In this document: piece by piece, positions 1 through 64,000 of the stretch | Position numbering within the stretch: the first letter of the stretch is position 1 | Layout of the letters: every line of letters begins with the position of its first letter | From: Ostreococcus lucimarinus | Lineage: Eukaryota | DNA length: 64,000 nt | Assembly (NCBI GenBank): GCA_000092065.1 | Contig: CP000594.1 | Direction: 5' to 3' (one strand) | Notes under the pieces: model-generated | What the model saw: the letters and a program-made list of their open reading frames with translations, nothing else | Databases searched by the model: none | What the model was told of the DNA's origin: nothing | Program-made: the position numbers and the translations under genes

Positions 1-3000
1 ACGCTGGCGCACGTAGAATACCGGGAGTCTGGCGGGGTGAAAGCGGCGGTAGCGAGAGAACGAGCGGCTCGCTTTGGCAAACGTCGCGTCGTCAGAGCAG
101 TCGTCGGTCTCGCGGGCGGTGGTGCGAAGAACACGGCAAAGGTATTGAAAGGGCTGTCGGCGCCGATTCGTGGTCTTGCTCGAGCAGTTAACAAACGCGA
201 CTCGACAGCATTATTAGTCGAGAGGCAAAAGCGTTTGCGAAAGTCGCAACCGGAAGAAGATGATGATTCAAACTGGCGAGAAAGTCTAGAGAATACGGTG
301 CAATTGAGCCAGCGAATGGTGGCTCTAGAAGAAGAAGCCGTGCACTCTTCGGTTGAGCTATCCGGAGTGGTGAATGTTGAAAAAGTATTAGTTTGCATGG
401 TTGATGACGAGGTTGACAATCCAATCGGTGAGCAGGAGATTTTTAGAATAGGTGTCCATGAAGTCAGTTTGGGAACGCTGCGAGGTTCTGGACGACGAGA
501 ACAACGCGTTTCTATCCGCCGATTGGCGATCGTAAGCCCGGAAGGGACACTACTCGATTCCAGTAAGACCACTGATAATGAAGAGAGAGCGACCTCTCTC
601 GATCGTTCACAAGTTGCGTTATGGGACAAGGCGTCCGAGTGTAACGCGGTGCAATTGCAAATAGTCAAAGGCGATGTCGAGACAGAAGAAGATATCTTCA
701 TAAAGTTTCAGATGAGGCAGTCGATCGTGCACTTATTGCGAGAGCCTTTAGATAGAGTGGCGCGAGTGGCTGTGCGACACAAAGTGACGACGGCATATCT
801 CGAATCTTTCATTTACGACGATGAAGCGAAACAGCGCAATCACACACACTCCATCGAAAAGCAGGCAGATGAGTTCAAAATCAGACCAAGAGTGCGATTA
901 GACGCGCGAGTTCACGGTCCCGTGATTATTTTGGATGGCGACGGCGTAAACTTACGCATAGACCTTGGTACAACGGTAATTGAGTCTATGACGCCAGTTT
1001 CAGCTGGCATCGAGAGCTCACTAGCAAAAGAACACAATGTTTTCTCATTTCAATGCACAGGATTCCAAGTCGGATTTATCGACGATGAATGGGATACGAA
1101 TTCGAACCGACCTGTGGAAGATGAACAGATAATACTTCCGCTGTTGAGTGCACCGTCGTCAAACACCGTCGTGATTCAAAATTTGAATGCCGCATCCGAT
1201 GCGCCGAATCTCAAGGTGCACTCAAAGTTCAGCGCCATTGATATTTCGGTTTCTCCTGTGCGAGTGTTTAAGATCCGTTCTTTGGTCAAGGCATTGAAGC
1301 CAACAACGTCCATAAGTGAGGAACACGTCGCCGCGGTTGTCACCGAAAACGAGGTCCGAGTGCTGCTGCTGCAATTGGATGAAAGCGGCGAAGTGTGTTG
1401 GATACCGGCGACGATATCGTTGCAAAACAATAGTTCTATGGATATTAGAACGATTAATGGGCTCAAAAGTCGAACAATTCACATCAACCTCATGGAAAGC
1501 AACGGGGCGAGCAAATTGCGAAGTGACATTTGCGCGAAACTCTCCTTGCACAAGGACGTACTCACTATCGGTGAAACTGTGCATTCTTTGGACGAGTTAA
1601 TGATTTCAGCTATGTCGGATGATAGTCTCAGCGTGATGTTTGATATTGACGATGATGATGCGAGATCTCGCGACACGGTCCTGTTCGATGCATGGTACGC
1701 ACGGATTAACGGCGTCGCTCGCGAAAATATCACTAGGCTGACAAATGCTGCAAAGAACGGCAAGCTGTCGAAGACTCAAGTGATTTTAAGTGTCGGCGCC
1801 GAAAAGCTGTCTGTTCATGTTTTTGCACCTCTCAAAGCACATCCATCCGAAGATGATTCCGCTGTGATAAATGACGAATCAGATTCTGAACGAGCGCTCG
1901 CAAGCCTTTGTTTCGACGAGCTCAACTACGACTCGTCGTTGGCTCGTACCGTGAAAGTCCATCATATAAAAGCAAACTCACTCGTTTTGTACGACAGATA
2001 TGCAAGTGAAGGTCTTGGACGCGAGTGCATCGCCGGAATTGGAGGACAGGGCTCCGGTCAACCCCTACTTACAGTCACGGTCGCCGTTCGCCATCAGAGC
2101 GATCCCCAATATTGCGGATTGGACAAGCTGATCGAAGTCGACATTCACAAAGAGTTAGTGATGAATATTCGTCGGCCCACGCTCCTTGCATTGATCTCGT
2201 TGAGATTCAGACTGCGTCCACCCGGTTTCAAGATTATTAAGATCATGCCTGATGTATCGTCGCGCATCATGATTTCTGGCAAGCTCGTAAAACGGATCAA
2301 ACGCGAGATACGCGTGAACGTTGCGGCAGTGACTGCGAATGGCTTTTATGATCACGACAAAGAGATGGATGTTCCTGTGCTAGTGTTGCGTGCCGAAGAT
2401 TCGTATTGGAGCACCATTATCAGTCCTCCAACACGTGAAACAAGCGTAAGCGTTGGCACCATAAAACTTGCGACGGGACAGATGCAAGCTCGGGGCGCTT
2501 GGAATCTACAACCTTCACCCGAGTCGAGCTCAAACATCATACTTTTACGTAATGACGTGTACGACAGAGGAGAAGAATTAGACGGGGCCGATGTGTCGTG
2601 GGAGATCGAGCTCGGAAATTTGGACATAGTTATGACTCCTGAGATGAAGGAAATTGGATCGTGGTTCGCATTCTTTCGTCAAATAAGACCTGATCATATT
2701 GAAAAGTACGTCCACCCATGTGCACGACCTCGAGCTGGATTTCAAGTGCTCAAATCCCGTCTCTTGATCAAGATGGACGATCAAAGGATCACCTTGCCCG
2801 TCGCCCTCAGCGAGGGCGAGTCAAATCACGACGTCGTCATCAACTCAGGATGTGTAGAAATCACCAGATCATTTTCTTCGAAAGCAATCAATGAAGCGCA
2901 TTCAATATTTTGGCAAACAACGGCATTGAGCGTGTCAGAGTTTGAAGTAAGTGTCATCTCATTTGCGGAGAAGCGGAGAGAAAGCGTTTCTAAAATTACG

Positions 3001-6000
3001 CAGAAGCCGTTTGGTGTGAAATTGTCTTTGCGGAAGAGAATTGACAGTGGCCCCGCAATCGTGAATGAACTCGATGATAAGAACAAAATCAGAGTGCAGC
3101 CTATTTTCCTCGACTTATCCGGTAGCGAATTTCGATGTATCCACGATTCCATCAAGAACATTCAGTTGAGTAAAGTTCGGCCGAACGTCAAAGTGGAAAA
3201 TCCTATCAGATGGGGTAGCGTCGGACCGCTCCCTGTTTCAGACGTGCTCGCGCCGGCATCGTTGAAGTCGATGGAATTGAGCGTTATTCTGAGCAGCGCA
3301 AAACTCCGCGTCTTCCGGCTACCGATGCAAAGTCGTCCCCTCTCAACGATAAAGGTAGTTGGCGTCGACGTGTTTGTCGTAAAAAACTTGAATCGCAAGT
3401 CTGGAATCAATCTCGACGCTACCGTGGATATGATTGGCGTCGACGATAATTCTCGACAATCCCAGAACCTTAAAGTCAAGCACGTTCTCTATGCGGGTTC
3501 TCCGAAATTACCATTGCTTCATTTGACGCTCGGTGTGAATGATGACAGCACGCGCCTGCGAATTTCGCTACAGCATGTAGAAGTATTGCTGCGTGTGGGA
3601 ATCATTTTGGATACCATACGGACTTTCGCACCTCGAAAATTTGGAGGGGTCTTTTTAGCCAGTACGATTCTTCCTCAAGACATTAAGTGCGTGCACGGCA
3701 GTGACTTCCATCTCGATAAGGATGTCACTCTGACGAAAAGTACGAGACTGCTGGCCGACGATCCCAAAATTGTTGCTGGCAAATATGTGCTGCGCGGAGG
3801 TGGACATACCATAAAATTCGCCGATGGCAAAGGAGCGATCATTCGTCATTATTCCCATGGCTCTCGACGCAAGACGATGCCACGCATTATTATCGGTCAT
3901 GGCGCAACGCTGAAGATTGAAAACGTCACCTTCAATTGTACACGCTCAACATTGTCAAGGTTTATCAAAATGATGCCCGGCGGTAGTTACTCCCTCGGTA
4001 AGAGTGTTTCCTTTGACGAGACCGAAGAAGAGTTGATACCGGTTCACGATGGTCTTGTTGAAAGCACACCAGTTATTGATGCCGCAACAAAGCGTGCAGA
4101 AGAAGGACCAGGGCGAAGAATGAAGGAAATTAAAAAGAAACCGCTGTTGGTCGAGGTGGATGTGTCATGCGTACATATAGTCATCGGTGAAGAATTGAGA
4201 GCTGATCAGATCAACTTGATGTTTGGAGTCGATGTGGCAATAATTCGGGACGAAGAATTGAACACGACGGGAACTTATCAGCTACTTCGTCTTCGTACGA
4301 AGGACACTATGAAACCACCGCTTCTGGAACCAGCAAGCGTGACAATGCACGTTGTATCGCGTGATGGCGGCACCACAACTTGCACGGGGTGTGTGACACC
4401 TATCAAGATGCAGTTGAGTCCCAACAGGATTTGTATCTTGAAGAATTTCACGGAACGTATTGAGCGATCATTTGCAATTGCGCCCATCTTGCAAACCGGC
4501 GTGTATTCGTGTGTCTGGGCAGGACATGCAACCACTTTAACAAAAAAAGTAACTGAGGCGGGTGTGCTCCGACAAAATCAAGCCGGTAGCAATACTTCCT
4601 ACTCTATCTGGAGACCCGTTGCTCCACCTGGTTACGCCATACTATCTGATGTCGTGAAGTCTGAAGGAGGAGCTCCTGAAACGCAAGTTTTGATCGTTCG
4701 GGATGCGCCCGCTCTGTGCACGTTGCCAGAGAGATTTGAGAAAGTCAAAGGCACCGCAAATCCTTGCCTGTGGCGCCCGATCGCACCGACGGGTTTCGTG
4801 AGCTTAGGCGATATTGCGTCAGTATCGGATGCGGATGAACCGTCGCTGGACGTCGTCCGGTGTATTCGAGAAGAGCTCGTGACGAACATCGGTCAAGCGT
4901 CTACACTCGCAAACTTTCGCTTGTACGGAGATTTCAGTCAATCGAATACAACGTTGTGGCAAATGAATAACAGAGTCCGCGGATTCGTGGTGGTCTCGAA
5001 GTCGAATATTCGGCCTTACGCGTACGACATTCGCTCCCCTCCTGGATTTCAACGCAAAGTTTCGACGGGAACCAAGGAGAAGATAAAGCTGCAGGAAAAG
5101 GAGTGCGAGTGTGCCACCGCGGTGAATTTCAAAAAGATTGGCATGGCACAAAACGCGAAGTCAACTGTTGGGTTTTGGGAAGTCATTCCGCCTACGGGTT
5201 ATGTATCCACCGGACACTGCATGAGTGTGGGCAAACTTCCGCCTTTAAGCAGTAGAGTGTTCGCGGACGATAAACGTACTTTTCGACAACCAGAGTCATA
5301 TGAAAAAGTTGCTTCAGCGCGTACGTACGGCACCACACAGCGTTTGACAATTTGGAAACCAGTGCCATGCGCCGGGTTTGTGAGCGTCGGGTTTGTTGTC
5401 ACCACTGAAGATAACGAGCCTTCTGTGAATGACTCGATCGTCTGCGTCCGAGCAGAATTGGTATCTTACATGCATCAAAGGAACTGGACTACAGACAACT
5501 CTGTTTGGACAGTTGACGAAAATGCTACAGACACCACGCACTTCTGGATCACAAATGATCACACGAAAAATTTCGTTATGAGTGTTTTGACGACTGGCAT
5601 GACGCCCGATTTCGGCTTTGATATCGGCTTCCTAGAAAGCTCTTCGTTAAGGGGGCAAGTACAAATGCCAAATTTCATTATGAAATTCGACGTGCCTCTT
5701 GTGAGCGTCGGACTCTCATTTGAAAGATTGTTTCGCAACCAGATGCTCTTCTTGCTTCGATTGGAAAAAACGAAGTTGAGTTGTACGAAAACGTCGAAAT
5801 TGAATCTGTCGTTAGATTCTTCGCTGTCTCTCCTGCATAGAAATACGCGACTGGGATACAGTCTAGAACCCATTGTGGCGCCGTGGAAGTTTTCGGTTCT
5901 GTTGGATGACTCAAAAAATGATGTTTCGGGCGTGAATCCCGCGGGGTTGGACATGTTCATTGAAAGTAAAAAGAAGATTGAGATAATCGTCAATCAAGCC

Positions 6001-9000
6001 TCCATAGTTGACGCAGTGGATGCCGTGATGCAGTTTAAGAAACCACGCGACAAAAACTCAAAAATTGCACATTTGTTGGCTTACGAAGCCGTGCAAAACA
6101 ACGTCATTGTGAATTCCACGGGACGCGACTTATGGGTTCGCGAACTGAATGGCAATATACAAGAAGTACCGCCTGGAAATAGCATTTCGCATTTGGTACA
6201 TGCCGCTGAAACCGAAGCAAATTCTGGATTCGAGAGTGCATCAAATGAGCAGACGATGCGCGGTATGACTGACGTCGTTGATGACATGAATCATCACGGT
6301 GACGAACAGCTCATTATCGCATACCTGATGATGGATATCGTGGCAATTGACTCGTTGGATGACTGGCTTTACCCCCGCATAACTTTCAAGATTTGGGATG
6401 AGGCTTTGCAGGGTCATCGTACCGATCCATTACCCATCGGCGTTACGCGCGGCTCAGCAAAGTTACCGATCCCTCATCCTTTTTTCCATCGCGATAGTGA
6501 TAGCGAGTTCATCAACAATGACGATATCACCATTATCGTCGAAATTTCTCATATTGGGCCAAATGGCGAAACATTGAGCTTCAGTGGTGACTTTGAAGCT
6601 CCAATCGAACAACAACGCGGTGGATGGATTGGCGGTAAAACTGGAAGCTGGATAGACTGTGCTGCAGGCAATGGTGACTCCGTGAGAATTAAGCTGCGCG
6701 CTCGAGTGGTGGAAGGTTTGAATGCGACGCCAGTCACAGAAACGGTAGAGTTGTATCAACTCTTAAAGAGTCCGCAGAAAACGATTATCAAGAGTAAATT
6801 ACAAGTTGAATCACCACCTCTCATCGTGTGTCGTACGAATGACATGGTGAAGCAATGGTGGACAAGAGATCATCAGCAAAGTAAAAGTGCCCTAAGTGCT
6901 TGGAAGCCGCACGTCCCATCGACGTATGAACTCGAGACGAGATATAAGTTTTGTTCGAGTAGAGCTGAAAACGAGTATAAACTCGTACCTTTTGGGACCA
7001 TCCTCTTGCCCGGCCTCATCGCGCCTCGCAGTGCGCTCATGGCAGTTGTCTTAGAACATAATTCAGATCAGCGGGCACCGACTGCTTTTCCCTCGGGGTT
7101 CGAAAATATTTGGACGAGCGATAAAAATGATGTCTCATTTTGGAAGCCCATTGCACCAGACGGTTACGTTGCAGTTGGTAACGTGGTTGCGGCGAGCGCC
7201 GAAATGCCTTCCACCGATTGCGTCGTTTGTGTTCGCGAGGATTTGACAAAACTTGCAGAAGTGCCTCCGGATGTTGCATGGAAATCGAACAGACGATTTC
7301 GCAATAATGATGAAAGAGAATTGGCGCTTATTCAAAACGGCCAACTGAGTACTGGTGGATGGTCGTTCTTGAAGGAGAAAATCAAGCGCACGAGTCCAGG
7401 CGTGATTTCGAACGTCATTCCATCTATGCATAGACTTAATGACAGGATGTGCATTCATTCTTTGGATGACGAAGGTATTCGCGAGTTTTGGATCGATAAC
7501 CGCACTCATATAGATCATATAAAGCAAGAATTACAAGCTGGAGAGTCAATTCTCGCCATTTCGTTTTCTCCTTCCGGGCCGTTTGAGCAAGTGCGTCTTA
7601 ATCTAGGCGCTTCACACGTTGTTCGTCACAAGACTCACGATTTAGTCTTTGACAGTCAAAAGGGGCATCTTTTGAGCTATGTTTCGTGCGAAAACGAAAC
7701 AGATTCTGATATATTCGTTGATGTTCATCCAGCTATGAAGAGAGAACTCACGACTTCTAATTTGGACATATCTCTGAGTGAGAAGTATGAGTCGCCGAGC
7801 GATGTCGCGGATATAGAAGTATTTGAATCGGAACGATATTACCCGTTGAGAGGATGGCGTGCTCCAAAAGACGCTATCGTAAAAGCTCGTTATAGCAGGC
7901 ATAAAAGTGGACGAGGTTCGCAAAAACGGTTTCCAGACGTCAAAGCTCCAAAAGGTTTCAGATTTGAAGGACCGTGGGAGCTCGACAAACCACCAAATCT
8001 GGTGAATGACGACGGTTGGGCGTACGGTGCTATTTGGCTAAGGAAGTGGCCACCGCCTCGTGGATCAGACAAAAGTAAAGGTCGTGCAACCCGTCGCCGA
8101 CGATGGTTTCGTCGTGTCGTTCGATTGAAATCAGCTGAAGAAATTGAATCGCGCGTTTCCCTTCATAACATGAAGCGAGATTTCATCGAAGATTGGCACG
8201 GCACGTTGGCGGTACACGGACGTCTTACGCTACCTTCTTGTTCACGAACCGAGTCCTACATGTTGGCGTTACGCACGGGGGCTGACGTCGCATCAATTAC
8301 CGCTCCGTCGTTTACCGAGAGAGATGACGCGCTGGATATTCGTGACGTGTTATCAGAGCAAGGCAACTGTGCGCTTGCTTACAACAACCTGCACGATCAC
8401 TTTCTTTTGGTCAAAGAAGAATTGTCGAATGATGTGCAAAGTAGCGCGATAGGTGCTATTCCAGGCGTCAAGATTCGTGTCGTTGCCCCTGTTCACGTTG
8501 TCTCATTGATGGATTGTCCGTCGCAAGTTGTTTTGTACGCCAATGGCGAAGAAAGAATTGCCATGCATCTTGCCGCGAACGAAACGAAACGTATCACGGC
8601 GATCGATGCAAACTGTGATACAATAGAGGTGCTCGTGTCTTTGTTCGAAGATTATCTCAGCCTTAGTAACGACAGGCCGCTGCGTCTAGATGTCACCCCG
8701 GCTGGAAGTCCACCGGCGCCACAGGTAAACTGGTTGAACATCAAAGGCTATCCGTATGTGGTTTCTATGCTGTTGATGGAGACGTGTAGAACTAGAATGG
8801 CGGGTGATAAATTCAACGATGATCCTTCGCAGCATCTCTTGAGTCTGACGTATCGCAATGTGCTGATGGTTACAAATGCATCACCGATCGACATTAAGTG
8901 TTTGGCGTGGGTCGCTGGCACAAGTACGACAAACGCGCACATAGATGCATACGTTGGGGTACCCAAAGGCGAGTCGCAACCTGCCATGTTTCTGAAATCG

Positions 9001-11901
9001 AGTGCGAAAACCCTCGCCAAAGTTTCGAGCAAAGAATTTGTGCTCGGTTTTTGTATCGATTCGTCTCCAGTACTAGTGAAAATTTCACCAAGTTCTGAGC
9101 CCGTGATGTTTACGCTTATGACAGCAAGTGGGGACGAACTTGCCTTTCAATGTTCCGTAGTATTATGGGAGGGTCAAAACACCAACGCCGCGACATGGCC
9201 AACGCTTGAAGTTGTTTTACAACCCGTGCTCGTGGCGATCAACTTGACTCGAATTCCTCTCGCGATTCGCTCAAACACTATGGAACACAAGATACTCGAG
9301 CCAGGTTCATATCCCACGCCGTTTTCTTTGGATATTAAGTCTTCGAAAAGCGTAGACGAAGTTGAAGCCGTGCTTAATCAAGCCGCGATTCAAATAGCGG
9401 ATATGTCGTGTCATTCGGAAGGAAAAGATATACTTTGGAGTTCGCCGCTGCAGAATTTGGTGCGCTATTCTGGAGCGATGTGGAGCATCCCACAAGGTGC
9501 CTCCCCCTTGGCGGATGAAATTAATGCATTTAGAAGACTTGGAGGTATCGACGAGTCTGGCGAAAACGTAAATTTCAAGGCACCTATCATCGTTCAGTTT
9601 CTTGTCGAGCGCGGTGAGCACGGTTGCTTCAGGGTCTTTTTTAGGGGGGGCGACGGAGCATCTCTGCAGAAGGCGCCAATCATGATCAAAAACCATTTGC
9701 ACGAACCTTTACTCATTCGACAAGTGAAAGCGAACGACTTTGAGGACGTAGAAAAGAAGTCGGTGCAAAAGTCCACCGTGCGACTACTGCAAGGTATTAA
9801 GAAAGCCTCACACGGCGTAGGACAGTCTTTTGCAATTCGCCCGTTCTCAGCGATATCTTGGGCGTGGAGCGTCCCAGGTATTCCTATGAGATTGGACAAC
9901 TTGAAAAAACAGGAGCTCGAGGCAAACGCCGCGGAGCTCGCATTTCGAAAGCGGAAATTTTTGGAGATATCGAACAATACAGGGGATCACGTCATCATAG
10001 AGATAAACGCGTTCAGCTCGCGATTCAAGGGTTTCATGCACCTCGGCGACATGCAATTTGGAGAACTAGGCAAGCGCACGTTACAGGCAACGATTATTGG
10101 TGAATGGCGTGACGCATCGTTCGTGATCTTCGTGGTTGATAAAACGATAACGTTTGACAACTTTTCTTTCACGACTGAAATGACGAATCAAGCGAAAGCA
10201 TTGACGTTGTACGCGCGGCAGCAAGAAACGCACATCTCTGTCAATTTGGCTGGCTTCTCCGTAACAATCATCGATCGCCTCCGCGACTCATTCGTCGAGT
10301 TATTCCATCTCACGATCGACGACGTGATGATCAGGCACGGAATCAACTTAATCAACAGCAGTTCTGTCTATAGTTATCTCAGAATTGGTGCACTGCAGAT
10401 AGATTTTAGCACGCATGACGCAAGCTATCCAGTCTTCGTTTGGCACGACCCGGCGGACGGGCACTTGCTTGAAGCGTACGCTACTTTGAGTATGAATTCT
10501 CATATCGGTGGTGACTCGATCGATGTTTATCACGTCCAACTAACGACAACGAAGAAAGGCCTCGTGATTCGCGCCGGTGAAGATCTCGTCTGGACAATCT
10601 TGAACTTTTGCAGACTCCTCCAAACGCAACTTCCACAACGCAACGCTTCAGCAGGTTCCGCCATCGCGCCACGCGAAACGTTTGTTGGAAAGCAAACCTC
10701 ACAAGATAGTTTGCTGAATATCGCCACTTTATACGTGGAACCGACATCTTTTGTTGTCACGTTTGCTCCAAATTCCGATATCCGACCTGCAGACGCCGAC
10801 GCTCGGATGATCGCCGCGTTGACGTTTGCAAGTTTACAGCGCCTGCATTTGGTGCTCAACAAATTTGATAAATTCGATGAGAGCATACTTCGTTCGAATT
10901 TGATTCGCGAATTCCGAAACTATTTCAAGTCACAAATGATAGCGCAAACGCTCAGTGTCATGACATCGATGCACACGCTGACAAACGTTTCCACGGGTCT
11001 AGATGCAGTGAGCAAGGCGGTCGAAACCGGCTTCGGCGTACTCGCGCCTTCTCGTACGGCGCCTTTGGCTCGTTTGCCATCTTCTGTCGTCGGCCGAGGA
11101 AGCAGAAGCGACGGTCAGGGCAACTTTGCGAAAAGTGTATTCGTTGGTCTGAAACGACTGGGGGGTGGTATTTCTAAGGGAATTATCGGCCTTTTCGTCA
11201 GCCCTGTAAAAGGTTGCATGGAAGGCGGCGTCGTGGGCGGGTGTAAAGGATGCGCTCGAGGCGTCGCCGACTTGGTAGCTAAACCGACCGCTGGCGCGTT
11301 AGCTCTCGCCTCAAAGACGGTCGAAGGCGTAGCCAATGCCGCTAAAGGCGTACAGACTGCCGCGTGGGACATCATCACCACGAATAATGTCTCAAAAGCG
11401 TGCATTAAACGCCTCCCCATCGCCGTGCGATCGGATGGCATCATTCGAAGATGGGATGCGCACGACGCGTTGGGTGTTTATTGCATGCGCACATGCGTCG
11501 TGTCCAGTCGAACACTGGGCATTTCTTACTGTCCGGGCGTGAAAGACTCATTCTCCTCGATGCATGACATTTTCGGTGAATATTTGTTGCTTGTCACCGA
11601 CAAGCGCGCGTTGTGCGTTCGGACGCCGGAGATGGACGGGGCCATGCCGGCGCGCGCGCCGACTTGCGCGTGGTACATCTCTTGGAGTGATGTGAGCTCG
11701 ATATGGATCGAAAACTCTGTGATCATAAAGTTGCAGATGAACGTCACGAGTGAGGGCGACACTTCCAACCTGGGTGCGCAGAAGCGTGAAACCGAATCTT
11801 GTTTTTCGATTCGCGCTAGAGCCCAAGACGAGGCGGCGAACATCGAAGCCGCGATGCGTCAAAGCTGGAACGCCTACCTGGATACAACAGAAGAAGAATA
11901 G
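1..11901 (+). CDS. VPS13-like bridge-like lipid transfer protein, C-terminal >3954 aa. The N-terminus lies upstream of the window. Single exon.
   Basis: Reading frame is open from nt 1 with no stop before the listed GTG at 37. The C-terminal glycine-rich G-x-x-G...KP-x-x-G-x-x-D/A-x-AS-x-T-x-EG-x-x-N stretch (translated ~11150-11350) matches the VPS13/ATG_C signature. Size fits VPS13. Five repeats of W-x-P-x-x-P-x-G-[YF]-x-x-x-G-[DH]...C-[IV]-R-x-[ED]-L (Vps62/DUF946-like) at ~4596-4720, 4765-4885, 5170-5265, 5345-5465, 7140-7255. Confidence 0.7.
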   Translation, partial: TLAHVEYRESGGVKAAVARERAARFGKRRVVRAVVGLAGGGAKNTAKVLKGLSAPIRGLARAVNKRDSTALLVERQKRLRKSQPEEDDDSNWRESLENTVQLSQRMVALEEEAVHSSVELSGVVNVEKVLVCMVDDEVDNPIGEQEIFRIGVHEVSLGTLRGSGRREQRVSIRRLAIVSPEGTLLDSSKTTDNEERATSLDRSQVALWDKASECNAVQLQIVKGDVETEEDIFIKFQMRQSIVHLLREPLDRVARVAVRHKVTTAYLESFIYDDEAKQRNHTHSIEKQADEFKIRPRVRLDARVHGPVIILDGDGVNLRIDLGTTVIESMTPVSAGIESSLAKEHNVFSFQCTGFQVGFIDDEWDTNSNRPVEDEQIILPLLSAPSSNTVVIQNLNAASDAPNLKVHSKFSAIDISVSPVRVFKIRSLVKALKPTTSISEEHVAAVVTENEVRVLLLQLDESGEVCWIPATISLQNNSSMDIRTINGLKSRTIHINLMESNGASKLRSDICAKLSLHKDVLTIGETVHSLDELMISAMSDDSLSVMFDIDDDDARSRDTVLFDAWYARINGVARENITRLTNAAKNGKLSKTQVILSVGAEKLSVHVFAPLKAHPSEDDSAVINDESDSERALASLCFDELNYDSSLARTVKVHHIKANSLVLYDRYASEGLGRECIAGIGGQGSGQPLLTVTVAVRHQSDPQYCGLDKLIEVDIHKELVMNIRRPTLLALISLRFRLRPPGFKIIKIMPDVSSRIMISGKLVKRIKREIRVNVAAVTANGFYDHDKEMDVPVLVLRAEDSYWSTIISPPTRETSVSVGTIKLATGQMQARGAWNLQPSPESSSNIILLRNDVYDRGEELDGADVSWEIELGNLDIVMTPEMKEIGSWFAFFRQIRPDHIEKYVHPCARPRAGFQVLKSRLLIKMDDQRITLPVALSEGESNHDVVINSGCVEITRSFSSKAINEAHSIFWQTTALSVSEFEVSVISFAEKRRESVSKITQKPFGVKLSLRKRIDSGPAIVNELDDKNKIRVQPIFLDLSGSEFRCIHDSIKNIQLSKVRPNVKVENPIRWGSVGPLPVSDVLAPASLKSMELSVILSSAKLRVFRLPMQSRPLSTIKVVGVDVFVVKNLNRKSGINLDATVDMIGVDDNSRQSQNLKVKHVLYAGSPKLPLLHLTLGVNDDSTRLRISLQHVEVLLRVGIILDTIRTFAPRKFGGVFLASTILPQDIKCVHGSDFHLDKDVTLTKSTRLLADDPKIVAGKYVLRGGGHTIKFADGKGAIIRHYSHGSRRKTMPRIIIGHGATLKIENVTFNCTRSTLSRFIKMMPGGSYSLGKSVSFDETEEELIPVHDGLVESTPVIDAATKRAEEGPGRRMKEIKKKPLLVEVDVSCVHIVIGEELRADQINLMFGVDVAIIRDEELNTTGTYQLLRLRTKDTMKPPLLEPASVTMHVVSRDGGTTTCTGCVTPIKMQLSPNRICILKNFTERIERSFAIAPILQTGVYSCVWAGHATTLTKKVTEAGVLRQNQAGSNTSYSIWRPVAPPGYAILSDVVKSEGGAPETQVLIVRDAPALCTLPERFEKVKGTANPCLWRPIAPTGFVSLGDIASVSDADEPSLDVVRCIREELVTNIGQASTLANFRLYGDFSQSNTTLWQMNNRVRGFVVVSKSNIRPYAYDIRSPPGFQRKVSTGTKEKIKLQEKECECATAVNFKKIGMAQNAKSTVGFWEVIPPTGYVSTGHCMSVGKLPPLSSRVFADDKRTFRQPESYEKVASARTYGTTQRLTIWKPVPCAGFVSVGFVVTTEDNEPSVNDSIVCVRAELVSYMHQRNWTTDNSVWTVDENATDTTHFWITNDHTKNFVMSVLTTGMTPDFGFDIGFLESSSLRGQVQMPNFIMKFDVPLVSVGLSFERLFRNQMLFLLRLEKTKLSCTKTSKLNLSLDSSLSLLHRNTRLGYSLEPIVAPWKFSVLLDDSKNDVSGVNPAGLDMFIESKKKIEIIVNQASIVDAVDAVMQFKKPRDKNSKIAHLLAYEAVQNNVIVNSTGRDLWVRELNGNIQEVPPGNSISHLVHAAETEANSGFESASNEQTMRGMTDVVDDMNHHGDEQLIIAYLMMDIVAIDSLDDWLYPRITFKIWDEALQGHRTDPLPIGVTRGSAKLPIPHPFFHRDSDSEFINNDDITIIVEISHIGPNGETLSFSGDFEAPIEQQRGGWIGGKTGSWIDCAAGNGDSVRIKLRARVVEGLNATPVTETVELYQLLKSPQKTIIKSKLQVESPPLIVCRTNDMVKQWWTRDHQQSKSALSAWKPHVPSTYELETRYKFCSSRAENEYKLVPFGTILLPGLIAPRSALMAVVLEHNSDQRAPTAFPSGFENIWTSDKNDVSFWKPIAPDGYVAVGNVVAASAEMPSTDCVVCVREDLTKLAEVPPDVAWKSNRRFRNNDERELALIQNGQLSTGGWSFLKEKIKRTSPGVISNVIPSMHRLNDRMCIHSLDDEGIREFWIDNRTHIDHIKQELQAGESILAISFSPSGPFEQVRLNLGASHVVRHKTHDLVFDSQKGHLLSYVSCENETDSDIFVDVHPAMKRELTTSNLDISLSEKYESPSDVADIEVFESERYYPLRGWRAPKDAIVKARYSRHKSGRGSQKRFPDVKAPKGFRFEGPWELDKPPNLVNDDGWAYGAIWLRKWPPPRGSDKSKGRATRRRRWFRRVVRLKSAEEIESRVSLHNMKRDFIEDWHGTLAVHGRLTLPSCSRTESYMLALRTGADVASITAPSFTERDDALDIRDVLSEQGNCALAYNNLHDHFLLVKEELSNDVQSSAIGAIPGVKIRVVAPVHVVSLMDCPSQVVLYANGEERIAMHLAANETKRITAIDANCDTIEVLVSLFEDYLSLSNDRPLRLDVTPAGSPPAPQVNWLNIKGYPYVVSMLLMETCRTRMAGDKFNDDPSQHLLSLTYRNVLMVTNASPIDIKCLAWVAGTSTTNAHIDAYVGVPKGESQPAMFLKSSAKTLAKVSSKEFVLGFCIDSSPVLVKISPSSEPVMFTLMTASGDELAFQCSVVLWEGQNTNAATWPTLEVVLQPVLVAINLTRIPLAIRSNTMEHKILEPGSYPTPFSLDIKSSKSVDEVEAVLNQAAIQIADMSCHSEGKDILWSSPLQNLVRYSGAMWSIPQGASPLADEINAFRRLGGIDESGENVNFKAPIIVQFLVERGEHGCFRVFFRGGDGASLQKAPIMIKNHLHEPLLIRQVKANDFEDVEKKSVQKSTVRLLQGIKKASHGVGQSFAIRPFSAISWAWSVPGIPMRLDNLKKQELEANAAELAFRKRKFLEISNNTGDHVIIEINAFSSRFKGFMHLGDMQFGELGKRTLQATIIGEWRDASFVIFVVDKTITFDNFSFTTEMTNQAKALTLYARQQETHISVNLAGFSVTIIDRLRDSFVELFHLTIDDVMIRHGINLINSSSVYSYLRIGALQIDFSTHDASYPVFVWHDPADGHLLEAYATLSMNSHIGGDSIDVYHVQLTTTKKGLVIRAGEDLVWTILNFCRLLQTQLPQRNASAGSAIAPRETFVGKQTSQDSLLNIATLYVEPTSFVVTFAPNSDIRPADADARMIAALTFASLQRLHLVLNKFDKFDESILRSNLIREFRNYFKSQMIAQTLSVMTSMHTLTNVSTGLDAVSKAVETGFGVLAPSRTAPLARLPSSVVGRGSRSDGQGNFAKSVFVGLKRLGGGISKGIIGLFVSPVKGCMEGGVVGGCKGCARGVADLVAKPTAGALALASKTVEGVANAAKGVQTAAWDIITTNNVSKACIKRLPIAVRSDGIIRRWDAHDALGVYCMRTCVVSSRTLGISYCPGVKDSFSSMHDIFGEYLLLVTDKRALCVRTPEMDGAMPARAPTCAWYISWSDVSSIWIENSVIIKLQMNVTSEGDTSNLGAQKRETESCFSIRARAQDEAANIEAAMRQSWNAYLDTTEEE

Positions 11902-11951
11902 AATCACAATTAATGATAGTACTAGCAGTAATTCGCAGTGCGCGCGCCGCG

Positions 11952-12653
11952 TCAACGCCCTAACCCAATCTTTTTCAACAGCGATTTTGATTCGCTCGCG
12001 AGCGCCAACCTCTCCGTGAGCTCGTCAATCTCCTCCTCCGTGAGCTCCGTCTTCACCTGATCGCCGTCCGGCGATTTCCCTTGTATCTTACGCACGAGAT
12101 AAATGATGGAATCCCGCTCGTCGTTCGCCTTACGCAGTCGCTCTTGAAGACTTTCCAACAGTTGCGTCTCCCGTTCGTCCGTCGGCGCTCGCGCCTCCCT
12201 CGACCCATCTCCCCGCTCATCCCGCGCCTTCGTCTCGCGCGTCGCCACCATCTCCATCGCATCGTTCGCGCCTCCGCGCCTCGCGCTCCCTCCGTCGTCC
12301 GCGCGCGCCGCCGCGCCTCGCGCGCCGCCGAACCATCCGAATCCGCGTCTCCCCCTCGCCTCCATCGCCGCCGCCCGCGCCGCCTCCCGCGCCGCCTCCC
12401 GCGCCCGTATCCTCGCCTCGATCCGATCCCCGATCGACTGCCCCCCCCGCTCGCCGAACACGTCGATGTACGACGCGTACCACGCCCGCGGCGCCGCGCA
12501 CAGCGTCATCAACCCGAGCGTCATCCACGCGATGCACGCCCTCGCCCGTCGCGTCCCGCGCTCGTGCGTCGCCCGCGCGTGTTGCGGCGTCACCTGCGCG
12601 TGTCTCGTCGGCGCCCGCGCGTCGCGCTCGCGTCGCTCGACGCGCGCGCGCAT
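11952..12653 (-). CDS. Hypothetical protein with an N-terminal hydrophobic segment and a C-terminal coiled-coil. The true start is probably the internal ATG near 12521.
   Basis: ORF whose C-terminal ~100 aa (RETQLLESLQERLRKANDERDSIIYLVRKIQ...EEEIDELTERLALASESKSLLKKIGL) have normal protein-like composition. Upstream part is R/A/G-rich and may be non-coding. No family recognised. Confidence 0.35.
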   Translation of the reverse strand: MRARVERRERDARAPTRHAQVTPQHARATHERGTRRARACIAWMTLGLMTLCAAPRAWYASYIDVFGERGGQSIGDRIEARIRAREAAREAARAAAMEARGRRGFGWFGGARGAAARADDGGSARRGGANDAMEMVATRETKARDERGDGSREARAPTDERETQLLESLQERLRKANDERDSIIYLVRKIQGKSPDGDQVKTELTEEEIDELTERLALASESKSLLKKIGLGR

Positions 12654-13060
12654 GTTTTCTTCGATTCGGCGCGACGTCGAGTGGCGCGCGTCGCGTCACT
12701 TCGCGCCATGTCGCTTCGACTCCGCTTCGCCGGCCGCGGCGTCGGCGGCGCGGACGACGCGCGCGAGCGCGCGAGCGACGATCGCGTCTCCTTCGGCGTT
12801 TTGCGGCTGTGCGTCGGTCGAGGGACGTTCGCGCGGTGGAAGAGCGTGCTCTTGCACTTTAATCCGGAATCCGCGAGCGTCGTCGCGCGCGGACGCGCGA
12901 ACGCGCAGAAGCGCGCGGTCGAGGTGCGACGAGCGAGCGCGCGACGCGCGACGAACGAACGCGCGACGCGACGAGCGAACGCGCGACGGCGCGCTGACGA
13001 TGCGGGCGAAAACTTTAAATCGATGCACTTCATTCGCAGGAACGGTTATCGCCGTTTTCG

Positions 13061-13915
13061 ATGTCGATGACGTTTGAGACGCGAGAGGCGTGCGATGCGG
13101 ATCGAATCGTCGAGGCGCTGGCGCGCGTGGTGGTGGACGACGGCGCGCTGGGCGCGGAGGGGGAGACGCCGAGCGATTTTGAGGCGCGCGTGACGACGAT
13201 GAAGGCGGACGTGGCGGCGCAACTGGACGAGGCGAAGAAAATGTACGAAGAGAGGGCGAGGACGGGAGGCGCGCCGCGACGATTGACGCTGCGAGAGATG
13301 GATAGGAAGATGAGCTTCAGGGACGTCGCGAACGCGGTACGCGCGGACGCGGGAGCGTTCAATTGGTACCTGGTTCGCGGAGACGCGAACGGCGCTTCGG
13401 AGGTGTTTAACGCCGGCGGCGGGAGCTTGGACGAGATGAAGAAATCGTTGGCGTCCGACGAGGTGTTTTTCGGGCTTCTGCGCATGGGTTTCGGGCGCGG
13501 CGCGTTTCGGCGCGTGAAGCACATATTCATTCACTGGTCCGGCGCCGACGTCAATCCTTTGAAACGCGGCCAACACAACGCGAATGAGGAGGCGATTCGC
13601 AAACTCGTCGGACCGGTGAATCTGAGCCACTTCGCGACTGAGATGGATGAGATGAATCTAAACGATTTACTCGACAAGGTGAAAACTAAGGTGGTGCTGG
13701 ACGGCGAGGCAATCGACGATGTGGAAGATCTGTTCAGTTTGGAATCGTACATGGTTTCGTGCGAAGACGACGCCGAGGCGATGAAGCGTGAATTTCCCGA
13801 CGCGATACGTGAAGGCGACGGCGAGGAAGACGAGCAAGAACCAACGTTTGAAGAGGCTTTGGAGTCCGTGCGGGATAAGTCTCAGCCGTACAATTGGATG
13901 TTGTGCACGCTTTAA
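13061..13915 (+). CDS. ADF-H (actin-depolymerising-factor homology) domain protein of the coactosin/drebrin/Abp1 type, with an acidic C-terminal tail.
   Basis: ATG at 13061. The segment FNWYLVRGDANG...GGGSLDEM...VFFGLLRMGFGRGAFRRVKHIFIHWSGADVNPLKRGQHNANEEAIRKL matches ADF-H domain conservation (NW-l-Y, GGG-l-El, KFvfI-W-Ge-v-l-rg). Confidence 0.6.
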   Translation: MSMTFETREACDADRIVEALARVVVDDGALGAEGETPSDFEARVTTMKADVAAQLDEAKKMYEERARTGGAPRRLTLREMDRKMSFRDVANAVRADAGAFNWYLVRGDANGASEVFNAGGGSLDEMKKSLASDEVFFGLLRMGFGRGAFRRVKHIFIHWSGADVNPLKRGQHNANEEAIRKLVGPVNLSHFATEMDEMNLNDLLDKVKTKVVLDGEAIDDVEDLFSLESYMVSCEDDAEAMKREFPDAIREGDGEEDEQEPTFEEALESVRDKSQPYNWMLCTL

Positions 13916-13954
13916 AGCCGGCGTTCTCTCCATAGCGACGCAAGGTACCGTAGT

Positions 13955-13959
13955 TTGTA
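13955..13959 (+). promoter_or_regulatory. TGTAA candidate poly(A) signal of the green-algal type, in the 88-nt gap between convergent genes.
   Basis: TGTAA lies 40 nt after the stop of the ADF-H gene and is followed by the (AAAGTT)x3 repeat at 13972-13989. TGTAA is the canonical polyadenylation signal in chlorophyte algae. Confidence 0.4.
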
Positions 13960-14002
13960 AAACAATTGAATAAAAGTTAAAGTTAAAGTTGTTGTCACAT
14001 TT

Positions 14003-17000
14003 CTAAACTTCGCGCTTCGACTTCTTGCCGCGTAAGATTCCCGCCGCCTTTGCTGATTTCACGACGCCACCAAGCTGCGCGCGAGCGGCAACTTTTTTGC
14101 TATTGCGTCGATTCAAAAGTTTTGGATCAAGCGGCCAATACGCGTACGGCTCGAGCTTGGTTTGCTTCGAGTAGACGTCACCAGTCGTCTTACCCTTCGC
14201 CTTGTACAAATCAGCGCTGTGGCGCTCGTGCGTCGTGCGCTGCCGTTTGACACCGTTGGAATTGTGCGTACCAACCGTACGCGAAGACTTGCCGGTAGCA
14301 TTCGTCCGCGCGGTGGCGGCGCCTCGCGATTTACCAGTTTTGGACGTGTAACGTGAGCGACCGCCTTCAGACGCGTTGTCTTCCTCTTCTTCGCGTCGAC
14401 GCTTCGCGCCTTCGCTCTCTTCAACAATCATGAGCTTGCCATCAGCGCCCGTACGGTAGCCACTGTCATCGTCATCGTCTTCGAACTTCACACGACGACG
14501 TTCTCCTTGCGGTAGCATCGATCGGCGCATGGCGCTATCGTCCAACAAATCAAGCGGGGCGTCGCCGGAAGCAGGAAGTCGTGCACCGCCCGTCGCGCGC
14601 TTCGCAGCCGCGGCTGCGGCGGAACGAGGACCCTCGCCACCACCTCGTCTAGAGGCTGGGGCAAAAGATCCTCCATCACGACCTCCGCGTCCACTTCTGC
14701 GCGATCGGCCGTCGTCGCTGTCGTCGCCCTCGTCGTCGCTGAAAATGTCGCCGTCGCGCCATTCTGAACGTCTCGCCGTTCGCGTGGACTTGGCGCCGTG
14801 TTCACTACCTGCAACGGACGATTTCTTCTTCTTTTCTAATCGTGTCTCCTCGCGCTTGATGTGCGCGATAAGTGCCATGTGTTCTTTTGGCATGCTCGCT
14901 TCGACGACTTCGTAACCACAACGTTTGCACATGCGTTCCAACACGACACGCACCTTGAGCTTGAAGCGATTCTTCGAATCTTCCGACCAATGCAACAGCG
15001 CTGGGACAAGTCGCGGAAGTTCGGCGGCGAGATCTTGTTGAGGTAGACGCACGACGACAACCTTCACGAAGCCGAGGCACGACTTGACCACTTCGCGAGA
15101 TTTTCCTTCGAGCAACGCGCACACTGCCGGTAAGAGTTCAGGAACGGTGGACACGAGCGCAGAGGAAAATTCGTAGAGCAAACGAGCGAGAGCCATGATG
15201 GTGGCCGATTGCATCTGAGGTGACGAGCCGACGATGCCAGCGAGCACGGTGAGGAAAAATCGTCGAACGCCCACACCCATTTGCTCAGTCTCCATCGCCT
15301 CGTCGTCCTCCTCCTCTGTAGCCGCGCCGAGCCAGGCGGCGACGCCTGCGTTACCAGAGCGCGCAACTCCGCGTGCCGCTTCTGCATTCTTGCGCTCGAT
15401 TGATCGTGGAATGCTTATCAAGAGCTGATACGCCAGCGTGCGCGTGCGCGCGTTGGTTTCTTTTGTGGCGAGAATGAGTTCGGAGAGAAGCACAGTGAGC
15501 GATCCAGTTTCGGCGATGCTCCCGGCACCGTCGCCGCCTTCCTCAGCGTCCGCCGCAGCGTCGCGTTCTTGAAGCGCTGGTAAAATCTTACCGATAACTT
15601 TCAATCGATACCGTCGCGCCGATGGTAAGCAACAATCAACGCCAGAAACGAGGAGCTCTTCGATTTCCGCCGCGCGCGGTTCAAGCCACTTCCCGTCTTG
15701 TGCCTCGCACAGCTCGTTGAGCAACTTGTATGCGCGCTTTTGAATCACACTTTCCTTCTCCAGACACGCGGGTTTGGCAATTTTGTAAACCATTTCCAAG
15801 CCCTGATCGTCCAAGCCGGAAACGAGCGCGAAGACGAGATCCATGAAGGTGCACCTTCGTGCGGTCTTGTCGTCTCCGCCCTCCACCAAAGCGTCCGGCG
15901 CGCCCGGATCGTCCGCGGTCACTTTGACGAGTTTGCGCAGTACAGTCCTGAAGAAGCCGCCCAACTGCGCTTGATCGGTCACTTTTGCAAATGCACCGAT
16001 TGTATGCGACAGCTCACCACGTCGTGACGTCGGTGACGAAACGAAGAGATTAAAAAGAATGGGCAAAAAGTTCCGAGCGTACTTGCTCACCGCCGCGAGC
16101 TGCGCTTCGGCGATATCAACCGTGAAAGTCGCGGGCATTTGATCATCGTTGGGCTCACCCGCGGCGATTGTGGACGCACCGTCACCGGCTTCGTCGTCAT
16201 CGTCGACTTCGTACACACCAGCGCCGATTCTTCCTTGACGAATCAAGCGCTTCAAGCCTTCGCAAATGGGCCCTTGCAAATCGATTCTCGAACTCAACGC
16301 ATTGCCTAAATCCTTGGCAATCAACGGAAACGCGTCCGAGGCGTCGCTCGGCCAATTAGCAAACGCTGGAAACAGGCTCCAAAGTGCGTGCTCGGCGGCA
16401 CCGCAGCGCTGCGCTTCGTACGAACTTTGAGAGTTTCGCGCGTGCTCGGCGCGAGCGCCCAACGCGCGCGCTTGCGGCAAAATGGCGTCAGCAAAAAATC
16501 CCATATTCGCTCCAACCAAACCAGAGCGCAACAACGGCACGAGCCAAAGTCGTCCAGTCTCTTGACTCGCTGCATTCATGACGTCTTGCTCGTCCACTTC
16601 CATGCCGTCTCCGTCGCCTTGACGGTTAGCGAGCTCGGCGTCGATGGCTTCTTCGAGTTTTAACGGAAGCGACGCGAGCACCTGCTCAGGACCTATGGCT
16701 TGAATCGCCGCCGTGATGCAGTCTTGCAGCTGTTGTTTGCACATCAACTCGCTCGCGTGCTCGCCCATCTCGCCGAGCGCGTTCAAAGTACCAGCCAAGA
16801 TTGGCCCGGACGCGGGACCAAGGCGCATGAACGCGCATGTGGCGACGGGAATGGAAACAGCCCACGCGCCGCGATAGCGGAACCCGATCGCGGACTCAAT
16901 GCTCGACGCCACGGACATCAACGTCGTCGGTTTGGACGGCGCGGACTTCCCCGCCGCTCGCGCAGATGCAATAGCCTTGATCCCTTCTTGCACCATACCG

Positions 17001-18226
17001 GAATCGATGCATGAGCGCACGAGCGAAATCAACGCTTCGGCGACCTCGGTCGCAACGCCCTCATGAGGCGACGCGAAGAGCTTCACGAGGGAATGAAACG
17101 TCGTCGGCAACGCTTTTGCAGAGGCTTGCGCGTCGATGGCGTGGAGCTTACACTGCGCGCGAGAGAGCAAGCGCGCCAAAGAAATCACCATCGTCGGCGC
17201 CGTGTTCAAGTTCGCATTCGCCACGGCGGCGATGGGCGCCATCAGCCCTACGATCGTGTCCGCGCTCACGCCTTCGCTGCCGTCATCGGCATCCATCGTG
17301 GGCGAATTTGCGAGCGCCAGAAGCGCTTCCGTGGCGTGTTGCGTGAGCAAAGGCTCATCCAAATCCAATAATCCCGCGCACGCATCCGCGCACGCCCCGC
17401 ACGCGGGTTCGGCGAGTTCGGGCAACAAAACCTTCATCGCGCCGAGCATGTACAGCGCCTCCGTCGCCGCCGCCGTCGCGCGCGCGCGAGCATCTTTCGC
17501 ACCCGCCGCACCTCGCGCCTTTTGCATCTCCGCCGCCGCGCGTTCGGGCGCCTCGCCAATCTTTCTCGCGAACGCCGCCGTCATCTCCCCGTACGCCGCC
17601 GCGCGCGCCGCGTCCCCACGCACCCTTCGCACGACGTCTCCCAGCGCGTGCACCGCCGCCTTCCGCACCTTTGGCCTTCCATCGATCGACAGATTCAACG
17701 TCGCCTGAAACGCGCGCTTCCCGTGTTTCTCGCTCGTCTCTCCTCCCGACTCGCCCTTCGTCGTCGCCGCCGCCGCCGCGCACGACGCCAACAATCTCGC
17801 CACGTGTCGCATGCTCTTCGGCGACCTCTCGCTCACCACTCGTCCGCATCCCATCACCACCTCGATCGTCCGCTCCATCTTCGCCCGTATCACGCGTCCA
17901 TCGACGTCCGCCGCCGCCTCGGCCGCGCACGCGCACACCGCCTCGAGCGCCTCCAGCGCGTCCTCGCTCCCGTCCGTCCCCGCCCGCGCGCTCGCCCGCT
18001 CCAGCGCCCCGAACGCCGCCGCGAACACCGACGTCGCGTTCACTCGCATGTCTCCCTCCGCGATCGCGCGCTCGACCGCGTCGCACGCGCGCACGACGCG
18101 CGCCGAGCTCGCGCTCGCGCTTCGTCCGTGCGCGCGCCGCAACCGCTCGAGCGCGCCCTCGGGCGTCGCGCGCGCGTCGCGCGCGTCCGCGGTCGGGCGC
18201 GCGTCGTCGTCATCGCTCGACGCCAT
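14003..18226 (-). CDS. RRP12: RRP12-like HEAT-repeat pre-ribosome nuclear export factor, about 1407 aa.
   Basis: The C-terminal region (KNRFKLKVRVVLERMCKRCGYEVVEASMPKEHMALIAHIKREETRLEKKKK), followed by an acidic/basic tail, matches the RRP12 C-terminus. Long HEAT-like repeats lie upstream. Start is placed at the ATG at 18226 (MASSDDDD), not the GC-rich extension to 18439. Confidence 0.7.
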   Translation of the reverse strand: MASSDDDDARPTADARDARATPEGALERLRRAHGRSASASSARVVRACDAVERAIAEGDMRVNATSVFAAAFGALERASARAGTDGSEDALEALEAVCACAAEAAADVDGRVIRAKMERTIEVVMGCGRVVSERSPKSMRHVARLLASCAAAAATTKGESGGETSEKHGKRAFQATLNLSIDGRPKVRKAAVHALGDVVRRVRGDAARAAAYGEMTAAFARKIGEAPERAAAEMQKARGAAGAKDARARATAAATEALYMLGAMKVLLPELAEPACGACADACAGLLDLDEPLLTQHATEALLALANSPTMDADDGSEGVSADTIVGLMAPIAAVANANLNTAPTMVISLARLLSRAQCKLHAIDAQASAKALPTTFHSLVKLFASPHEGVATEVAEALISLVRSCIDSGMVQEGIKAIASARAAGKSAPSKPTTLMSVASSIESAIGFRYRGAWAVSIPVATCAFMRLGPASGPILAGTLNALGEMGEHASELMCKQQLQDCITAAIQAIGPEQVLASLPLKLEEAIDAELANRQGDGDGMEVDEQDVMNAASQETGRLWLVPLLRSGLVGANMGFFADAILPQARALGARAEHARNSQSSYEAQRCGAAEHALWSLFPAFANWPSDASDAFPLIAKDLGNALSSRIDLQGPICEGLKRLIRQGRIGAGVYEVDDDDEAGDGASTIAAGEPNDDQMPATFTVDIAEAQLAAVSKYARNFLPILFNLFVSSPTSRRGELSHTIGAFAKVTDQAQLGGFFRTVLRKLVKVTADDPGAPDALVEGGDDKTARRCTFMDLVFALVSGLDDQGLEMVYKIAKPACLEKESVIQKRAYKLLNELCEAQDGKWLEPRAAEIEELLVSGVDCCLPSARRYRLKVIGKILPALQERDAAADAEEGGDGAGSIAETGSLTVLLSELILATKETNARTRTLAYQLLISIPRSIERKNAEAARGVARSGNAGVAAWLGAATEEEDDEAMETEQMGVGVRRFFLTVLAGIVGSSPQMQSATIMALARLLYEFSSALVSTVPELLPAVCALLEGKSREVVKSCLGFVKVVVVRLPQQDLAAELPRLVPALLHWSEDSKNRFKLKVRVVLERMCKRCGYEVVEASMPKEHMALIAHIKREETRLEKKKKSSVAGSEHGAKSTRTARRSEWRDGDIFSDDEGDDSDDGRSRRSGRGGRDGGSFAPASRRGGGEGPRSAAAAAAKRATGGARLPASGDAPLDLLDDSAMRRSMLPQGERRRVKFEDDDDDSGYRTGADGKLMIVEESEGAKRRREEEEDNASEGGRSRYTSKTGKSRGAATARTNATGKSSRTVGTHNSNGVKRQRTTHERHSADLYKAKGKTTGDVYSKQTKLEPYAYWPLDPKLLNRRNSKKVAARAQLGGVVKSAKAAGILRGKKSKREV

Positions 18227-18805
18227 CGCGTCGAGCGCGTCGAGCGCGTCGAGCGTCGGCGCGCGCGCGAATGGCGTCGCGCGCGCGTGGCGGCGGATGG
18301 CGGCGATCGACGTCGCGCGCTCGATCCGACGCCGTTCGCGCGGCGCGCGCGGAGGGGCGCGCGCGAGCGTTTTTATCGGCGAGTCCGTCCGCGCGACGAC
18401 GCGCGATGACTCGCGTCGCGTCCACGCGCGACGATTCATTCATTCGTGCATTCATTCACGGTTCGCTGGCTACCGCTAACGCGCGCGCCGGCGCTGGCTA
18501 TCGCCGATGCGCGCGACGACGCGCGCGCGATCACGCGCCCTCGAGCGTCGCCGCGCGCGCCTCGCGCACGGCGCCCGCGAAGGCGTAGAACTGCGCGACG
18601 CTCATCTCCATCTGCTCGAACCAACGCCCGTCTCGCGCGTCGTCGTCGCTTCGCGCGTCGTCGTCCTCGAGCGTCAGCCTGACGACGACGCGCGAGACGC
18701 CGCTGGCGTTCGTCTCGCTCGTGCTCGCGGTCACGGCGAGGCGCCAGGCGAGATCGACGCACCGCGGCGGCATGGAGTGCGGCGCGCGCGGGACACCGCG
18801 ACGCG

Positions 18806-19816
18806 ATGGCGAACCCGTTCGCGACGCTCGACGGCGACGCGCGCGGCGACGACGGGCGAGACGACGGCGAGAGTGGCGACGCGGCGCGCGGCGCGCGCGC
18901 GGCGACGGCGGCGACGCGCGCGAGACGGACGACGACGACGACGACGAGGGCGGCGAAGAAGCGCGAGACGGCGGCGCGGCGAGCCGAGGCGGAGGCGATG
19001 CGCGCGCGCGCGCACGCGGCGATGGCGATGGAAAAACGAGAGGACGATCGTTGGGGGAAGGTGGCGAAGGGATCGGGAATCGCGAGGAAGGCGGCGAAGG
19101 AGATGGCGAAGACGATGACGACGACGGCGGCGAGGGACGACGACGACGCGACTGGAGAGACGACGACGGAGACGACGGAGACGACGGAGACGACGACGAC
19201 GACGAGTGATGCGATGGCGAAGGTGAGTGAGGTGTTCTGGCACACGTTCGAGGACACGGGGGCGTCGTGTTGGTGCGTGCGAGTGGAGGACGAGGACGGC
19301 GAGTCGACGACGATGTCGATTACGAAATCCGTGCCTCGCGCGAGAAAAATTCCGAGCGATGGGGGCGAACGACCGGTGTTGGTGAGCGGCGAGATTCGAC
19401 TATTACTCGCTGAGTGGGACGATCGCACGCGCATCGATCGAGCGAGGCGCGCGAAGGCGAAATTGAAGGCGGCCAAGGCGGCGGCCAAGGCGGCCGCGGA
19501 GGCGGCCGAGGCGCCGGCCGAGGCGCCGGCCGAGGCGCCGGCGGTCGAGACATCGCCCGCGCCGGTGGCGGAGACGCTGTCCGCGGCACCGCCTGATTTC
19601 GGCGCGACGCGTAGAGCGCCGCCGCCCGGGTTCGAAAAACCTGCGTTTCGAGTCGTGCACGTGCCGGTTGTCGATCCTGCTGTCGAGGCGAGGCAACGCG
19701 AGCTCGAGGCGCAAGTCGCGGCGTTGCAAGCGCAACTCGCCGCACAGCAGATGATGCAACAGACGACGTACGCGCCACCGCCGCCAAGCTTTTCGGGAGG
19801 ATCATCGATCTGGTAA
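18806..19816 (+). CDS. Hypothetical low-complexity protein, rich in D/E/R/A/T with coiled-coil Ala-Gln stretches.
   Basis: ATG-initiated 336-aa ORF with internal tandem repeats (ETT x3, AEAP x3). Contains a non-repetitive core (VSEVFWHTFEDTGASCWCVRVEDEDGESTTMSITKSV). Sits between two minus-strand genes. No family recognised. Confidence 0.35.
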   Translation: MANPFATLDGDARGDDGRDDGESGDAARGARAATAATRARRTTTTTTRAAKKRETAARRAEAEAMRARAHAAMAMEKREDDRWGKVAKGSGIARKAAKEMAKTMTTTAARDDDDATGETTTETTETTETTTTTSDAMAKVSEVFWHTFEDTGASCWCVRVEDEDGESTTMSITKSVPRARKIPSDGGERPVLVSGEIRLLLAEWDDRTRIDRARRAKAKLKAAKAAAKAAAEAAEAPAEAPAEAPAVETSPAPVAETLSAAPPDFGATRRAPPPGFEKPAFRVVHVPVVDPAVEARQRELEAQVAALQAQLAAQQMMQQTTYAPPPPSFSGGSSIW

Positions 19817-19891
19817 CTCGTTATTTGTTCGTTGTAATTGTCACATTGACAAATCTAGCAAACGCGAGCGCAAAATAATCTACAAATAATC

Positions 19892-20344
19892 TCAAGACGA
19901 TTCTTCGTCGTCGCAACGCTGGAACTCGAGCTTCATCTTTCGAGGCGCGGGCCACGTAGAGATAGCCGCCATAACGACGTCGAACGACTCTCCACGAGTG
20001 GAAAATCTGATTTGCTCTTCGCCTTTTTTAACGCTCACTCCGCCGTAGTCCATTTCGCTGTTGAACACGATCGCCGACGTAGCGATTAATCTATCACCCA
20101 CGCTAATCAGGCCGCTCTGCTCGGCCGCACCGCCGGGCACGAGTTCTTCGACAAAAATATTTCCATTTTTATCGTTCGCCAGAAACATGCCGAGCGGTTT
20201 CTTCAGTTCCACCGCGTATCTCGCGCATCCCGGGGGAACCGGTTCGTCGTCCGCCGCCGCCGCGCGGCGGCGGGTGAGCCGACGCCGAGACGGTCCCGCG
20301 CGCGGCGTCGCGACGGCGCAACGAATGGCAGCACTCGTTGTCAT
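19892..20344 (-). CDS. Small PDZ-domain protein with a chloroplast-transit-like N-terminus.
   Basis: ATG at 20344. N-terminus MTTSAAIRCAVATPRAGPSRRRLTRRRAAAA is S/T/A/R-rich. PDZ-like core: YAVELKKPLGMFLANDKNGNIFVEELVPGGAAEQSGLISVGDRLIATSAIVF. Confidence 0.6.
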   Translation of the reverse strand: MTTSAAIRCAVATPRAGPSRRRLTRRRAAAADDEPVPPGCARYAVELKKPLGMFLANDKNGNIFVEELVPGGAAEQSGLISVGDRLIATSAIVFNSEMDYGGVSVKKGEEQIRFSTRGESFDVVMAAISTWPAPRKMKLEFQRCDDEESS

Positions 20345-21545
20345 CTGCGTTCGAAAATAAGAAGCGAAAAAGTGAAAATGTCAGTCTTCGTCCGCTCGCT
20401 CGTTCATCGTCTCAGAGAGTATGGTCACAAAATATCCACATTGGGTATTCGGTAAAGTTTTTGGGTTAAGGTTTTCATCTTCCTTGACGACGGCGCGATT
20501 GAAGTCGAAGAAAAACGAACGTCGAGAACGACGACGACGACGACGGATGTAGCAGGGGTTCTAGAGGCCGTTAGTCATGGACAGACACGAAGCCCGCTTT
20601 ACCCAAGCGTCACTCTACGGGCGTCTTCTGACGCGTCCGCGAATCTTTGAATCGCGGCGCGCACGTTCGAGATAAATCTCGCACCCAACATCGATCGAAA
20701 AGTAAAATGAATCCATTCAGCGGCGTGTCAGTGTTTCGTGAATCTTTTCACCGCGCCGAAACGCTCTAAAGGTGTCCTAAGATATATTGACGAAGTCATC
20801 ACCCACACCGCCGAAACGGCGAGAAAAACCAAACAAACAAACCAACGATCGCGTCAGGAATCAAAAATGATTTCGTTTCAAAGGAAGCCACTGAACACGG
20901 AGTCCTCAATTGAACTATGCCTTGATTCGAGCATCACCCGCGTCGTCGTCCGTCGTCTTCGTCGTCTTCGTCGTCGCTCGACGAGAGAAAAATCCACCCG
21001 CCGCTCGCGCGCGTTTCCAAGCCTCAGCTTAACGAGATTCACAAGTTTGATCGTCACCGAAATCAGATGGTACGGACAAGTGTGTCTCATCATCGGCTTC
21101 GCGCGCGCGACGGGCGGTCGCGCGTTTTCGTTTATCCGGCTAGCGTTCCGGCGTCGCGGGACCGGCCCGCGCGCCTCGCTCACGGTTCGCCGCGTCTCGC
21201 GCGTCGCTCGCGCTCTCGCGCCCGTCCCGAGAGACGCGCGCTCGATCGCGTGCGTCATCGCTCGACGGTGGTTTATCTCGGCGCGACCGAGCGCTGCGCG
21301 CGTCATGAGCGGGACGCGGCAGTGACTCTAGAGTGGATCGGCCTCTCGCGTTCTCGCGCGTCGCGTCGTCGTCGTCGTCGTCGTCGTCCTCGTCGCGTCG
21401 CGTCGCGTCGTCGCGCACCTCGTCGCGCGTCTCTCGCGCGCGCGTCTCGCGTTCGCGCGCGCTCGCGTCGCGCGGTGCGGTCGGGTCCGATTCGCCGCCG
21501 CCGCCGCACACCGCGACGCCGCGTCGACGCGCCGCGACGACGCGC

Positions 21546-22580
21546 ATGGAGACGGACGCCGACACCGGACGGGTGCGCGTGAAACCTGCGCTCGAGGCCG
21601 TGCGCGCGCACGACGGCCCGCTCGAGATCGATCTCGGGACGCTGCGCGTCGTCGACGCCGCGCCGCTCGATGTCACCGCCGCCGACTCGGGCGAGGCGGA
21701 GGCGCACGCGCGCGAGCGCGCGCGAGACGTCCTCCAGCGCCTGGTCGCGGAGTTGTTCGCGCTGCCGAGCGAAACGGACGCGCACGGACGGTTCGCGCAG
21801 TTGCCCGAACCGACGACGACGTTCCCGAGGCTGCGCGCGTTGCCCCCGAGCGAGGCGCCGCTGACGAAGTGGGAAAAGTTCGCGAAGGAGAAGGGGATCA
21901 AGAAACGGAAGCGAAGCAAGGAGGTGTTCGATGAGAAGACGGATGAATGGAAACGGCGGTATGGGTATCAACGCGCGAGGGACGGGAACGATGTCATCAT
22001 CGCGCCGGGGAAGATGACGGACGTGCCGGGGAAGACGGAGGACCCGTTTACGCGCGAGGAGCGAGAGAAACGGGAACGGACGTTGAAGAATCGAGAGAAA
22101 CAAGATAAGAATTTGATGAACGCGGTGGCGGAGAAGGGTGCGAAGGCGTTACCGCCGACGCTGCGATTGGCGGTGACTGGTAAGAAGGACTCCGTGGGGA
22201 GCGGGAAGCTAGGGAAACGGGAGATGAAGGACGTGGCGGCGCGCGTCTCGCACTCCACGGCGTCGGTCGGCAAATTCAACGCCCCAGTGCCGGGAGACGA
22301 TAAGGTCAAGGTTCGCGGCAAGCGACGTCAGTTTGCGAGCGTGACGGATATGGATTCTGAGCGTAAGAAGAGCTCGGAAATCATCGATAAGTTGCTCGCG
22401 AAGGAGAAGCGCGGCGGCGTCGTCGACGTCAACGCGGCGGCGCGGAAGATTCAGCAAGAGAAGGAAAAGGCGAACCGCGTGAGCAAGCGCAAGAAGGCTG
22501 ACGGCGAGAGTAAGGAGCGGGCGTCCGGTAAGCGAGGGAAACCATCCGCAGCCGGAGGCGCTCGCGCGAAGAAGAAGTGA
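21546..22580 (+). CDS. RRS1: RRS1 ribosome biogenesis regulatory protein homolog.
   Basis: LPEPTTTFPRLRALPPSEAPLTKWEKFAKEKGIKKRKRSKEVFDEKTDEWKRRYGYQRARDG and TASVGKF motifs match RRS1. The first ATG is at 21546 (METDADTG...). The listed start at 21333 is a GTG. Confidence 0.8.
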   Translation: METDADTGRVRVKPALEAVRAHDGPLEIDLGTLRVVDAAPLDVTAADSGEAEAHARERARDVLQRLVAELFALPSETDAHGRFAQLPEPTTTFPRLRALPPSEAPLTKWEKFAKEKGIKKRKRSKEVFDEKTDEWKRRYGYQRARDGNDVIIAPGKMTDVPGKTEDPFTREEREKRERTLKNREKQDKNLMNAVAEKGAKALPPTLRLAVTGKKDSVGSGKLGKREMKDVAARVSHSTASVGKFNAPVPGDDKVKVRGKRRQFASVTDMDSERKKSSEIIDKLLAKEKRGGVVDVNAAARKIQQEKEKANRVSKRKKADGESKERASGKRGKPSAAGGARAKKK

Positions 22581-22739
22581 TTAGATTGTGATATAACCAA
22601 ACGACGACACGACGTTAAAGAACCGTAACAAACATCGCGAGTACATGTCGCGACCCGGGGCGACCACGACTTATGTTCCCTCGTATAGTTGCGTCTTCTC
22701 ATAGTGATTTGAAGTCGTAAAGTATGAAAAAAGTTGGTG

Positions 22740-22837
22740 ATCAACAGGTCCGGAGTTCGATTCTCCGAGGCCCCTACGACAGACCCATACCTAGGGCACT
22801 CGGGGTCTTAGCTCAGTGGTAGAGCGGTTGACTGCAG
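22740..22837 (+). tRNA. Circularly permuted tRNA-Cys(GCA) gene. The 3' half (22740-22775) lies upstream, then a 26-nt linker (22776-22801), then the 5' half (22802-22837).
   Basis: 5' half GGGGTCTTAGCTCAGTGGTAGAGCGGTTGACTGCAG carries the acceptor 5' strand, a D-arm with the A box, the anticodon stem 5' strand, and CUGCAG of the anticodon loop. The upstream 3' half ATCAACAGGTCCGGAGTTCGATTCTCCGAGGCCCCT carries anticodon stem 3' strand TCAAC, T-arm CGGAG-TTCGATT-CTCCG with the B box, acceptor 3' strand AGGCCCC and discriminator T. The joined halves give a canonical cloverleaf nearly identical to animal and plant tRNA-Cys-GCA. The junction is at position 37/38. Confidence 0.85.
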
Positions 22838-22971
22838 TTAAAAACCATTTCTTTTTTGGACGTTTCTCGTCTCGACGCGTTTAGGGCACTCGGGGTCTTA
22901 GCTCAGTGGTAGAGCGGTTGACTGCAGTTAAAAACCATTTCTTTTTTGGACGTTTCTCGTCTCGACGCGTA
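22792..22971 (+). repeat. Perfect 90-bp tandem duplication. Each unit holds the tRNA-Cys 5' half plus the T6 terminator. The second unit (5' half at 22892-22927) has no 3' half in front of it.
   Basis: The unit tagggcactcggggtcttagctcagtggtagagcggttgactgcagttaaaaaccatttcttttttggacgtttctcgtctcgacgcgt occurs twice, back to back. Confidence 0.9.
22852..22857 (+). terminator. T6 RNA polymerase III terminator directly after the 5' half of the permuted tRNA-Cys. A second T6 at 22942-22947 follows the duplicated copy.
   Basis: TTTTTT lies 15 nt downstream of the 5' half, as expected for a permuted tRNA transcription unit. Confidence 0.6.
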
Positions 22972-23067
22972 ACGCGATAGACGTGCGCGCGCCGACGTGT
23001 CTTCGTGATGTCTTCGTCTAAATCAGCACTTCACTTTTTATCACAATAGTTGACGACGACGACGCGT

Positions 23068-24864
23068 CTATTTCTTCGCGACGACTTGCGCGAAGCTCAC
23101 TTTGACCTTCTTCGCCGCCGCGGTCTCCGTCCCCGCGTGTAAATCATCGTTGAGCGAGTCCAATTGCGTGATTGAATCGTCTTCTTGCATTTCTTTGCGT
23201 TTGCGAGCCGCCTTCGTATCGTCTCCCAGGGGCAAAGGTTTCTCTTCGGAGATTTTCTTTTCCTCGTCCTCCGCGCTCGCCGCTTTCTTCTCCTTCTCCG
23301 GCGCGTAGATGTCCTTGACGTAGCCGTCGATTTCTTCTTTCACGAAGCTCGGTAAATCCTTGCGCTTCAAATATTTGACGTTCGCCTGCATCCCGGGTAC
23401 CCAGTTCGATTCCCCAGTCGCGCGATCCATCCACGACGTCACAGTCATTTGGAACTGCTCCACCGCGGGATTCAAGTTGAGCGAAACCTTCTCCTCCTTC
23501 TTCTTCAGGCTCGAAGGAAATAACCCCAAGAACAGCGTGACGTGCGAGTTTTCGTCCTTCTCCGGATCTTTGTACCTCGACGTGCCGGGATGCGCAAGCA
23601 TTTGCCCTCCCGTGGCGTTTTCGATGCCTTGGATTAAAAGCTTGATTCGCGAGCCGACCCAACCTTCCCACTTCTTAAAGTCATCTTCGTTCTTGGCCGA
23701 GATGGTAACCATCAAATAATGCTTGTATTTTTCTAAAAAGTTCAACGAACACCACAGCTGCTCCCACTTCGCGGTGTTTAAAAGAATCATCTTGGTCACT
23801 TCCTTGCCGCGCTTGAACTCGGCTTTGAGCACCTCGAGCGTGCTGACGCTCACGTTGAACGTAGAGTTTTGCGCCGGATACGCCGGAGTTAAGATTTTCA
23901 TCAACTGATATCGCTCTGCCTTGTTCACACGCTCGTCCCACACTCGCATCCCGGGTAAGCCTTCGTCGACGATGGGTACGAGCATCACCGGCGTCGTCCA
24001 TTGCCACGCCGACCATAGTTGGAAAAAGCTGTACACGAGCATGGAAGGTGCGGCGTTGGGGTACAACTGACACACGCGCGCTACTAAAATCGCCAGGTTT
24101 ACGCCACCGAAAAACCCGACGACGTTGCTATACACCCCGCGCCGCTGCGCCCACAGACGCAACGTGCGAAGCGCCACTCGAAACGCGTCGTGGTTTGGCA
24201 CGACGCGCAACAACTGATCCGCCACGCGACAACCATTCAGGGATTTCACCCCTGGGTCGTCCAAATTCATCATCACCGACGTCTGACACACGTCTAAGTC
24301 CTCTGGCACGTGCGTGTACGACGGTAAGCTCGTGTACGCCATATCTATTTCAAAACCTCTAAACACGAGTTTGATTTCTGGCACGATGGCGTCGCGCACG
24401 GGCACGATGCTCTCCGTTCCAGGGTGTTTCCGCATCACGTCATAAAACGACCCTTCGTAATCATTCTCATCCCATCCAAAGAAATCCTCCTCTCGGCTCA
24501 GATGTCTCGGCCCGAGGCACAGCGTATCGATATCCGCAGCCGGTCCGTGCACGCCCAATCTATAGCTCCCAAACGTGTACAAGTTACACGACGGCCGCAT
24601 ATCCTCTGTGATCCCCTTTCGCTCGCTCGCCGCCAGCACCCAGTCTTGCAACAACGCGTTTATCTCCCCCAGCACCTCCTCGCGTCGCACGCACTCGTCC
24701 GCGTCTTCGTACACGTCCTCTTCCCGCAGTTTGTCATCGAGCGCCTTGCTCAACTTTTCGTCGAACGCCGTCGGCATCTCGTTCGACATCACGCGATTCA
24801 GCGCCTCCGCGGACGCCGACTGGGTCATGACCGACGGTGCGGAGGGCGTCTGCGCGCCGATCAT
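23068..24864 (-). CDS. PAP: Nuclear poly(A) polymerase.
   Basis: Nucleotidyltransferase motif YTFGSYRLGVHGPAADIDTLCLGPRH. PAP central domain and C-terminal RNA-binding region. ATG at 24864. Confidence 0.85.
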   Translation of the reverse strand: MIGAQTPSAPSVMTQSASAEALNRVMSNEMPTAFDEKLSKALDDKLREEDVYEDADECVRREEVLGEINALLQDWVLAASERKGITEDMRPSCNLYTFGSYRLGVHGPAADIDTLCLGPRHLSREEDFFGWDENDYEGSFYDVMRKHPGTESIVPVRDAIVPEIKLVFRGFEIDMAYTSLPSYTHVPEDLDVCQTSVMMNLDDPGVKSLNGCRVADQLLRVVPNHDAFRVALRTLRLWAQRRGVYSNVVGFFGGVNLAILVARVCQLYPNAAPSMLVYSFFQLWSAWQWTTPVMLVPIVDEGLPGMRVWDERVNKAERYQLMKILTPAYPAQNSTFNVSVSTLEVLKAEFKRGKEVTKMILLNTAKWEQLWCSLNFLEKYKHYLMVTISAKNEDDFKKWEGWVGSRIKLLIQGIENATGGQMLAHPGTSRYKDPEKDENSHVTLFLGLFPSSLKKKEEKVSLNLNPAVEQFQMTVTSWMDRATGESNWVPGMQANVKYLKRKDLPSFVKEEIDGYVKDIYAPEKEKKAASAEDEEKKISEEKPLPLGDDTKAARKRKEMQEDDSITQLDSLNDDLHAGTETAAAKKVKVSFAQVVAKK

Positions 24865-24991
24865 GATCGCGGGCGACGACGCGCGCGCGTCGATCGCGTC
24901 GGAGTGTGAAGTCGGGCGCGATTAATTTCGACGGCGCGACCGTATTTCGCGGCGCGCGCGCGCGCGTTCGTTCGCGCGCGATTCGGTTTCG

Positions 24992-25883
24992 ATGCTCGGG
25001 ACTCAATCTCGCGGTCACGCCGCGGGCGATCGCAAGAGCGCGCTCGTGCGCTACGGACTCGTGGCGATCGCGTTGATGAATGTCGGTGTCGAATTGATTA
25101 AGATGTACTTTGGAACGAGCGCGCGCGGCGTGGAGGGGCGATACGGACGCGTGCGCGCGGAGGTGGCGTCGGTAAATCATCGCACGTCGTCGCTCGAGCG
25201 GACGATGCCGCGCGCGGATGCGCTGGCGCCCGAGGTGGAGGAGACGCGGGCCGAAACGGCGGCGGCGACGGCGCTGGCGCCCGAGGTGGAGGAGACGACG
25301 ACGCCGGCGAACGTTCGGCGGCGAGAGAGAGAGTGCGGTTCGCCCGCCGTCGATGGCTACGCGCACGTAAATTTGACGTGCTTGGCGATGAGTGCGACGG
25401 CGAGAGAATTCGCTCACGCGTCGGCGAGCGGGCGCGAGAAGTTGCGAGCGCACATCGAAGAACACGCGTCGTACGACGGCGTGGCGGTTCGTTGGGGAAT
25501 CCATCACACGACGGAAACCGCGGAGGAGTGCGGTGAGCGGTGCAAAGAACACGTGGTAAAGCCGGACGGAATCGGTGCAGAAGTTTTGCCGTGCAACGTG
25601 TTCGTTTGGCCGTCCCAAAGACGTCGGTGAGGGCGGTTGCTTTGAACCAGACGCGCACCAGCACTTCGCGGGCGACTGTTGGCTCAAGTTTAGCGAGACT
25701 CCGGAGAACGTCGAGGTGAACCAGCGAGGGGCCAACGACGCACCTGGGTTCGTGAATAAGGATGGAAAGACGTTCGCCGAGCGACACGCGAACGCGCCGA
25801 AATTAGTCCATTGGTCGAGCGGCGTGCTGCTTCCGGAATCGATGACAGCTTCGAGCACGCTCGGGCCGCGCGCAACGTGGTAG
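24992..25883 (+). CDS. Hypothetical signal-anchor (type II-like) membrane protein. The coding frame switches from frame 2 to frame 0 near 25600-25630, by an intron or an indel.
   Basis: Two consecutive ORFs (24992-25630 and 25575-25883) overlap in different frames. The N-terminal TM is LVRYGLVAIALMNVGVELIKMYFG. A tandem 48-bp repeat encodes ALAPEVEET twice. One candidate intron is 25627-25693 (GTGAGG...TTTAG, 67 nt). Confidence 0.4.
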
Positions 25884-25927
25884 ACATGTAGAAAATTTGT
25901 TGTTATACATATACTTGTACACTTTGA

Positions 25928-26548
25928 TTACTGTACGCGGGCCATCCAGTTTGCAGGCGGTGACCAGGTTGTCACCGCCGCATGGTGATCTCTCTGGTCT
26001 TTAGGTGGGCAAGGCCCCATAGCCAAAAACTTCAAAGAACTACTATATTCCAGCGTGTCCAGTGCTTCCACATTGCGAAGCTTTTCGTCATCTCTTTTTT
26101 CCACCAACACGCAGAATTCATTTACTTCCACTGCCCAGGCCTGGCCGGTGTTTCTTTCTATTTTGTACATGCCGGCTCTGCATTGGAGGCCCATATTGAA
26201 AAGCTTAGCCTCGTTGACTTGCTAACAAACTTTCTCAAATGCCTCTACCATTTTCGGCGGTGTGCAACCCACCGGGAAGCGTATAGCAGACCAGCATCGG
26301 ATCGTTTCACAAATGGGCCACCCCCCCATGTCCTTCAGTGCGCCGTTCAAGATATCTACAAGCTCGATCGCCACGGGTGAGTTTCTCGACCAATCTGGGT
26401 CACGGGCACGCATGTAGAGAGGCGACGGCGCATGGGTTTTCAGCAGGGGGGCGATGCGCCAGGACGTGAAGTCGTGTTTCCCCTGAACTTGAAGAACTGC
26501 GAGCAGGTCGGGGTGATAGAATGCTGGGGTGCTCAGGCAACAACCCAT
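25928..26548 (-). CDS. Hypothetical protein with an N-terminal MGCCLS motif (consensus for N-myristoylation plus palmitoylation). The reading frame is interrupted by one in-frame TAG at 26222-26224.
   Basis: ATG at 26548. A TATA box (TATATAAAG on the minus strand, 26687-26695) lies ~140 nt upstream. The same frame continues after the TAG into ORF 25928-26194. No family recognised. Confidence 0.35.
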
Positions 26549-26686
26549 GATGCGCTGTGTTTCTTTTCTCGGCCACGCGCGCGTTTTCTTTTGTCCGCCT
26601 CTCTCTCGCGCGCGCGTCGTCGAGTGATGCTGGTGCCGCTCGTGACGGATTTAAGGGCGTGAACACCCGCGTGTAAAAGCAGACAC

Positions 26687-26695
26687 TTTATATAG
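26687..26695 (-). promoter_or_regulatory. TATA box for the MGCCLS gene.
   Basis: TATATAAAG on the minus strand, about 140 nt upstream of the ATG at 26548. Confidence 0.4.
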
Positions 26696-26756
26696 CACTT
26701 TGGGAGGTTAAAAGGTGTCCCAAAGTCTCATACATTGGCCTATACTTTGGCAACAT

Positions 26757-26794
26757 CCCGCGCTTTGATTACTGTACAGTAATCAAAGCGCGGG
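26757..26794. promoter_or_regulatory. Perfect 38-bp palindrome cccgcgctttgattactgt|acagtaatcaaagcgcggg in the ~340-bp divergent promoter between the MGCCLS gene and the 2OG-oxygenase/DOMON gene.
   Basis: Exact reverse-complement symmetry. Its 15-nt core ctttgattactgtac recurs at 25922-25936, followed there by gcggg. Confidence 0.5.
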
Positions 26795-26889
26795 ATACCG
26801 TGGAATGGACTCGGAAAAACCTCTAGAAGTTCGGCGGCGCCATTCCGCGCGCGATCTCAGCGGGCGAGCGTGATCACCAACGTGGACCG

Positions 26890-28959
26890 ATGAGGCACCG
26901 ATCGTACCGTGTATGCAATGGACGCACGCTCGCACTCATCGCGCTCGTCGTGCTTGTCGCACGCACGCAGCGCGTCTTCGCTTCGCCGACCGACGAGCGA
27001 AGATTCTGGACGCCCACTGTCGTCGCCGTGGACGACGGCGTCGGTTCGAAGATCCGACGCATGGGAAACGATGTGGAGAAATCGAAGTCTTTCGTGTTTG
27101 AGAACACGGTAGCGGAATCGCTGACAAGAGATGGCGTCGTCGCGGTGCGAGTGCGAGGCTTGAACGAAGCAAAGACACAGAGCGCAAAACTCTTCATGGA
27201 TTGCGCGCGGGTTACGGATAATGTTGCAGTAGAAGAGTACGACGATGGATCCAGGCGCGTGACGCTCGCCACGACGACGAAGCAGAGGGGGAGTGGTTTC
27301 GGGGAACCCACGTCCAAAGCATGTAAGAAGTTCGAGGTCACGACGAAAATGCTTCGCGCGAAAGTTTCTGTGGCCGAACAAGCAATCACGGACGTGTTTC
27401 AGAGCAAGTTTTCAGATCTGAGTGAATTTGCGAACGGGGTACTGATGCAGGGAGAGAACGGCGAGACCTATAAAACTTTCTCGGAAGTATTGAAAGACTG
27501 CGAGCACCTTGAACATTTTCACGGCTACACGATTTCACCACAACAAAAATTGAAGAATAGTAAAGTGCGGACGATCGAAGAGCACACGGATCAAGGTCTA
27601 CTCATCGCATTCGTCCCGGCCATAATTGTCGATGCAGTGACGGGAAGGCGCGATAAGTTTTCCTCAACCGGCGATTTTTATATGACGCTTCCTGGGCATC
27701 GCAAGGTGCTTCTCCATTTTGACACGCTTCCAGACGATGTCGTTATTTTTATGCTGGGTCAAGCAATCGAGCAACAAATCACTCCCAAACTTGCAAACGG
27801 CCTTGAGCTTCACGCTGTACCACACGCAATGGATATGCCCAATCTTAAATCTAATCAGTTCAGATTTTGGTATGGGCGAATGTTCCTCCCACCTGAGAAT
27901 GCCTTGGACGAAAGCCATGGTCTCTCTTTTGGGACAGTGCGCGCTAACATCATCGAAGATTTCGCACGTGGGCTGAAGACATCCGTGGGATGTGGTCGTG
28001 AGCTCCTCTCCGTGGCAGGGAGCGGTTCATGCGCTAGCAACCAGATATGGTGCTGGATGCGATGCATGAATCACTCAGCGCCGGCGAGCAATCCACTCAC
28101 ATGCAGGACGGGTCATAGTGTCCAATGTTTGAGCCAAAGACTGGAAGTCTGGACGGATGCCGACAGTCATGGTGATTATAATCCTGGATGCACCGACGAG
28201 ACCAACGAGACAAAGCCCGTCACCGATCCACCGACCATCCCAGCTCGAGCAGCCTCTTGTACAGATGGAAACGCCTGGGAAACTTTTTTGAACCACTCCG
28301 AATATGAAAACAGCTTGGAGCTGTTACAAGATAAGTTATATTTACTCTGGACTGTTCAAAATGGTAAGTTAAAAGCCCGAGTTGCCTTCAATGGCAAGAT
28401 TGGTTGGTTTGCTCTCGGCATCAAAAACCTAGGAGGGAAACACAACGGGATGAACGGGGCGAACATCGTCATGGGCGTCCACGACCCTCATCCAATGGGT
28501 CACGACAGCAATTTCGGTTCTCCTTATGTTGGAAAGAGCAGTGCGAAACAATACAAAATCCACGATCATTCTTCTGCTTTTCGACATTGGAATGACACTG
28601 CTGACGTTGCCTCACCCTTCGTGAGTTCGACGACGTTCAATTCATGTTTCAGTTGTATGCGTTTCGAGACGGCCTCGATACGGGGCGAGGCTCTGAATCT
28701 CACCTCTGGTATTAATGAACTCATCTGGGCTGCTCATGATGGCACTTACCTCAAAGGCTACCATGAAGTACAAGGATTCGATCGGAGAGATGCACGCGGG
28801 CATCTCACGCTTGACCTGACGCGAAATTACGGTCGTGTAACGTGCGGCTTCTCAAGAGGCTGGGCTGCGGCGAGTCAAACATGTGCTTTTTCGGCAGCAA
28901 GCACTCCTTCAGCGATAGTTTCTATATCCATTGCTGTCATTGCAATCCTCGTTATGTGA
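26890..28959 (+). CDS. Secreted, membrane-anchored fusion of a 2-oxoglutarate/Fe(II)-dioxygenase-like domain and a DOMON domain. Has a signal peptide and a C-terminal hydrophobic tail (GPI or TM).
   Basis: Signal peptide MRHRSYRVCNGRTLALIALVVLVARTQRVFA. H-x-D...H motif (EEHTDQGLLIAF ... LELHAVPHA) typical of 2OG-Fe(II) oxygenases. C-terminal DOMON-like region (LYLLWTVQNGKLKARVAFNGKIGWFALGIKN...LIWAAHDG). C-terminal tail AIVSISIAVIAILVM. Confidence 0.6.
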   Translation: MRHRSYRVCNGRTLALIALVVLVARTQRVFASPTDERRFWTPTVVAVDDGVGSKIRRMGNDVEKSKSFVFENTVAESLTRDGVVAVRVRGLNEAKTQSAKLFMDCARVTDNVAVEEYDDGSRRVTLATTTKQRGSGFGEPTSKACKKFEVTTKMLRAKVSVAEQAITDVFQSKFSDLSEFANGVLMQGENGETYKTFSEVLKDCEHLEHFHGYTISPQQKLKNSKVRTIEEHTDQGLLIAFVPAIIVDAVTGRRDKFSSTGDFYMTLPGHRKVLLHFDTLPDDVVIFMLGQAIEQQITPKLANGLELHAVPHAMDMPNLKSNQFRFWYGRMFLPPENALDESHGLSFGTVRANIIEDFARGLKTSVGCGRELLSVAGSGSCASNQIWCWMRCMNHSAPASNPLTCRTGHSVQCLSQRLEVWTDADSHGDYNPGCTDETNETKPVTDPPTIPARAASCTDGNAWETFLNHSEYENSLELLQDKLYLLWTVQNGKLKARVAFNGKIGWFALGIKNLGGKHNGMNGANIVMGVHDPHPMGHDSNFGSPYVGKSSAKQYKIHDHSSAFRHWNDTADVASPFVSSTTFNSCFSCMRFETASIRGEALNLTSGINELIWAAHDGTYLKGYHEVQGFDRRDARGHLTLDLTRNYGRVTCGFSRGWAAASQTCAFSAASTPSAIVSISIAVIAILVM

Positions 28960-29210
28960 CGCGGAAGTTTGCATTCTTCACGATCTTTCAATCGACACCC
29001 GAAACAGTCTGAGCACGCACCGACAGTCACGCCGTTGTAGGTCCCGGCGTGATAACAGAACTCTTCGCTTGATGCGAGTGCGTTCGTGCTCGCGTACGCA
29101 CTCGAAACGGTGCAGTCGGCGTGAGAGAAACACACGTCGCCCGGGTCCGCGCGCGCGGTGTGCGCGACGGCGAGAGCGAAAACGAACGGCACGAGGAGGT
29201 TCTGAAACAT
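28875..29210 (-). CDS. Candidate small secreted cysteine-rich protein. Its 3' end overlaps the C-terminal coding sequence of the convergent oxygenase/DOMON gene by 85 nt.
   Basis: ATG at 29210. Signal peptide MFQNLLVPFVFALAVAHTARA, then 8 Cys in ~70 aa. Could be spurious. Confidence 0.25.
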   Translation of the reverse strand: MFQNLLVPFVFALAVAHTARADPGDVCFSHADCTVSSAYASTNALASSEEFCYHAGTYNGVTVGACSDCFGCRLKDREECKLPRHITRIAMTAMDIETIAEGVLAAEKAHV

Positions 29211-29345
29211 TTTTGGTGTGGGTTTAGCTCGCGAAAAAGTTTCAGCGAGGCTTGACGTGCGCCGCAAAGTGAGGTTCGGAGATCCGGAGATCCGCCGGTT
29301 GACGCCCCGCGGGGCGTGTGTGCCAGCCCGTAGGGTTTAGGGGAT

Positions 29346-29437
29346 CGGACATATGGAGCCTCACTATTAAGACACACTGTCATATATATTAATGGATTTA
29401 TGACAGTGTGTCTTAATAGTGAGGCTCCATATGTCCG
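29346..29437. repeat. Hairpin-forming inverted repeat: perfect 39-bp arms (29346-29384 and 29399-29437) around a 14-nt AT loop. Imperfect arm extensions reach ~29300-29466 (shared ccccgcggggcg).
   Basis: cggacatatggagcctcactattaagacacactgtcata and its exact reverse complement. Confidence 0.85.
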
Positions 29438-29703
29438 ACCGCGGGCACACATCCCCGCGGGGCGCCAGCAGGGTCAGGTCGCAATTTTGCGTTTTCCCGC
29501 TCAGCCTTCACTAGAAACGTGTCTAAACCGGCCACTTTTTAAATCTTGTTTTTTGCTAGGTTTTTACTGTCTCCGGGTCTCGGAGGAATCGCGTGGAGTG
29601 ACCGGTTATGGGTTTAGTGGTTGGAGGTCCTGTGAGGAACTTTCTCTCCGTCACTTTTTTTCCATTTTTGAAAAAAAAAACGTCACATGTAAACTTTATA
29701 AAT

Positions 29704-29729
29704 AAACCTATAACCTATAACCTATAACC
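29704..29729 (+). repeat. (AACCTAT)n heptamer microsatellite, about 3.7 copies.
   Basis: aacctataacctataacctataacct. Confidence 0.8.
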
Positions 29730-29862
29730 TTGAAGGTTGAAATTTCTTAAGACCCGGGGTCCGCTGTTAAGGGGGGTCGGAACGCACAGAGAAATCGGGC
29801 TCGTCGTCCTGTGTATCAGCAGTCCTGTAGTAGGAAGTCATTTTTTGCTGTTTTGGGCATCC

Positions 29863-30172
29863 CTTGCGTTCAGAGATTCCATTCTGAAGAAATCTTAAGC
29901 GAGGGCACCAAAAACTCAAGGTCTCAACGGTCGCACGCTTCAGACTAGTTACATCTTCTGTACCTCCAAGCAGCGAAGTGCTCCTGTGTGTCAGGTTTGT
30001 CTCACCAAACACCGAGATCTTCGAGAAGACGAACACGTTCCGCTGAGAGTTTGCACGTGCACCTGTCTTCCTTTGCCTGATTTGTGAGCCATCACCCCAG
30101 ATTTGAATGTGGCGTATCTTATCGCGACACTCTCGCTTAAGATCTCTTCAGAATGGAATCTCTGAACGCAAG
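29863..30172. mobile_element. MITE-like 310-bp element bounded by 41-bp terminal inverted repeats with one mismatch. It is nested inside an imperfect outer inverted-repeat pair (29793-29829 and 30313-30357).
   Basis: TIR-L cttgcgttcagagattccattctgaagaaatcttaagcgag at 29863-29903. TIR-R at 30132-30172 is its reverse complement (a/g mismatch). No internal ORF. The surrounding context is an AT-rich, low-complexity intergenic region. Confidence 0.5.
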
Positions 30173-30996
30173 CCGTGGATGTATTAAACTGTGAACGAGG
30201 CTAGTCATGGTTCGATTTTTTGGATTACAAGTGTAGGTCTACTTTTACGTTTCGTGGACTCCGCTTGAGTCGGCCGATGTCACCACGTCAGGTGTTTCGA
30301 GTGCACTAGAGACGTGACCGCCGATACACAGGACGTCGAGCTCGGCGTGCCTGATTTCACGACTCGGTGACCATGGTTTGAAACCGAAATGACCATCGGC
30401 TTCAGGCCCAGGCGCGGCCGCAATGCTACTTTAAACTTAATATATTTTTTTTGAAAAAAGAGTAGTAAGAGTAATAAAAATAAACTTTTTTTTTGAGTTG
30501 GGGCACCCCAACATGATAAAACCGCACATCGCGGCGAGCCATGCGCGACCATCAATTTGATGTCATGTCTAGTCAGGCTCTCGTGGTAAAAACGTAAGAT
30601 GTGCTTATTACAGCATATGCCAATTGCGCAGTAAATCTCGAAGGACGACATCAAACATATCACAGAGCGCGCGCTTCACACCGTACAACACCATCTAAGG
30701 TACTTTCGACCGACGTTTTAGGCAATTTTGACTCGCCGACTGGTCTTTTCCAGTTGTGACGTCAGATTCGATACGATACTGGGTTACGATGCGTTGAGTT
30801 GGACTGTAGAGGCCTGTACCCTTACATGCACATCTTCCATGGAGCGCTGGAGAAAAGGCATTGTTGCATAATTATTGTCAAAATATAGATATTTTAATTT
30901 GACGCCACCATTATTAACTTTAAAATCAAGCCAGATCGCGACGACACTGAACATTTGAATGTGTATTCACACTTGAGAGACACTGGTTTCGGCAAC

Positions 30997-31980
30997 TCAC
31001 GATCGAGTACCGAAGACAAAATTAGCGCACTTTTTTCTATCATCTGCAGAATGCGAGTTTGGCGCATTTTTTACTGCGTCGCAGTGTTTCTTAGCCGCTT
31101 TGCACTGTTTGGAGCAGACATGCGGACATGCTGCCACCCAGGTTGGGTTGGAACATAGATGGCGCCTGCCTTCCGGCTTGCCGCAGCCCCGCGGAATCGA
31201 TTCACAGGGAGCCATGTTGGGTAGATCAGGCGTTTCCCAGACGGTACCAGAGATACCATCGAAACCTGGGCACGTGTAATCGTCACTCAGAGTACAGCCA
31301 GTCGCCGCCGAGCCTTGACAAGATCTTTTCCAACCACCCAAACGCCTATGGCCCTTTGTACGCTTTTGGCAAGTACCCGTCGACACGTTGTACGCTTGTT
31401 TAGCTTCCTTAGTATCAAACGAGTGACACACGCATGAATCAATCAGTGGCAAAGCGCGGACCTGTACGGCCGGCTCATGCTCGCACGCCCAACACGAGTG
31501 TCCTCCAATACTGATCCCGAACCGCTGGCGCATCTCTGACGCGCAGACTTTCGCGCGTTCCTCCTCGTTGAGCTCCATTCCCGCGCAGGCACAAGCGCAC
31601 TGTGCACGCGACCACTCCACTCCATCTGTCGCACCAACATAACCTCTCATATCATTCTCCAGTTGGGCGTGTTGGTCGTGGCATATTCTCGCACACGCCG
31701 CGAATGTCTTCATAGATTCTGGTAGTCCGTAGTGCACCGCGGCCTGGGACACCGCGTCGTCATCCATGAGTTTCCACCCCGTGACCCCCGAGCTCACTGG
31801 CCGCCGCCGCCGCCCGAGCTCACTTGACGGTGCATCCAAATCACCGCCCGCATCGCCTGGGTCCGTCGCCACCGCCGTGAACGGCGCATCCGCGTCAACG
31901 CCCGCGGCGACGTTCAGCGCCGCGGCCCCCACGAACAGCGCCAACGTCAAAGGTGACACACATTGCCTTCGAAACCCCAT
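30997..31980 (-). CDS. Secreted cysteine-rich hypothetical protein, about 327 aa.
   Basis: ATG at 31980 (MGFRRQCVSPLTLALFVGAAALNVAAGVDA, a signal peptide). About 30 Cys in clustered patterns in the C-terminal half. The listed ORF starts further upstream at a non-ATG codon. Confidence 0.45.
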   Translation of the reverse strand: MGFRRQCVSPLTLALFVGAAALNVAAGVDADAPFTAVATDPGDAGGDLDAPSSELGRRRRPVSSGVTGWKLMDDDAVSQAAVHYGLPESMKTFAACARICHDQHAQLENDMRGYVGATDGVEWSRAQCACACAGMELNEEERAKVCASEMRQRFGISIGGHSCWACEHEPAVQVRALPLIDSCVCHSFDTKEAKQAYNVSTGTCQKRTKGHRRLGGWKRSCQGSAATGCTLSDDYTCPGFDGISGTVWETPDLPNMAPCESIPRGCGKPEGRRHLCSNPTWVAACPHVCSKQCKAAKKHCDAVKNAPNSHSADDRKKCANFVFGTRS

Positions 31981-32270
31981 CCCGCGCGCGCGATCTGCTT
32001 TTTCGTCCACGCGGCGTCCACTCGCGAACGCGCGGATACCGTTCGCTCTCTCAGCGCCCTCCACGTCCGATCGGTTCGGAAGTGACGCGCGCGCGCAGAA
32101 TAGTTTCGCGTCACAACGCAATTATTCATTCCCGTGTTGATTTTATTCTATTCCAGGGGGTATGGGTATAGAGTTTACAGTGCCTTCGTACGAGATATTT
32201 CCCAACACCCTTTAGTACCAAAACCTAATTGCGTATCTTCCCTCACTTTCCGACGTCACGCGCGCACGCG

Positions 32271-35200
32271 ATGACGTCGGCGACGCCGAAACGACGGCGC
32301 GCGCGCAGATTTTTGTATGCGTTCGGAGGACCGACACTCTTATTTAACCTCATGCGCGTGTTTGCCATGTCCGGGCTCGTGGCAACAATTACAATGTCAA
32401 CAGCCGCGGGCGCCGCCCACGGTGGAGGTGCGAGCATGGACGAGGGACCGGCGCAAATGCATTATATGCCTGATCGATTTCGCAGCCTCGCGGGCGGCGG
32501 CTGGCTTACTATCTCATCGAGAGACGTGCACAAGAGCCTGATGCCCATGCCTGGGATGCGCGGTGGCGGGGAAGGCGCGAATGAGTCAGCAGTAAGTGGC
32601 AGCGCGATGAAGGACGAGGTGAAGATCGATCTGGCCCACGGTGACCCAGACGGTGAGCGATCGTGCGATCTCGTGCATTACAAGTCATCCTCGAATGAGT
32701 TGGTGTGTTCACCACGTGCGGTGGATTGCTGTTTGGACGGACTCACGGCGCAGGAGCTCGCCAGCGTAAGCGATGGGTGCCCGTCGGTGAGACCAGAGCT
32801 GAACGTCGAGGTCAACGGTCAGCGATTGACGTGGGGCAGCGCTGGTAGAAATGGAAGGGACACGCTCACGGACGAAAGTCTCAAAGTGAGCCATGGGCAG
32901 ACGCCGACGATCGTGGCGGTCGAGCCGGCTGAGGTTCGTCCCGGTGAGTTGATCACGGTGTACGGACGAACGTGCTTTGGCGATGTTTGGAAGAAAGATG
33001 AAGATGATGGTTCGTCTCTACGTGATGATCCCGACGCACTGCGAGATCTATTCTCGGTTGAAGCGAGCGCAAGAGAGGATCCGCGCCAAGAAATTGGATT
33101 GGAAAAGTCTCTCTACAAGGTGCTCATCGGTGACCTACCGTGCGAGGTTCGAGATCCACTCACAAACAGGTACTACCGATCCGAGCGCGGCGATGGTCCA
33201 TACACAGCCCACCGGCAAACAGAGTGTGGACCCGTTAACGGTTGGTTTCAGTGCCGTGTACCCCAAGACATCGATTCCGGTCTTCATCTACTTCATTACG
33301 AGACGTACACCAGAGGCAATGCTGTGATCCTGTCTGAGGCGCTCAGATGGAATGCATCGGACGCGTCCAAGGGCTACGTGCTGTCAGTGGTTGATGATAA
33401 GTCGGAAGATGAAGATCCACCGCGTGTTTATAACATAACGCAGCTCTCGAAGGATGAGTCCAAACAGCGACTCCTTGTTGAGGGTGCGTCTCTTGATGCG
33501 CCAAATATCGTCGTCGAGCTTGACGGGGAGCGCTGTGGTGGAAAAAAGGTTGTGTCCAGATCTGGCATCGAGGTTGAATGCTCAGGTTCAGCTGGAGCGA
33601 GCTCGCAGTATCACTACGGCCCCCCCGCGTGGCTGCGTGAAGACTGGGTGTTCAAGGACAAGAATAATAAGTTTGTCGGTGGCAAAGCGTGGTCTAACGC
33701 TCTCCACGTTTTGAAGCAGCGTGGAGAAAGGTACAACCCTCTCGCCGACGAAGTCATGGACGCTTTAAGCTCGGCATTGGCAACGAATGGCATTGTCCGC
33801 GGGTACAAGATCGAGAAAGTTCAACAGTATCTCACGAGCCCATCGGTTGGATCACCATATGTTGAGGCAACTAGCGGCATGAAAGCGGCGCACGCCGGAC
33901 TCATCCGTCACCGAAGGATACGGAATGCTGTGTTTGAACGTGTAAGCGGAGTCATCACCGCCAAAGCAAACGGGCGAATGCGCGTGGCGATCGCCAATGC
34001 GGCGGGCAATAACATGGTGCTTCGTGTGCGACATGTTTCCGACAACTTAAATGTATTCAAACCTTGGTTGTTAGTTTCCAAATTTTGCGGCACCAGATAC
34101 AGCAGACAAAACATTTATCGATACGGCTTTTCACAGTGGTTCAGTGTTCGTGGTAACGAAAAATACTATATGGAATTTCTGATGAACTTGGACCCCAGAT
34201 ACTTGCACAATTTCGGGGGATTCGATGTTAAGATGGAATTTTCCTACGACGCGGGTAATCCTGCGGGATCAATTGGGCAACTTACGCACACGACAACGCC
34301 TCACGTGCCCAAACGAGCGCATGGTGGCGATTACGTCGTGCGCTTTAGCGGCGCTTCGAAAACTGCGATCAGATTCGCTCATAATGCAACTTCTTCAAGA
34401 AGCAATTTTGAGTGGAAACTCTTCAGTGGCGGCAAGACCATCGAGTTCAATACGAAGAATTGGTTGCATGCACGCGAACACGTGCGGAAAGTTAGAGACG
34501 CTCTGCGATGGGCTAACTGTACCGCGCTGCCTGAAGACTCAAAGATGTGGGACGCGGACTCGACCCATTCTTCGCACCCATTCGACGTCGAGAATCGATG
34601 GCTCATGGTGCGTGATACGCAGACCTTCAAAGAGCCCACCACAGATTGGAACTTCATATGGCAACGTCGCATGGGCGGATTCAGAGGCGCGTCGATCGAC
34701 TGGAGTACCTCGTACTGTTCGACACACAGTCAAAAATTTGATTTGTCGTCACTACCCCCAGGAAGAGTCATCACTCCTTCTTCTCATTTCGACGTACCTG
34801 CATCTTCTCGTGCGACGACGAATAAGTTTCTGAACTTTGCCTACAAAGTCACTCCGGGTACGCGAGCGACCTTGTTACTTCGTCTAAAGTACCGAAGCGG
34901 TAATCGGGACATATCGACCACGTGCGCGGTTCTCCTCACCCATGAACAAGCGACTGGGAACGTGAAGAACTTCGATCACCCAGCGTGTGTGGACCTTCGA
35001 AGCGTCTTCAAGGATGATGGAGAGTGGCACTTTATTTCATTCGATTGGCGAACTGCGTTGGCCGGTGGTGAGTATGCCCCGAGTTATTTGGGCGAGGCTA
35101 TGTTCCCGCATAAAGTGCAAGTTCAACTCGATGGTATCGGTGTCGGCGCGCAGAGATTCCTCGGCAAGTGTCCGAATAAACAGCGCTTAGCGGAAATGTA

Positions 35201-38200
35201 TGTCGGTGATGAAGGAAGTGAACTGCGCGGTTACCTCTGGTTGGATAGCGTTTCTGTGACACAGGAACGCTACTCTCCTCAACGAGTCGAGACGCCCTCT
35301 GCACAGCTCGGAGGTATGCAAGAAGGCGTTCACGCAATCACAGATATTGAATATTCGGTCATCAGCCGAAGCGATGGCTCTAAGTGCAAATCGCTGTCGG
35401 ACTGTGATATCATCGTGAGCCTGCGTCAGGTGAAGAGATGCATTGATGCGCAGTCGCGAGGCGATTTCAATATTTCGCCGATGGTGATGTCACAGACGAG
35501 TCCAAACCCGCAACCCGCGACGGTCTCGTGTGGTCGTCACTATGCAGCGAACTGCTCGACTTGTCCGTGGAAGGTGTCCGCGGAAGGTGTCCGTGGAAGG
35601 TGGATGGGCTGGAAATATTGCAATGGTGCGTGCGAATGGAGATGGCACGGGCGTATCAATGCAGGTGGCACGTGCGTGTCAAAGCCAGCTCCAACTCCTC
35701 CGGCAATAACAGTCACGGATCGTACTTCTTCAACACGTGGAACCGTCACTGCACAGATCACAGGGGGGACGATGACGCAATTTTCCACCTCTGCCAATTC
35801 ATCTGAAGTGCAGGACGCATTACGTCATGTCCTCGGAGCGCACGACGGAGGCTTCGTGGTGAGTCCAAGCATGGATTTGTTTGATGCGTGCGGTGTGAGC
35901 GCTCATCGCATGCGCGTTGCGCATGCGAGCGATCTCGAATCGATCCAAGCGCGGTACAAAGAAGTCGTCAATGGTGTGCCCCTGGGAATGCTACCGAAAT
36001 CTTCCCGAGGCCGCACTGCGGAAAATGACGCAGGTCTCCTTAATATAACTGTGAATGTCTCAGGCGGCCTCGCTGAGATAGTCGCGACAGACGAGTCGAG
36101 CGATTTCATCGGTATGGTGCCCCTGGACACGAGAACAGATCTCGATGTGCGCGCCTTGATTCGCGGTGGCGACGCCGTGTTGGCGACGGCTGTTGTGACG
36201 GATGGCGACACAGTCGTACCATGTTCTGTCTCACCTGACCGTATGTCTGCGACTGGCTTCAAACAAGTTCCGAACGGGCAGGCATTCGTTGGCGATGCTT
36301 CTTGCCACATCATTGTGCCACACGAGGAAGTTGCATCTGACGCGACCGTGCACGCTCCGACGGAGTTGAATCAGGATGGTTTTCCCTCACTCGGTGAGTC
36401 CGTGAGTCAATCGAGTCCGACAGACCAGAAACGTCGACGGGACGTCGAAACTATCCGTCGGCGCAGCATGTCAAACTCGCTAAAATTTCCTGGCCATGAT
36501 ACCTGGGCAAAACGAGATCTATCGATGAGTAGATCCGATCTTGGACGATTAACAGTCACAGTGGTTGGTTTTGGTGCGCGTGTGCACAACGGCGCCGCGC
36601 ACCGTAGAGCTGCGAATCACGCGCGGAAACTGTTGAAAACGGAACTCGTCGCGAAGGATGCAGGTCAGGGGAGTCTCAACAATACGAAAAGCAAGTATGA
36701 ATTTCCGGCGGGCGCGGGTCGATTCAGTGATCCATCGACGTGGGGTCCTCGGGGAGTGCCGGACCAAAACTCGACGGATATGCTCTTTATTCCTGCCGGT
36801 TTCAATCTTACTCTGGATGTCGCCGATACGTACTTCCGCGTGTGGGTGATTGAGGGGCACCTAAATTTCCAACGGGGCATGAACATCACGATGCAAGCAG
36901 AAATGATCGTCATCAACGGCGACGACGCACACTTTAGCATTGGGAGTGAAACACGTCCCTTTGAAGATCAGGCGAATATCATCATGCACGGTCACTGGCG
37001 ATCCCTCGGCTTGCCCAAATATGGGGTGAAGTGCATCTCACTGACGAGCGGACGATTAACATTCTATGGTCAGCACGTCACGCCTTGGATGGAACTGGCC
37101 ACTACGGCTTCAGCTAACGCAAACGTTATTTCCGTCAGAAGCAAGGAAGGCAAGACTCCAGATCTCGCCGGATGGAAACCGGGTGCGAGTATTGTGGTGA
37201 CGTCAACCTCTTACGGGGACAGGAGATGTCGGCAAAACCGTACAGACGACTGTCAACCCGAGGAGCGCGTTATTGAATCTGTCACTCCTAGAGGCAACTT
37301 TGCGGACATAACTCTCGATCGACCGTTGAAGTATGAACATTTGGGTGAATCCGTGAATGTGGCGGGAAGCCCCCGCGGGGCTACGATTGAGCGTCGTGCT
37401 GAAGTAATGCTTCTCACGAGAAATATCAACGTGCGCGGCACGACTGAACACAATGGGTATAAGCTCGTCGGCTTTGGCGCGCACACTATGATGATGTCTG
37501 GTCAAATGGTGTTGAAAAATGTTGAATTCGGCCCAAACGTCGGACAGGCCTTCCAACTGGGTCGGTATGCCATCCACTACCACACGCCCAATGAAAAGAT
37601 GTTCAAATATGGTTTGACAGCCTCAAATGACCCGAGGATGCAGGGCGCAGACCAGCGCTTGAGTCGTGTGGAGGGAGTCTCGGTCCACCAATCAAACAAC
37701 CGTGCGATCGCGGTGCATGGTTGTTATCGACTGAACATCATTAACAACGTCGCGTACAACATCTTGGGACATGGGATGTTCGTTGAAGATGGTGTGGAAA
37801 TGTGGAACCTCTTCAAGGACAACGTTGTTTCTCTAGTGCATCGCTCTTTCTCTCTTTTGAACACTGATCAAACACCTGCAGCGTTTTGGATATCGAACGC
37901 TAACAATTTCTTCATCGGTAATCGAGTGTCATCGAGTAATCATCATGGATATTGGTTTGACCCACCAGGAGGACCTACCGGACCGTCGTCGCGAACGCTC
38001 ACGGGGCCTTTGGAAATCCAAAAATTAAGCACTCGGAAGGTACCGCTCGGCCAGTTTGAAAATAACAGAGCCCACTCGAATGGCCACTCCGGACTTTGGA
38101 TTGATCAAATAAACACGGTCTTGCAGCAAGGCGGCAGGCTCAGAATGTACATGGTCGGTACCCACGTATGGAACAATGGAATCAACGGTTTCGGAATGAT

Positions 38201-41200
38201 TACCGGCGTTGGGCATCTACAGATTGTGAATACGTTTGCCATGGGCAACGGGATTGACATCATGTATATCAAGTCGACTGGTGCGACGTGGGCGATGCCG
38301 ACGAATGGTTGGTCCGGTAACTTGGTGTACAACGCCACCCTTCGCGGTGACCCGAAACGCAATACCCAGGCAATCGGCTGTCCGCACGGCGGATGGGTAA
38401 CATTTAACGATATCCTCATTAGTGGCTATCAAAGTAGGTTGCCCCCAATACACCACTGCGCTGTGTGTCCGGGTTTCAAAGGCGGCATGGAAGTTCGTTT
38501 CATGAATATGAAATTCGTCGACAGTGATACAAGGCGGCTCCGCGGTGGTTCAACATCTCGACCGCGCGTATTCTGGAACGGGTACAACTCCAACCTTTTG
38601 CTCGACGTGGATGGGACCCTGAGTGGATCGCCAGGTCCACGATGGGCGCATTCAGTCAAGGGCGCCAGTGATGATCCCAGGAACCGGCCGACGGGTCATT
38701 TTCCGCCAGAACACTGCACCCTCAATGATCACATCGGAGGTGTTGTTTGCGACGCCAACACTGTGTCGTTGCGAGAGGTGCAGTGGCGCCGTATCAAGCC
38801 CATGACCCTTATACCCATGGCGATGCAGACAGCACCTGATCAAAATGCAGGGCAAGTGAACTTTTATCATTACGACCATATCGAGCGACGTTTCAATTGG
38901 CGTACGACATTGGTTATGGTTAAAAGTCCGAACGCGAAGCCATACATCCATAACTTTACGTTTAAGTTTAAAACATGGCAAATTGATGACCCGGACGCTT
39001 GGTACATGGAGGTCCGTGAGCTTCAGCCCAATGAATGGGCTATAATGCGATTCCCCACACTCCGCAATCCGTGGCGTTGGAACTTGAATTCAAGAATACC
39101 GACGGTCACATTGAATAACTACAATCAAAGTGATTATAGTTTCAATGAGAGCAAGGCCATCACCACCACGAGCAACGAATGGCTGAGTTGGAAAAATCAC
39201 AAGTTCGGCGACCACACATACCTACCCGTTGTGGAGACAAGGGATGTTAATGTAAAGCCAGATCCAGGGCTGCTCGATATCATGATATCTGGCAAGCGCG
39301 AACAAGGATGGACACAATCGTACGCCCTCGGTGCCAACTATGATGGCGCGCGTGAAGATATGCCCGTCTGCACCACTTCATGCGGAAGCTCGGCAAAGTC
39401 AACATGTGGCATGAAACGCTACAACTGCAGACCGGGCGACAAGAAACGATGTTTGCCGATGGAAAAGCCTGCAAACTGCTTCGACAATCGACCTATACCC
39501 GAGGTAGATCCCGAGCCTAAAACTTTTTCCTGGTGCGACTCAAACGAAGTTTGGTCTCCGCCGGCATTCGGGGATGACGTCATGATCAAGGCTGGTTGGA
39601 CGGTCATCTTAGATGAAACCTGTCTGGTGACCAACATAACTAGACACGTGGATTTATATGGGTCCCTGTTGCTTCGTGATCCAGGCGCTGGTAAAACCAT
39701 CAAGTTCCGAGCGCAGACCATCCACGTCGCGGCTGGGATTGGATACCTCGAAGCTGGTGACCAGGATGATCCGATATCGAATGGCGACGTTCGTATCGAG
39801 CTTTATGGGAACAGATTTTCTAACGCTCGAATGGGCTACGGTATGGAGACAAAGTACATCGCCGTTCTCGGACACCTCAGCCTCGTCGGAAAGGCGAGCG
39901 TGGAGCAAACGTGGTCGACGCTTAGAAGCGATGCGCCCGCGGGAAGCAGTACAATTGAAACGACAGCCTGTGGCGGTTGGAATACTGGCGACACGCTCAT
40001 GATTGGTGGCGCTATGCACAATTGGACCGGGATCAAGCATGCTTGGTTTTTGAGCGCGGAGCGCTGTGATATTTCCTCCATAGCAGTTGCGAGCGAAGGT
40101 TGCGTCATACGGTGTACTTCCAGCTTCAACTACACGCACTCAGGCCCGGCCCAAAAGCACGAGGTCAGTTTTGGTGGAATGCCAGTGACTCTCATGCATA
40201 GGCGCTCTCCAGGTGGGCGCGTGCAGGTAGTTGGCATGGAAGACAAAAACAAGGCACTGGCAGAGCAGCACTATGGTGCTGTTATTACTATCCTGAAACC
40301 GAAAAAGAAAGGCTATGACGCAAAATTGGCTAAGAGATTCAAGATAGAACTCAAGACGCCCGAGCGCATGCAAGCGGCAACTGAAAGCATGAAACATGAT
40401 CCCCCGCCTGAATGCCACCGCAGACAAGGTTCGGCTGTGATCGTCAATGTCAACTTTGCGCATTGCGGTCAGCGGCACTCTAGTCGCGCGTGTGTTTCTT
40501 TTGCCGCCGGTATTGGCGCTGAGTATCGAGCTACGTTCGCAGAAACGACATCGATGGCACTCGTTGCGAACAACACATTTGCGGACGCCTACAATTTTGC
40601 CGTGAGCGCAGCAGGAGATGGAATTATTATAGAGAATAACGCCATCGCACAAACCTATCACGGTGGATTCGAGGTCTCTGGTGCGAACAACACAATGTCT
40701 AATAACGCAGCTGTTCGATTATTCGACGATGTTAGTGATTACTTTCACGACATTGGGTCGGTTGGTTTCAAGTTGTCGGGATCAGGGAAATGGTATACTA
40801 ACGTCGTCGCCTCCGTGCAGTACACTGGGTTTAAAATTCCTGGATATCCGTGCGAAATGATGACTCCAGACGTGGAGGATGAGGGTTTAGACGTTCGCGC
40901 TGTGACCACCGTTCCCGCCGAACCTACAATGCGTGACCTTCGCGCGTATGGTGGCATGGTAGGCGTGAATCTGCGGGGCGGGCGTACTCGGATGGTCACA
41001 CGTGAACCGGTGGAGGCCTACGCGCCGCTCGAGTGTCGCCAATGGAGCGACTTCGAGATTCGTTCAATGGTTTGGTACGGCGTAACCACGTTTGGTCAGG
41101 GAAAAACGTCTATTGTGTTGAAAAACTTTAATATTTGGGACACCGGACTTGGTTTCGCGCTGTGGATGGTCAACGGTGGCTCAGCCGCAGGTTCGAGCAG

Positions 41201-42095
41201 CGAGCGAGGGCATTTCGCAGAAATCAGTGACACGACGATAATCGGTTCTGCAAGTCGATGTAGAAACGACGGCATTGGGTTTCCCGCGTTTTACTTAACG
41301 GCAGAACCGTACCGGCCGGATCAAGGAGTGAAAACGCCATCGCGCTTTGGTGGAACGACGCTAAGAAACATAAGGTTTCGCGATTTCGGCGCATGTGAAA
41401 AGAAAGGCGTTCGTCAAGTTCGTCAAAAGAATTACGCATTGGTGAACGCCATGAACCGTGGGCGATACGCGTGGGTTTACTACGACAACGCGAACCCCGT
41501 GCGATCTTCTGGCTTGAGCTTTAAGGGTGTACCATTCGAAAACAGGTTACTCATGATCCATCCAAGCTGGGGTCGAATAGGCAATGGGAAATGGGGCTGT
41601 GCCCAAATGTACTGCGACGGACATCGCAACACGTTTGTGATGGATGAGGACGGTTCGCTGCTCGGTGATAACGCCGCATTCGGGACCATCTTGCCCGAAA
41701 ACGAGATTGGTTGGTTCAAGAAACTGGCCTATATCGATCCGCTCAGCCGTGACATTCTTGAAGATTTGGTTCCATTCACACACCAGTGGCTGCCCAACGG
41801 TACCAAACTGACGCCCATGCGAGGGAAGCTCTACGACGAGCCAGGCCATCTCAAAATGGGCTGTCGAAAGGAGGCTTCATGGCAGGCGTGGCTCTGTCCC
41901 GAACACAGGCACAGGCAAATAATCCACGAAAGTTTGGACGGCGATCACACGAAGAGGCGCATCTCCCCAACTTCTGTTCTCACAGAGCTACCATCTCAGA
42001 GCAAGCGTTTCATGTCTCTGTACACTGGGCCTGCGAAATACGGAGGAAACTCCTCGACCGAGGGCAATAACATCCAAGCGCTCGATCGAGGCTAG
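32271..42095 (+). CDS. Giant PKHD1/fibrocystin-TMEM2/CEMIP-like cell-surface protein, about 3274 aa, single exon. N-terminal signal anchor, IPT/TIG domains, two G8 domains and two blocks of PbH1 parallel-beta-helix repeats.
   Basis: IPT/TIG-like segments (~32895-33330 and 33420-33600). G8 domain 1 at ~36700-37080 (W-G-P-RGVP...PFEDQANIIMHG...YGVKCISLTSGRLTFYG) and G8 domain 2 at ~39520-39900 (FSWCDSNEVWSPPAFGDDVMIKAGWTVILDE...). PbH1-like repeats at ~37440-38350 and ~40500-41300 (NNVAYNILGHGMFVEDG..., NNTFADAYNFAVSAAGDGIIIENNAIAQTYHGGFEVSGANNTMSNNAAV). First ATG at 32271. The listed start at 32229 is TTG. Confidence 0.75.
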   Translation: MTSATPKRRRARRFLYAFGGPTLLFNLMRVFAMSGLVATITMSTAAGAAHGGGASMDEGPAQMHYMPDRFRSLAGGGWLTISSRDVHKSLMPMPGMRGGGEGANESAVSGSAMKDEVKIDLAHGDPDGERSCDLVHYKSSSNELVCSPRAVDCCLDGLTAQELASVSDGCPSVRPELNVEVNGQRLTWGSAGRNGRDTLTDESLKVSHGQTPTIVAVEPAEVRPGELITVYGRTCFGDVWKKDEDDGSSLRDDPDALRDLFSVEASAREDPRQEIGLEKSLYKVLIGDLPCEVRDPLTNRYYRSERGDGPYTAHRQTECGPVNGWFQCRVPQDIDSGLHLLHYETYTRGNAVILSEALRWNASDASKGYVLSVVDDKSEDEDPPRVYNITQLSKDESKQRLLVEGASLDAPNIVVELDGERCGGKKVVSRSGIEVECSGSAGASSQYHYGPPAWLREDWVFKDKNNKFVGGKAWSNALHVLKQRGERYNPLADEVMDALSSALATNGIVRGYKIEKVQQYLTSPSVGSPYVEATSGMKAAHAGLIRHRRIRNAVFERVSGVITAKANGRMRVAIANAAGNNMVLRVRHVSDNLNVFKPWLLVSKFCGTRYSRQNIYRYGFSQWFSVRGNEKYYMEFLMNLDPRYLHNFGGFDVKMEFSYDAGNPAGSIGQLTHTTTPHVPKRAHGGDYVVRFSGASKTAIRFAHNATSSRSNFEWKLFSGGKTIEFNTKNWLHAREHVRKVRDALRWANCTALPEDSKMWDADSTHSSHPFDVENRWLMVRDTQTFKEPTTDWNFIWQRRMGGFRGASIDWSTSYCSTHSQKFDLSSLPPGRVITPSSHFDVPASSRATTNKFLNFAYKVTPGTRATLLLRLKYRSGNRDISTTCAVLLTHEQATGNVKNFDHPACVDLRSVFKDDGEWHFISFDWRTALAGGEYAPSYLGEAMFPHKVQVQLDGIGVGAQRFLGKCPNKQRLAEMYVGDEGSELRGYLWLDSVSVTQERYSPQRVETPSAQLGGMQEGVHAITDIEYSVISRSDGSKCKSLSDCDIIVSLRQVKRCIDAQSRGDFNISPMVMSQTSPNPQPATVSCGRHYAANCSTCPWKVSAEGVRGRWMGWKYCNGACEWRWHGRINAGGTCVSKPAPTPPAITVTDRTSSTRGTVTAQITGGTMTQFSTSANSSEVQDALRHVLGAHDGGFVVSPSMDLFDACGVSAHRMRVAHASDLESIQARYKEVVNGVPLGMLPKSSRGRTAENDAGLLNITVNVSGGLAEIVATDESSDFIGMVPLDTRTDLDVRALIRGGDAVLATAVVTDGDTVVPCSVSPDRMSATGFKQVPNGQAFVGDASCHIIVPHEEVASDATVHAPTELNQDGFPSLGESVSQSSPTDQKRRRDVETIRRRSMSNSLKFPGHDTWAKRDLSMSRSDLGRLTVTVVGFGARVHNGAAHRRAANHARKLLKTELVAKDAGQGSLNNTKSKYEFPAGAGRFSDPSTWGPRGVPDQNSTDMLFIPAGFNLTLDVADTYFRVWVIEGHLNFQRGMNITMQAEMIVINGDDAHFSIGSETRPFEDQANIIMHGHWRSLGLPKYGVKCISLTSGRLTFYGQHVTPWMELATTASANANVISVRSKEGKTPDLAGWKPGASIVVTSTSYGDRRCRQNRTDDCQPEERVIESVTPRGNFADITLDRPLKYEHLGESVNVAGSPRGATIERRAEVMLLTRNINVRGTTEHNGYKLVGFGAHTMMMSGQMVLKNVEFGPNVGQAFQLGRYAIHYHTPNEKMFKYGLTASNDPRMQGADQRLSRVEGVSVHQSNNRAIAVHGCYRLNIINNVAYNILGHGMFVEDGVEMWNLFKDNVVSLVHRSFSLLNTDQTPAAFWISNANNFFIGNRVSSSNHHGYWFDPPGGPTGPSSRTLTGPLEIQKLSTRKVPLGQFENNRAHSNGHSGLWIDQINTVLQQGGRLRMYMVGTHVWNNGINGFGMITGVGHLQIVNTFAMGNGIDIMYIKSTGATWAMPTNGWSGNLVYNATLRGDPKRNTQAIGCPHGGWVTFNDILISGYQSRLPPIHHCAVCPGFKGGMEVRFMNMKFVDSDTRRLRGGSTSRPRVFWNGYNSNLLLDVDGTLSGSPGPRWAHSVKGASDDPRNRPTGHFPPEHCTLNDHIGGVVCDANTVSLREVQWRRIKPMTLIPMAMQTAPDQNAGQVNFYHYDHIERRFNWRTTLVMVKSPNAKPYIHNFTFKFKTWQIDDPDAWYMEVRELQPNEWAIMRFPTLRNPWRWNLNSRIPTVTLNNYNQSDYSFNESKAITTTSNEWLSWKNHKFGDHTYLPVVETRDVNVKPDPGLLDIMISGKREQGWTQSYALGANYDGAREDMPVCTTSCGSSAKSTCGMKRYNCRPGDKKRCLPMEKPANCFDNRPIPEVDPEPKTFSWCDSNEVWSPPAFGDDVMIKAGWTVILDETCLVTNITRHVDLYGSLLLRDPGAGKTIKFRAQTIHVAAGIGYLEAGDQDDPISNGDVRIELYGNRFSNARMGYGMETKYIAVLGHLSLVGKASVEQTWSTLRSDAPAGSSTIETTACGGWNTGDTLMIGGAMHNWTGIKHAWFLSAERCDISSIAVASEGCVIRCTSSFNYTHSGPAQKHEVSFGGMPVTLMHRRSPGGRVQVVGMEDKNKALAEQHYGAVITILKPKKKGYDAKLAKRFKIELKTPERMQAATESMKHDPPPECHRRQGSAVIVNVNFAHCGQRHSSRACVSFAAGIGAEYRATFAETTSMALVANNTFADAYNFAVSAAGDGIIIENNAIAQTYHGGFEVSGANNTMSNNAAVRLFDDVSDYFHDIGSVGFKLSGSGKWYTNVVASVQYTGFKIPGYPCEMMTPDVEDEGLDVRAVTTVPAEPTMRDLRAYGGMVGVNLRGGRTRMVTREPVEAYAPLECRQWSDFEIRSMVWYGVTTFGQGKTSIVLKNFNIWDTGLGFALWMVNGGSAAGSSSERGHFAEISDTTIIGSASRCRNDGIGFPAFYLTAEPYRPDQGVKTPSRFGGTTLRNIRFRDFGACEKKGVRQVRQKNYALVNAMNRGRYAWVYYDNANPVRSSGLSFKGVPFENRLLMIHPSWGRIGNGKWGCAQMYCDGHRNTFVMDEDGSLLGDNAAFGTILPENEIGWFKKLAYIDPLSRDILEDLVPFTHQWLPNGTKLTPMRGKLYDEPGHLKMGCRKEASWQAWLCPEHRHRQIIHESLDGDHTKRRISPTSVLTELPSQSKRFMSLYTGPAKYGGNSSTEGNNIQALDRG

Positions 42096-43349
42096 GAGCT
42101 CGAGCGCTTGTTCCACCGCGGCGTCTCCGATGGCGTGCACGGCGATCTGAAGACCCGCTGCGTCCGCGAGAGTGGCTTGCTTGCGCAAAATTTTCTCTCT
42201 TTTACCTCTGGGGTACATCAAATGTCCAGACGTCGACCCGTCGTCTAGATACGGCGCCATCATCGCCGCGGTTCGCCCGCCCAAGCTACCGTCGAGAAAC
42301 GCCTTGACGCCGCCCAATCGAACCCGAGAAGCCGCGGTCTCATTCTCTCGCGTCCAACCACTGTTCCACGCGACGTGGGATTGAACGCTTGCCCAGTCCC
42401 CGAGTGGCATGTACGACGTGATGCGAATCGGAAGGTCGCCGACCGCGTCCCATCGCTCGAGCGTCTCAAAATCTTCCCAGAGCTGCGCGTATCCATCCGC
42501 GCCCGCCACCAAGCTCTCGATGTCCCCGAAATCACCCACGGTCGTGATTCCTTTACTGAGTAAGTACTCAAACGCCCGTTTAAACGCTTCATCGCGCTCG
42601 CTCCGCGACCGCTTCGGCACCGCGTTCGACATCGCCGCCGTGGCCAACTCCTTTAGAATCCCAGTCGGCGCCCCCTCGTCGTCCAACTCCACGATCCCAC
42701 CCGCGATCACCGTCTTCGCGCCCGTGATCTTCGCGATTTCCAACGCCGCCTCGCTCGCGAATCCGACGTGTCCGCACGTCCGCGTGACCCACACCTTCGC
42801 TCCGACGAATCGTTCGTCGCCGCGCGTCCACGCGTTCGACGGCGTCTCGCCGCCCCACGACGTCTCGTCCCAACCGTGTCCCAGCACCCATTTTTCCTTC
42901 CCAGCGTCGATCGCTCGCGCGAGGGTCTCTATGAACTCTTCTTTGGACCGCACGCCTCGCAGATCGAGCGCGTCGAGCGCGAATCCGCCCGTGACGACGT
43001 GCGCGTGCGCGTCGACGAAGCCGCTTCGCAGCGCGCGCCCGCCGCAGTCCAACACGACGCCGAATCTCGTCGACGGAACGTCTTCGACGGCGATGATTCG
43101 CCCGTGTCGGGATACCGTGATGTCTTTGATCGCGCCCGCGTCGCCGACGGCGCAGTTCGCGAACGTGGTGACGTCGGCGTCGCGTTCGGCGTCGGTCGAG
43201 TGATGACGCGCGCGAGCTGGACCGGTGGTTTTAGCGCCGTAGCCGAGCGGGCAGGCGGAGAATCGAGCCTCGAACGCGGGCCAGGCGATCGCGAGGAGTG
43301 CGCTCGCGATTGCGAGGGCGAACGCGACGTCGCGGGGGGTCCATCGCAT
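41988..43349 (-). CDS. Amidohydrolase-3 family (YtcJ/LAF3-like) metal-dependent hydrolase with an N-terminal TM anchor. Apparently truncated C-terminally, possibly a pseudogene.
   Basis: ATG at 43349. TM MRWTPRDVAFALAIASALLAIAW. H-x-H metal site (VDAHAHVV), LGHGWDETSW, and ...IAVHAIGDAAVEQALELLAS. After HAIGD, about 40 aa remain and they overlap the 3' end of the PKHD1-like gene. The expected ~150-aa C-terminal part of the fold (RIEH..., GSD, final metal ligands) is absent. Confidence 0.5.
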   Translation of the reverse strand: MRWTPRDVAFALAIASALLAIAWPAFEARFSACPLGYGAKTTGPARARHHSTDAERDADVTTFANCAVGDAGAIKDITVSRHGRIIAVEDVPSTRFGVVLDCGGRALRSGFVDAHAHVVTGGFALDALDLRGVRSKEEFIETLARAIDAGKEKWVLGHGWDETSWGGETPSNAWTRGDERFVGAKVWVTRTCGHVGFASEAALEIAKITGAKTVIAGGIVELDDEGAPTGILKELATAAMSNAVPKRSRSERDEAFKRAFEYLLSKGITTVGDFGDIESLVAGADGYAQLWEDFETLERWDAVGDLPIRITSYMPLGDWASVQSHVAWNSGWTRENETAASRVRLGGVKAFLDGSLGGRTAAMMAPYLDDGSTSGHLMYPRGKREKILRKQATLADAAGLQIAVHAIGDAAVEQALELLASIERLDVIALGRGVSSVFRRPSVQRHETLALRW

Positions 43350-43479
43350 GGCGCGGGAGCGCGCGCGAGGCGGACGCTGACGCGAGGAGCGGCGAGCGGG
43401 CGCGTGGCGGCGGCGGCGGTATGATTACATGAATGCCTGCGTGCTGGACGATCGGTGGTCGTCGTGAACGCGAGACGCT

Positions 43480-45918
43480 CTATTTGTTGTTGCTTTCGGC
43501 TTCGGAAATTTTTCTGAGAGCCTCCTTTTGAGACGCGTCGAACGCGTGCTGCATGTCTCGCTCGTTCCAACGCAAACATCTTCGAAGCGAATTGATGAAA
43601 TCGCCCGTTTGATCGGCGTAGTTGATGGTGGGAATCGGGTATTGGCTCATGCGGACGAACACGGAATCCCCGCTCTCGAGCTCGCAGCGATCGCGGCCGT
43701 CGAAGGAGACCCAGGCGGAACATCGAGCGTCTTGCGCAACGCGTAGCTCGATTTCGACGCTGTCGGGGAAAATGACGGGTCGGAAAGACAGCGTGTGTGG
43801 GCAAATCGGAGTCATCAAGATTGCTGGAACGTTCGGGTGCACCATCGAACCTCCAGCGGACACGCTGTAAGCAGTGGAACCGGTGGCGGTGGCGACAATG
43901 ACGCCGTCGGCTTGAATAGTCGTGATGAGTTCTCCGCGATCGTACGCCTCAATTTGAGATAAATACGGACTTGGACCTCGATCAACGAGCAACTCATTCA
44001 AGACGGTGATCTTTTTCGTGAATTCGCCCGTTCCACCGCTTCCGATCTTGTCCTTTGCCTTGACCAGTGTACACTCGAGACGCATGCGAAGCGTAATCGG
44101 CACGCCTCCTTGGATGTTCACCACGGGCTTCCCTCGTCCGATGGATTGAAGCAAGCTCGAAGCCATTTCGTCCGATGGGTGGCTTGTCAAAAACCCGAGC
44201 GAGCCGAAATGGAACCCGAGAAGCGGCGGCACTGGCCCTTGGAATAACTTGCTCGCGTGCAGGATGACGCCGTCACCGCCCAAACACACGATGATATCAG
44301 TTGTACCCCAGTCCTCTTGAGGGATGATGCCGTCCACTTTGCGCAGTTTTTCGGCATTTTTTAAAACTACCGCTCTGTGCAGGGTGTCTTCGAGGATGTC
44401 TGCGTTCGCCAATTCATCCATGACGTCTTCGTCGAGGACGACGGTGATCCCCATCGTCATCATCGCGTGCGCGATCTCTATGAGTTCTGGCAGCAGGCCA
44501 AAGCCAATCTTCTTCAGTAAGAAAACACGCCGCGGTTGTTGACGCCATACCAATATCAATTGTTGCGTGCTCGGGTGAGATATCTTCAGTTCCCGGTTCT
44601 CGACGAGCTCGCGCGTGCACGAGAAACCGTCGGTTCGAATTATGTACATATCCGGAGCGTCCGTCAGAGAGCTGTGTTCGCCAACGACAATTTCTTCCCC
44701 GTTTGCAGTACTATCGAATTCATGATCCGCGATAAACTTTTCTCCGTTGAATGTCTTGTTATTCAACTTCGCGGCGTACTCGCGAACAAACGCCTCCTGT
44801 GCGATCGATCCGAAGTCGCACACGAGCGATTCAGCCGAGAGCGCCTCGTCGACGTCCATTCCTTGGTGCACACGCCAGCACGCGACGAGTGATCCGGTCC
44901 GTCCAATTCCAGCTTTACAGTGCACCAGGATCGGTCGCATCTTGTCATCGTTTACAGTCTCGATGAATCGTTTCACATCCTCCTCCGTCGGCGGCTCCAT
45001 GTCGGGAATCGGTATGTGTACGATGTTGAGCGCGCTCGCGCCGAACGTCCCTTGGCCCGAGCCTCCCCCGAACGCTTGTAGCCACTGGTTATCTCTATCG
45101 CTCCCGCGCAAATCGATGACAGTTTTGAAGTTGTTGCGAACCAGCCAAGCTCGACCTTCCGCGGTGGGCTGCCCTCCTCGATAATACGCCGCAGCGCTCT
45201 CGTCGCCAACTTCGGTGACGATTTGCAAGTTTGGGATCGCCGTTCCGCTCGGCGCGTTCGGCGCGCGTAATCGCGGATGCACCAAGTCCAGCGACGCGCT
45301 TCGAAGCGCCTCGAAGCGATGCCGCACCGTTACCGAGCATCCGCCGATCTCTTCGCACGACTGTTCCAGTATCACTCGCAACTCCCACAGCGCCGTGCGA
45401 AGACGCGACAACTCCTTACTTCGCAAGTTGTTACTGAACCTCCCGGCGACTTCCGCGGCGGACGCGTACACGACCATCCTCCCCAACGCCTCCGTCACCT
45501 CTCCCGAGCATGAAGCGAGCGTGTTATTCGAAAAGTCCACCTCGCACTCCGCCGATAAGACGTCGGCGAACGACGCCAGCACCGCGCGTTCTAATTGCGC
45601 CGCCAACTGCGGCAACGGGACGTAACTCTGATCCGAGGTCGAAGGAAACTCCACGACATCTCCCTTTTCCTGTTTCTTCGCCCCGGTATCGACCGACGGG
45701 AACATTTCAGACTCTGAAATCGCGCGTCGCTCGCCGCCGCCTCGACCTCGCGACGCGTCCCGCGCGTTCGGGCGCGCACCTCCGAAGGCCGAGCGCCGTC
45801 CGGGCAAATGCGCGCGCCGCGCCGTCACTGTGCATACATTAGACCGTTCACGCGCGAGTTTCGTCGTCGACGACGCGCTGACGCGCGATGCCGCGGCGAT
45901 CATCGTCCCGCTCGCCAT
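43480..45918 (-). CDS. NADK: NAD kinase with an N-terminal plant/fungal atypical dual-specificity phosphatase (PFA-DSP/Tyr_Pase_2)-like domain and a transit-peptide-like N-terminus.
   Basis: NAD kinase motifs GGDGVIL, NE..VDRG, DGVIVATATGSTAYSVSAGGSMVHP in the C-terminal third. Upstream C-x5-R phosphatase P-loop ILVHCKAGIGRTGSLVACWRV (pattern HCK-G--RTG-LV-C-R as in PFA-DSP/Siw14-type enzymes). ATG at 45918 (MASGTMIAAASRVSASSTTK...). Confidence 0.75.
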   Translation of the reverse strand: MASGTMIAAASRVSASSTTKLARERSNVCTVTARRAHLPGRRSAFGGARPNARDASRGRGGGERRAISESEMFPSVDTGAKKQEKGDVVEFPSTSDQSYVPLPQLAAQLERAVLASFADVLSAECEVDFSNNTLASCSGEVTEALGRMVVYASAAEVAGRFSNNLRSKELSRLRTALWELRVILEQSCEEIGGCSVTVRHRFEALRSASLDLVHPRLRAPNAPSGTAIPNLQIVTEVGDESAAAYYRGGQPTAEGRAWLVRNNFKTVIDLRGSDRDNQWLQAFGGGSGQGTFGASALNIVHIPIPDMEPPTEEDVKRFIETVNDDKMRPILVHCKAGIGRTGSLVACWRVHQGMDVDEALSAESLVCDFGSIAQEAFVREYAAKLNNKTFNGEKFIADHEFDSTANGEEIVVGEHSSLTDAPDMYIIRTDGFSCTRELVENRELKISHPSTQQLILVWRQQPRRVFLLKKIGFGLLPELIEIAHAMMTMGITVVLDEDVMDELANADILEDTLHRAVVLKNAEKLRKVDGIIPQEDWGTTDIIVCLGGDGVILHASKLFQGPVPPLLGFHFGSLGFLTSHPSDEMASSLLQSIGRGKPVVNIQGGVPITLRMRLECTLVKAKDKIGSGGTGEFTKKITVLNELLVDRGPSPYLSQIEAYDRGELITTIQADGVIVATATGSTAYSVSAGGSMVHPNVPAILMTPICPHTLSFRPVIFPDSVEIELRVAQDARCSAWVSFDGRDRCELESGDSVFVRMSQYPIPTINYADQTGDFINSLRRCLRWNERDMQHAFDASQKEALRKISEAESNNK

Positions 45919-46608
45919 CCCTCGTCACCGGGCGCCGCACACGATTCCCGCGCGCTCGCGCGTCCGCGGGACTCGCGAGACCTCGCGACGGGCGCGAACG
46001 ATGCTCTCGCGCTCGTTCCACGCGCTCTTCCGGCGATCGCGGCGTGCGCGTGCGTCGACGCGCGCGCGTGTGCGCCCGGGCGCGACGCGACGGCGAAGCG
46101 CGAAAACGCCCTCGCGCGCGTCGCGACGCCCAGCTTCGCGAAACCGAAACGTCCGAACCTTTAAGCGCCGTCATCGCAATCTACTCGAAGCACGATCAGT
46201 GTCGCGAACCACACCATCGATCGAACGCGCGACGAGCACCGCTTCGCGAAACATGAAACCGATCGACCCACCGTCAGGTTCACGAACCTGCAAGCCCCGA
46301 ACCCGCGCGCGGGTTCGATTCGACATCAACGAACCTCGCGCGGTTCAGCGAACCTTCGATCGGGTGACAAAAATAGCATCCCGAATGATGCGCGCCATCG
46401 TGGATCGCGGAATGGATGTCCGATCGAAAAAATACGACCGCGATCCCACGGATGCGTGGGTGTGCGAACATCGATATCGATATCATCGATGACCGGGGTT
46501 TCGATCGTTTCGTCGCCCCGTCCGCGATCGCGCGCGCGGGCCCGGTCGCGCGCGCGATTGCGATTACAAGGGGCCTCCCGACGCGTCGCATCGCGACGCG
46601 CGCACGCC

Positions 46609-47959
46609 ATGGCCCTCTCTCTCGCGCAGGTCGCGCCCGCGGCGCAGGTGCGTCGCGTCTCGCACCGTCGCGCGCGTCGCGCGCGTCTCTCGGCGTCGCG
46701 AACGCGCGCGCGTCGTCGCGAACGGCGGCATCGCTCGGCATCGGATAGGATGGCCATCGGCGCGTCGTCGCGGGTCGACGCGCGACCGGGACGCGACGAC
46801 GCGCGACGTCGACGGAGGGCGAGAGAAAAATCGACGACCGCGGACGCGCGGGTGACTGACGAGAGGTTTCGCGGCGCAGTTTTCTTCGCGTAAGCGCGTC
46901 TGCGGCGCGCCGGCGGCGGCGTCCCGGACGCGCGTCGTCGTCCCGCGGGCTCGAGCGGTCGCGGCGCGCGCGAGCGGAGAGAAGAAGTCGGTGTTGATCG
47001 TGAACACGAATGGTGGCGGACACGCGAACATCGGGTTCTGGCTGGCGAAGACGCTGGCGGGGGCTGGGCACGACGTGACGATGAACGTCGTCGGCGCCGA
47101 GGACGATAAGAAGATGGCCAAGACTCCGTTCTCGTTGTTCGATGAGATTCGAGGGATGGGTGTGAAGACGGTGTGGGCGAACCCCGATGAAGTGGCGTCC
47201 AAGCATGCCGGGGCGAAGTTCGACGTGGTCGTCGATAACAACGGTAAGGACATGGACACCGTTGGTCCGGTGGCGGATTTCGCCGTCGCCGCGGGGGCGT
47301 CGCAGTTCTTGTTCGTCTCGAGCGCGGGTATCTACAAGCCCACGCCGTGCCCGCCGCACGTCGAGGGCGATGCCGTGAAGGAGACGAGCGGCCACGCCGT
47401 CGTCGAGGCGCACTTGAAGACGTTGCCGTTGAAGATGAGCTCTTTCCGCCCGCAATACTTGACGGGATACGGATCGAACAAGGACTGCGAGGAGTGGTTC
47501 TTCGATCGCGCCGTGCGCGGCCGACCGATCTTGGTCCCGGGCTCGGGTGATCAGCTCTCGTCGGTGACGCACGCCGAAGATTTGGCCACCATGATCGCCG
47601 CCGCCGTCGGCAACGACGCCGCCGCTGGGGAAATCTTCAACTGCGTGACGACGAAAGCCGTCACGCTGAACGGCATGGCGGAACTTTGCGCCAAGGCTGC
47701 GGGCGTCGAACCGAACGTGATCAACTACGACCCGAAGGATGTCCCGGATGTCGAAGTTAAGAAGGCGTTCCCGTTCCGCCCGATCCACTTCTACAGCTCC
47801 AGCGCCAAGGCGCAAGCCGTGCTCGGCTGGTCGCCCAAGCACCCGGATTTGGCCGCCGAGCTCAAGGAACGCTTCGCGTACTACAAGTCCATCGGACGCG
47901 ATAAGAAGGAGATGTCGTTCGAAACCGACGACAAAATTCTCGCCGCGATCGGCAAGTAA
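46609..47959 (+). CDS. CSP41: CSP41-type chloroplast stem-loop-binding protein (NAD-dependent epimerase/dehydratase fold). Two exons: 46609-46647 and 46880-47959, with a 232-nt GC-rich intron at 46648-46879.
   Basis: The mature part (KKSVLIVNTNGGGHANIGFWLAKTLAGAGHDV...) has no in-frame ATG. The listed start at 46991 is GTG. A transit-peptide-like ATG exon (MALSLAQVAPAAQ) lies upstream in another frame. Donor CAG|GTGCGT at 46648. Branch-like ACTGAC 22 nt before the acceptor GCGCAG| at 46879. Splicing restores a continuous ~50-aa R/A/S-rich transit peptide. Confidence 0.6.
46648..46879 (+). other. Predicted spliceosomal intron of the CSP41 gene (232 nt, GTGCGT...CTGAC...CAG).
   Basis: See the CSP41 CDS entry. 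The frame change from 1 to 2 is exactly compensated. Confidence 0.5.
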
Positions 47960-48043
47960 ATAGCGAGCTTGATTTTATATTAAACGAACATATTGAACGT
48001 GCAACGCGAGCTAAAACGTACAGTACACGGATCGGCGACGTCG

Positions 48044-49222
48044 TCATCGGTTTGGAACTTGGGAGAAACCACCTAGAAAGTTGAGCGCCAAATTCTTCGC
48101 CGAGTCCGCCGTCAGGGATTGTATTTCACGATCCAAGTGCGCGCGATGCGTCGCCCGCGGACTGGCGTAGGCGTAACTCGCGTGTCGAAGCGTGACCTCG
48201 ACCCCTCGCGTCAACGACTCGTACGCCTCGCCGAGATCGGAATCTTTGAACCTTTCTAACTCATCCATATCACCGTCGATGATGTGCCAATGCTCGCCCG
48301 GACGCGCGGTGGTGGCGATGAGATTCGCCGCGGCGAGCGAGCGCGAGGCAAAGTTTTCGGTCGGGATCACGCAGACCCCGTAACCGTCGACGTCTTCGGC
48401 GACTTCGAAACCGTTTTCTCTAAATATTTCGCGGCACCTCTCCACCGCGCGTCCGCGCGAATTCAAGACGAACACCTTGCTCCCGCGCGCCAGCGCGGCG
48501 TGCAAGAGCGGTTTCAGGTCCTCGTACACGACCTGCTCGCCCGCGCTCGTCCCCGGCTCGCCGTCCGCCGTCGTCTCCATCCGACGCGCGTCCACCGACG
48601 CTTGCAAACCCGCCGGCATCATCCGTCGCCCGTCCCACCCGACGCTCGACTCCACCTCCTCCCCCCACTTCAACACGCTCATCAACTTTATCTCCGGCCA
48701 GCTCGACACGATCTCGTCCACCGTCAACGGCCTCGTTCTTCGCTCGAACCGCTGCTCGTTTGAAAACACCGGCCCCGGCCGCCCGCCGCTCGTCGTCCGC
48801 CCGCCGATGATCGCCTCGTCCGCGATCACCCGCACCATCACCACCGCCTCGCACGACGTCGACTCCGCGATCGCTCGTCGCATCGTTCGCATCGCCTCGA
48901 CGTACGACGACGCGTCTCCCGGGACGTGCTCCGGCCAGCGCTCGCGCGCCACCGCGTGGCTCACCCTCGTCATCTCCACCGTCGCGTCCACGACGGCGTC
49001 GTACGCGAACAGCACGACGTCGCGCGACCGCTCGATGGCGTCGTCGTCGCTCGCGTCGCTCGCGTCCGCCGCGCGTCGCGCGACGCGTCGGCGTCGCGCC
49101 GACGCCGACGCCGATGTCCCGCTCGATCGCGTCGCGCGGTCGCGCGCGCCTCGCGCGGTCGCGGTCGCGCGCGCGCGCGGCTCCGGACGCGCGCGCGACG
49201 CGTCGATCGCCCGCGCGTCCAT
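48044..49222 (-). CDS. Hypothetical organelle-targeted protein, weakly HAD-hydrolase-like, about 392 aa.
   Basis: ATG at 49222 (MDARAIDASRARPEP..., a transit-peptide-like run). Core with protein-like composition (VVLFAYDAVVDATVEM ... KVFVLNSRGRAVERCREIFRENGFEV ... HIIDGDMDEL). The upstream part of the listed ORF (to 50206) is GC-rich antisense of the neighbouring gene. Confidence 0.4.
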   Translation of the reverse strand: MDARAIDASRARPEPRARATATARGARDRATRSSGTSASASARRRRVARRAADASDASDDDAIERSRDVVLFAYDAVVDATVEMTRVSHAVARERWPEHVPGDASSYVEAMRTMRRAIAESTSCEAVVMVRVIADEAIIGGRTTSGGRPGPVFSNEQRFERRTRPLTVDEIVSSWPEIKLMSVLKWGEEVESSVGWDGRRMMPAGLQASVDARRMETTADGEPGTSAGEQVVYEDLKPLLHAALARGSKVFVLNSRGRAVERCREIFRENGFEVAEDVDGYGVCVIPTENFASRSLAAANLIATTARPGEHWHIIDGDMDELERFKDSDLGEAYESLTRGVEVTLRHASYAYASPRATHRAHLDREIQSLTADSAKNLALNFLGGFSQVPNR

Positions 49223-49282
49223 GGCGCGCGCGCGTGTCGCGCCGCGCGCCGCGACGACGCTCGGAGGGACGCGGGACGCGCG

Positions 49283-50761
49283 ATGCGACGAAAAGATATT
49301 TTGTTTCGCGCCGGACGCCGCGAGCGTTTTAATCGCGCGACACACTCGTCGTCGCGCGGCCGATTCGGGACGCGCGCGACGCCGCGGGGCGCGACGTTGC
49401 GCGGAAAAACATATCGAAGATCGATCTCGCACGGCGGCATACGCGCGTACGGCGCGCGAGGCGTCGCGAGACGGGACGACGATGGGGAATCGCGCGAGGC
49501 GAGCGTTTCTGAAGACGAGACGACGCGCGGGACGGGGGGGTGGACGCCGCGCGCGCGCGAGGATTTCGGGACGTCGGGAGGGGCGTTTCCGGAGATTAAC
49601 GTCGTGCAGTTCGTGGACGCGGAAGACGGGGCGCCGGTGAGTTGTTTTGGGATGGATTACGAGACGCTGCGGCGGCGCGCGGCGGAGGCGGCGTTCGACG
49701 AGACGTCGACGACGCCCGAGTATCGTGGGTTTTTGAATCACGCGAGACGGTGCGTCGATGGGAGCGGAAAGATCGACTGGGGTTCGGTGACGCGCGTGGG
49801 GGGGCTGGCTGGGTCGAGAGAGGTGCGGCGGGCGCGCGGGGTGGACCCTCGGGACGTCGAGGCGGCGTGTTTGCGAGGCGAAGGCGAACCTTTGATCGTC
49901 GAGGACGGAGGGAAAGATTGGGCCAAGTGGGATTTTGAAACGCTTCAAAACGAAATCGGTGATTTTGAGGTGTTGTGTAACGATCGAGCGCCCGCGCGGC
50001 GACGAGAGATCGATGGATCCAAGCAGCGGTCGCACCTGATTCCGTTTCGGGCGTACGCCGACTACGTACGAAAGCGCGACGGCGTCGCCGGCACAGTCTT
50101 TGACGATCGCCGCACGCCGTTTTATGCAAACGGCATGCGCGTATTCAGCGAGTGCAAGCGCGCCGACGCCCTCTCGCGGGCGTTTCCACGACCTTATTTC
50201 ACGCACGAGTGCGATAATACGGAGACGCTGCTCATGGCGACAACGAACGAGCTCGGGTCGATACTCAAATTTGACTCGGAAATCGCGCTCAGAATGCGTG
50301 ACAGCGTCTCAAAATCGCTCGACAAGATGTTTGTCGGGCCTCGAGGCGCACTCACGCGCCTTCATTACGACGCCGGGGACGCTCACGGTTGGCTGGGACA
50401 GGTCGAGGGGCGGAAGCTCTTCGTGTTTTATCCGCCCAGCGCGTCGCCGATGCTTTATCCGATTGAAGACTCGCACGCCAGCGTCGATCCACTGGAGCCA
50501 GACTACGATCGATTTCCACTATTTCGCGAAGCGCAATCGCGCGCGCGAGTGTGCGTGCTGAATCCGGGAGAAGTCGTACTGTGTCCTCGACGATGGTGGC
50601 ACTACGCCGTGGCCCTGGACACTAGCGTCACGGTTATGAGGAATTGGTACAACGTCAATACCAACGCCCAGGCGTTGGTCGAGCAGATATGCTCCACGAT
50701 TAAACAAACAGTAGACAATAGAGCGAAAGGATCCGTGCCTCGAAACGAAGCGTCTCGATGA
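49283..50761 (+). CDS. JmjC/cupin-domain protein (JMJD/HSPBAP1/TYW5-like hydroxylase family).
   Basis: JmjC core LHYDAGDAHGWLGQVEGRKLFVFYPP...VDP..PDYDRFPLFREA...VLNPGEVVLCPRRWWHYAVALDTSVTV. First ATG at 49283. The listed start at 48926 is GTG. The start is uncertain: an internal M at ~49649 is also possible. Confidence 0.6.
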   Translation: MRRKDILFRAGRRERFNRATHSSSRGRFGTRATPRGATLRGKTYRRSISHGGIRAYGARGVARRDDDGESREASVSEDETTRGTGGWTPRAREDFGTSGGAFPEINVVQFVDAEDGAPVSCFGMDYETLRRRAAEAAFDETSTTPEYRGFLNHARRCVDGSGKIDWGSVTRVGGLAGSREVRRARGVDPRDVEAACLRGEGEPLIVEDGGKDWAKWDFETLQNEIGDFEVLCNDRAPARRREIDGSKQRSHLIPFRAYADYVRKRDGVAGTVFDDRRTPFYANGMRVFSECKRADALSRAFPRPYFTHECDNTETLLMATTNELGSILKFDSEIALRMRDSVSKSLDKMFVGPRGALTRLHYDAGDAHGWLGQVEGRKLFVFYPPSASPMLYPIEDSHASVDPLEPDYDRFPLFREAQSRARVCVLNPGEVVLCPRRWWHYAVALDTSVTVMRNWYNVNTNAQALVEQICSTIKQTVDNRAKGSVPRNEASR

Positions 50762-50994
50762 AGATACGTCGCGGCGCTAGTCGGTGAATTCGCTCGCTCG
50801 CGCGTCGCGTCGTTTACGGATGAATGGAATCGAAAGATTAAAAGCCTATGGTAATTAATCAGCAGCGATACACGTGCGCTTGAGCGTCGTCCGCGCTTAA
50901 TGCTTGAACACCCGCTCGCGTGCGGCGAAAACTCGCGGCGAAAGAGATGATATTCGTCGTACAAACGAACGACTCGAACGACTCGCTCGAGCGT

Positions 50995-51735
50995 CTACGC
51001 CGAGAACAACTCCTCCAAAGTCATGTCCCGCATCTTGGCCACTTCCTTGAACGTTCGCATCTCGTTCAACCCCGCAACGACCGCCCGCGCATTATTCAAC
51101 GGGTTCGAGCTTCCGAGCTGTTTCGCGAAGCAATTCTTATAGCCCGCCAGCTCCAAAACCGTGCGGCACGCGCCCCCCGCGATGACCCCCGTCCCCGGGC
51201 TCGCCGGGCGCAGCATCACCACCGCGCCGCCCTTCCCCTTCACCGTCACTCGATGCGGGAACGTGTCCCCTTTAGTTATCGGCGCTCGCTTCGCGCTCTT
51301 TCGCGCATCGCTCGCCGCCTTCGTCACCGCGATTTGCACCTCCTTCGCCTTCTGGCACCCGACGCCAACCAAACCCTTGCCGTCGCCCACGACCACGGTG
51401 GCGCGGAAGCTCATCTGCGACCCGCCCTTGGTGATTTTCGTGACGCGCGACACCTGGACGACGGACTCTTGCATCCCGTCGTCCTCCTTGCCGCCGCGAC
51501 CGCGGCCTCGGCCGCCGCGACCACCGCGTCCGCCGCCGCGCCCGCCGCGCGCGCGCGGGGTCTCGGACTCGCCTTCGACTGCCGACGCGTCTGCGTCGTC
51601 GCCGGCGCGCGCGACCGTCGCCGTGCGCCGCGGGGCGACGGCGACAATTTTATCGCATCGGTTCGCGCGGCTCGGGAGGCGCGCGGACGCCGCGCGAGAC
51701 GCGGGCGCGGCGGTGAGGGCGATGGAGGCCATCAT
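50995..51735 (-). CDS. RPS5: Plastid 30S ribosomal protein S5 (uS5c), nuclear-encoded with a transit peptide.
   Basis: Gly-Arg-rich linker, then [62 protein letters not shown]...[34 protein letters not shown], a canonical S5 double-psi fold sequence. ATG at 51735. Confidence 0.85.
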
Positions 51736-52055
51736 GATTCGCGGCGCGACGTCGATGGTTGAATCGACGCGTGGAAGCGCGCGTGGGCGGCGGTCGTCCG
51801 GGCGTGCGGTGGGCGCGCGACGAAACGATCGACGGTGCGCGTCGAGCGTGCGCGAGCGGCGACGATGGCGTCGCGGTGTGCGGCGCGGCGGCGGCGACGT
51901 TCGAGGGCGAGGGCGAGAGAAACCCTATTGCTCCTTCAGGGTAGAGATGGGGTGGCGACCGACCGCGTGTGGGTAAACAGTGATAAATCGACGCGATCAG
52001 GACGCCGCGGCGCGCGCGAGTCGCTCGAAAAGGCGCGCGGGGATCGATCACAACG

Positions 52056-53363
52056 TTAATCGCGACCGGAATCGCGCGCGGCGTTCCGGATTTCGGTGCT
52101 ACTGACGTCGACGCGAAAAGACGGGAGGGCGGCGAAGAGGTCGGCGGCGCGGCGCGCGGCGGCGGCGGCGAGGACGTCGGCGGCGGGGACGAAGGCGCGA
52201 GAGACGCGGTCGACGCGGCCGGCGACGAGGAAATCGCACGCGTTGGCTCGGATTTCGTTGAGGGATTCGTCGAGGGCGGCGTCGGAGCCGGCGTATTTGG
52301 GGTCGAGGAGACGCGCGGCGGTGTCGGCGCCGACGACGAAGGCGGCGCCGGGGGCGGCGCGGGTCTTGTCCACGAAGAGTGGGGTTTTGGTGAGTAAACA
52401 CACCGTGCCGGGGGTGGAGAACTGCTCGAGTCGACGCATGATCTCGTCTATGGAGAGCGTCCCCTTGTCGGCGTTCGTGACGCCGATTTCGTACGCGCCG
52501 AGCGCGCCCGGGGGCTTTGTCGCCGTCGCCGCGGCGAGCAAGTCGCGGTGGCCGTCGTGCAAAGGGTTGAACGACCCACTCAACACGACGTTCGCACGCG
52601 TGGCGCCCACTGCGGTGAGCACGCCCCCCGTGAATTCCAAAATCATCGGCGCCGCGGTGGTGGCACCGCTCGTCGACGAGTCGTCCTCCGCCAACCACCG
52701 CTCGACGACGGCGCGAGCGTCGCTCGCGTTTGCGTACGCCGAATCCTCCATCGTCGTCACCGAAACCTCGTCGAACTCGCGTTCGCTCAGAACTTCTCGC
52801 ACTAAATCTACACCCGCGTCCGCGTCCGCGTCATCGACGCTCCGCCTCGCTTCCTCGTACAGCGCTCGCAACACCAACCGCGACGCGCAGCCCTCCTCGT
52901 CGAACCGCGAGCGCCCGCTCGTCTTCTCCAATCGCATCTCGTACGTCGTCATCCGCCCCAGCGTCTTCGCCGCCACGAAACATCTGTGGTCGCCTCGTTT
53001 GACGACGTCCTCCGTCGTCAGCGCGCACGTCGCGCCGAGGCCCGTCGTCGCTCGCGCGTCGCTCGCCGACGCCGTCGCTCGCGAGCTTCCGTGTCGCACC
53101 GCCCTCGCGTACGCCGCGCTCGCCAGCGCCTCCGCGACTTCCCGCGAGCAGTACGATTCCACGTCATCGTCCGTCGCCCTCCCGAGCGTCTCGAGCGCGC
53201 TCTCGCGCGCGTACGGCACGCGCGCGTCCAATAAAGTGTTCGAGCACCTCGGGACGCTCGTCAGCCACCCGAGCGCGCGCGCCCCGCCGCCCGTGACGTG
53301 CAGCACCGCCCTGACCTTGCTCGCGTGGATCGTCTCCACGATGGCGCGGATTCCGGGCTCCAT
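52056..53363 (-). CDS. Two-domain NAD-biosynthesis protein: N-terminal CinA-C/PncC-like domain fused to a C-terminal nicotinate/nicotinamide mononucleotide adenylyltransferase (NadD/NMNAT) domain.
   Basis: N-terminal LHVTGGGARALGWLTSVPRCSNTLLDARVPYARESALETLG resembles the CinA-C core (ESCTGG...GsS...V.YsneAK..lGV), but the conserved Cys is replaced. C-terminal GSFNPLHDGH plus ISSTEIRNA match the adenylyltransferase (H-x-G-H) signature. ATG at 53363. Confidence 0.65.
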   Translation of the reverse strand: MEPGIRAIVETIHASKVRAVLHVTGGGARALGWLTSVPRCSNTLLDARVPYARESALETLGRATDDDVESYCSREVAEALASAAYARAVRHGSSRATASASDARATTGLGATCALTTEDVVKRGDHRCFVAAKTLGRMTTYEMRLEKTSGRSRFDEEGCASRLVLRALYEEARRSVDDADADAGVDLVREVLSEREFDEVSVTTMEDSAYANASDARAVVERWLAEDDSSTSGATTAAPMILEFTGGVLTAVGATRANVVLSGSFNPLHDGHRDLLAAATATKPPGALGAYEIGVTNADKGTLSIDEIMRRLEQFSTPGTVCLLTKTPLFVDKTRAAPGAAFVVGADTAARLLDPKYAGSDAALDESLNEIRANACDFLVAGRVDRVSRAFVPAADVLAAAAARRAADLFAALPSFRVDVSSTEIRNAARDSGRD

Positions 53364-53905
53364 CGGCGCGCGCGCGACGCGGCGTCGCGCGGTGAAGTGC
53401 GACAGCGCGTCCCGGTCGTTCGTTCAAACGTTCGCGTCACACGTCGACGCGACGACGCGCTCGATCGCGCGCGCGCTCGCGAGCTCGAACGCAGGCGCGC
53501 ATCGCGCGGTCGTCGACGCATGCGCGCGAGGCGAACGGGCGCGGCGGCGGCGAACGAGGACGACGCGCGATTGGCCAAGTATCTCGTCGTGAACGCGGAA
53601 AACGTCGCGCACAACGCGCGAGTGAGCGCGCGAGTGTTCACGTACCTGAGCATCGTGTCCGGAATCGCGATCGGCGCGCTCGGATACACCGGAGTGCGAG
53701 GGTTCGCGGCGCACGGGGTGTTTATGCTGGCGAGCGCGTGCGCGGTGGCGGCGAGCAAGTGCGAGGGACGACCGACGAGTTTCTTTCCGTCCGTCGATAA
53801 GGTGTTCCTGGACGGACCGAACGCTGGATTGCCGACGTTTGTGTTGTTTTGGACGCTGTCGTATAATTGCTGGCACTTGTTTTAGACGGTCGGAGGAGAG
53901 GGATC

Positions 53906-56035
53906 ATGAACACGGCGGCGCTGGTGAAGCGACAGCGGCGACCGGTGACGTATTCGCTTCCGCAGCCCGAGTACGCGAACAAGCACGTCGGTGGGGTGAA
54001 CGCGGTGGACTTGGGAGGAGAGGGATCCGATAGCATATTCACCGGTGGGCGCGATGGGACGGTTCGGATGTGGGATCTGTCGGCGGGGATGCCAGCGTGC
54101 GCGCGGCGGTTTGAAGGTCACGGCGGGTGGGTGAACGACGTCGCGAGAGTGTCGAGCACACATTTGGCGAGCGCTTCTAGCGATCACACCGTGCGGCTGT
54201 GGGATATAAGTGAAGGATCGATGTCGTCGTCTTGCGCGGTGGCTTTGCAGGGACACACAGATTACGTCATGGCGTTGGCGTGCGCGTCGGAACGCTTGGA
54301 AGGAAAGTTTGCTTCGGGCGGGCTCAATCGCGAGATTTTCTTGTGGGACATCGAGCGATGTCTCGCGATCAATGCCGCGCCGTCGTATCTAAGCGTGAAG
54401 AATGATGGATGCGTCACCGCGCTGGGGGGCTCGAAGGAGTCCATCTACGCTTTGGGTATGGATGGGACTGGAAACTTGCTCGTCTCCGGCGGTACCGAGC
54501 TCGCGCTTCGCGTGTGGGACACGCGGAGCGCTCAAAAGGAAGGCAAACTCAAGGGACACACAGACAATGTTCGAGCAATCGTCGTCGACACGGATGGTAA
54601 AAAGTGCGTCACAGCGTCGAGCGATAGAACGATTCGTGTTTGGGACATTGGCGAGCAGCGATGCGTGCAGACGTTTGCGGGCATGCACACCGGGTCAATT
54701 TGGGCGCTCGCGTGCAACCGCGATTTCACTCGTGTATACTCGGGAGGTATCGATGCCCGGATATGCGTCACGTCGTTGCGTGATAGGAAAAGTAGTTTAG
54801 TCGCGAACGAATCGGCGGCTATTTTAAAGCTGCGCCTAGACGAGTCAACGCGCGCGAGCGGTTTCGCCGCGCACTCGTCGGACGGCGACTTGTGGACCGC
54901 CACTGCGTCGCGGTCGATCAAGCGCTGGCCGACGATCATCCCGGGCGAAGATGGCTCATCAGCGAACGTAGAAGACTCTCATGGAACGCCGACGAGCACC
55001 TCGTTCTCGCGTCGCGCCGCTGGATCGAGTCTTTTGCGGCAGCCGGGAACGTGGTTCGACGTCGGTTCGCCCGGGGCATTTTCGTTCGGCGGCACGACGC
55101 CGCGAAAGTTCGATAACTGGGGCGATCCGCACGATCGTGAGCCCCAGGACTTAGTGCCGTCGATGGAGATTATCGGTGTGAGCCCGATCGTTCGTCACAG
55201 CGTGCTGAAGAACAAGATGGAGGTGTTGACGCAAGACTCCATGGGTGCCATCGCGCTGTGGGACGTGTCGCGATCGACCCCAATACGCACGTTCGACGGC
55301 GTCACCGATGGATCAGACTTCGAAATTTTACTCGAAAATGAAAGTTTGAATCCAGATGTCGTCGTTCCATCGTGGTTTACCTGCAACACTCGTAGTGGTT
55401 CGCTCGCCATCACGCTCTCGCCAAGTTCGGCGTTCAACGCCGAGGCGTACGCGAGCGATCTGGGTATCGCTGACGCCGCGCCGGACGAGCGAAGAAATTT
55501 AGGTGTCGAAATCATTCGACTATTGATGGATGAGTGGGTAGAAAAATTTACGTCGTCGAAACCTCCGCGATCAACGAAACGGGCGTTCGCCGAGCCGCTC
55601 CCGAGCGAGTGTGCGGTTTCGTTCGCGCACCCCATCGACGACAGCGGTCGCGTGTGCGTCAAGATTCGCGAAGACTTCTCGGGCACACCCACCGAGCGTG
55701 AGTTGCTTCCCAAATGGTTCGCCGATCACGCCCTGAATCAAGCGCCCGAGCCGGAATCTCCAAAGATCAGTTTCCGCCTCGCCCCTCGCGCAGGCTCGGG
55801 TCTCGCTGAAATTTCCCCCGCGAGCGTCTCGGCGCCCAAGATTCTCGGCGCTCAGAAGATTCGCGAATACATCGCACAGAAGTTAGACGAAACAGATGGC
55901 GGAACGAGCACCGATGCCAGCGCGCTCGCGCTCTGGTGCGCCGGCCAACCCGTGCCGTCGTCGGCCACGCTCGCCGCCGCGCTCGCGCGCGTCTGGAAAA
56001 AATCGCCCCCGATCGAGCTCGAGTACTCCAACTAG
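53906..56035 (+). CDS. WDR48: WDR48/UAF1-like WD40-repeat protein (deubiquitinase activator family).
   Basis: N-terminal WD40 blades align closely with WDR48 (GGRDGTVRMWDL..., SASSDHTVRLWDI..., GGLNREIFLWDI..., GHTDNVRAIVVDTDGKKCVTASSDRTIRVWDI..., VYSGGIDARI). ATG at 53906. The listed start is TTG. Confidence 0.8.
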   Translation: MNTAALVKRQRRPVTYSLPQPEYANKHVGGVNAVDLGGEGSDSIFTGGRDGTVRMWDLSAGMPACARRFEGHGGWVNDVARVSSTHLASASSDHTVRLWDISEGSMSSSCAVALQGHTDYVMALACASERLEGKFASGGLNREIFLWDIERCLAINAAPSYLSVKNDGCVTALGGSKESIYALGMDGTGNLLVSGGTELALRVWDTRSAQKEGKLKGHTDNVRAIVVDTDGKKCVTASSDRTIRVWDIGEQRCVQTFAGMHTGSIWALACNRDFTRVYSGGIDARICVTSLRDRKSSLVANESAAILKLRLDESTRASGFAAHSSDGDLWTATASRSIKRWPTIIPGEDGSSANVEDSHGTPTSTSFSRRAAGSSLLRQPGTWFDVGSPGAFSFGGTTPRKFDNWGDPHDREPQDLVPSMEIIGVSPIVRHSVLKNKMEVLTQDSMGAIALWDVSRSTPIRTFDGVTDGSDFEILLENESLNPDVVVPSWFTCNTRSGSLAITLSPSSAFNAEAYASDLGIADAAPDERRNLGVEIIRLLMDEWVEKFTSSKPPRSTKRAFAEPLPSECAVSFAHPIDDSGRVCVKIREDFSGTPTERELLPKWFADHALNQAPEPESPKISFRLAPRAGSGLAEISPASVSAPKILGAQKIREYIAQKLDETDGGTSTDASALALWCAGQPVPSSATLAAALARVWKKSPPIELEYSN

Positions 56036-56078
56036 CCGCGATCGCAACGTTCATCGTCGCGCCTGTTGTCATCTCCAC

Positions 56079-56089
56079 AAAAAAAAATT
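56079..56089 (-). terminator. Poly-T RNA polymerase III terminator (T9 run on the minus strand) immediately 3' of tRNA-Ser.
   Basis: aaaaaaaaatt on the plus strand, directly abutting the tRNA 3' end. Confidence 0.7.
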
Positions 56090-56171
56090 CGCATTCGGCA
56101 GGATTTGAACCTACGCACGGAGACCGTATTCGATTTCTAGTCGAACCCCTTAACCACTCGGGCACGAATGC
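56090..56171 (-). tRNA. tRNA-Ser(AGA), type II with a long variable arm.
   Basis: Minus-strand GCATTCGTGCCCGAGTGGTTAAGGGGTTCGACTAGAAATCGAATACGGTCTCCGTGCGTAGGTTCAAATCCTGCCGAATGCG. Acceptor stem 7 bp perfect. Anticodon loop CUAGAAA. Close to animal tRNA-Ser-AGA. Confidence 0.9.
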
Positions 56172-56977
56172 TCGTCGCGGACGCCGCGCGCTTCGACACA
56201 TGGTCAAATCACACATTAAATACGTCGCACACACACCTAAAAAAACATAAACTTCAATCTCAGACCCCCGACGCGATCGCGCGACGCGTGTTACAGGTTT
56301 TTCCCGATCCCCCTCGATCGCGCGCCGACGTCACGCGATCGCGTCGCCGCGCGGTCGATCGATCGCCGATCGCCGTCGTCGAACCTCGCCGCGTCGATCG
56401 ATGATCACGCGCGGACGATGCGGTGAGGTTCGACGCCCGCGCGGGCGCGTCGATCGCGAATATTCTCGAGACGTCGGGCCGCCGCGCGCACTTTACTTTA
56501 CGTCGCGTGGTCGAACGACACACAGCAGGTGCGCGAGCGATGCGAGCGCGCGTGACCGAGACGCGCGCGCGCGGGAAATATTCCGCCGCGCGTTCGCGCG
56601 CGCGGAGGCGCGGCGCGGCGCGGGATCGGGGCGAACGGACGCGCGATGGGACGCGCGCGCGATGATGATCCGTCCGCGGCGGCGGGTTATCTTGACGCGT
56701 GGCGTCGCGCGCGACGCGAATATGTCGGGGCTCGCGCGGTAATACCGCGCGGGAAATCGCGTGCGTCGATCCTGCGCGTCCGTGGGGGATGTCGCGGCGC
56801 GATCGCGCGGTGGGATGGGAAGATGTTGAAGATCTTGGATTTTTGGGACGAGGCGCGGGTGACGGCGCGCGGCGGCGCGGACGTCGAGGCGAAACGAACG
56901 AACCGGAAGACTGACGACGGCGAACGCGCTGAAAACGAGCAGTAAACCGCACATCAACACACTCCACAGACATAAAT

Positions 56978-58141
56978 ATGGGATTTCTTTTCACTTCCGA
57001 ATCCGTGAACGAGGGTCACCCGGATAAGCTCGCGGATCAAATCTCCGACGGCATCTTGGATGCGTGCCTCGCGCAAGATCCGGATTCCAAGGTTGCGTGC
57101 GAGACCGCGACGAAGACCAACATGGTGATGGTTTTCGGTGAAATCACGACCAAGGCCAAGGTTGACTACGAAGCCGTCGTGCGCCAAGTGTGCCGCGACG
57201 TCGGTTTCATCTCTGATGAAACCGGCTTGGACGGTAACAAGTGCCGCGTGCTCGTCGAGTTGCACGACCAATCCCCGGACATTGGTCAAGGTGTGCACGG
57301 TATGGGCACCAAGTCCGATGAAGACATCGGTGCGGGTGACCAAGGTCACATGTTTGGCTACGCCACGGATGAAACTCCGGAACTCATGCCGTTGACGCAC
57401 GTTTTGGCCACCAAGCTCGGTCACCGCCTCACCGTCGTCCGCAAGGATGGTACGTGCCCGTGGGTGCTCCCGGATGGTAAGACGCAAGTCACCATCGAGT
57501 ACGAAAACGAAGGCGGCGCCATGGTGCCGAAGCGCGTGCACACCATCTTGATCTCCACCCAACACATCGAGGGCGTGACGAACGAGAAGATCGCCGAGGA
57601 TCTCATGAACGAAGTCATCAAGAAGGTTGTCCCGGAAAAGTACTTGGACGCCGACACCATCTTCCACTTGAACCCGTCTGGACGTTTCGTCATCGGTGGC
57701 CCGCACGGTGACGCCGGTTTGACCGGTCGTAAGATTATCATCGACACCTACGGTGGCTGGGGCGCGCACGGCGGTGGCGCCTTCTCCGGTAAGGACCCGA
57801 CCAAGGTCGACCGCTCTGGCGCGTACATCTCCCGCCAAGCGGCCAAGTCCGTCGTCGCCGCGGGTCTCGCGCGCCGATGCTTGTTCCAAATCTCCTACGC
57901 CATCGGCGTCGCCGAGCCGTTGTCCGTGCACGTCGACACCTACGGCACCGGTAAGATTCCGGATTCCGAAATCCTCGCCAAGGTCAAGGCCGCGTTCGAT
58001 TTCCGTCCGGGCATGATGGGCAAGGCGCTCGACCTCAAGCGCGGCGGTAACAAGCGTTACCAAACCACCGCCGCCTACGGTCACTTCGGCCGCGATGAAG
58101 ACCTCGACATCTTCACCTGGGAAAAGGTCGTCCCGCTCTAA
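56978..58141 (+). CDS. MAT: S-adenosylmethionine synthetase (methionine adenosyltransferase).
   Basis: [31 protein letters not shown]...GEITTKA...[12 protein letters not shown]..., a full-length canonical MAT. ATG at 56978. Confidence 0.95.
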
Positions 58142-58398
58142 GATAAAGTAACGAAGCCGTCGGCGCGGCGCGTCTCCTCGCGCGCGGCGTCGTCCCGACC
58201 CCGCGCGCGCGTCGTCCCCGCGCCGCACACGTTTGTCAAATTTTTAGACGGCGAGCATTTCGCTGTCCGACGGAACAGTCGGAATCATCACTAGACGAGT
58301 CGTAAGGATATTATTACGTTGTGAGGAGAGCCACCGTATAGAGCACTCGCGCCTTCGCGCATTCATGCATTCGCTCGCGTCACGCCGCGCCTCGGGCG

Positions 58399-59193
58399 AT
58401 GCCCGCGCGCGCGTCCGCGCCGCCTCGTCCCGCCGCGCGCGCGCGTCGCCCTCGCGCGCCGCGCCGCGCGTCGCGCGTCCCGCGCGCGTCCCCCCTCGAC
58501 CGCATCGATCCCGCCGCCGTCGTCGCCCGCCTCGCCGAGGCCGCGCTCGCCTCGCCGCTCGTCCTCAAGCGCTGCGACGACGTCCGCGTCGTCGTCGACG
58601 CCGACCTCGCGCGCGCGCTCGCGCTCGGCGAGCTCGGCGGCGCGCGCGTGCGCGGCCGCGGCTGGTCGAGCCCGCGCGACTTGACCGCGCGCGACGTCGA
58701 GCTCGTCGCGCGCGACGTCCGCGTCGACTGGAGCGCGGCGATGGCGATGCGAGGGGTGGTGCTCACGCGACCGGCGCGCGGCGAGGCGCGCCTGACGCTC
58801 GACGGGAGGGATTTCGAGAATTTCTTGAGGCACCCGCTGGCGAGACGCGCGGCGCGCGACGAAGCGTTCGAGTTCGAGCGAGGCGACGTCGCGAGCGACG
58901 ACGACGACGGGTACCTGGAGTGCGACGTGGTGATGCGAGACGGCGGCGCGCGGCGAACGGTGCGAATGCGACCGGGAGAGGGATCGACGGTTCGCGCGAC
59001 GTCGCGCGGCGACGGGGACGAGACGCTCGAGCGCGCGTTGGAGACGTTTTTCGAGCGACTCGTCCTCGATTTAGACGGCACGGAGCTGCGGTATCGCGAC
59101 ATGACGATCGACGCGCGCGCGACGGCGCCGACGGTGACGTTCGAGCTCGATCTGTGCGTCAAAAGGTTTCCGTCGCCCGGGATACGGTTTTAG
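58399..59193 (+). CDS. Hypothetical protein with an R/A-rich organelle-targeting-like N-terminus.
   Basis: ATG-initiated 264-aa ORF. The C-terminal two thirds have normal composition (DFENFLRHPLA...GYLECDVVMRDGGARRTVRMRPGEGSTVRATSRGDGDETLERALETFFERLVLDLDGTELRYRDMTIDA...). No family recognised. Confidence 0.35.
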   Translation: MPARASAPPRPAARARRPRAPRRASRVPRASPLDRIDPAAVVARLAEAALASPLVLKRCDDVRVVVDADLARALALGELGGARVRGRGWSSPRDLTARDVELVARDVRVDWSAAMAMRGVVLTRPARGEARLTLDGRDFENFLRHPLARRAARDEAFEFERGDVASDDDDGYLECDVVMRDGGARRTVRMRPGEGSTVRATSRGDGDETLERALETFFERLVLDLDGTELRYRDMTIDARATAPTVTFELDLCVKRFPSPGIRF

Positions 59194-59749
59194 CTCGCGT
59201 TCTCTCGCTCGCGCGCGAGACGCGCGCCTCTAATTCTAGCTCTACACATCTAGTTCGCGTTTTCCGGCGCCCGCGTTCGCCTCGACGCCTCCCTCGTCAC
59301 CGCCCGCATCGCGCTCGGCGGCCACAGCACCGCGGCGATCCGTCCTCGAAGCGCCCCCGTCGGCGTCTCGCCCGCGTCGCCGTCGTCTCGCGCGTCGCGT
59401 CCTCGCCATCCCGCGTCCGCTCGCAGCGCGCACGTCCCTCGCGAGGGCCCTCGCACGGCGTCGACGCGCTGAATCACGATGCCGTCGCCGTCGCGCGCGC
59501 GCACGGCGACGACGTCTCCCGCGTCGATCGCGCCGCGCGCGACGCTCGCGCGGTCGCACCACACCACCACCGCCTCGAACGCGTCGCGCGCGTCGCTCGA
59601 CGCGCTCGCGCGCCGCGCGAGCGCGCGCTCGGGCGCGCCGACGCGGTCGCCGACGACGGCGCCGAGCGCGAGCGCGAGCGCGCCGTCGCGCGCGACGCGC
59701 CGAAGCGTCATGCTCTGCCGCGCCGTCCCGGTCGCACTTCGCGACGCGC

Positions 59750-61018
59750 ATGCGCGACGCGCGGCGCCGCGCGCGCGCGCCGCGCGCGCGAATCGTCGCG
59801 GCGCTCGCGCTCGCGCTCGTCGCGGCGCGCGCGCGCGCGGGACGCGCGCGCGAGGCGACGGGACGCGCGAACGATGGCGACGACGTCGCGGCGCTGCGCG
59901 ACGCGCTGCCGAGCGACGGCGCGACGCTGAGCGAACTGTTCAGGTGGTCGATCGAGGCGGGACACCCGCGCGCGTCGAGCGACGCCGACGATCGGGCGCG
60001 CGGCGACGCGGGTCGGGCGGAGGGTTGGCGCGCGAGGGCGCGCGCGGCGCTCGCGCGAGCGACGGGACGACGCGACGACGGCGCGAGCGCGGTCGACGCG
60101 ATCGACGACGACGAGGGCGCGGAAGCGGAAGCGGGACGGTCGAAGACGGTGGATTCGATCGAGTCGAGGAAGAGGGAGGTGCGGGAGGCGCTGGACGCGA
60201 TGGCGGCGGCGCCGAGTCCGCACGCGCTCGCGCGAGAGTGCGGCGAAGTGGTGAGGGACGCGCGTAAGAATGAAACCAAGGCGCGAAGGGTGCGCGCGCT
60301 GGAGATTTTGTACGATTTGGTGGCGCCGATCGAGTTGGCGAACGATTTGGATAAGCTCGGGGTGGCGGAGGCGCTGATCGGGGCGCTGAGGGACGAGGAC
60401 GAGGACGTGGCGAGCGCGGCGGCGAGCGCGCTCGCGGCGGCGGCGTCGAATAACGTCGTCGTGCAGGGGATCATTCACGAGAGACGAGGGTTCGATGCGC
60501 TTTTAGAGCTCGTGTCGTCGCCCGCGACGCCCGCGGAGGTGCGTCATAAGTCGTTGTGGGTGCTCGGGATGTGCGCGCGGACGCACGAGGCGTCGCGCGC
60601 CGACTTTTTCGCCGCGGGCGGCGCCGGCGTGTTGGCTGATATTTTGTCTCCGAAAACGCCGGTCAAGACGCGCACGCGCGCGATGGTCTTATTCGGCGAC
60701 TTAGTTCTCATCGACGGCGTCGCGGACGCGATGTTTGCCGACGTAAAAGTCGCGAAATCCTTACTCGAGGACGTCGTCGCGAGCGCGCTCGACGCCGACG
60801 CCTCGCTCGACGCGCGCGAGAAAGCGATCGGCGCGCTTCTCGCCGCGCGCGAGCGCGGCCCTGAGATCGTGCGACATACGCTCGACGGATTCAAGCGCGA
60901 TCTCTCGACGCTCGCCGACGCGTTCGACGCCGCGGCAAAGGCGGAGGACGACGACTCCGCCGCCGACATCAGTCGTCTCGCGCGCGCGTTGAGCGTCTCG
61001 CCAAGGGTTGAATTGTAG
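59750..61018 (+). CDS. Fes1/HspBP1/Sil1-family armadillo-repeat Hsp70 nucleotide-exchange factor. Possibly ER-luminal and Sil1-like, given the signal-peptide-like N-terminus.
   Basis: N-terminal LSELFRWSIEAG resembles the Fes1 N-terminal WSI motif. ARM-like repeats (LEILYDLVAPIELANDLDKLG, ALIGALRDEDEDVASAAASALAAAASNN, ALLELVSSPATPAEVRHKSLWVLGMCA). Hydrophobic N-terminus IVAALALALVAARARA. ATG at 59750. Confidence 0.5.
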   Translation: MRDARRRARAPRARIVAALALALVAARARAGRAREATGRANDGDDVAALRDALPSDGATLSELFRWSIEAGHPRASSDADDRARGDAGRAEGWRARARAALARATGRRDDGASAVDAIDDDEGAEAEAGRSKTVDSIESRKREVREALDAMAAAPSPHALARECGEVVRDARKNETKARRVRALEILYDLVAPIELANDLDKLGVAEALIGALRDEDEDVASAAASALAAAASNNVVVQGIIHERRGFDALLELVSSPATPAEVRHKSLWVLGMCARTHEASRADFFAAGGAGVLADILSPKTPVKTRTRAMVLFGDLVLIDGVADAMFADVKVAKSLLEDVVASALDADASLDAREKAIGALLAARERGPEIVRHTLDGFKRDLSTLADAFDAAAKAEDDDSAADISRLARALSVSPRVEL

Positions 61019-61164
61019 CGCGCGCGCGTTGAAATAGCATCCTCGTTCGTTGGTCATGTGGACTTCTTCATCATCACATTTCTACTAGTGTTAGATGGCG
61101 CCTCGCTCGCGTCGTCGATCTCGAAAGACCGCCTCCGCTCGCGCGCGCTCGCGCCTCGCCCCGC

Positions 61165-61917
61165 TCAGATGCGGTCGCGCGGCCCGACGACGGCCGGTTG
61201 CTGCGGGCCGACCGTGATCGGAAGCTTGGCGTCCTTCGCCCCCTTCACGCCGTACCCGACGGTCAACAAACCCGCGGAAACGGCCAAGAGCGAGTACACG
61301 GCCTCGCGTCGGCCCAAGCCTTGCGCCGCGTATTCGAAAAACGCCGCCTGTTGATCCGGGTATCGGCTCGACGCGTCGACGCCGTAGACGTCCCACGACC
61401 CCGTCGTCGCCTCGACGTCGGACAGATCGAAGTACACCGACTCATCGCCGTACTTCGCGTTCGTCTTCATCGCGCTGCATCGTTCGCAAACCACCGCGCG
61501 CGCCGTCAGTCCCTCGTCCCGCCGTCTCGCCCTCGCGCCCCGCTCGCTATCCGTCCCGATCGCGCCCCTCGCGCGCGTCTCCGCCCCTTTTCCGAACCCT
61601 CGTCGCCGCTCGCGCCGCGTCCCGCTCGCGTCGCGCGCGCGCGTCCTGGAGCGCGTCTCGCGCCCCTCGCACGCCCATCGTTCGCTCGCGTCGCGCGTCG
61701 TCGCGCGTCGCGTCGTCGTCCCGCGTCGCTCGAGATACGATCGCGATTCGCCCCTCGCGCGCCGCGCGTCGTTCGCGCGCGATCGCGCGTCGCGTCGCGT
61801 CACGCGCGGTCGATCGCGACGTCGCGGCACGCACCGTTCGCGTCGCGCGCGCGTCGAGCGCGGCGCGCGCACGGCGACGCCGGTGGCGAACGAGGTGGTC
61901 TTCGCGGTGGCGAACAT
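61165..61917 (-). CDS. PSAH: Photosystem I reaction centre subunit VI (PsaH) precursor. Two exons: 61917-61835 and 61474-61165, with a 360-nt GC-rich intron at 61475-61834.
   Basis: Exon 2 encodes KYGDESVYFDLSDVEATTGSWDVYGVDASSRYPDQQAAFFEYAAQG...LLTVGYGV...LPITVGPQQPAVVGPRD, which matches the plant PsaH mature protein ([32 protein letters not shown]...LPIKRGPQEPPKLGPRG). Exon 1 (ATG at 61917) encodes transit peptide MFATAKTTSFATGVAVRAPRSTRARRE. Donor GTGCGT. Branch-like ACTGAC 33 nt upstream of the acceptor TGCAG|. Confidence 0.6.
   Translation of the reverse strand: MFATAKTTSFATGVAVRAPRSTRARRERCVPRRRDRPRVTRRDARSRANDARRARGESRSYLERRGTTTRRATTRDASERWACEGRETRSRTRARDASGTRRERRRGFGKGAETRARGAIGTDSERGARARRRDEGLTARAVVCERCSAMKTNAKYGDESVYFDLSDVEATTGSWDVYGVDASSRYPDQQAAFFEYAAQGLGRREAVYSLLAVSAGLLTVGYGVKGAKDAKLPITVGPQQPAVVGPRDRI
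61475..61834 (-). other. Predicted spliceosomal intron of PsaH (360 nt, GTGCGT...CTGAC...CAG), rich in CGCGACG-type low-complexity sequence.
   Basis: Without splicing, the transit peptide and the mature PsaH are separated by ~120 codons of Arg-rich nonsense. Phase-2 exon junctions are compatible. Confidence 0.45.
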
Positions 61918-62165
61918 GGCGCGTCGGGGTGTGGCGACCGGGGATTCGTTTCTCCGTATTCGACGTCCATCGAACGCCATCATAGGGACGTCGATCGCGG
62001 TTTATCGCGATCCACGTGGATTCGGCGCGATCGCGTGTGGAATCGGGGGGACGCGCGATGGTATTATACGTCATCGAGGGGTATATAATGCGTCGAAGTT
62101 TTACTATATAGAGGAGCGCGATCGGTCGGACGGTCGGTCGGACGCGGTCGGTCGGACGGCGCGCG

Positions 62166-64000
62166 CTACGCGTCGTCGTCGTCGTCGTCGTCGGCGGCGG
62201 GGCGTCGGCCGGCGTGCGCGGCGTTGATCTCGCGAGCCTCGCGGCGGAGGGACTTGACGACGCGGCGGTCGGCGCGGGCGGCGCGGGCGTCGGAGAGCGC
62301 GCGCGCGGAGGCGCGCGACGGACGCTGCCAGGCGCTGCTTCGGCGCGCGGGCGCGCGGGACGGGGCGTGGGAGTGGCCGTGGGCGTGGGCGTGGACGCGA
62401 GACGCGTCGGTGGACGCGGCGTGGGAGTGGCCGTGGGCGCGCTGGGCGCGTTTTTGGGCCTTGGCTTTGGCGGCGTCGGCGGAGGCGGCGGTTTCGGCGA
62501 CGGCGAGGGCGCGGTCGGCCCAGGCGTAGGCGCTTTGCATCGCGGCCTGCGCGCCTTTGGTGGATTTGAGTTCGGTTTTGAACTCCTTTCGCGTCGACAC
62601 CGGAACGAGGGCGCCGGCGTGATCTTTAGTCGCGCCGGGCGGCGCGACGACGAAGTCGTTCGCCGAACGAACGTCGACGAAGACGTCGGAAGAACGCGCG
62701 TCGACGTCGGCCGCGGACGCCGCGTTCGCCCTCGTCGCGGCTTTGTTAATTTCGTCGACGCGAAGCGCGTTCACGTCGTCCAGCATGCGGCGTCGCGCGC
62801 CTTCGAGATCTGTAATCATGCGCGTCGGGTACGTCGATCCCAACTCGACGCCCGCGGCGTCGAGCTGCTTCGCCGACGCTTCCCACGGGCGGTGTCGCAG
62901 GTGCCCTTTCGGCAGCGCCGCGAGCTCTGGAATCCATCGAGCGATGCTCTCGCCTTCGGGGTCGTGCGCTCGAGAGGATCCATCTGGGGTCAACGAACCC
63001 GCGAAGACGTCCCACTGATCGAGTCCGCTCTTTCCCGCGTTTTGCCACATCATGGAATTGATCGCCAAGTCCGCGTCCACGAGAGTGTCGAGGAACCAAT
63101 CTGCGCCGTGCGTCCAATGAACGCCGCAGTAATCGACGAGAAACGTGGCCGCAATCATGCGTTCACTCTGATGCATCCATCCGGTGGCCCAAAGCCGGCG
63201 CATGCCCGCGTCCACGGTGGGGAAGCCCGTCGTTCCAGTTTGCCATCGATGAAGCGCAACGGCGGCTTCGTCGCCCTCCAACCAAGCCTTGCGATTCTCG
63301 TAGTGCCCACGCACGGACTTGGACGGTAACTCGGGCCAGTTGTGCAGTTGCCAGTACGCAAACTCTCGGCGATAGAGACGGTGCCAAAACACGCGAGAGA
63401 GCTTTTTGCCCTCCACCCCGTCGCTGCCCATCTTTTTCGTCGCCAATTCGTGGTAAATCTGCCGCGGCGATATCTGACCATGGCGTAAATACGGTGAAAG
63501 CGTGCTCACCGCGGCCGGAGCGACGATATCCGCTCTTCCGTGATCGTCCTCAAACTTCTCCAACCCCACCGAAGCGAAGTGCTCCCAAGTAGAGGCGGCG
63601 CCCGACTCCGACATCGTCCACTCCGCGCGAATCCCAGCCGCCCAGTCCAAGCGTTTATCTACGTCTGATACTATCCCTAATTCTTCTAACGACGCCGCGA
63701 ATCCGTGCTCGGGGCCTAAATCCACCACTCGCGCGCTCGCCGGCGCCGCGCGCGGCGCCCCCACTTTCCCTCCGAGCTTCTCCGCGGCGTGCACGAACGG
63801 CATGAGCGTGCCGAAAAAGTACTTTTCCCTCCTCAGATCGATCTGAATCTTCTCTGGCTCAAACAACAAGTACCCCGGCAAGCGCACGATCTCGCACGCG
63901 TCCCGCACGCTCGCCGCCGTCTCTTCGTCGTCCGCGTCCGCCGTCGGTTCGTACCGCCTCGACGCGAACGCGCGCGTCGCTCCCACTCCCCCGCACGCCG
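62166..64000 (-). CDS. CRY: Plant-type cryptochrome/photolyase, partial (the N-terminal ~150 aa lie beyond the window end). Has a C-terminal His-rich, poly-Asp extension.
   Basis: FAD-binding domain motifs LSPYLRHGQISPRQIY, RVFWHRLYRREFAYW, W..GTTGFPTVDAGMRRLWATGWMHQSERMIAATFLV, LVDADLAINSMMWQNAG, WEASAKQLDAAGVELGSTYP align with plant CRY/class-I CPD photolyase. The ORF is open to nt 64000. Confidence 0.85.
   Translation of the reverse strand, partial: ACGGVGATRAFASRRYEPTADADDEETAASVRDACEIVRLPGYLLFEPEKIQIDLRREKYFFGTLMPFVHAAEKLGGKVGAPRAAPASARVVDLGPEHGFAASLEELGIVSDVDKRLDWAAGIRAEWTMSESGAASTWEHFASVGLEKFEDDHGRADIVAPAAVSTLSPYLRHGQISPRQIYHELATKKMGSDGVEGKKLSRVFWHRLYRREFAYWQLHNWPELPSKSVRGHYENRKAWLEGDEAAVALHRWQTGTTGFPTVDAGMRRLWATGWMHQSERMIAATFLVDYCGVHWTHGADWFLDTLVDADLAINSMMWQNAGKSGLDQWDVFAGSLTPDGSSRAHDPEGESIARWIPELAALPKGHLRHRPWEASAKQLDAAGVELGSTYPTRMITDLEGARRRMLDDVNALRVDEINKAATRANAASAADVDARSSDVFVDVRSANDFVVAPPGATKDHAGALVPVSTRKEFKTELKSTKGAQAAMQSAYAWADRALAVAETAASADAAKAKAQKRAQRAHGHSHAASTDASRVHAHAHGHSHAPSRAPARRSSAWQRPSRASARALSDARAARADRRVVKSLRREAREINAAHAGRRPAADDDDDDDA

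What the first reader, a model, noticed from the sequence alone, without database searches (positions are those of the whole stretch)
1..11901. Giant single-exon VPS13-like gene carrying five Vps62/DUF946-like W-x-P-x-x-P-x-G-Y repeats and atypically AT-rich codons
An uninterrupted ORF of more than 11.8 kb ends in the VPS13/ATG_C glycine-rich motif. In its middle it has five copies of a ~40-aa repeat (W[RK]P[IV]APxG[YF]xxxGD ... C[IV]Rx[ED]L). That repeat is the hallmark of the plant Vps62/DUF946 family. If the Vps62-repeat assignment is right, this would be a VPS13 paralogue of the plant type. Its composition (roughly half GC) contrasts sharply with the strongly GC3-biased neighbours. That suggests relaxed codon selection in a lowly expressed giant gene, or a distinct evolutionary history.
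Basis: partly seen in the sequence, partly recalled or inferred. Interest (0 to 1): 0.6.

Follow-up and report, generated by a model that had tools for sequence, protein, structure and literature searches.

The report
Intronless VPS13M lipid-bridge gene of Ostreococcus
The giant open reading frame is a real, intron-free gene of the marine green alga Ostreococcus lucimarinus for a plant-type (VPS13M) bridge-like lipid-transfer protein. This family was already described in 2022-2023, and the gene's low GC content follows from a general 5'-to-3' GC decline in this genome's genes, not from a foreign origin.

Summary
Window 1-11901 (+) is one open frame of 3,966 codons carrying five W-x-P-x-x-P-x-G-[YF] motifs, with GC3 of 0.51 against 0.60-0.86 in most neighbours.

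The window is Ostreococcus lucimarinus CCE9901. A 100%-identical metagenome contig shows that the gene starts 468 codons upstream (MVFERLL..., Pfam VPS13_N, E 1e-37). The full protein is therefore 4,434 aa from a single 13.3-kb exon.

Profile and fold searches confirm four points:
- the VAB domain (PDB 7U8T, E 4e-18);
- the ATG_C-like helices and C-terminal PH domain (human VPS13C/A);
- a sub-threshold DysF match;
- that the 'Vps62' repeats are three beta-tripod domains (PDB 6FBM, E 9e-19; Foldseek E 6e-8).

This is the VPS13M architecture published by Levine (2022) and Leterme et al. (2023). There is one difference. The third beta-tripod sits in VAB repeat 1, after the C2-like insert, and not at the C-terminus. 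Four related picoalgal orthologues share this placement.

The low GC is positional. GC3 is 0.88 in the first 200 codons and about 0.5 afterwards. Neighbouring genes and orthologues in two other lineages show the same decline.

Verdict: a correctly identified, ordinary member of a known family.

The parts
1..11901 (+). Codons 469-4434 and the stop codon of the VPS13M gene. The true start (MVFERLL...) lies 1,404 nt upstream of the window. The full CDS is 13,305 nt and encodes 4,434 aa in a single exon.
   Evidence: The N-terminal 468 aa, read from L011:8597-10000, match Pfam VPS13_N at E 1.4e-37. dN/dS is 0.27 against a related lineage.
1363..1800 (+). Extra N-terminal PH-like domain (window aa 455-600), inserted in the lipid-groove region.
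   Evidence: A profile of this region (A5) gives only weak PDB hits, but 12 of the 13 are PH domains, best E 0.016. The position agrees with the published VPS13M architecture.
3613..3975 (+). Putative short right-handed beta-helix insert (window aa 1205-1325), with the conserved motif RLLAD...DGxGH...VGxGKxLxFxNV.
   Evidence: The region is conserved in 15 other VPS13M-like proteins (A6). The only family hit is a non-significant Pfam pectate-lyase-like match, E 0.21. The profile finds no PDB hit. The assignment rests on Levine 2022 and Leterme 2023.
4573..5055 (+). Beta-tripod 1 (T1, window aa 1525-1685). Motifs WRPVAPPGY at aa 1537 and WRPIAPTGF at aa 1591. Third leg LWQMNN...F.
   Evidence: Pfam Vps62. 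AlphaFold2 model of T1-T2 with pLDDT 80.5. Foldseek best hit 6FBM, GNIP1Aa, E 5.6e-8.
5143..5640 (+). Beta-tripod 2 (T2, window aa 1715-1880). Motifs WEVIPPTGY at aa 1726 and WKPVPCAGF at aa 1785. Third leg FWITND...F.
   Evidence: The T1-T2 profile (A3) matches the 6FBM beta-tripod, residues 319-472, at E 8.7e-19.
6073..6252 (+). Start of VAB repeat 1 (window aa 2025-2084), with the conserved Asn 2038 in VIVNSTGRDLWVR.
   Evidence: N2038 is at least 90% conserved across 24 VPS13M-like proteins. The insert-deleted profile (A7) hits the VAB structure 7U8T at E 0.0022.
6253..6810 (+). C2-like beta-sandwich insert (window aa 2085-2270).
   Evidence: Evidence is indirect. A low-confidence AlphaFold2 model shows 8 strands at pLDDT 50-69. 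The region is conserved in the Ostreococcus-like orthologues. The position matches the C2 domain of published VPS13M.
6868..7410 (+). Beta-tripod 3 (T3, window aa 2290-2470). Degenerate motif WKPHVPSTY at aa 2301 and canonical WKPIAPDGY at aa 2381. It lies between the C2-like insert and the DysF domain, inside VAB repeat 1.
   Evidence: Pfam Vps62 best stretch is aa 2349-2430. phmmer mapping places it here. It is at the same place in P0036-P0039 and absent from this place in 16 other VPS13M-like proteins.
7432..7752 (+). Remainder of VAB repeat 1 and start of repeat 2 (window aa 2478-2584), with conserved Asn 2565 in SCENETD.
   Evidence: N2565 is at least 90% conserved. It aligns to the start of repeat 2 of 7U8T, chain residues 129-164.
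7750..8112 (+). Dysferlin/Pex24-type (DysF) domain inserted in VAB repeat 2 (window aa 2584-2704). Sequence landmarks: YYPLRGW...DGWAYG...RRRRW.
   Evidence: Pfam Pex24p scores E 1.6e-5, 24.6 bits, just under the 26.8-bit cut-off. phmmer finds the homologous segment in 17 of the 23 other VPS13M-like proteins mapped, iE 6e-4 to 6e-44. Leterme 2023 reports a DysF domain in VAB module 2.
8341..9900 (+). VAB repeats 3-6 (about window aa 2781-3300). Repeat-initial Asn residues lie in VTNAS, AINLT (N3081) and IKNHL (N3231).
   Evidence: Profile A4 hits the Chaetomium thermophilum Vps13 VAB crystal structure 7U8T, residues 215-649, at E 4.4e-18.
11068..11385 (+). ATG_C-like glycine-rich amphipathic-helix region (window aa 3690-3795).
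   Evidence: phmmer aligns aa 3707-3782 to human VPS13A (E 1.8e-5) and aa 3708-3882 to VPS13C (E 1.7e-7). The Pfam ATG_C model itself gives no hit.
11410..11739 (+). C-terminal PH-like domain (Pfam VPS13_C, window aa 3804-3913). Only 53 residues follow before the stop codon, so there is no C-terminal beta-tripod.
   Evidence: Pfam VPS13_C scores E 3.3e-7 and 3.8e-8, above its cut-off. C-terminal sequence.

Best explanation
The ORF is the 3' 89% of the single-exon gene for the VPS13M-type bridge-like lipid-transfer protein of Ostreococcus lucimarinus (4,434 aa).

Shown here: a VPS13 N-terminal (chorein) region, a six-repeat VAB domain, ATG_C-like helices and a C-terminal PH domain frame the protein. 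Three beta-tripods ('Vps62') and a near-threshold DysF match are inserted as accessory domains. A PH-like, a beta-helix-like and a C2-like insert are assigned mainly by position.

Inferred from the family: the protein forms a long hydrophobic beta-groove spanning a membrane contact site. The N-terminal end docks on the donor membrane, usually the ER. The ATG_C and PH end docks on the acceptor organelle, and glycerolipids slide in bulk along the groove. The accessory domains and the VAB domain choose the contact site and partners.

The low GC is not a property of the gene's origin. In this genome GC3 is high near the 5' end of genes and decays with distance towards about 0.5. A 13-kb exon is therefore mostly trough. 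The most likely cause (inference) is a GC-enriching force concentrated near gene starts and intergenic regions. That force could be GC-biased gene conversion or selection, acting against an AT-biased mutation pressure.
For: Identity of the organism:
- The neighbouring poly(A) polymerase (PAP) and amidohydrolase proteins are exact matches to O. lucimarinus CCE9901 XP_001421431 and XP_001421434.

Gene structure:
- The start was recovered on L011. The full gene is 4,434 codons with no internal stop.
- The frame is intact for at least 4,295 codons in a related lineage. dS is 0.138, dN is 0.037 and dN/dS is 0.20-0.37 in every 400-codon window.
- Whole single ORFs of 4,396-5,103 aa occur in four related lineages.
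- L013 is syntenic with the window: VPS13M, then cofilin, then RRP12.

VPS13 features:
- VPS13_N, E 1.4e-37.
- VAB against 7U8T, E 4.4e-18.
- ATG_C and PH against human VPS13C/A.
- VPS13_C.

VPS13M features:
- Vps62, E 3.9e-31.
- Beta-tripod against 6FBM by sequence profile, E 8.7e-19, and by fold, Foldseek E 5.6e-8 on a pLDDT-80 model.
- DysF.
- The domain order matches the published VPS13M architecture.
- AtVPS13M1 binds and transports glycerolipids in vitro and sits on mitochondria.

Composition:
- GC3 is 0.88, then 0.61, then about 0.5 along the gene.
- RRP12 falls from 0.90 to 0.55, and other neighbours also decline.
- Spearman rho is -0.61, p 4.5e-6, with both giant genes excluded.
- The same trough is seen in L013 (0.72 falling to 0.52). 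L014 has a U-shaped profile, 0.84 to 0.65 to 0.84.
- The mutational equilibrium GC of Mamiellophyceae is 37-46%, well below the observed 48-64% (PMC5455958).
Against: - No expression, localisation or lipid-transfer data exist for this protein, so the mechanism is transferred from yeast, human and Arabidopsis VPS13.
- The repeating beta-groove itself was not modelled here.
- The Pfam SHR-BD/VAB and ATG_C models do not hit the single sequence. VAB needed a profile.
- The PH-like, beta-helix-like and C2-like inserts have only weak or positional support.
- The third beta-tripod is not where the published ancestral architecture puts it.
- VPS13M's GC3 falls faster than RRP12's, reaching 0.49 at codons 400-800 against 0.63 for other genes. 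A gene-specific factor such as low expression probably adds to the positional effect.
- The cause of the gradient (gene conversion versus selection) was not tested.
Confidence: 0.9

Rival explanations
1. The low GC3 is simply relaxed translational selection on GC-ending codons in a weakly expressed giant gene, with no positional effect.
For: VPS13M's GC3 at codons 400-800 (0.49) is lower than that of other genes at the same distance (0.63). Selection on codon use is one accepted candidate for the GC excess in Mamiellophyceae.
Against: Expression is a property of the whole transcript. Yet GC3 is 0.88 in codons 1-200 and about 0.5 afterwards. GC1 also falls, from 0.70 to about 0.53. RRP12 and other ordinary genes show the same decline. 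The Micromonas-like orthologue has a U-shaped profile.
Confidence: 0.2
2. The gene has a distinct evolutionary history, such as horizontal acquisition or an origin in a low-GC outlier chromosome region. That history would explain its AT-richer composition.
For: The whole-gene GC of about 0.48-0.51 contrasts with flanks of 0.6-0.7.
Against: The 5' 600 nt of the gene are as GC-rich as the flanks. The gene is syntenic in another Ostreococcus and shows the same trough there. Its architecture is the Viridiplantae-specific VPS13M one. Other long ORFs in the window share the trend.
Confidence: 0.02
3. The protein is a different VPS13 paralogue (S-, B-, Y- or X-type) that acquired beta-tripods independently, rather than a VPS13M orthologue.
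For: No tree with named sequences was built here. The third beta-tripod is in a non-canonical place. Class HMMs cannot assign it to the T2 class or the C-terminal class.
Against: T1 and T2 are colinear with, and score best or near-best against, the T1 and T2 classes of other VPS13M-like proteins. The PH-like, beta-helix-like, C2-like and DysF inserts occupy the published VPS13M positions. Leterme 2023 reports that beta-tripods combined with VPS13 domains occur only in VPS13M, and that chlorophytes, including O. tauri, have one VPS13M.
Confidence: 0.04
4. The long ORF is a decaying or misassembled locus rather than one functional gene.
For: None found.
Against: Independent metagenome assemblies give 99-100% identical sequence. 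dN/dS is 0.27 and uniform along the gene. Intact ORFs are present in four further lineages.
Confidence: 0.01

Closest known systems
VPS13M clade of Viridiplantae (Arabidopsis AtVPS13M1 At4g17140 and AtVPS13M2 At1g48090; Levine 2022, PMC7613979; Leterme et al. 2023, PMC10683392)
   Same: Shared order: chorein N-terminus, extra PH, beta-helix, tandem beta-tripods, C2, DysF within VAB repeat 2, VAB, ATG_C and a C-terminal PH. Beta-tripods joined to VPS13 domains are reported only for this clade. Chlorophytes have a single VPS13M.
   Different: The published ancestral layout puts the third beta-tripod at the C-terminus, in or after the PH domain. Here, and in four related picoalgal orthologues, the C-terminus has none. 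The third tripod instead sits in VAB repeat 1, right after the C2-like insert. The gene is one exon, whereas AtVPS13M1 has 63.
Yeast Vps13 and human VPS13A/C (bridge-like lipid-transfer proteins)
   Same: The N-terminal VPS13_N region, the six-repeat VAB domain (7U8T), the ATG_C helices and the C-terminal PH are detectably homologous.
   Different: Only the two ends and the VAB domain are recognisable by sequence. Seven extra inserted domains are present, and none of the beta-tripods or the DysF domain occurs in the opisthokont proteins.
GNIP1Aa C-terminal beta-tripod domain (PDB 6FBM; Zaitseva et al. 2019) and Pfam 'Vps62'/DUF946 proteins
   Same: T1-T2 match by sequence profile (E 8.7e-19) and by fold (Foldseek E 5.6e-8). 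They share the W-x-P-x-x-P-x-G-Y leg motif.
   Different: In GNIP1Aa the tripod targets a pore-forming MACPF toxin to a receptor. Here three tripods decorate a lipid-transfer bridge, and their ligands are unknown.
5'->3' GC3 gradients in plant genes, known from grasses and attributed to recombination or GC-biased gene conversion near gene starts (recalled from the literature, not checked here)
   Same: GC3 is highest at the 5' end and declines with distance, so long genes are GC-poorer.
   Different: I found no description of it for Ostreococcus in the held library. The evidence here covers one 64-kb window and two related loci only.

Membership tests
VPS13 (bridge-like lipid-transfer protein) | N-terminal chorein / VPS13_N region | tested here: met
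   It lies outside the window and was recovered from the 100%-identical contig L011. Pfam VPS13_N scores E 1.4e-37, 129.5 bits, against a cut-off of 80.
VPS13 (bridge-like lipid-transfer protein) | VAB domain: six beta-sandwich repeats, each opening with a conserved Asn | tested here: met
   No Pfam hit for the single sequence. The profile of aa 2781-3420 hits the 7U8T VAB structure, residues 215-649, at E 4.4e-18. The insert-deleted profile of repeats 1-2 hits 7U8T at E 0.0022. Asn 2038, 2565, 3081 and 3231 are conserved.
VPS13 (bridge-like lipid-transfer protein) | ATG_C-like amphipathic helices followed by a C-terminal PH domain | tested here: met
   phmmer against human VPS13C gives E 1.7e-7 and against VPS13A 1.8e-5. 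Pfam VPS13_C is above its cut-off. The Pfam ATG_C model gives no hit.
VPS13 (bridge-like lipid-transfer protein) | Continuous repeating beta-groove (about 12 RBG units) with a hydrophobic floor | not tested
Only the first 404 positions of the VPS13_N model, which cover the first RBG units, are matched.
VPS13 (bridge-like lipid-transfer protein) | Lipid binding and transfer, and localisation at membrane contact sites | not testable with these tools
   This requires biochemistry and imaging. It has been shown for AtVPS13M1 only.
VPS13M clade (Viridiplantae) | Tandem pair of beta-tripod ('Vps62') domains in the middle of the protein | tested here: met
   Pfam Vps62, E 3.9e-31. Profile against 6FBM, E 8.7e-19. 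AlphaFold2 pLDDT 80.5 and Foldseek 6FBM E 5.6e-8.
VPS13M clade (Viridiplantae) | DysF (dysferlin/Pex24) domain inserted in VAB repeat 2 | tested here: inconclusive
   Pfam Pex24p scores 24.6 bits, E 1.6e-5, just below the 26.8-bit cut-off. The segment is homologous to the same segment in 17 of the 23 other VPS13M-like proteins mapped. It follows the repeat-2 Asn 2565.
VPS13M clade (Viridiplantae) | Additional PH domain in the N-terminal half | tested here: inconclusive
   Profile A5 gives 12 of 13 weak PDB hits to PH domains, best E 0.016. Pfam gives no hit.
VPS13M clade (Viridiplantae) | Short beta-helix insert and a C2 domain at the start of the VAB domain | tested here: inconclusive
   Beta-helix: a conserved block (A6) with no PDB hit and a Pfam match at E 0.21. 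C2: only a low-confidence 8-strand model.
VPS13M clade (Viridiplantae) | Third beta-tripod at the C-terminus (ancestral layout of Leterme 2023, lost in angiosperm VPS13M2) | tested here: not met
   The protein ends 53 residues after the PH domain. The third tripod is at aa 2290-2470 instead. The published clade itself has members without a C-terminal tripod, so this does not exclude membership.
VPS13M clade (Viridiplantae) | Phylogenetic placement with named VPS13M sequences | not tested
   All homologues retrieved are unnamed metagenome proteins. The paper's supplements are not held.

The most novel reading that the evidence does not exclude
Two modest possibilities remain open.

(1) In Ostreococcus and its picoalgal relatives the third beta-tripod of VPS13M was moved into, or independently gained in, VAB repeat 1 next to the C2 domain. 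A putative receptor-binding module would then sit on the adaptor-binding domain rather than on the membrane-docking C-terminus. As far as the text available to me shows, this layout is not described in the published VPS13M scheme.

(2) Giant single-exon genes such as this one act as natural rulers. They expose a steep, short-range GC-enriching process anchored at gene starts and ends in Mamiellophyceae, with a decay length of a few hundred codons. That process could be GC-biased gene conversion at promoter-proximal recombination sites.
Probability: 0.4. Interest if true: 0.4.

Novelty: new member of a known kind. Interest (0 to 1): 0.27.

Why it matters
The practical value outweighs the conceptual value.

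Plant VPS13M genes have about 60 exons and are often mis-annotated (PMC10683392). Ostreococcus carries the whole 4,434-aa protein, with every accessory domain, in one clean exon. The organism is tiny and, to my knowledge, genetically tractable (not checked here). That makes this gene a convenient reference model and an experimental entry point for asking what the beta-tripod, DysF and C2 modules do.

The shifted third beta-tripod shows that accessory-domain placement in VPS13M is more plastic than the published scheme suggests.

The intragenic GC3 trough, reproduced in three lineages, bears on an open question. Mamiellophyceae genomes are far more GC-rich than their mutational equilibrium, and the cause is unsettled. 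The trough suggests that the responsible force is local to gene starts and ends.

Tried and rejected
- The word-indexed protein search on the whole protein timed out. On the C-terminal 1,166 aa it returned nothing. On the tripod region it returned only 4 hits. The exhaustive HMMER search was needed to find orthologues.
- phmmer of the DysF segment against PDB gave only spurious arginine-rich Rev hits.
- AlphaFold2 of aa 2021-2800 with a 5-sequence alignment gave pLDDT 39 and is unusable. The placement of T3 and the C2-like insert in VAB repeat 1 therefore rests on conserved Asn landmarks and profile matches, not on a model.
- The beta-helix profile found nothing in PDB.
- Class-specific HMMs could not decide whether T3 derives from the C-terminal tripod or from T2. 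Scores were about 80 bits against both.
- Literature searches for an Ostreococcus GC3 gradient or for long-gene GC content found nothing relevant.
- The supplements of Leterme 2023, which would show the O. tauri domain map, are not held.
- Rejected hypotheses: a bacterial origin of the window (the neighbours are eukaryotic RRP12, RRS1, poly(A) polymerase and WDR48); horizontal transfer; and a pseudogene.
- No large repeats, tandem repeats or opposite-strand ORFs of at least 150 aa lie within the gene.
Full report
**Observation.** Frame 1 of the + strand is open from base 1 to the stop codon at 11899-11901. That is 3,966 sense codons with no internal stop. No other ORF of at least 150 aa overlaps it on either strand. 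It contains no tandem or long dispersed repeats. GC is 0.465-0.514 across 1-12000 and 0.58-0.70 in the following 10 kb. GC3 is 0.51, against 0.60-0.86 for most neighbouring ORFs. The motif W-x-P-x-x-P-x-G-[YF] occurs at window aa 1537, 1591, 1726, 1785 and 2381. A sixth, degenerate copy (WKPHVPSTY) lies at aa 2301.

**Organism and full gene.** The neighbours are eukaryotic housekeeping genes: RRP12, RRS1, poly(A) polymerase (PAP), NAD kinase, WDR48, cofilin and photolyase. The PAP and amidohydrolase proteins are exact matches to Ostreococcus lucimarinus CCE9901 XP_001421431 and XP_001421434, on a 708,927-bp record. The PAP protein also recurs on hundreds of marine metagenome contigs.

A scan of JGI metagenomes with the first 500 aa returned nine loci at 92-100% identity. 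In L011 (100% identical) the frame continues 551 codons upstream. The plausible start is MVFERLLADQLN..., 468 codons before window base 1. The same start is seen in L004, L006 and, in the 92%-identical lineage, L010. The full CDS is 13,305 nt and encodes 4,434 aa in one exon.

**Is it a real gene?** Against L010 the frame is intact for at least 4,295 codons. dS is 0.138, dN is 0.037 and the overall dN/dS is 0.27. Every 400-codon window falls between 0.20 and 0.37. An exhaustive HMMER search with window aa 1490-2689 found colinear full-length relatives of 4,396, 4,423 and 4,429 aa (51-43% identity) and a GC-rich relative of 5,103 aa. All were called as single ORFs on metagenome contigs. The 4,396-aa protein lies in a syntenic locus with the order VPS13M, cofilin, RRP12. 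There is no sign of introns, decay or misassembly.

**VPS13 membership.**
- The N-terminal 468 aa match Pfam VPS13_N at E 1.4e-37.
- The C-terminus matches Pfam VPS13_C.
- By phmmer, the glycine-rich ATG_C helices plus the PH domain match human VPS13C (E 1.7e-7) and VPS13A.
- Pfam does not detect the VAB domain in the single sequence. A profile of window aa 2781-3420 with nine homologues hits the Chaetomium thermophilum Vps13 VAB crystal structure (7U8T, residues 215-649) at E 4.4e-18.
- A profile of the segments around Asn 2038 and Asn 2565, with the inserts removed, again finds 7U8T (E 0.0022, at the start of repeat 2) and VPS13A.
- The beta-groove itself was not modelled.

**The 'Vps62' repeats.** Pfam Vps62 scores E 3.9e-31 in three stretches. 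The motifs fall into three modules of about 160 aa: T1 (aa 1525-1685), T2 (1715-1880) and T3 (2290-2470). Each module has two W-x-P-x-x-P-x-G-[YF] legs and a divergent third leg of the form W...N...F.

A profile of T1-T2 matches the beta-tripod domain of GNIP1Aa (PDB 6FBM, residues 319-472) at E 8.7e-19. An AlphaFold2 model of T1-T2 has mean pLDDT 80.5. Its only significant Foldseek match in PDB is 6FBM, at E 5.6e-8 and probability 1.00. This agrees with Levine (2022), who states that the 'Vps62 domains' of plant VPS13M1/2 are beta-tripods and that the Vps62 name stems from an alignment error.

**Other inserts.**
- DysF: Pfam Pex24p scores 24.6 bits, E 1.6e-5, just under its cut-off, at aa 2584-2704. 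The segment is conserved in 17 of the 23 other VPS13M-like proteins mapped.
- Extra PH (aa 455-600): a profile gives 12 of 13 weak PDB hits to PH domains, best E 0.016.
- Beta-helix (aa 1205-1325): this is a conserved block, but no significant match was found.
- C2 (aa 2085-2270): the only support is an 8-stranded, low-confidence model.

**Comparison with what is known.** Leterme et al. 2023 (PMC10683392) define the VPS13M clade of Viridiplantae. [quoted passage not shown] They state that beta-tripods joined to VPS13 domains are specific to Viridiplantae. They also state that chlorophytes, including O. tauri, have one VPS13M. The window protein fits this layout domain for domain.

One difference emerged from mapping the window's domains onto 23 large homologues:
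- The window protein and its four closest relatives (P0036-P0039) have no C-terminal tripod. The protein ends 53 residues after the PH domain. Their third tripod lies between the C2-like insert and DysF, that is, between the Asn of VAB repeat 1 and the Asn of repeat 2.
- Eleven more distant VPS13M-like proteins have the canonical C-terminal tripod and nothing at the internal site.
- Five have T1 and T2 only. Two further homologues are incomplete and are not scored here.

Class HMMs cannot say whether T3 derives from the C-terminal tripod or from T2. It scores about 80 bits against both classes. I could not check whether the paper's figure or supplement already shows this for O. tauri.

**Composition.** Along the full gene, GC3 is 0.88 in codons 1-200 and 0.61 in codons 201-400. 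It then stays at 0.38-0.59, and is 0.66 in the last 200-codon bin (codons 4201-4400). GC1 falls from 0.70 to about 0.53.

The same 5'->3' decline appears in ordinary neighbours:
- RRP12: 0.90 to 0.55 over 1,479 codons.
- Amidohydrolase: 0.81 to 0.65.
- NAD kinase: 0.75 to 0.63.
- The 689-aa ORF at 26890-28959: 0.69 to 0.50.
- The second giant ORF (G8/CEMIP, 3,288 aa): 0.66 to about 0.55.

Pooled over 100-codon bins, GC3 correlates negatively with distance from the start codon. Spearman rho is -0.61, p 4.5e-6, with both giant genes excluded.

The syntenic orthologue in another Ostreococcus (L013) shows GC3 of 0.72 falling to 0.52, within flanks at 0.60-0.65 GC. The GC-rich, Micromonas-like orthologue (L014) is U-shaped, 0.84 to 0.65 to 0.84, beside neighbours at 0.85-0.88.

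A foreign origin is therefore excluded. A purely gene-wide explanation such as low expression is insufficient, although VPS13M does fall faster than other genes at the same distance. Mutation-accumulation data show that the mutational equilibrium GC of Mamiellophyceae (37-46%) is far below the observed GC. The authors name selection or GC-biased gene conversion as candidate causes (PMC5455958). My inference is that this GC-raising force is concentrated near gene starts and ends. A 13-kb exon is then mostly beyond its reach.

**Mechanism.**
- Shown: the domain composition and its conservation under purifying selection.
- Inferred from yeast, human and Arabidopsis VPS13: the protein forms a long hydrophobic groove bridging two organelles at a contact site. 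It moves glycerolipids in bulk from the membrane held by the chorein end to the membrane held by the ATG_C and PH end. The VAB, PH, C2, DysF and beta-tripod modules select membranes and partners.
- Supporting data: AtVPS13M1 transports glycerolipids in vitro, localises to mitochondria and affects phospholipid breakdown under phosphate starvation.
- Unknown: which organelles are bridged in Ostreococcus.

**Verdict.** This is a correct identification of an ordinary, though very large, member of a family described in 2022-2023, in a genome long since sequenced. First, the gene model is complete and intronless, and its N-terminus lies outside the window. Second, the third beta-tripod is shifted into VAB repeat 1 in the Ostreococcus-like lineage. 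Third, the 'atypical' codon composition is the asymptote of a general intragenic GC3 gradient.

Noticed in passing
window 32229-42095 (+): A second giant single-exon ORF of 3,288 aa, with two G8 domains and a CEMIP-type beta-helix (Pfam E 7e-45 and 2e-43). Its GC3 is 0.57. Its 3' end overlaps the 3' end of the convergent amidohydrolase ORF (41988-43349) by 108 nt.
   Followed up: partly
window 41988-43349 (-) and 23068-24864 (-): The PAP protein has two NCBI accessions (XP_001421431 and XP_001421465). The amidohydrolase has a second, partial copy (XP_001421402) on the same 708,927-bp record. This suggests a duplicated segment elsewhere on the chromosome or duplicate gene models. The reference amidohydrolase model is 453 aa, whereas metagenome relatives are 590-598 aa. 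No large repeat lies within the window itself.
   Followed up: partly
window 21019-21098 (-) and 56090-56171 (-): A C/D-box snoRNA match (Rfam snoR117, 43.4 bits against a gathering score of 42) lies upstream of RRS1. A tRNA-Ser(AGA) lies after the WDR48-like gene.
   Followed up: no
window 26890-28959 (+), 30997-32121 (-), 46280-47842 (-), 48044-50206 (-): Four ORFs of 374-720 aa have no Pfam match. ORF 26890-28959 also has low GC3 (0.54) and a 5'->3' decline from 0.69 to 0.50.
   Followed up: no
P0033-P0035 (hits): These are stand-alone proteins of about 520-540 aa with several beta-tripod motifs and an N-terminal hydrophobic segment. Their Lys/Asn/Ile-rich composition suggests very AT-rich organisms. 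The source is unknown, possibly giant viruses or AT-rich protists.
   Followed up: no
P0042 and P0043 (hits): These are variant VPS13M-like layouts in unnamed metagenome proteins. P0042 (2,511 aa, probably truncated) has three tandem beta-tripods. P0043 (5,421 aa) has two DysF segments.
   Followed up: no
L014 760-16071: The GC-rich, Micromonas-like orthologue (5,103 aa) shows a U-shaped GC3 profile, 0.84 to 0.65 to 0.84. This suggests that both gene ends, and not only the 5' end, are GC-enriched.
   Followed up: partly

Follow-up and report, generated by a model that had tools for sequence, protein, structure and literature searches.

A circularly permuted and very probably functional tRNA-Cys(GCA) gene in Ostreococcus lucimarinus, its relatives and its extra 5′ half

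In a 64,000-nt stretch of the Ostreococcus lucimarinus CCE9901 genome (contig CP000594.1, assembly GCA_000092065.1; hereafter the window), we identify a locus that is, with a high degree of confidence, a functional, circularly permuted nuclear tRNA-Cys(GCA) gene of type II, in which the two halves of the tRNA meet at position 37/38. Soma 2014 (PMC3978253), summarising Maruyama et al. 2010 (Mol Biol Evol 27:1070), the first source for this gene, lists in Table 1 an O. lucimarinus Cys(GCA) gene of type II (37/38) with an intervening sequence of 26 nt, and mentions in the text an additional 5′ half downstream in the O. lucimarinus tRNA-Cys locus. The published anticodon, 37/38 junction, 26-nt spacer and extra 5′ half all match the window and, because organism, junction, spacer and extra half agree, we identify the locus as the gene of Maruyama et al. 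2010 and Soma 2014. The gene, including its extra 5′ half, has thus been known since 2010, and the comparison with Micromonas and Ostreococcus loci that the initial annotation recommended proved apt. Seen first here are environmental haplotypes with a single 5′ half, covariation in the T stem and an insertion variant. The additions are modest: a permuted order backed by covariation, an invariant anticodon–intron pair and signs that the extra 5′ half is young.

Permutation is an uncommon way for a genome to encode an essential RNA, and permuted tRNA genes make standard tRNA scanners report incomplete decoding sets; in Ostreococcus, the annotated linear tRNAs alone cannot decode all codons (PMC3673656). 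Permuted tRNA-Cys(GCA) genes are also present in O. tauri (spacer of 38 nt) and M. pusilla (12 nt) (PMC3978253). More broadly, permuted tRNA genes are known in a red alga, the Mamiellophyceae, chlorarachniophyte nucleomorphs, the archaeon Thermofilum pendens, a Bathycoccus virus and Auxenochlorella. Being scattered over several groups, they bear out only in part the description of this organisation as a strong taxonomic marker in the initial annotation. A reading of raw sequence in a genome scan can nonetheless recover both a permuted gene and the right group of organisms.

Gene layout and the joined tRNA

On the plus strand, the locus consists of a leader, the 3′ half of the tRNA, a 26-nt spacer, the 5′ half, a trailer and a run of six Ts, so that the 3′ half precedes the 5′ half, with a short spacer between them and no change of strand. 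The leader and the AT-rich stretch upstream of it, as read from the sequence, occupy 22716–22739 (+; GTAAAGTATGAAAAAAGTTGGTG), with the leader ending at 22739 in ...GTATGAAAAAAGTTGGTG. Here, G22737 is leader position −3, the partner of C32 in the anticodon–intron pair, and T22738, G22739 and A38 are predicted to make up the 3-nt bulge containing the site of 3′ cleavage. The 3′ half (tRNA positions 38–73; 22740–22775, +), which is supported by the sequence, the fold of the joined halves and covariation in relatives, reads in order A38, the 3′ strand of the anticodon stem (TCAAC), the variable loop (AGGTC), the T arm (CGGAG-TTCGATT-CTCCG), the 3′ strand of the acceptor stem (AGGCCCC) and the discriminator T73 (U73 in RNA). 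A B-box-like sequence, GAGTTCGATTCTC, sits within the T arm. The intervening sequence, ACGACAGACCCATACCTAGGGCACTC (22776–22801, +), has the published length of 26 nt and contains no T run and no promoter-like element.

The first copy of the 5′ half (positions 1–37; 22802–22837, +), seen in the sequence and in the joined fold, reads in order the 5′ strand of the acceptor stem (GGGGTCT), TA, the D arm (GCTC-AGTGGTA-GAGC), G, the 5′ strand of the anticodon stem (GTTGA) and the loop bases CTGCAG. The A box, TAGCTCAGTGG, lies in the D arm, and the anticodon GCA (22834–22836) is followed by G37. Next come the trailer, TTAAAAACCATTTC, and the T6 run at 22852–22857 (together 22838–22857, +), which is likely to be an RNA polymerase III terminator; a T run is found 3′ of the 5′ half in every related lineage. 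There is no TTTT anywhere in 22740–22837, and the T6 run comes only after the 5′ half, as befits a single transcription unit. Each half occurs once in the window outside the tandem repeat copy described below, with 0 matches expected in shuffled sequence. The initial annotation had placed the halves at 22740–22775 and 22802–22837, with the T arm and its B box ahead of the D arm and its A box and with a T6 terminator after the 5′ half; on reading the sequence, its coordinates are exact and its order of elements holds. The interval it assigned to the gene, 22736–22975, also contains a tandem duplication that it did not mention.

When 22802–22837 is joined to 22740–22775, the product is a 72-nt tRNA-Cys(GCA), as called by ARAGORN, which across the junction G37|A38 reads ...GGUUGACUGCAG|AUCAACAGGUC... 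Its unconstrained minimum-energy fold (−26.9 kcal/mol) is a cloverleaf with stems of 7/4/5/5 bp, the structure on which the initial annotation had staked its reading. The anticodon loop has 7 nt and displays GCA, the discriminator is U73 and CCA is not encoded. The identity elements recognised by CysRS are mainly U73 and the anticodon GCA, and G37–A38 agrees with the bases at these positions in other eukaryotic tRNA-Cys. Junction offsets that do not restore this mature sequence give either a wrong loop size or a different anticodon.

As anticipated in the initial annotation, linear tRNA scanners miss the gene: run on the linear window, neither ARAGORN nor the Rfam tRNA model (RF00005) calls anything at the locus. 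Over the whole window, ARAGORN and Rfam at its gathering thresholds return only two genes. One is a collinear tRNA-Ser(AGA) at 56090–56171 (−), the sole tRNA that linear scanners call in the window; the other is a C/D-box snoRNA match, snoR117, at 21019–21098 (−), upstream of RRS1, which scores 43.4 bits against a gathering score of 42. Within the 64-kb window we found no collinear tRNA-Cys, no further permuted or split tRNA pieces when searching with T-arm and A-box patterns, and no further copy of either this locus or the adjacent gene for poly(A) polymerase.

Searching 22600–23100 against Rfam in E-value mode gave a single, sub-threshold match, to YrlA (RF02553), a bacterial Y RNA-like family with a tRNA-like module of permuted layout. 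The model aligns to 22723–22857, matching in turn the T arm, the acceptor stem, the D arm and a closing stem (32.8 bits, E value 2e-5). Membership of the family was rejected, because 32.8 bits falls far short of the gathering score of 69, and the match was used for layout only. In that capacity, and as the alignment of a structure-aware model, it provides what we read as independent confirmation of the permuted layout. Sub-threshold YrlA matches in eukaryotic DNA could be a cheap way of flagging permuted tRNA genes.

The locus lies between RRS1, the upstream neighbour on the same strand (21333–22580, +), and a convergent gene for poly(A) polymerase (23068–24864, −), whose 598-residue product exactly matches XP_001421431/XP_001421465 of O. 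lucimarinus CCE9901. In the wider window, the GC content is 47–54% in 1–12000 and 28000–40000 and 57–67% over most of the remainder. Two giant open reading frames map to these GC-poor stretches, one VPS13/Vps62-like (37–11901, 3954 aa, running off the start of the window) and the other encoding a G8/CEMIP beta-helix protein (32229–42095, 3288 aa).

Conservation, covariation and the 37/38 junction

To collect relatives of the locus, we looked up exact matches to the poly(A) polymerase protein and ran a single pattern scan over metagenome contigs. Four haplotypes show synteny with the window and have flanks about 98–99% identical to it where measured: A (L013, L014, L018 and L020), A2 (L002, L019, L021, L022, L023 and L027), A3 (L003, L004, L025, L026, L029 and L030) and a variant of A2 that combines the A2 leader and T stem with the trailer of the window (L031). 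Four more distant lineages, B (L012), C (L007, L009, L010 and L015), D (L005) and E (L006 and L017), have unrelated flanks and a GC content of 55–61%. The order of 3′ half, spacer (26–37 nt), 5′ half and T run is kept in all lineages, of which there are at least five, and so is the pairing between the halves. Three further contigs from the pattern scan (L008, L011 and L016) and one from a viral scan (L032) were rejected as false positives; they have a GC content of 29% and carry a collinear tRNA followed by a collinear tRNA-Cys.

The eight distinct permuted Cys sequences were stripped of their spacers, aligned and scored against the permuted cloverleaf together with the leader helix. Standard pairs fill 97% of the pair cells, compared with 34–49% when the structure is slid by 1–3 columns (eight sequences). 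The observed covariation score was reached by none of 500 shuffles, in a comparison of eight related sequences with shuffles that ignore relatedness; because the sequences are few and the shuffles are blind to their kinship, the slid-register control and the double changes are the stronger evidence. Two T-stem pairs change on both sides, 50:64 from C:G to G:C in the window and 52:62 from A:U to C:G in A2 and A3. In the acceptor stem, lineages D and E have U:G in place of G:C at pair 4:69. One base of this pair belongs to the downstream 5′ half and the other to the upstream 3′ half, which makes the change direct evidence that the two pieces function together.

The T stem itself occurs in three forms: CGGAG/CTCCG in the window (22751–22767), CCGAG/CTCGG in A and all of the distant lineages, and CCGCG/CGCGG in A2 and A3. 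Among genomes with near-identical flanks (the window, L013, L002 and L003 were compared), the T loop is either TTCGATT or TTCAATT, and the changes between such genomes cluster in the T arm and are always compensated.

In the geometry of an ordinary 37/38 intron, the 3′ bulge consists of leader −2, leader −1 and A38, C32 pairs with leader −3, and the helix continues through 33:−4, 34:−5 and 35:−6. In the window, this helix comprises C32:G(−3), U33:G(−4) and G34:U(−5), followed by a C35–U(−6) mismatch, that is, three of the four pairs, two of them wobble pairs. G(−3) is invariant, and hence C32:G(−3) is present in all eight distinct sequences, from at least five lineages. Position −4, a G or an A across the lineages, pairs with U33 in either form; at −5, all lineages but one have U or C, and −6 pairs in three. 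Overall, the helix between the leader and positions 32–35 is 81% paired across the eight sequences. As judged by its sequence pattern, the leader helix is consistent with the relaxed hBH motif of green-algal 37/38 junctions, a motif suited to the endonuclease of eukaryotes, an enzyme that takes its cues from the mature domain as well (PMC3978253).

From the window sequence alone, junctions at 36/37 and 37/38 are indistinguishable, the product being identical because a G flanks the junction on both sides. The relatives decide between the two. In lineages C, D and E, leader −1 is C or A, which excludes 36/37, as position 37 would then lose its conserved G; the 37/38 junction proposed in the initial annotation, at which the joined halves make tRNA-Cys(GCA), is the one that stands.

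Minimum-energy folds of the window pre-tRNA favour a different pairing of leader and trailer, UGGU:ACCA together with AAAAAAG:CUUUUUU. The A-run part of this pairing is broken in A2 and A3, which makes it unlikely that the pairing is required. Folding of the whole pre-tRNA and of two-strand mini-substrates recovered the hBH motif inconsistently, and the minimum-energy folds vary between lineages.

The second 5′ half and the insertion haplotypes

Repeat analysis shows that 22792–22970 (+) is a perfect tandem duplication with a period of 90, 2.0 copies and 100% identity. It contains a second 5′ half at 22892–22927 (+), identical to the first, which is the ‘additional 5′-half’ of the literature. 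No 3′ half accompanies this copy, which lies downstream of the first T6 run and is followed by its own trailer and T6 run (22942–22947). The copies are identical over 89 nt, and the duplicated unit of 90 nt is a T plus those 89 nt. The base before copy 1 is C22791, where all close relatives have T, which suggests one substitution since or at the duplication.

No second 5′ half was found in the environmental contigs examined, which represent the four near-identical haplotypes and the four distant lineages and come from several projects and assemblers. Short-read assembly can collapse repeats, although collapse of a 90-nt repeat is unlikely for contigs assembled at k = 119–141. Given that no relative carries it, the second 5′ half looks recent and strain-specific rather than like a relic of the origin of the permutation, and the sequence comparison suggests that it most probably arose through a 90-nt tandem duplication that is recent and confined to strain CCE9901.

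This bears on a published idea about how permuted genes arise. Soma 2014 (PMC3978253) suggests tandem duplication followed by loss of the outer halves, and says that the O. lucimarinus arrangement may resemble an intermediate stage, which would make the extra 5′ half a surviving evolutionary intermediate. We consider this improbable. The 89-nt copies are 100% identical, and a single 5′ half is what A, A2, A3, the L031 variant and all four distant lineages carry. Moreover, O. lucimarinus shares the permuted tRNA-Cys with O. tauri and M. pusilla, so the permutation long predates the duplication; and the form predicted by the model is 5′-3′-5′-3′, not 3′-5′-5′. Because the extra 5′ half appears to be young, the published suggestion that it may be an evolutionary intermediate loses ground, and a recent duplication is left as the preferred explanation.

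The duplicated 5′ half would be silent unless transcription passes the first T6 run. There is a slim chance that it does act: after read-through past T6, the leader and 3′ half could pair with either trailer and 5′ half, giving circles of about 98 or about 188 nt and releasing a free 5′ tRNA-Cys half. If this were true, the second 5′ half would provide a natural experiment in partner choice by the splicing endonuclease and RNase P on a permuted precursor.

Two of the syntenic haplotypes carry insertions at or beside the locus. In A3, a 53-nt insertion lies inside the 3′ half (L003:5029–5081, −; likewise in L004, L025, L026, L029 and L030), in a locus that is otherwise almost identical, and it is present in assemblies from at least two projects. 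Its ends, AG|GTATGT...CTAG|GT, are like those of spliceosomal introns; it contains (CCCTAAA)x3, a plant-type telomere repeat, and a stretch in which the leader and the beginning of the 3′ half are repeated in inverted orientation, so that a long hairpin can form. A manual register check found no BHB motif at any of the five possible boundaries of the insertion, with at most two of the four central-helix pairs formed. If the A3 gene still works, removal of the insertion must bypass the BHB motif.

In A2, an insertion of about 414 bp lies just past the tRNA locus and before the 3′ end of the poly(A) polymerase gene (window 22975–22993; L022:11873–12286). A further contig, L024, has the same polymerase and the same insertion (11620–12023), followed by unrelated genes (a Zip transporter and LHC). 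The insertion shared by A2 and L024, together with the two NCBI accessions under which the polymerase protein is listed for O. lucimarinus (XP_001421431 and XP_001421465), points to a repeated element or a segmental duplication with a breakpoint abutting the tRNA locus.

Proposed processing and comparison with known systems

On the model of the published pathway for algal permuted tRNAs, from which the steps that follow are inferred, a single transcript, probably made by RNA polymerase III, would extend from upstream of 22740 to the T run at 22852–22857. Its mature domain would fold, with the 26-nt loop closing the acceptor stem, and the leader would pair with anticodon-loop bases 32–34(35) to form the relaxed hBH motif with its C32:G(−3) pair. 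The tRNA splicing endonuclease would cut after G37 and before A38, and tRNA ligase would join these two bases to yield a circular RNA. RNase P and tRNase Z would excise the 26-nt acceptor loop, with CCA then being added, so that the spacer would serve both as a 3′ trailer for tRNase Z and as a 5′ leader for RNase P. Expression of this gene is to be expected because linear tRNAs by themselves leave some codons in Ostreococcus undecoded (PMC3673656) and, like a circular intermediate, from the literature on algal permuted tRNAs: RT-PCR and sequencing in red and green algae have revealed pre-tRNA, circular intermediate and mature ends, ‘some’ of the green-algal permuted genes having been tested (PMC3978253).

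The same source describes the regions upstream of green-algal permuted genes as ‘ambiguous’. In the window, an AT-rich stretch (22716–22732) and a TATAG (22684–22688) precede the gene, neither of them at a clear distance from it, and no promoter motif clearly common to all lineages was found upstream. By eye, a TTATG/TATGTT-like motif can be seen about 40–70 nt upstream of the 3′ half in the window and in distant lineages B, C, D and E (L012, L007, L005 and L006); it might be an upstream promoter element.

The inverted order of the A and B boxes, which obscures the promoter logic, would fit a split tRNA whose halves are transcribed apart and then ligated in trans, in the manner of Nanoarchaeum equitans and without passing through a circle. 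Such a split tRNA would show separate loci, separate promoters and long complementary flanks. The halves here are instead adjacent, 26 nt apart on the same strand, and share one terminator: there is no T run between them, the T6 run comes only after the 5′ half and the spacer holds no promoter-like element. Nor is the long, GC-rich, complementary leader and trailer typical of split tRNAs seen at this locus, and there are reports of circular intermediates for permuted tRNAs of green algae. We therefore regard trans-joining as highly unlikely and favour a single permuted unit. There is likewise very little to commend the view that the locus is a non-functional remnant, a rearranged or decaying tRNA-Cys pseudogene or tandem-array debris that makes no working tRNA: the orphan extra 5′ half, the one natural haplotype with 53 nt inserted in its 3′ half and the weak hBH motif would fit it, but the cloverleaf is perfect and has the identity elements, the permuted order is kept in at least five lineages with different flanks, compensatory double changes preserve pairing, including one pair between the halves, and the literature counts the gene in the tRNA set needed for decoding.

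Set against known systems, the permuted gene resembles YrlA in layout only. Both have a T arm, an acceptor-like stem, a D arm and a closing stem in that order, which is why the YrlA model aligns here, but the host is a eukaryote and the locus has no Ro-binding stem. With the split tRNAs of N. equitans it shares separately encoded halves and, on the proposed model, their assembly at a BHB-like junction by the splicing endonuclease; those halves, however, lie at distant loci with promoters of their own and are joined in trans, whereas here they form one unit.

The permuted tRNAs of Cyanidioschyzon merolae (Soma et al. 2007, Science 318:450) are closer. [quoted passage not shown] Their junctions are scattered (20/21, 37/38, 50/51 and 59/60), whereas the one described here is at the canonical intron position, 37/38; and they have strict or relaxed BHB motifs and clear TATA-like boxes, in contrast to the putative relaxed hBH motif and ambiguous AT-rich upstream region of the O. 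lucimarinus gene.

Ordinary nuclear tRNA genes with a 37/38 intron share with this locus the predicted cleavage positions, the 32:−3 anticodon–intron pair and the predicted 3-nt 3′ bulge, as well as, presumably, the Sen endonuclease and the ligase. The difference is that the ‘intron’ is open here, its ends being the leader and the trailer of the transcript. Because it is open, ligation circularises the RNA, and the acceptor ends must consequently be cut from a loop; by circularising the transcript in this way, the tRNA splicing machinery can restore the order of the halves.

Follow-up and report, generated by a model that had tools for sequence, protein, structure and literature searches.

A permuted tRNA-Cys(GCA) gene between RRS1 and PAP

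In nuclear DNA of Ostreococcus lucimarinus CCE9901, a circularly permuted tRNA-Cys(GCA) gene (positions 22740-22857; type II, junction 37/38) sits between the gene for RRS1, a ribosome biogenesis regulator, and a convergent gene for nuclear poly(A) polymerase (PAP). Positions refer throughout to the window, i.e., the whole 64-kb stretch of DNA that was analyzed, and the coordinates of the gene parts, of the flanking genes and of the duplication that is the subject of this study are collected in Table 1. The 3' half precedes the 5' half on one strand with a short, terminator-free linker between them, which is the arrangement expected of a permuted gene. After A38, the 3' half consists of the anticodon-stem 3' strand UCAAC, the variable loop, the T arm CGGAG-TTCGATT-CTCCG, the acceptor 3' strand AGGCCCC and the discriminator U, while the 5' half contains the elements GGGGTCT, the D arm, GTTGA and CTGCAG. 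An AT-rich stretch, GTAAAGTATGAAAAAAG, was found at -24 to -8 and the motif CGTATAG at about -68, with the T6 run downstream; this agrees with the published layout of permuted tRNA genes, in which an AT-rich or TATA-like region lies ahead of the gene and a T-stretch follows it (PMC3978253). A scan for bacterial promoters and terminators returned nothing useful and is irrelevant to a Pol III gene.

Table 1. [quoted passage not shown]
Feature	Position	Strand	Description and basis
RRS1, ribosome biogenesis regulator, 344 aa	21546..22580	+	ORF; exact protein in environmental contigs annotated PF04939 RRS1
Leader of permuted pre-tRNA	22716..22739	+	Has the AT-rich stretch given in the text; sequence
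3' half of tRNA-Cys(GCA)	22740..22775	+	A38 to discriminator U73; ARAGORN on joined halves, cloverleaf pairing, compensatory changes
Linker, 3' half to 5' half	22776..22801	+	26 nt, without T run; last 11 nt (22791-22801) within duplicated unit
Duplicated unit, copy 1	22791..22880	+	90 nt, comprising linker tail, 5' half, trailer, T6 and 23 nt of spacer beyond it; borders deduced from alleles with one copy
5' half, copy 1	22802..22837	+	G1 to G37: acceptor 5' strand, D arm, anticodon-stem 5' strand, anticodon GCA
Trailer and Pol III terminator	22838..22857	+	Trailer 14 nt; T6 at 22852-22857
Duplicated unit, copy 2	22881..22970	+	90 nt; differs from copy 1 at first base only (T for C)
Orphan 5' half, copy 2	22892..22927	+	Same sequence as 22802-22837
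Second T6 run, copy 2	22942..22947	+	Sequence
Nuclear poly(A) polymerase (PAP), 598 aa, convergent	23068..24864	-	Identical to XP_001421431.1, O. lucimarinus CCE9901

When the 5' half was joined to the 3' half, ARAGORN recognized a 72-nt tRNA-Cys(GCA). In native gene order, neither ARAGORN nor Rfam detected a tRNA at the locus: the sole tRNA that ARAGORN called in the window is an unrelated tRNA-Ser (56090-56171), and Rfam at its gathering threshold reported only a tRNA-Ser and a snoRNA. A scan for hidden T arms revealed no further T arm, 3' half or disrupted tRNA gene in the 64-kb window. At a permissive threshold the sole Rfam alignment was to YrlA (RF02553; 22723-22857, 32.8 bits, far below the gathering score of 69). 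YrlA also has the permuted order T arm, acceptor, D arm, which explains why it was the one Rfam model to align. We rejected YrlA identity because the score is below 69 bits, the family is bacterial and the two halves here form a complete, covarying tRNA-Cys.

Covariation was analyzed in an alignment of five virtual mature tRNAs, one taken from the window, two representing wild O. lucimarinus-like T-arm alleles and two belonging to sister species. Standard pairs were found at 21 of 21 cloverleaf positions in every one of them (105 pair cells, 100% paired), and five pairs exhibited changes on both sides, including the acceptor pairs 3:70 and 4:69 that link the separate halves. The pairing and covariation values were matched by 0 of 500 shuffles and by no slid register. 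The five double-changed pairs, together with the failure of any shuffle to equal them, indicate that the two halves co-evolve as one tRNA.

At the 37/38 junction an hBH motif is plausible. In a model drawn by hand, G-3 (22737) is placed opposite C32, with which it can pair, and U-2, G-1 and A38 remain unpaired as a 3-nt bulge in a relaxed hBH; this 3-nt bulge arrangement is what the eukaryotic splicing endonuclease recognizes. G-3 is kept in four Ostreococcus species despite otherwise unrelated leaders. The modeled central helix is weak, with C-G, U.G and G.U only, and constrained folding favors another register. Unconstrained folding of the pre-tRNA did not recover the cloverleaf and performed no better than shuffles (z = -0.94).

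The permuted tRNA-Cys(GCA) of O. lucimarinus is listed in the review of Soma 2014 (PMC3978253) as type II (37/38) with a 26-nt intervening sequence, and, as relayed there, an additional 5' half of this gene was reported by Maruyama 2010 (Mol Biol Evol 27:1070). The window matches the published object, as this review describes it, in species, tRNA-Cys(GCA), 26-nt linker, 37/38 junction and the presence of a second, downstream 5' half; going by the same account, the extra 5' half itself is already published. What is new here is the single-unit state of wild conspecifics and the comparison with sister species at the locus. [quoted passage not shown] 2007) that are alike in having the 3' half upstream, an AT-rich or TATA-like region upstream and a T stretch downstream; their junction is processed at a BHB-type motif by way of a circular intermediate, as would be predicted for the present gene. 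The C. merolae genes have junctions at several positions and a full BHB, whereas the O. lucimarinus gene would form a relaxed hBH at 37/38. We know of no duplicated half among the C. merolae permuted tRNA genes.

The 5' half lies in a 90-nt tandem duplication

A repeat search of the window identified two blocks of 89 nt, 22792-22880 and 22882-22970, with 100% identity, and Tandem Repeats Finder called the pair at 22792-22970 with a period of 90, 2.0 copies, 100% matches and a score of 358. Both this call and direct comparison bear out what the first-pass annotation had described, i.e., a perfect tandem repeat with a second 5' half, in which linker tail, 5' half and terminator are duplicated once. 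That annotation had placed the 90-bp tandem duplication at 22792-22971; the period of 90 holds, but the borders shift, as the identical blocks measure 89 nt, base 22881 (T) falls between them and base 22971 (A) is outside the repeat. Identity ends at 22791/22881 (C vs T) on one side and at 22881/22971 (T vs A) on the other. Because single-copy relatives (all haplotypes outside the CCE9901-like group) read ...CATAC-T-TAGGG... at the unit boundary, the biological unit is taken to be 90 nt, 22791-22880 followed by 22881-22970. The duplicated segment thus starts 11 nt upstream of G1, within the linker, and ends 23 nt beyond T6.

The sequence across the tandem junction is GACGCGTTTAGGGCAC. The junction between the two units is blunt, with microhomology absent at the breakpoints, and no ORF spanning it was found in the window. 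No other tandem repeat in the 64 kb is both long and perfect; the remaining arrays are low-complexity and CG-rich, with matches of 69-93%. An exact adjacent repeat of 89 nt cannot arise randomly, and a chance origin is therefore excluded.

Sister species share the permuted gene with one 5' half

PAP homologues with 71-80% identity led to three further Ostreococcus lineages, and in each of these the RRS1-PAP interval contains a permuted tRNA-Cys(GCA) gene with one 5' half. The orientation is the same in one lineage (contigs L027/L028), with a linker of 55 nt; in another (L029) the gene is inverted relative to its flanks and the linker is about 42 nt; the third (L030) has a linker of 45 nt and a compensatory acceptor pair. 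Linkers, leaders and trailers are unalignable between the Ostreococcus species. Since the permuted gene is shared at one site across species, the permutation is as old as the genus.

Wild conspecifics carry a single unit

Environmental contigs were retrieved with the exact PAP and RRS1 proteins, one RRS1 variant and a pattern scan, yielding 30 distinct O. lucimarinus-like contigs that contain the unit. In 29 of these 30 a single unit runs into the right flank, and the tandem junction occurs in none of the 30; the comparison of copy number among sister strains that the first-pass annotation had proposed thus returned a single-unit state wherever the site is spanned. A 35-mer across the junction gave 0 matches in JGI metagenome contigs, a collection that is weak evidence by itself, given that a search with the 5' half returned only six loci; the assemblies found by way of the flanking proteins told more.

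Four contigs bear most directly on the reference haplotype (L017, L018, L021 and L024). Over 6-14 kb their identity to the window reaches 99.9-99.97%, and they have the same private T-stem (CGGAG/CTCCG), the same leader and the same C at 22791, yet contain one unit each. They come from different samples and assemblers. The final assembly k-mers of 119-141 exceed the unit length and three contigs are, to judge by their names, long-read, which makes collapse of a 2 x 90 repeat unlikely, though possible. One SPAdes contig of a CCE9901-like haplotype (L019, the same as L023; coverage 65) stops exactly at the unit's last base; this end resembles an unresolved tandem loop and gives a weak hint of two-unit genomes at sea.

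The duplication is absent from 29 conspecific contigs, near-identical haplotypes included, and would hence be very recent, in line with the age that the first-pass annotation had deduced from zero divergence. As far as these contigs go, it is probably private to the sequenced strain.

Structural alleles of the locus in wild haplotypes

The wild haplotypes have flanks that are 99.2-100% identical, and variation at the tRNA locus far exceeds that of the surrounding sequence. Per 100 nt, the leader has 16.7 segregating sites and the 3' half has 13.9, compared to 0.4 for the coding sequence of RRS1, 1.9 for that of PAP and 0 for the 5' half, which is invariant across all O. lucimarinus-like haplotypes. 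Positions 22729-22732 are hypervariable among haplotypes, and the T stem occurs in three alleles that differ by fully compensated pairs.

Two kinds of insertions were found within the permuted gene. In seven contigs, 53 nt are inserted after G45; the insertion has GTATGT...CTAG ends and contains three telomere-type repeats, CCCTAAA. Three contigs have insertions of 111-122 nt after A21, in the D arm, which start with GTAAGT or GTGCGT and, 25-30 nt ahead of the terminal AG, contain CTGAC. Pairing is also possible between the last bases of these D-arm insertions and D-loop positions 15-20, including one covarying pair, and a relaxed hBH may be an alternative to a spliceosomal reading of these insertions. 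No other copies of the wild-allele insertions were detected in the window or in the fetched loci, and no Rfam family matched them.

A further allele departs from the permuted order altogether. In contigs L033/L034 and six similar contigs, about 350 nt replace the leader, 3' half and linker and encode a complete, non-permuted tRNA-Cys(GCA) with the insertion in the D arm, a canonical 37/38 intron of 24 nt and a T5 run of its own. Behind this tRNA come an AT-rich spacer, 9-10 nt of a fragmentary 5' half and then the old 5' half, which is intact and keeps its trailer and T6, so that the layout reads 5'-intron-3'-spacer-5'. The spliced exons fold as tRNA-Cys, and the acceptor stem, GGGTCGT/ACGGCCC, mismatches the orphan 5' half. 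A search of IMG/VR for a viral source gave 0 matches to the 5' half or to the 3' exon of the non-permuted allele.

The forms observed at this locus therefore comprise a permuted gene; a permuted gene with duplicated 5' half (the reference); a permuted gene whose D arm or variable region has insertions bounded by GT...AG; and a non-permuted, two-intron gene with an orphaned old 5' half.

Origin and fate of the second 5' half

We consider it likely that copy 2 is a young, strain-private duplication, not a leftover from the permutation, and that it is most probably carried along as a silent passenger. It would have arisen by one tandem duplication of the 90-bp segment 22791-22880 in an already permuted gene, and the blunt junction is suggestive of a non-homologous repair event, or of template switching, at a fragile Pol III locus. 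Slippage between short direct repeats, which the first-pass annotation had put forward as replication slippage, was rejected since the breakpoints share no microhomology.

The C at 22791 opposite the T at 22881 does not fit a simple duplication on the C haplotype, and three routes could account for it. The duplication may have come first and been followed by T>C in copy 1, in which case the wild single-unit C haplotypes would be revertants; 89 bp may have been duplicated on the C haplotype together with a 1-nt filler; or unequal exchange may have taken place between two haplotypes. An overlap of reference contigs that was left unmerged, with the first base of the second contig miscalled, would give the same pattern.

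Such an overlap belongs to an alternative that we regard as improbable but live, and that was already raised in the first-pass annotation: CCE9901 would have one true unit, and the ends of two overlapping contigs would have been abutted unmerged during finishing. The single-unit state of all environmental contigs spanning the site, among them the four that are at least 99.9% identical and share the private alleles, speaks for it, as do the lack of the junction sequence in JGI metagenome contigs and the fact that the copies differ solely at the base that opens copy 2, a place where a read end of low quality would fall. Against it, the O. lucimarinus genome (Palenik 2007) is reportedly a finished Sanger assembly, and the 90-bp unit is far below Sanger read length, so that single reads cover the whole structure. 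The odd base at 22881 is moreover not random but a T, the allele of all other haplotypes; the CCE9901-like SPAdes contig ends at the unit's last base, as an unresolved tandem loop would; and the locus is demonstrably prone to genuine structural change. Maruyama 2010 and Soma 2014 also accepted the feature as it stands, according to the latter review (PMC3978253).

On the model in the literature, an upstream AT-rich promoter would give one Pol III RNA that runs from the 3' half through the 26-nt linker and the 5' half into the trailer and ends at T6, and a circular intermediate would form from which RNase P and tRNase Z would then remove the linker; maturation through a circular RNA intermediate to an aminoacylated tRNA has been reported for some green-algal permuted tRNAs (PMC3978253). 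The 5' half of copy 2 lies 34 nt downstream of the T6 terminator. Upstream of it are only the copy 1 trailer, T6 and spacer, and the conserved block CTCGTATAGTTGCG...GTAAAGTATGAA, which precedes the 3' half in every haplotype, is missing. Located behind a terminator, with neither a 3' half nor a promoter region, copy 2 is most likely an inert passenger, and this position lends no support to the tRNA-half-like transcript suggested in the first-pass annotation. Nor does the 3' half need a trans partner, another role envisaged there, because the sole 3' half is covalently linked in cis to copy 1. From its position in the sequence, then, copy 2 is most probably silent.

A functional second half, reached by read-through or from its own start and serving as a back-up 5' half and terminator or as the source of a tRNA-half-like small RNA, is very unlikely in our view. 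Copy 2 does retain the A box, the linker's last 11 nt, the trailer and T6, a read-through RNA could be processed to the same tRNA, and no part of the locus is better conserved than the 5' half. A rare read-through RNA would, however, at most carry a redundant second 5' half and give the same mature tRNA, and in a modeled read-through transcript the pairing with copy 1 is favored by about 9 kcal/mol over that with copy 2 (-62.5 vs -53.8 kcal/mol). Copy 2 also has no B box, in addition to lying behind T6 without a 3' half or the conserved upstream sequence; its absence from all wild haplotypes means that it is not needed; and identity that reaches into the spacer reflects recency rather than selection.

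The split tRNA genes of Nanoarchaeum equitans and Caldivirga also have a 5' half without an adjacent 3' half. Their halves have their own promoters and complementary leaders and trailers, and both are essential and joined in trans, whereas copy 2 is redundant in cis and dispensable in wild haplotypes; in the 64 kb, copy 2 appears to have neither a promoter region nor a partner half in need of it. The partial tRNA duplications at att sites of mobile elements are likewise direct repeats of part of a tRNA gene, but att repeats flank an insert and usually involve the 3' part, while the O. lucimarinus copies abut and involve the 5' part.

The extra 5' half was suggested by Maruyama 2010 and Soma 2014, as the latter review presents it (PMC3978253), to be a possible intermediate in the evolution of permuted genes, i.e., a leftover from tandem duplication of an intron-containing tRNA-Cys gene, whereas the comparisons made here point to a recent, strain-private duplication or an artefact. 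The wild allele with the order 5'-intron-3'-spacer-5' does place such a layout at this very locus. We nevertheless find a relic the least credible reading, with hardly any chance of being correct. The permuted gene occupies one site in at least four Ostreococcus species with unalignable linkers, yet the units here are identical at 89 of 89 nt, spacer included, unlike what is expected of a duplication-and-loss intermediate. Copy 2 begins inside the linker of the permuted gene and hence post-dates the permutation, and the two-unit state is missing in 29 of 29 spanning conspecific contigs. Under duplication and loss, the leftover should also be a 5' half that precedes the 3' half, or a 3' half further downstream, and not a second 5' half after the first. 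Being younger than the permutation and missing from wild conspecifics, the extra 5' half provides no evidence for a duplication-and-loss origin.

Implications for permuted tRNA genes

On its own, the duplication is of little importance, a published curiosity of one reference genome that is probably functionless. The comparisons do remove the extra 5' half, which has been cited in its favor, as evidence for a duplication-and-loss origin of permuted tRNA genes. The main use of the duplication is as a pointer to a single, presumably important tRNA gene that is a hotspot of structural change in natural Ostreococcus populations; one wild allele carries the layout that this origin model actually predicts, and the origin and turnover of permuted tRNA genes would be open to population sequencing and tRNA-seq, beyond the few reference genomes. 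Tentatively, the extra 5' half could be viewed as one member of a rich structural allele series of a single tRNA-Cys gene within one species, with flanks at least 99.5% identical. If these alleles turn into one another through recombination or breakage at the 5' half, then gain, loss and possibly reversal of the permutation would be ongoing, and the locus could also include tRNA insertions that leave by a route other than canonical 37/38 tRNA splicing.

Variation of the T stem, leader and linker

When all O. lucimarinus-like loci were compared, mutational hot spots in the permuted gene for tRNA-Cys(GCA) were located in the T stem (window 22751-22767) and the leader (window 22729-22732), with 14-17 segregating sites per 100 nt versus 0.4-1.9 in the flanking coding sequence. 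Three T-stem alleles were found, i.e., CGGAG/CTCCG (the window allele), CCGCG/CGCGG, and CCGAG/CTCGG. Among these, every difference is a compensated pair, and the T loop additionally shows a G/A change. Five leader variants were present; the 5' half was devoid of variation across the same set of loci. A further haplotype, from an environmental scaffold of 146 kb (L022) that ends within the trailer, has a 6-nt deletion that shortens the linker from 26 to 20 nt, and its leader reads GAAATTTG.

Rearrangements between RRS1 and PAP

Several haplotypes (L004/L038, L005, L006, L014, and L037) harbor an insertion of approximately 399 bp between the tRNA unit and the 3' end of the poly(A) polymerase gene PAP, at a site equivalent to the position after window 22992. 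In locus L003, this element borders on another upstream neighbor, a Zip-family gene, suggesting that it is mobile or recombinogenic. In one sister Ostreococcus lineage (L029), the permuted tRNA-Cys gene is found on the opposite strand within the same RRS1-PAP interval, an arrangement that is a local inversion of the entire permuted gene.

Each flanking protein has two GenBank/RefSeq accessions at NCBI on the same 708,927-bp record, ABO99724.1/ABO99758.1 for window 23068-24864 and ABO99545.1/ABO99580.1 for window 21546-22580; these pairs could reflect gene models entered twice or a region present in two copies. Upstream of RRS1 lies a snoR117-like snoRNA that is kept in the environmental loci. 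Across the window, blocks of ~48-53% GC (window 1-12000 and 26000-42000) alternate with blocks of 60-73% GC (the rest), a pattern reminiscent of the low-GC "outlier" regions known from Mamiellales chromosomes.

Features located in the window and in the retrieved environmental loci
Feature	Sequence	Position	Strand	Remark
C/D-box snoRNA, Rfam snoR117	window	21019-21098	-	43.4 bits, just over the gathering score of 42
Permuted tRNA-Cys gene, inverted	L029	5180-5290	+ (of locus)	
53-nt insertion	L001	6027-6079	-	after window 22747 equivalent
D-arm insertion	L035	2777-2898		within 5' half
D-arm insertion	L031	2779-2889		within 5' half
D-arm insertion	L039	2777-2887		within 5' half
Allele with non-permuted, complete tRNA-Cys(GCA) and orphaned old 5' half	L033	2681-3116		
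Allele with non-permuted, complete tRNA-Cys(GCA) and orphaned old 5' half	L034	2681-3116		

Insertions within the tRNA halves

A 53-nt insertion interrupts the 3' half in its variable region in L001 and also in L002, L008, L009/L036, L020, and L040, on two different T-stem backgrounds. The insertion has AGGT on either side and ends of the form GTATGT...CTAG. Within it are telomere-type (CCCTAAA)3 repeats as well as leader sequence in inverted copies (GTATTTCATAC and TTGATCACCAA); through these inverted copies, the anticodon-stem strand would become locked into a hairpin of 11 bp.

In three other permuted alleles, the 5' half is broken after A21 by insertions of 111-122 nt, which matched no Rfam family and had no further copies in the window or the retrieved loci. 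These D-arm insertions display spliceosome-like signals, starting with GTAAGT or GTGCGT, finishing in AG, and having CTGAC 25-30 nt ahead of their end. Pairing between their final bases and D-loop nucleotides 15-20 (GGGGU/ACUUC versus GUGGU/ACUAU) is likewise possible, and a relaxed hBH is therefore an alternative to the spliceosome-like reading.

A possible two-unit allele and a non-permuted allele

One SPAdes contig with a CCE9901-like haplotype (ERZ22170354 NODE_6043, retrieved as both L019 and L023; coverage 65) terminates at the base corresponding to window 22880, coinciding exactly with the last base of the duplicated 90-nt unit. An unresolved tandem loop would give such a stop, which is a possible sign of a two-unit allele in nature.

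A wild allele (L033/L034) encodes a non-permuted, complete tRNA-Cys(GCA), with the cassette standing in place of the equivalent of window 22731-22799 between flanks whose identity to the window is 99.7% and 100%; six more similar contigs were reported by the search. In the gene, a D-arm insertion of 116 nt separates exon 1 (GGGTCGTTAGCTCAGGGGTA) from exon 2, an intron of 24 nt at 37/38 separates exon 2 from exon 3, and a T5 run comes last. Behind the gene lie an AT-rich spacer, a GGGGTCTTA fragment, and the old 5' half, now orphaned, together with its trailer and T6. This 5'-intron-3'-spacer-5' layout is the arrangement that the duplication-loss model for the origin of permuted tRNA genes predicts.

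What the first reader, a model, noticed from the sequence alone, without database searches (positions are those of the whole stretch)
25884..42095. AT-richer island of about 16 kb, sharply bounded at gene ends, holding surface and secreted protein genes plus repeat debris
Base composition drops abruptly right after the stop codon at 25883 and recovers exactly at 42095. Inside the island lie the MGCCLS ORF, the secreted 2OG-oxygenase/DOMON protein, two Cys-rich secreted proteins, a hairpin element, nested MITE-like inverted repeats, AT-rich low-complexity DNA and the PKHD1-like giant gene. Flanking genes are strongly GC3-biased housekeeping genes. In Mamiellophyceae, low-GC compartments (outlier chromosomes or regions) have been linked to surface-glycan genes, hypervariability and virus resistance. 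This looks like a small-scale island of that kind, or a horizontally acquired or duplicated block.
Basis: partly seen in the sequence, partly recalled or inferred. Interest (0 to 1): 0.6.

Follow-up and report, generated by a model that had tools for sequence, protein, structure and literature searches.

The report
Low-GC surface-gene cluster cut by duplication
The AT-richer block is a real, native cluster of surface-protein genes in the picoalga Ostreococcus lucimarinus, but its razor-sharp right edge is the joint of a roughly 143-kb tandem duplication private to the reference strain, which cuts two genes in half.

Summary
The window comes from Ostreococcus lucimarinus CCE9901, on a 708,927-bp chromosome. 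The low-GC block is real. Island genes have GC3 of 0.54-0.63, against 0.68-0.92 for about 40 ordinary genes. It is not unique, though: the housekeeping VPS13 gene at 37-11901 is even lower (GC3 0.51), and RRP12 falls from 0.90 to 0.56 along its length.

The left edge near 25.9 kb is natural and is also seen in wild metagenome contigs. The right edge is not a gene end. Wild contigs follow the G8 giant gene only to 42051. Right-flank relatives match only from 42081. The 29 nt in between match neither.

Both convergent genes are truncated. G8 loses 684 aa, including its membrane anchor. The amidohydrolase loses 175 aa.

Every window gene for which a GenBank accession was retrieved, on either side of the joint, has two identical accessions. 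Their order, two confirmed number predictions and a 280-kb wild contig all fit a direct tandem duplication of about 143 kb.

In wild genomes the low-GC cluster spans at least 35 kb. It includes a length-variable DUF285 giant gene. The reference lacks this gene at a perfect 42-nt palindrome.

Foreign origin is not supported.

The parts
24992..25883 (+). Left-flank gene. It is one ORF of 283-301 aa in wild contigs, with GC3 of about 0.76. It is the last ordinary high-GC3 gene before the cluster. In the reference it is split into two ORFs.
   Evidence: ORFs 24992-25630 and 25575-25883 lie in different frames. The window has an extra C at 25610 compared with five wild contigs.
25884..26754 (.). 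AT-rich start of the cluster, holding small ORFs. One is the MGCCLS ORF at 26222-26548 on the minus strand, called as 148 aa in wild contigs. This is the segment most diverged from wild contigs, at 95.9-98.7% identity.
26755..26796 (.). Perfect 42-nt palindrome (ATCCCGCGCTTTGATTACTGT | ACAGTAATCAAAGCGCGGGAT). It is the empty site of a block of about 8.7-9.3 kb that holds the DUF285/PARCEL giant gene and a MITE-like element copy. The block's right border was seen in six wild contigs and its left border in nine, twelve different contigs in all. The 8 nt TTACTGTA flanks the block on both sides in wild contigs.
   Evidence: DUF285 is identified.
26890..28959 (+). 689-aa membrane or secreted protein. 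The N-terminal half has a 2OG/Fe(II)-oxygenase fold, followed by a Cys-rich linker and a DOMON-like beta-sandwich. It has hydrophobic N- and C-termini. GC3 is 0.54. It equals GenBank ABO99547.1 and ABO99582.1.
   Evidence: One search gives the accessions. One search shows invariant H232-x-D234...H312...R325. One search gives Pfam DOMON at E = 0.025. The structure model has pLDDT 63, and Foldseek matches ethylene-forming enzyme and GA2ox at E of about 1e-10. The nearest homologue outside the species is 40% identical.
28875..29267 (-). Small Cys-rich ORF with a signal-peptide-like N-terminus. It is called as 111 aa in wild contigs. GC3 is 0.56.
29268..30996 (.). AT-rich intergenic repeat region with GC 0.47. 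It holds a hairpin element at 29345-29438 (43-nt arms, 98% complementary) and nested inverted repeats at 29863-29903/30132-30172 and 29796-29824/30316-30344. It also holds a 420-nt element at 29717-30134. Related copies occur only elsewhere in the wild version of the cluster.
30997..32064 (-). Cys-rich 355-aa secreted protein that is effectively an orphan. GC3 is 0.60.
   Evidence: A search of 1.84 billion representative proteins found only 4 hits at E <= 1e-3. Three are fragments at 64-91% identity, presumably of the same or a closely related gene (the library carries no organism names).
32229..42051 (+). Giant surface-protein gene with two G8 domains and a CEMIP-type beta-helix, truncated after codon 3274. 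The wild gene is 3958 aa by ORF. It continues with Pro-rich repeats, a coiled coil and a C-terminal transmembrane helix. GC3 is 0.67 in the first 200 codons, then 0.53-0.59.
42052..42080 (.). 29-nt filler (CCTCGACCGAGGGCAATAACATCCAAGCG) at the duplication joint. It matches neither parental sequence. Its first 12 nt resemble the amidohydrolase sequence just right of the joint.
42081..43349 (-). Amidohydrolase truncated after codon 423, against 594-598 aa in wild genomes. It marks the start of duplication copy 2. The resulting 453-aa ORF (41988-43349) is ABO99727.1 and is on record only in the reference genome.
37..11901 (+). VPS13 giant housekeeping gene, used as a comparator. It is native and conserved yet has the lowest GC3 in the window (0.51). 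Its CpG observed/expected ratio is 1.37, against 1.23 for the island and 1.69 for the flanks.

Best explanation
The block is the left 16 kb of a native low-GC3 gene cluster on an ordinary O. lucimarinus chromosome. In wild genomes the cluster spans at least 35 kb.

The cluster encodes giant, Cys-rich or orphan membrane and secreted proteins:
- a DUF285/PARCEL giant;
- a 2OG-oxygenase/DOMON protein;
- two Cys-rich proteins;
- a G8/CEMIP beta-helix giant with a C-terminal anchor;
- at least three further genes downstream (two of them with a hydrophobic C-terminal segment).

Two things have altered it in the reference strain CCE9901.

(a) Shown: a direct tandem duplication of about 143 kb. One end of the unit lies inside the G8 gene (42051) and the other inside the amidohydrolase gene (42081). 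The window spans the novel joint between the end of copy 1 and the start of copy 2. Low-GC gene body therefore abuts high-GC coding sequence with no transition, and both genes are truncated.

Inferred: the 29-nt filler, partly templated from the flank, points to end-joining or a replicative template switch (TMEJ or MMBIR type). It does not point to homologous recombination.

(b) Shown: the 9-kb DUF285 block is absent at a 42-nt perfect palindrome.

The low GC itself is inferred to be the genome's default composition wherever GC-raising forces are weak. Those forces are codon-usage selection in expressed genes and GC enrichment near gene 5' ends. They are weak in the bodies of very long genes and in weakly codon-biased, lineage-specific genes. 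Foreign origin is not needed.

A regional effect, such as reduced recombination in a structurally polymorphic cluster, may add to this for the shorter genes.
For: Species and reference: exact protein matches to CCE9901 on a 708,927-bp record.

Junction:
- Wild contigs L016-L018 are 99.95-99.98% identical to the window up to 42051 and then continue the G8 ORF to 3958 aa.
- L003 (99.8% identical) and L001 (91-96%) match only from 42081 and carry an intact amidohydrolase of 598 or 585 aa.
- The 29 nt between match nothing.

Duplication:
- GenBank accession pairs exist for genes on both sides of the joint. These are SAM synthetase 99518/99553, cofilin 99542/99578, RRS1 99545/99580, the DOMON protein 99547/99582, NMNAT 99700/99731 and PAP 99724/99758.
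- Their order is 518<542<545<547<553<578<580<582.
- Two predictions made from the model were then confirmed. The truncated amidohydrolase is ABO99727. The genes downstream of full-length G8 are single-copy ABO99583 and ABO99584, directly after DOMON copy 2.
- Wild contig Ga0494219_00176 places NMNAT 103.9 kb upstream of cofilin in the predicted orientation. That gives a unit of 9,975 + 103,908 + 28,990, or about 142.9 kb.
- The truncated amidohydrolase is on record on 1 contig only, the reference.

Composition:
- GC3 gradients run 0.90 to 0.56 in RRP12, plateau at 0.55-0.58 in G8 and sit at 0.47-0.54 in VPS13.
- Wild cluster genes have GC3 of 0.54-0.68, against 0.68-0.92 for ordinary genes.
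- The wild low-GC tract continues at least 9 kb past the truncation point and through the DUF285 gene.
- CpG observed/expected is 1.23-1.37 in the island and VPS13, against 1.69 in the flanks.
- Codon bias rises with expression in O. tauri, and its optimal codons are GC-rich (PMC3673656).
Against: - The duplication is inferred from accession numbering, one wild contig and junction anatomy. I could not read the second copy or any read depth.
- The junction could come from a chimeric clone in the 2007 Sanger assembly.
- Gene length does not explain the short cluster genes. The DOMON protein has GC3 of 0.66, 0.53 and 0.51 in successive 200-codon bins. PAP has 0.74, 0.72 and 0.73. A regional or gene-class effect therefore remains unexplained.
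- No expression, methylation or recombination data were available.
- Wild contigs were retrieved by exact-protein look-up, which favours haplotypes close to the reference.
- L012 shows a different neighbour (Zip) next to PAP, and the model does not explain this.
Confidence: 0.75

Rival explanations
1. The joint is an assembly artefact. A chimeric clone or a finishing error in the reference created both the G8|amidohydrolase joint and the apparent 143-kb duplication. The living strain would then have the wild arrangement.
For: The truncated amidohydrolase ORF and the joint are on record only in the NCBI reference. The two copies encode identical proteins. The reference also carries a 1-nt frameshift at 25610 that could be a sequencing error. 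An O. tauri reference had spurious duplicated regions that were later removed (bioRxiv 10.64898/2026.07.10.737489).
Against: Assemblers collapse identical repeats rather than inventing them. A 29-nt filler that is partly templated from the flank is typical of a biological end-joining event, not of a k-mer or overlap misjoin. CCE9901 is already reported to carry recent large duplications: chromosome 21 was formed from duplicated regions of chromosomes 9 and 13 (PMC2367439, citing Palenik 2007).
Confidence: 0.15
2. The cluster is a true miniature outlier compartment, like the small or big outlier chromosome regions of Mamiellales. Low GC would then be a regional property tied to suppressed recombination, special chromatin and hypervariability, with a role in cell-surface variation and virus resistance.
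For: - GC of 0.525 is close to the 53% of the O. lucimarinus small outlier chromosome.
- At least 8 contiguous low-GC3 genes include short ones.
- The genes are orphan or fast-evolving.
- Dispersed repeats are specific to the cluster and include a palindromic motif family.
- DUF285 shows presence/absence and length polymorphism.
- Two reference-specific structural breakpoints lie within 16 kb.
Against: - No glycosyltransferase, methyltransferase, transposon or PKS content was found.
- The part from the DOMON gene to G8 is 99.85-99.98% identical across wild contigs, so it is not sequence-hypervariable. The sampling is biased, however.
- VPS13 and the 3' part of RRP12 reach the same composition with no such context.
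- One of two duplication breakpoints falling in a tract that covers about 5% of the chromosome is not significant.
Confidence: 0.3
3. The island was acquired horizontally from a virus or a bacterium. Its foreign composition would explain the low GC.
For: DUF285/PARCEL genes have been proposed to spread horizontally (PMC2996958). The DUF285 block is flanked by an 8-nt direct duplication at a palindromic site. Several cluster genes have few or no homologues.
Against: - The native VPS13 gene shares the same GC3 and dinucleotide signature.
- Homologues of the DOMON protein (31-40% identity) come mostly from unlabelled metagenome contigs; the two labelled ones are eukaryotic, one from Pyramimonas.
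- In a GC-rich metagenomic contig from an unidentified organism, the DOMON homologue is likewise the lowest-GC3 gene among ordinary neighbours (0.69 against 0.80-0.84).
- No close relatives were found in viral contigs.
- No integrase, transposase or tRNA lies at the borders.
- The cluster is fixed at 99.9% identity in wild populations.
Confidence: 0.04

Closest known systems
Low-GC outlier regions of Mamiellales (the big outlier region on chromosome 2 and the small outlier chromosome 18 in O. lucimarinus)
   Same: GC is lower by a similar amount (0.525, against 53% for the small outlier chromosome; PMC3491373). The cluster holds lineage-specific genes. It is structurally variable between strains and has its own repeats.
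   Different: It is a tract of at least 35 kb inside an ordinary chromosome, between housekeeping genes. It has none of the glycosyltransferase, methyltransferase, PKS, transposon or small-intron content that characterises those regions. Much of its low GC is explained by two giant genes.
Recent large segmental duplications in strain CCE9901 (chromosome 21, formed from duplicated regions of chromosomes 9 and 13; Palenik 2007 as cited in PMC2367439)
   Same: Both are very recent duplications of around 100 kb in the same strain, and the copies encode identical proteins.
   Different: This one is a direct tandem duplication within a single chromosome. Its joint truncates two genes. I found no description of it in the held literature, and the original genome paper is not held.
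Structural rearrangements of Ostreococcus outlier chromosomes linked to virus resistance (PMC5082852; bioRxiv 10.1101/2025.09.17.676765)
   Same: Both involve large duplications and deletions that arise within strains and affect genes for surface-related proteins.
   Different: Those events lie on the small outlier chromosome and were tied experimentally to resistance. Here the chromosome is a standard one and no phenotype is known.
PARCEL/DUF285 repeat proteins (Roeske et al. 2010, PMC2996958)
   Same: The wild-only giant gene scores 1123 bits against DUF285. Its length varies in steps of about 20-25 aa, which fits the 25-residue repeat.
   Different: The gene is absent from the window itself. 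Mobility of the block is only suggested, by an 8-nt flanking duplication at a palindrome.
Fibrocystin (PKHD1) and CEMIP/TMEM2-type G8 plus beta-helix surface proteins
   Same: It has two G8 domains and a CEMIP-type right-handed beta-helix. The wild form has a single C-terminal membrane anchor.
   Different: No IPT/TIG array was detected. The nearest homologue found is only 47% identical. It shares domains with these proteins but is not an orthologue.

Membership tests
Mamiellales low-GC outlier region (big or small outlier type) | GC several percentage points below the rest of the genome, over a contiguous tract | tested here: met
   GC is 0.525, against 0.615 and 0.648 for the flanks. The wild tract spans at least 35 kb. 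VPS13 at 0.487 shows that the criterion is not specific.
Mamiellales low-GC outlier region (big or small outlier type) | Location on the designated outlier chromosomes (2 or 18 in O. lucimarinus), covering 150 kb or more | tested here: not met
   The tract lies on a 708,927-bp record among housekeeping genes: RRP12, RRS1, PAP, NAD kinase and SAM synthetase. The small outlier chromosome is 149 kb. I did not determine the chromosome number.
Mamiellales low-GC outlier region (big or small outlier type) | Characteristic gene content: glycosyltransferases and methyltransferases (small outlier type), or transposons, small introns and PKS genes (big outlier type) | tested here: not met
   Pfam finds only G8, CEMIP beta-helix and DUF285.
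Mamiellales low-GC outlier region (big or small outlier type) | Hypomethylation, raised expression and spatial insulation | not testable with these tools
   This needs methylome, RNA-seq and Hi-C data (bioRxiv 10.1101/2025.04.21.649811).
Recent tandem segmental duplication junction | The two sides of the joint are each colinear with a different intact wild-type locus | tested here: met
   The left side matches L016-L018 up to 42051. The right side matches L003 and L001 from 42081.
Recent tandem segmental duplication junction | Genes on both sides occur twice, in the same order, in the same record | tested here: met
   Six accession pairs have constant offsets. The predictions ABO99727 and ABO99583/99584 were confirmed. 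This is inferred from numbering, not from the sequence of copy 2.
Recent tandem segmental duplication junction | In the unduplicated state, the right-flank genes lie upstream of the left-flank genes in the same orientation | tested here: met
   On wild contig Ga0494219_00176, NMNAT is at 112,419-113,726 and cofilin at 8,964-9,818, on opposite strands to the window.
Recent tandem segmental duplication junction | Twofold read depth over the unit and reads spanning the joint in the strain | not testable with these tools
   No read data were available.
Horizontally acquired genomic island | Nearest homologues lie outside the host lineage, or mobility genes sit at the borders | tested here: not met
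   The DOMON homologues that carry an organism label are eukaryotic, one from Pyramimonas. No viral relatives were found. No integrase or transposase was found.
2OG/Fe(II)-dependent oxygenase (689-aa protein, N-terminal half) | Double-stranded beta-helix fold with an HxD...H iron triad and a basic residue that binds 2OG | tested here: met
   H232-x-D234, H312 and R325 are invariant in 15 homologues. Foldseek matches ethylene-forming enzyme and GA2ox at E of about 1e-10 with target TM-scores of 0.5-0.6. The model is only of moderate quality (pLDDT 63). No Pfam or PDB sequence hit was found.
DOMON domain (689-aa protein, C-terminal half) | Match to Pfam PF03351 above its threshold | tested here: inconclusive
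   The score is 15.2 bits against a cut-off of 32.7, and 4 of 15 homologues match weakly. UniRef names the protein as DOMON domain-containing.
MITE or DNA-transposon remnants (29.3-30.4 kb) | Terminal inverted repeats, target-site duplication and multiple dispersed copies | tested here: inconclusive
   Inverted repeats of 41 nt (98%) and 29 nt (86%) are present. There are 2-4 related copies, all inside the wild cluster. I did not examine target-site duplications, and no whole genome was available for counting copies.

The most novel reading that the evidence does not exclude
The cluster is a hotspot of structural change lying outside the known outlier chromosomes.

A family of palindromic elements is dispersed through its intergenic regions. 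The elements have the form ATCCCG...TTACTGTACAGTAA...CGGGAT, and some sit beside short TTTAGGG repeats. On this reading they mediate gain and loss of giant surface-protein cassettes. The 9-kb DUF285/PARCEL block sits exactly at the centre of one such palindrome, with an 8-nt flanking duplication.

The elements would also predispose the region to breakage, such as the duplication breakpoint in G8. That would give O. lucimarinus a second, chromosome-internal locus of cell-surface variation relevant to virus adsorption.
Probability: 0.15. Interest if true: 0.75.

Novelty: new member of a known kind. Interest (0 to 1): 0.45.

Why it matters
O. lucimarinus CCE9901 is a standard reference for marine metagenomics and for the biology of compact genomes. 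A tandem duplication of about 143 kb that is private to the reference has three consequences:
- About 67 genes are present twice, which affects read recruitment and copy-number estimates.
- Two annotated products are truncation artefacts of the joint.
- A compositional "island boundary" in the reference is not a feature of the species.

Independently, the wild version of the locus is a cluster of at least 35 kb on an ordinary chromosome. It holds giant, orphan and Cys-rich surface-protein genes, including a DUF285 gene that is length-polymorphic and shows presence/absence variation. That makes it a concrete candidate for strain-level surface variation outside the outlier chromosomes, which have so far received most of the attention in work on virus resistance.

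The window also shows plainly that in this genome GC3 falls from about 0.9 to 0.55 along long genes. Low GC alone is therefore not evidence of an outlier region or of foreign DNA.

Tried and rejected
- The homologue search with the full G8 protein timed out. The search with its last 1200 aa returned a single hit at 47% identity and not the full-length wild protein. I therefore reached the downstream context through a metagenome scan instead.
- An exact look-up of the truncated amidohydrolase among assembled contigs found nothing. It later turned out to exist only as an NCBI protein.
- Literature searches for a described tandem duplication on this chromosome found nothing. The only related report is the chromosome 21 duplication. 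The genome paper (PMC1863510) is not held.
- I rejected an insertion model, in which the island is inserted into the amidohydrolase gene. The missing 3' part of that gene and its natural neighbours (a SET-like gene, SLX9 and HARE-HTH) are nowhere in the window.
- I considered an inversion or reciprocal translocation between G8 and the amidohydrolase and rejected it. Genes on both sides are present in two copies in a tandem order.
- I rejected a pure gene-length explanation for the whole island, because the short cluster genes are low in GC3 at every position.
- A profile search of the 689-aa family against PDB sequences gave nothing usable.
- Synteny of the DOMON homologue in more distant relatives (L020, L021) is not conserved, so the age of the cluster could not be dated.
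- I looked for terminal inverted repeats at the ends of the 9-kb DUF285 block and saw none.

Full report
**Source and genes.** Exact protein look-ups place the window in Ostreococcus lucimarinus CCE9901, on a record of 708,927 bp. Window GC is 0.58. The main genes are:

| Coordinates | Strand | Gene |
|---|---|---|
| 37-11901 | + | VPS13 |
| 13061-13915 | + | cofilin |
| 14003-18439 | - | RRP12 |
| 21546-22580 | + | RRS1 |
| 23068-24864 | - | poly(A) polymerase (PAP) |
| 24992-25883 | + | unknown gene |
| 25884-42095 | | the flagged block |
| 41988-43349 | - | amidohydrolase |
| 43480-45918 | - | NAD kinase |
| to 64 kb | | ordinary genes: epimerase, chloride channel, NMNAT, EMC6, WD48, SAM synthetase |

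- GC is 0.525 for 25884-42051, against 0.615 and 0.648 for the flanks.
- GC3 of the five island ORFs is 0.54-0.63. Nineteen flanking ORFs average 0.78 with a minimum of 0.68 (p = 2e-5). A further 24 ordinary genes in related loci score 0.71-0.92.
- First correction: VPS13, a conserved housekeeping gene, is lower still (GC 0.487, GC3 0.51).
- Second correction: the left edge is sharp in GC3 but not in total GC. Unsupervised segmentation of total GC cuts at 10,990, 22,570, 42,040 and 45,140.
- Third correction: the right edge is not a gene end, as shown below.

**GC3 falls along long genes.** This window shows a strong 5'-to-3' decline.
- RRP12 falls from 0.90 to 0.56 over 1478 codons.
- G8 starts at 0.67 and then plateaus at 0.53-0.59.
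- VPS13 sits at 0.47-0.54.
- The 9.8-kb G8 body, about 60% of the island, therefore has just the composition expected for DNA far from a gene start.
- The short island genes are different. The 689-aa gene reads 0.66, 0.53 and 0.51 per 200 codons, while PAP reads 0.74, 0.72 and 0.73.
- Dinucleotide signature groups the island with VPS13. CpG observed/expected is 1.23 and 1.37, against 1.69 in the flanks. TpG+CpA is 1.08-1.16, against 0.71-0.76.

**The right edge is a rearrangement joint.**
- A same-species contig (L003, 99.8% identical) and a sister-lineage contig (L001, 91-96%) match the window only from 42081 rightwards. In both, the amidohydrolase is an intact ORF of 598 or 585 aa, followed by a SET-like gene, SLX9 and HARE-HTH.
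- Three same-species metagenome contigs (L016-L018, 99.95-99.98%) match the window up to 42051. They then continue the G8 ORF to 3958 aa, through Pro-rich repeats, a coiled coil and a C-terminal transmembrane helix.
- The 29 nt at 42052-42080 match neither sequence. Their first 12 nt resemble the amidohydrolase sequence just beyond the joint.
- G8 therefore keeps codons 1-3274, runs through the filler into antisense amidohydrolase and stops by chance at 42095.
- The amidohydrolase keeps codons 1-423 and reads 30 junk codons.
- Two convergent genes are each cut at the 3' end. This explains why composition "recovers exactly" there.

**What kind of rearrangement?** Every window gene for which a GenBank accession was retrieved has two identical CCE9901 accessions, and this holds on both sides of the joint.

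| Gene | Strand | Accessions (ABO...) |
|---|---|---|
| SAM synthetase | + | 99518 / 99553 |
| cofilin | + | 99542 / 99578 |
| RRS1 | + | 99545 / 99580 |
| DOMON protein | + | 99547 / 99582 |
| NMNAT | - | 99700 / 99731 |
| PAP | - | 99724 / 99758 |

- The plus-strand order reads SAM synthetase ... cofilin, RRS1, DOMON, then the same series again. That is the order expected for a direct tandem duplication with the window across the joint.
- From this model I predicted that the truncated amidohydrolase would be numbered about 726-727. I also predicted that the genes downstream of full-length G8 would be single-copy and numbered right after DOMON copy 2.
- One search returned ABO99727.1 for the 453-aa truncated ORF, which is on record only in the reference. 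It returned ABO99583.1 and ABO99584.1, both single, for the 643- and 490-aa genes.
- Independent support comes from wild JGI contig Ga0494219_00176 (280,269 nt). It carries NMNAT at 112,419-113,726 and cofilin at 8,964-9,818. NMNAT is thus 103.9 kb upstream of cofilin in window orientation, as predicted.
- The unit is therefore about 9,975 + 103,908 + 28,990 = 142.9 kb, with 35 plus-strand and 32 minus-strand annotated genes.
- The filler favours end-joining or a template switch over homologous recombination (inference).
- CCE9901 is already known for recent large duplications: chromosome 21 formed from parts of chromosomes 9 and 13 (PMC2367439).
- I found no description of this tandem duplication. 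The genome paper is not held.

**The natural form of the cluster.** Twelve same-species contigs (L004-L015) are colinear with the window, apart from small intergenic indels. Each ends or diverges from it at the same point: six match the window rightward from 26769 and nine match it leftward up to 26776.
- Between those two points they carry an extra 8.7-9.3 kb.
- The extra block holds a DUF285/PARCEL giant gene of up to 2740 aa, scoring 1123 bits.
- It also holds a second copy, 88-89% identical, of the 420-nt element at window 29717-30134.
- In 38 cluster members the DUF285 protein ranges from 2100 to 2740 aa, often differing by 20-25 aa. This fits the 25-residue PARCEL repeat (PMC2996958). 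Metagenome assembly of repeats may add to the apparent variation.
- Wild low GC continues through DUF285 (GC3 0.61) and for at least 9 kb past the G8 truncation point. The three genes there have GC3 of 0.68, 0.63 and 0.54.
- The native cluster therefore spans at least 35 kb. Its natural right end was not reached.

**Gene content.**
- The 689-aa protein has invariant H232-x-D234...H312...R325. Its modelled N-terminal half matches 2OG/Fe(II) oxygenases. It has a weak DOMON match. Its closest relatives outside the species are only 31-40% identical, and the two that carry an organism or transcriptome label are eukaryotic, one from Pyramimonas.
- The 355-aa Cys-rich protein is effectively an orphan, with 4 hits among 1.84 billion representatives.
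- The last 1200 aa of the window's G8 copy found one relative, at 47% identity.
- No relatives were found in viral contigs.
- In a GC-rich metagenomic contig from an unidentified organism (L020, GC 0.646), the DOMON homologue sits among unrelated ordinary genes. It is again the lowest-GC3 gene there (0.69 against 0.80-0.84). In another relative it is GC3-rich (0.88). Synteny is not conserved at that distance.

**Mechanism of the low GC (inference).** Codon bias rises with expression in O. tauri, and its optimal codons are GC-rich (PMC3673656). Together with the 5'-to-3' gradient, this makes a GC3 of about 0.5-0.6 the default wherever GC-raising forces are weak. That applies to long gene bodies and to weakly expressed, lineage-specific genes.
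- A regional contribution cannot be excluded. One candidate is reduced recombination in a structurally polymorphic cluster.
- Such a contribution would make this a small relative of the outlier regions. Its GC equals the 53% of the small outlier chromosome.
- Foreign origin is not needed, and the evidence does not support it.

**Verdict.** The compositional block is real and native, and it is interesting as a polymorphic surface-gene cluster. Its striking right boundary is the joint of a reference-specific tandem duplication, not a property of an island.

**Caveats.**
- I did not read copy 2 directly.
- The duplication rests on accession order, two confirmed predictions, one wild contig and the anatomy of the junction.
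- Wild contigs were retrieved by exact-protein match and so favour haplotypes close to the reference.

Noticed in passing
window 26755-26796; L005 785-960 and 9800-9935: A perfect 42-nt palindrome marks the empty site of the 9-kb DUF285 block. In wild contigs the block splits this palindrome and is flanked by an 8-nt direct duplication (TTACTGTA). This could be an insertion with a target-site duplication, or a microhomology deletion that restored the palindrome. No terminal inverted repeats were seen at the ends of the block.
   Followed up: partly
L005 9843-9893; L017/L018 15150-15270; window 29330-29440: A family of palindromic motifs (TTACTGTACAGTAA, within ATCCCG...CGGGAT contexts) recurs in intergenic regions of the cluster. 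So does a conserved module of about 60 nt (TCGGACATATGGAGCCTCACT...ATATATTAATGGATTTATG). Some copies sit beside short telomere-like repeats (TTTAGGGTTTAGGGTTTTGGG). In all sequence examined, the 14-nt motif occurs only inside the cluster. These may be telo-box-type promoter modules, MITEs or recombination sites.
   Followed up: partly
window 25610: The reference has an extra C compared with five wild contigs. It frameshifts the 283-301-aa gene at 24992-25883 into two ORFs. This is either a sequencing error or a strain-specific pseudogene. An in-frame repeat polymorphism lies at 25252-25295.
   Followed up: yes
window 22723-22990: The PAP-RRS1 intergenic region holds what looks like a permuted tRNA gene: a T-arm and 3' half, a 28-nt spacer, then a 5' half with a D-arm. 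It gives a sub-threshold Rfam YrlA hit of 32.8 bits, and ARAGORN does not call it. The region also has a tandem duplicate of about 112 nt covering the 5'-half segment. The window lacks a segment of about 400 nt that wild contigs carry here. Some wild haplotypes (L013, L014) have (TTTAGGG)3 here.
   Followed up: partly
L012 11620-21222: One metagenome contig joins the 3' flank of PAP to a different set of genes (Zip, an LHC protein, DNA_pol_A_exo1, a choline transporter and TPT) instead of RRS1. This is either another structural variant or a chimeric assembly. The 280-kb wild contig also ends at about this point.
   Followed up: partly
window 37-11901 and 14003-18439: VPS13 has the lowest GC3 in the window (0.51). 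RRP12 shows a 5'-to-3' GC3 gradient from 0.90 to 0.56. GC peaks of 0.70-0.76 sit at gene 5' ends and divergent promoters throughout the window.
   Followed up: yes
window 32229-42051: The G8 giant gene appears to be unannotated in GenBank for both copies. No plus-strand accession lies between the DOMON protein (ABO99582) and the next downstream gene (ABO99583). The numbers 99548-99552 are all accounted for by other plus-strand genes. This is inferred from numbering only.
   Followed up: partly
whole window: CpG is over-represented everywhere, with observed/expected of 1.2-1.9. It correlates strongly with GC (Spearman 0.79 over 1-kb windows).
   Followed up: no
window 21019-21098 and 56090-56171: There is a C/D-box snoRNA (snoR117, 43.4 bits, just above the threshold of 42) on the minus strand upstream of RRS1. 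A tRNA-Ser (AGA) also lies on the minus strand.
   Followed up: no
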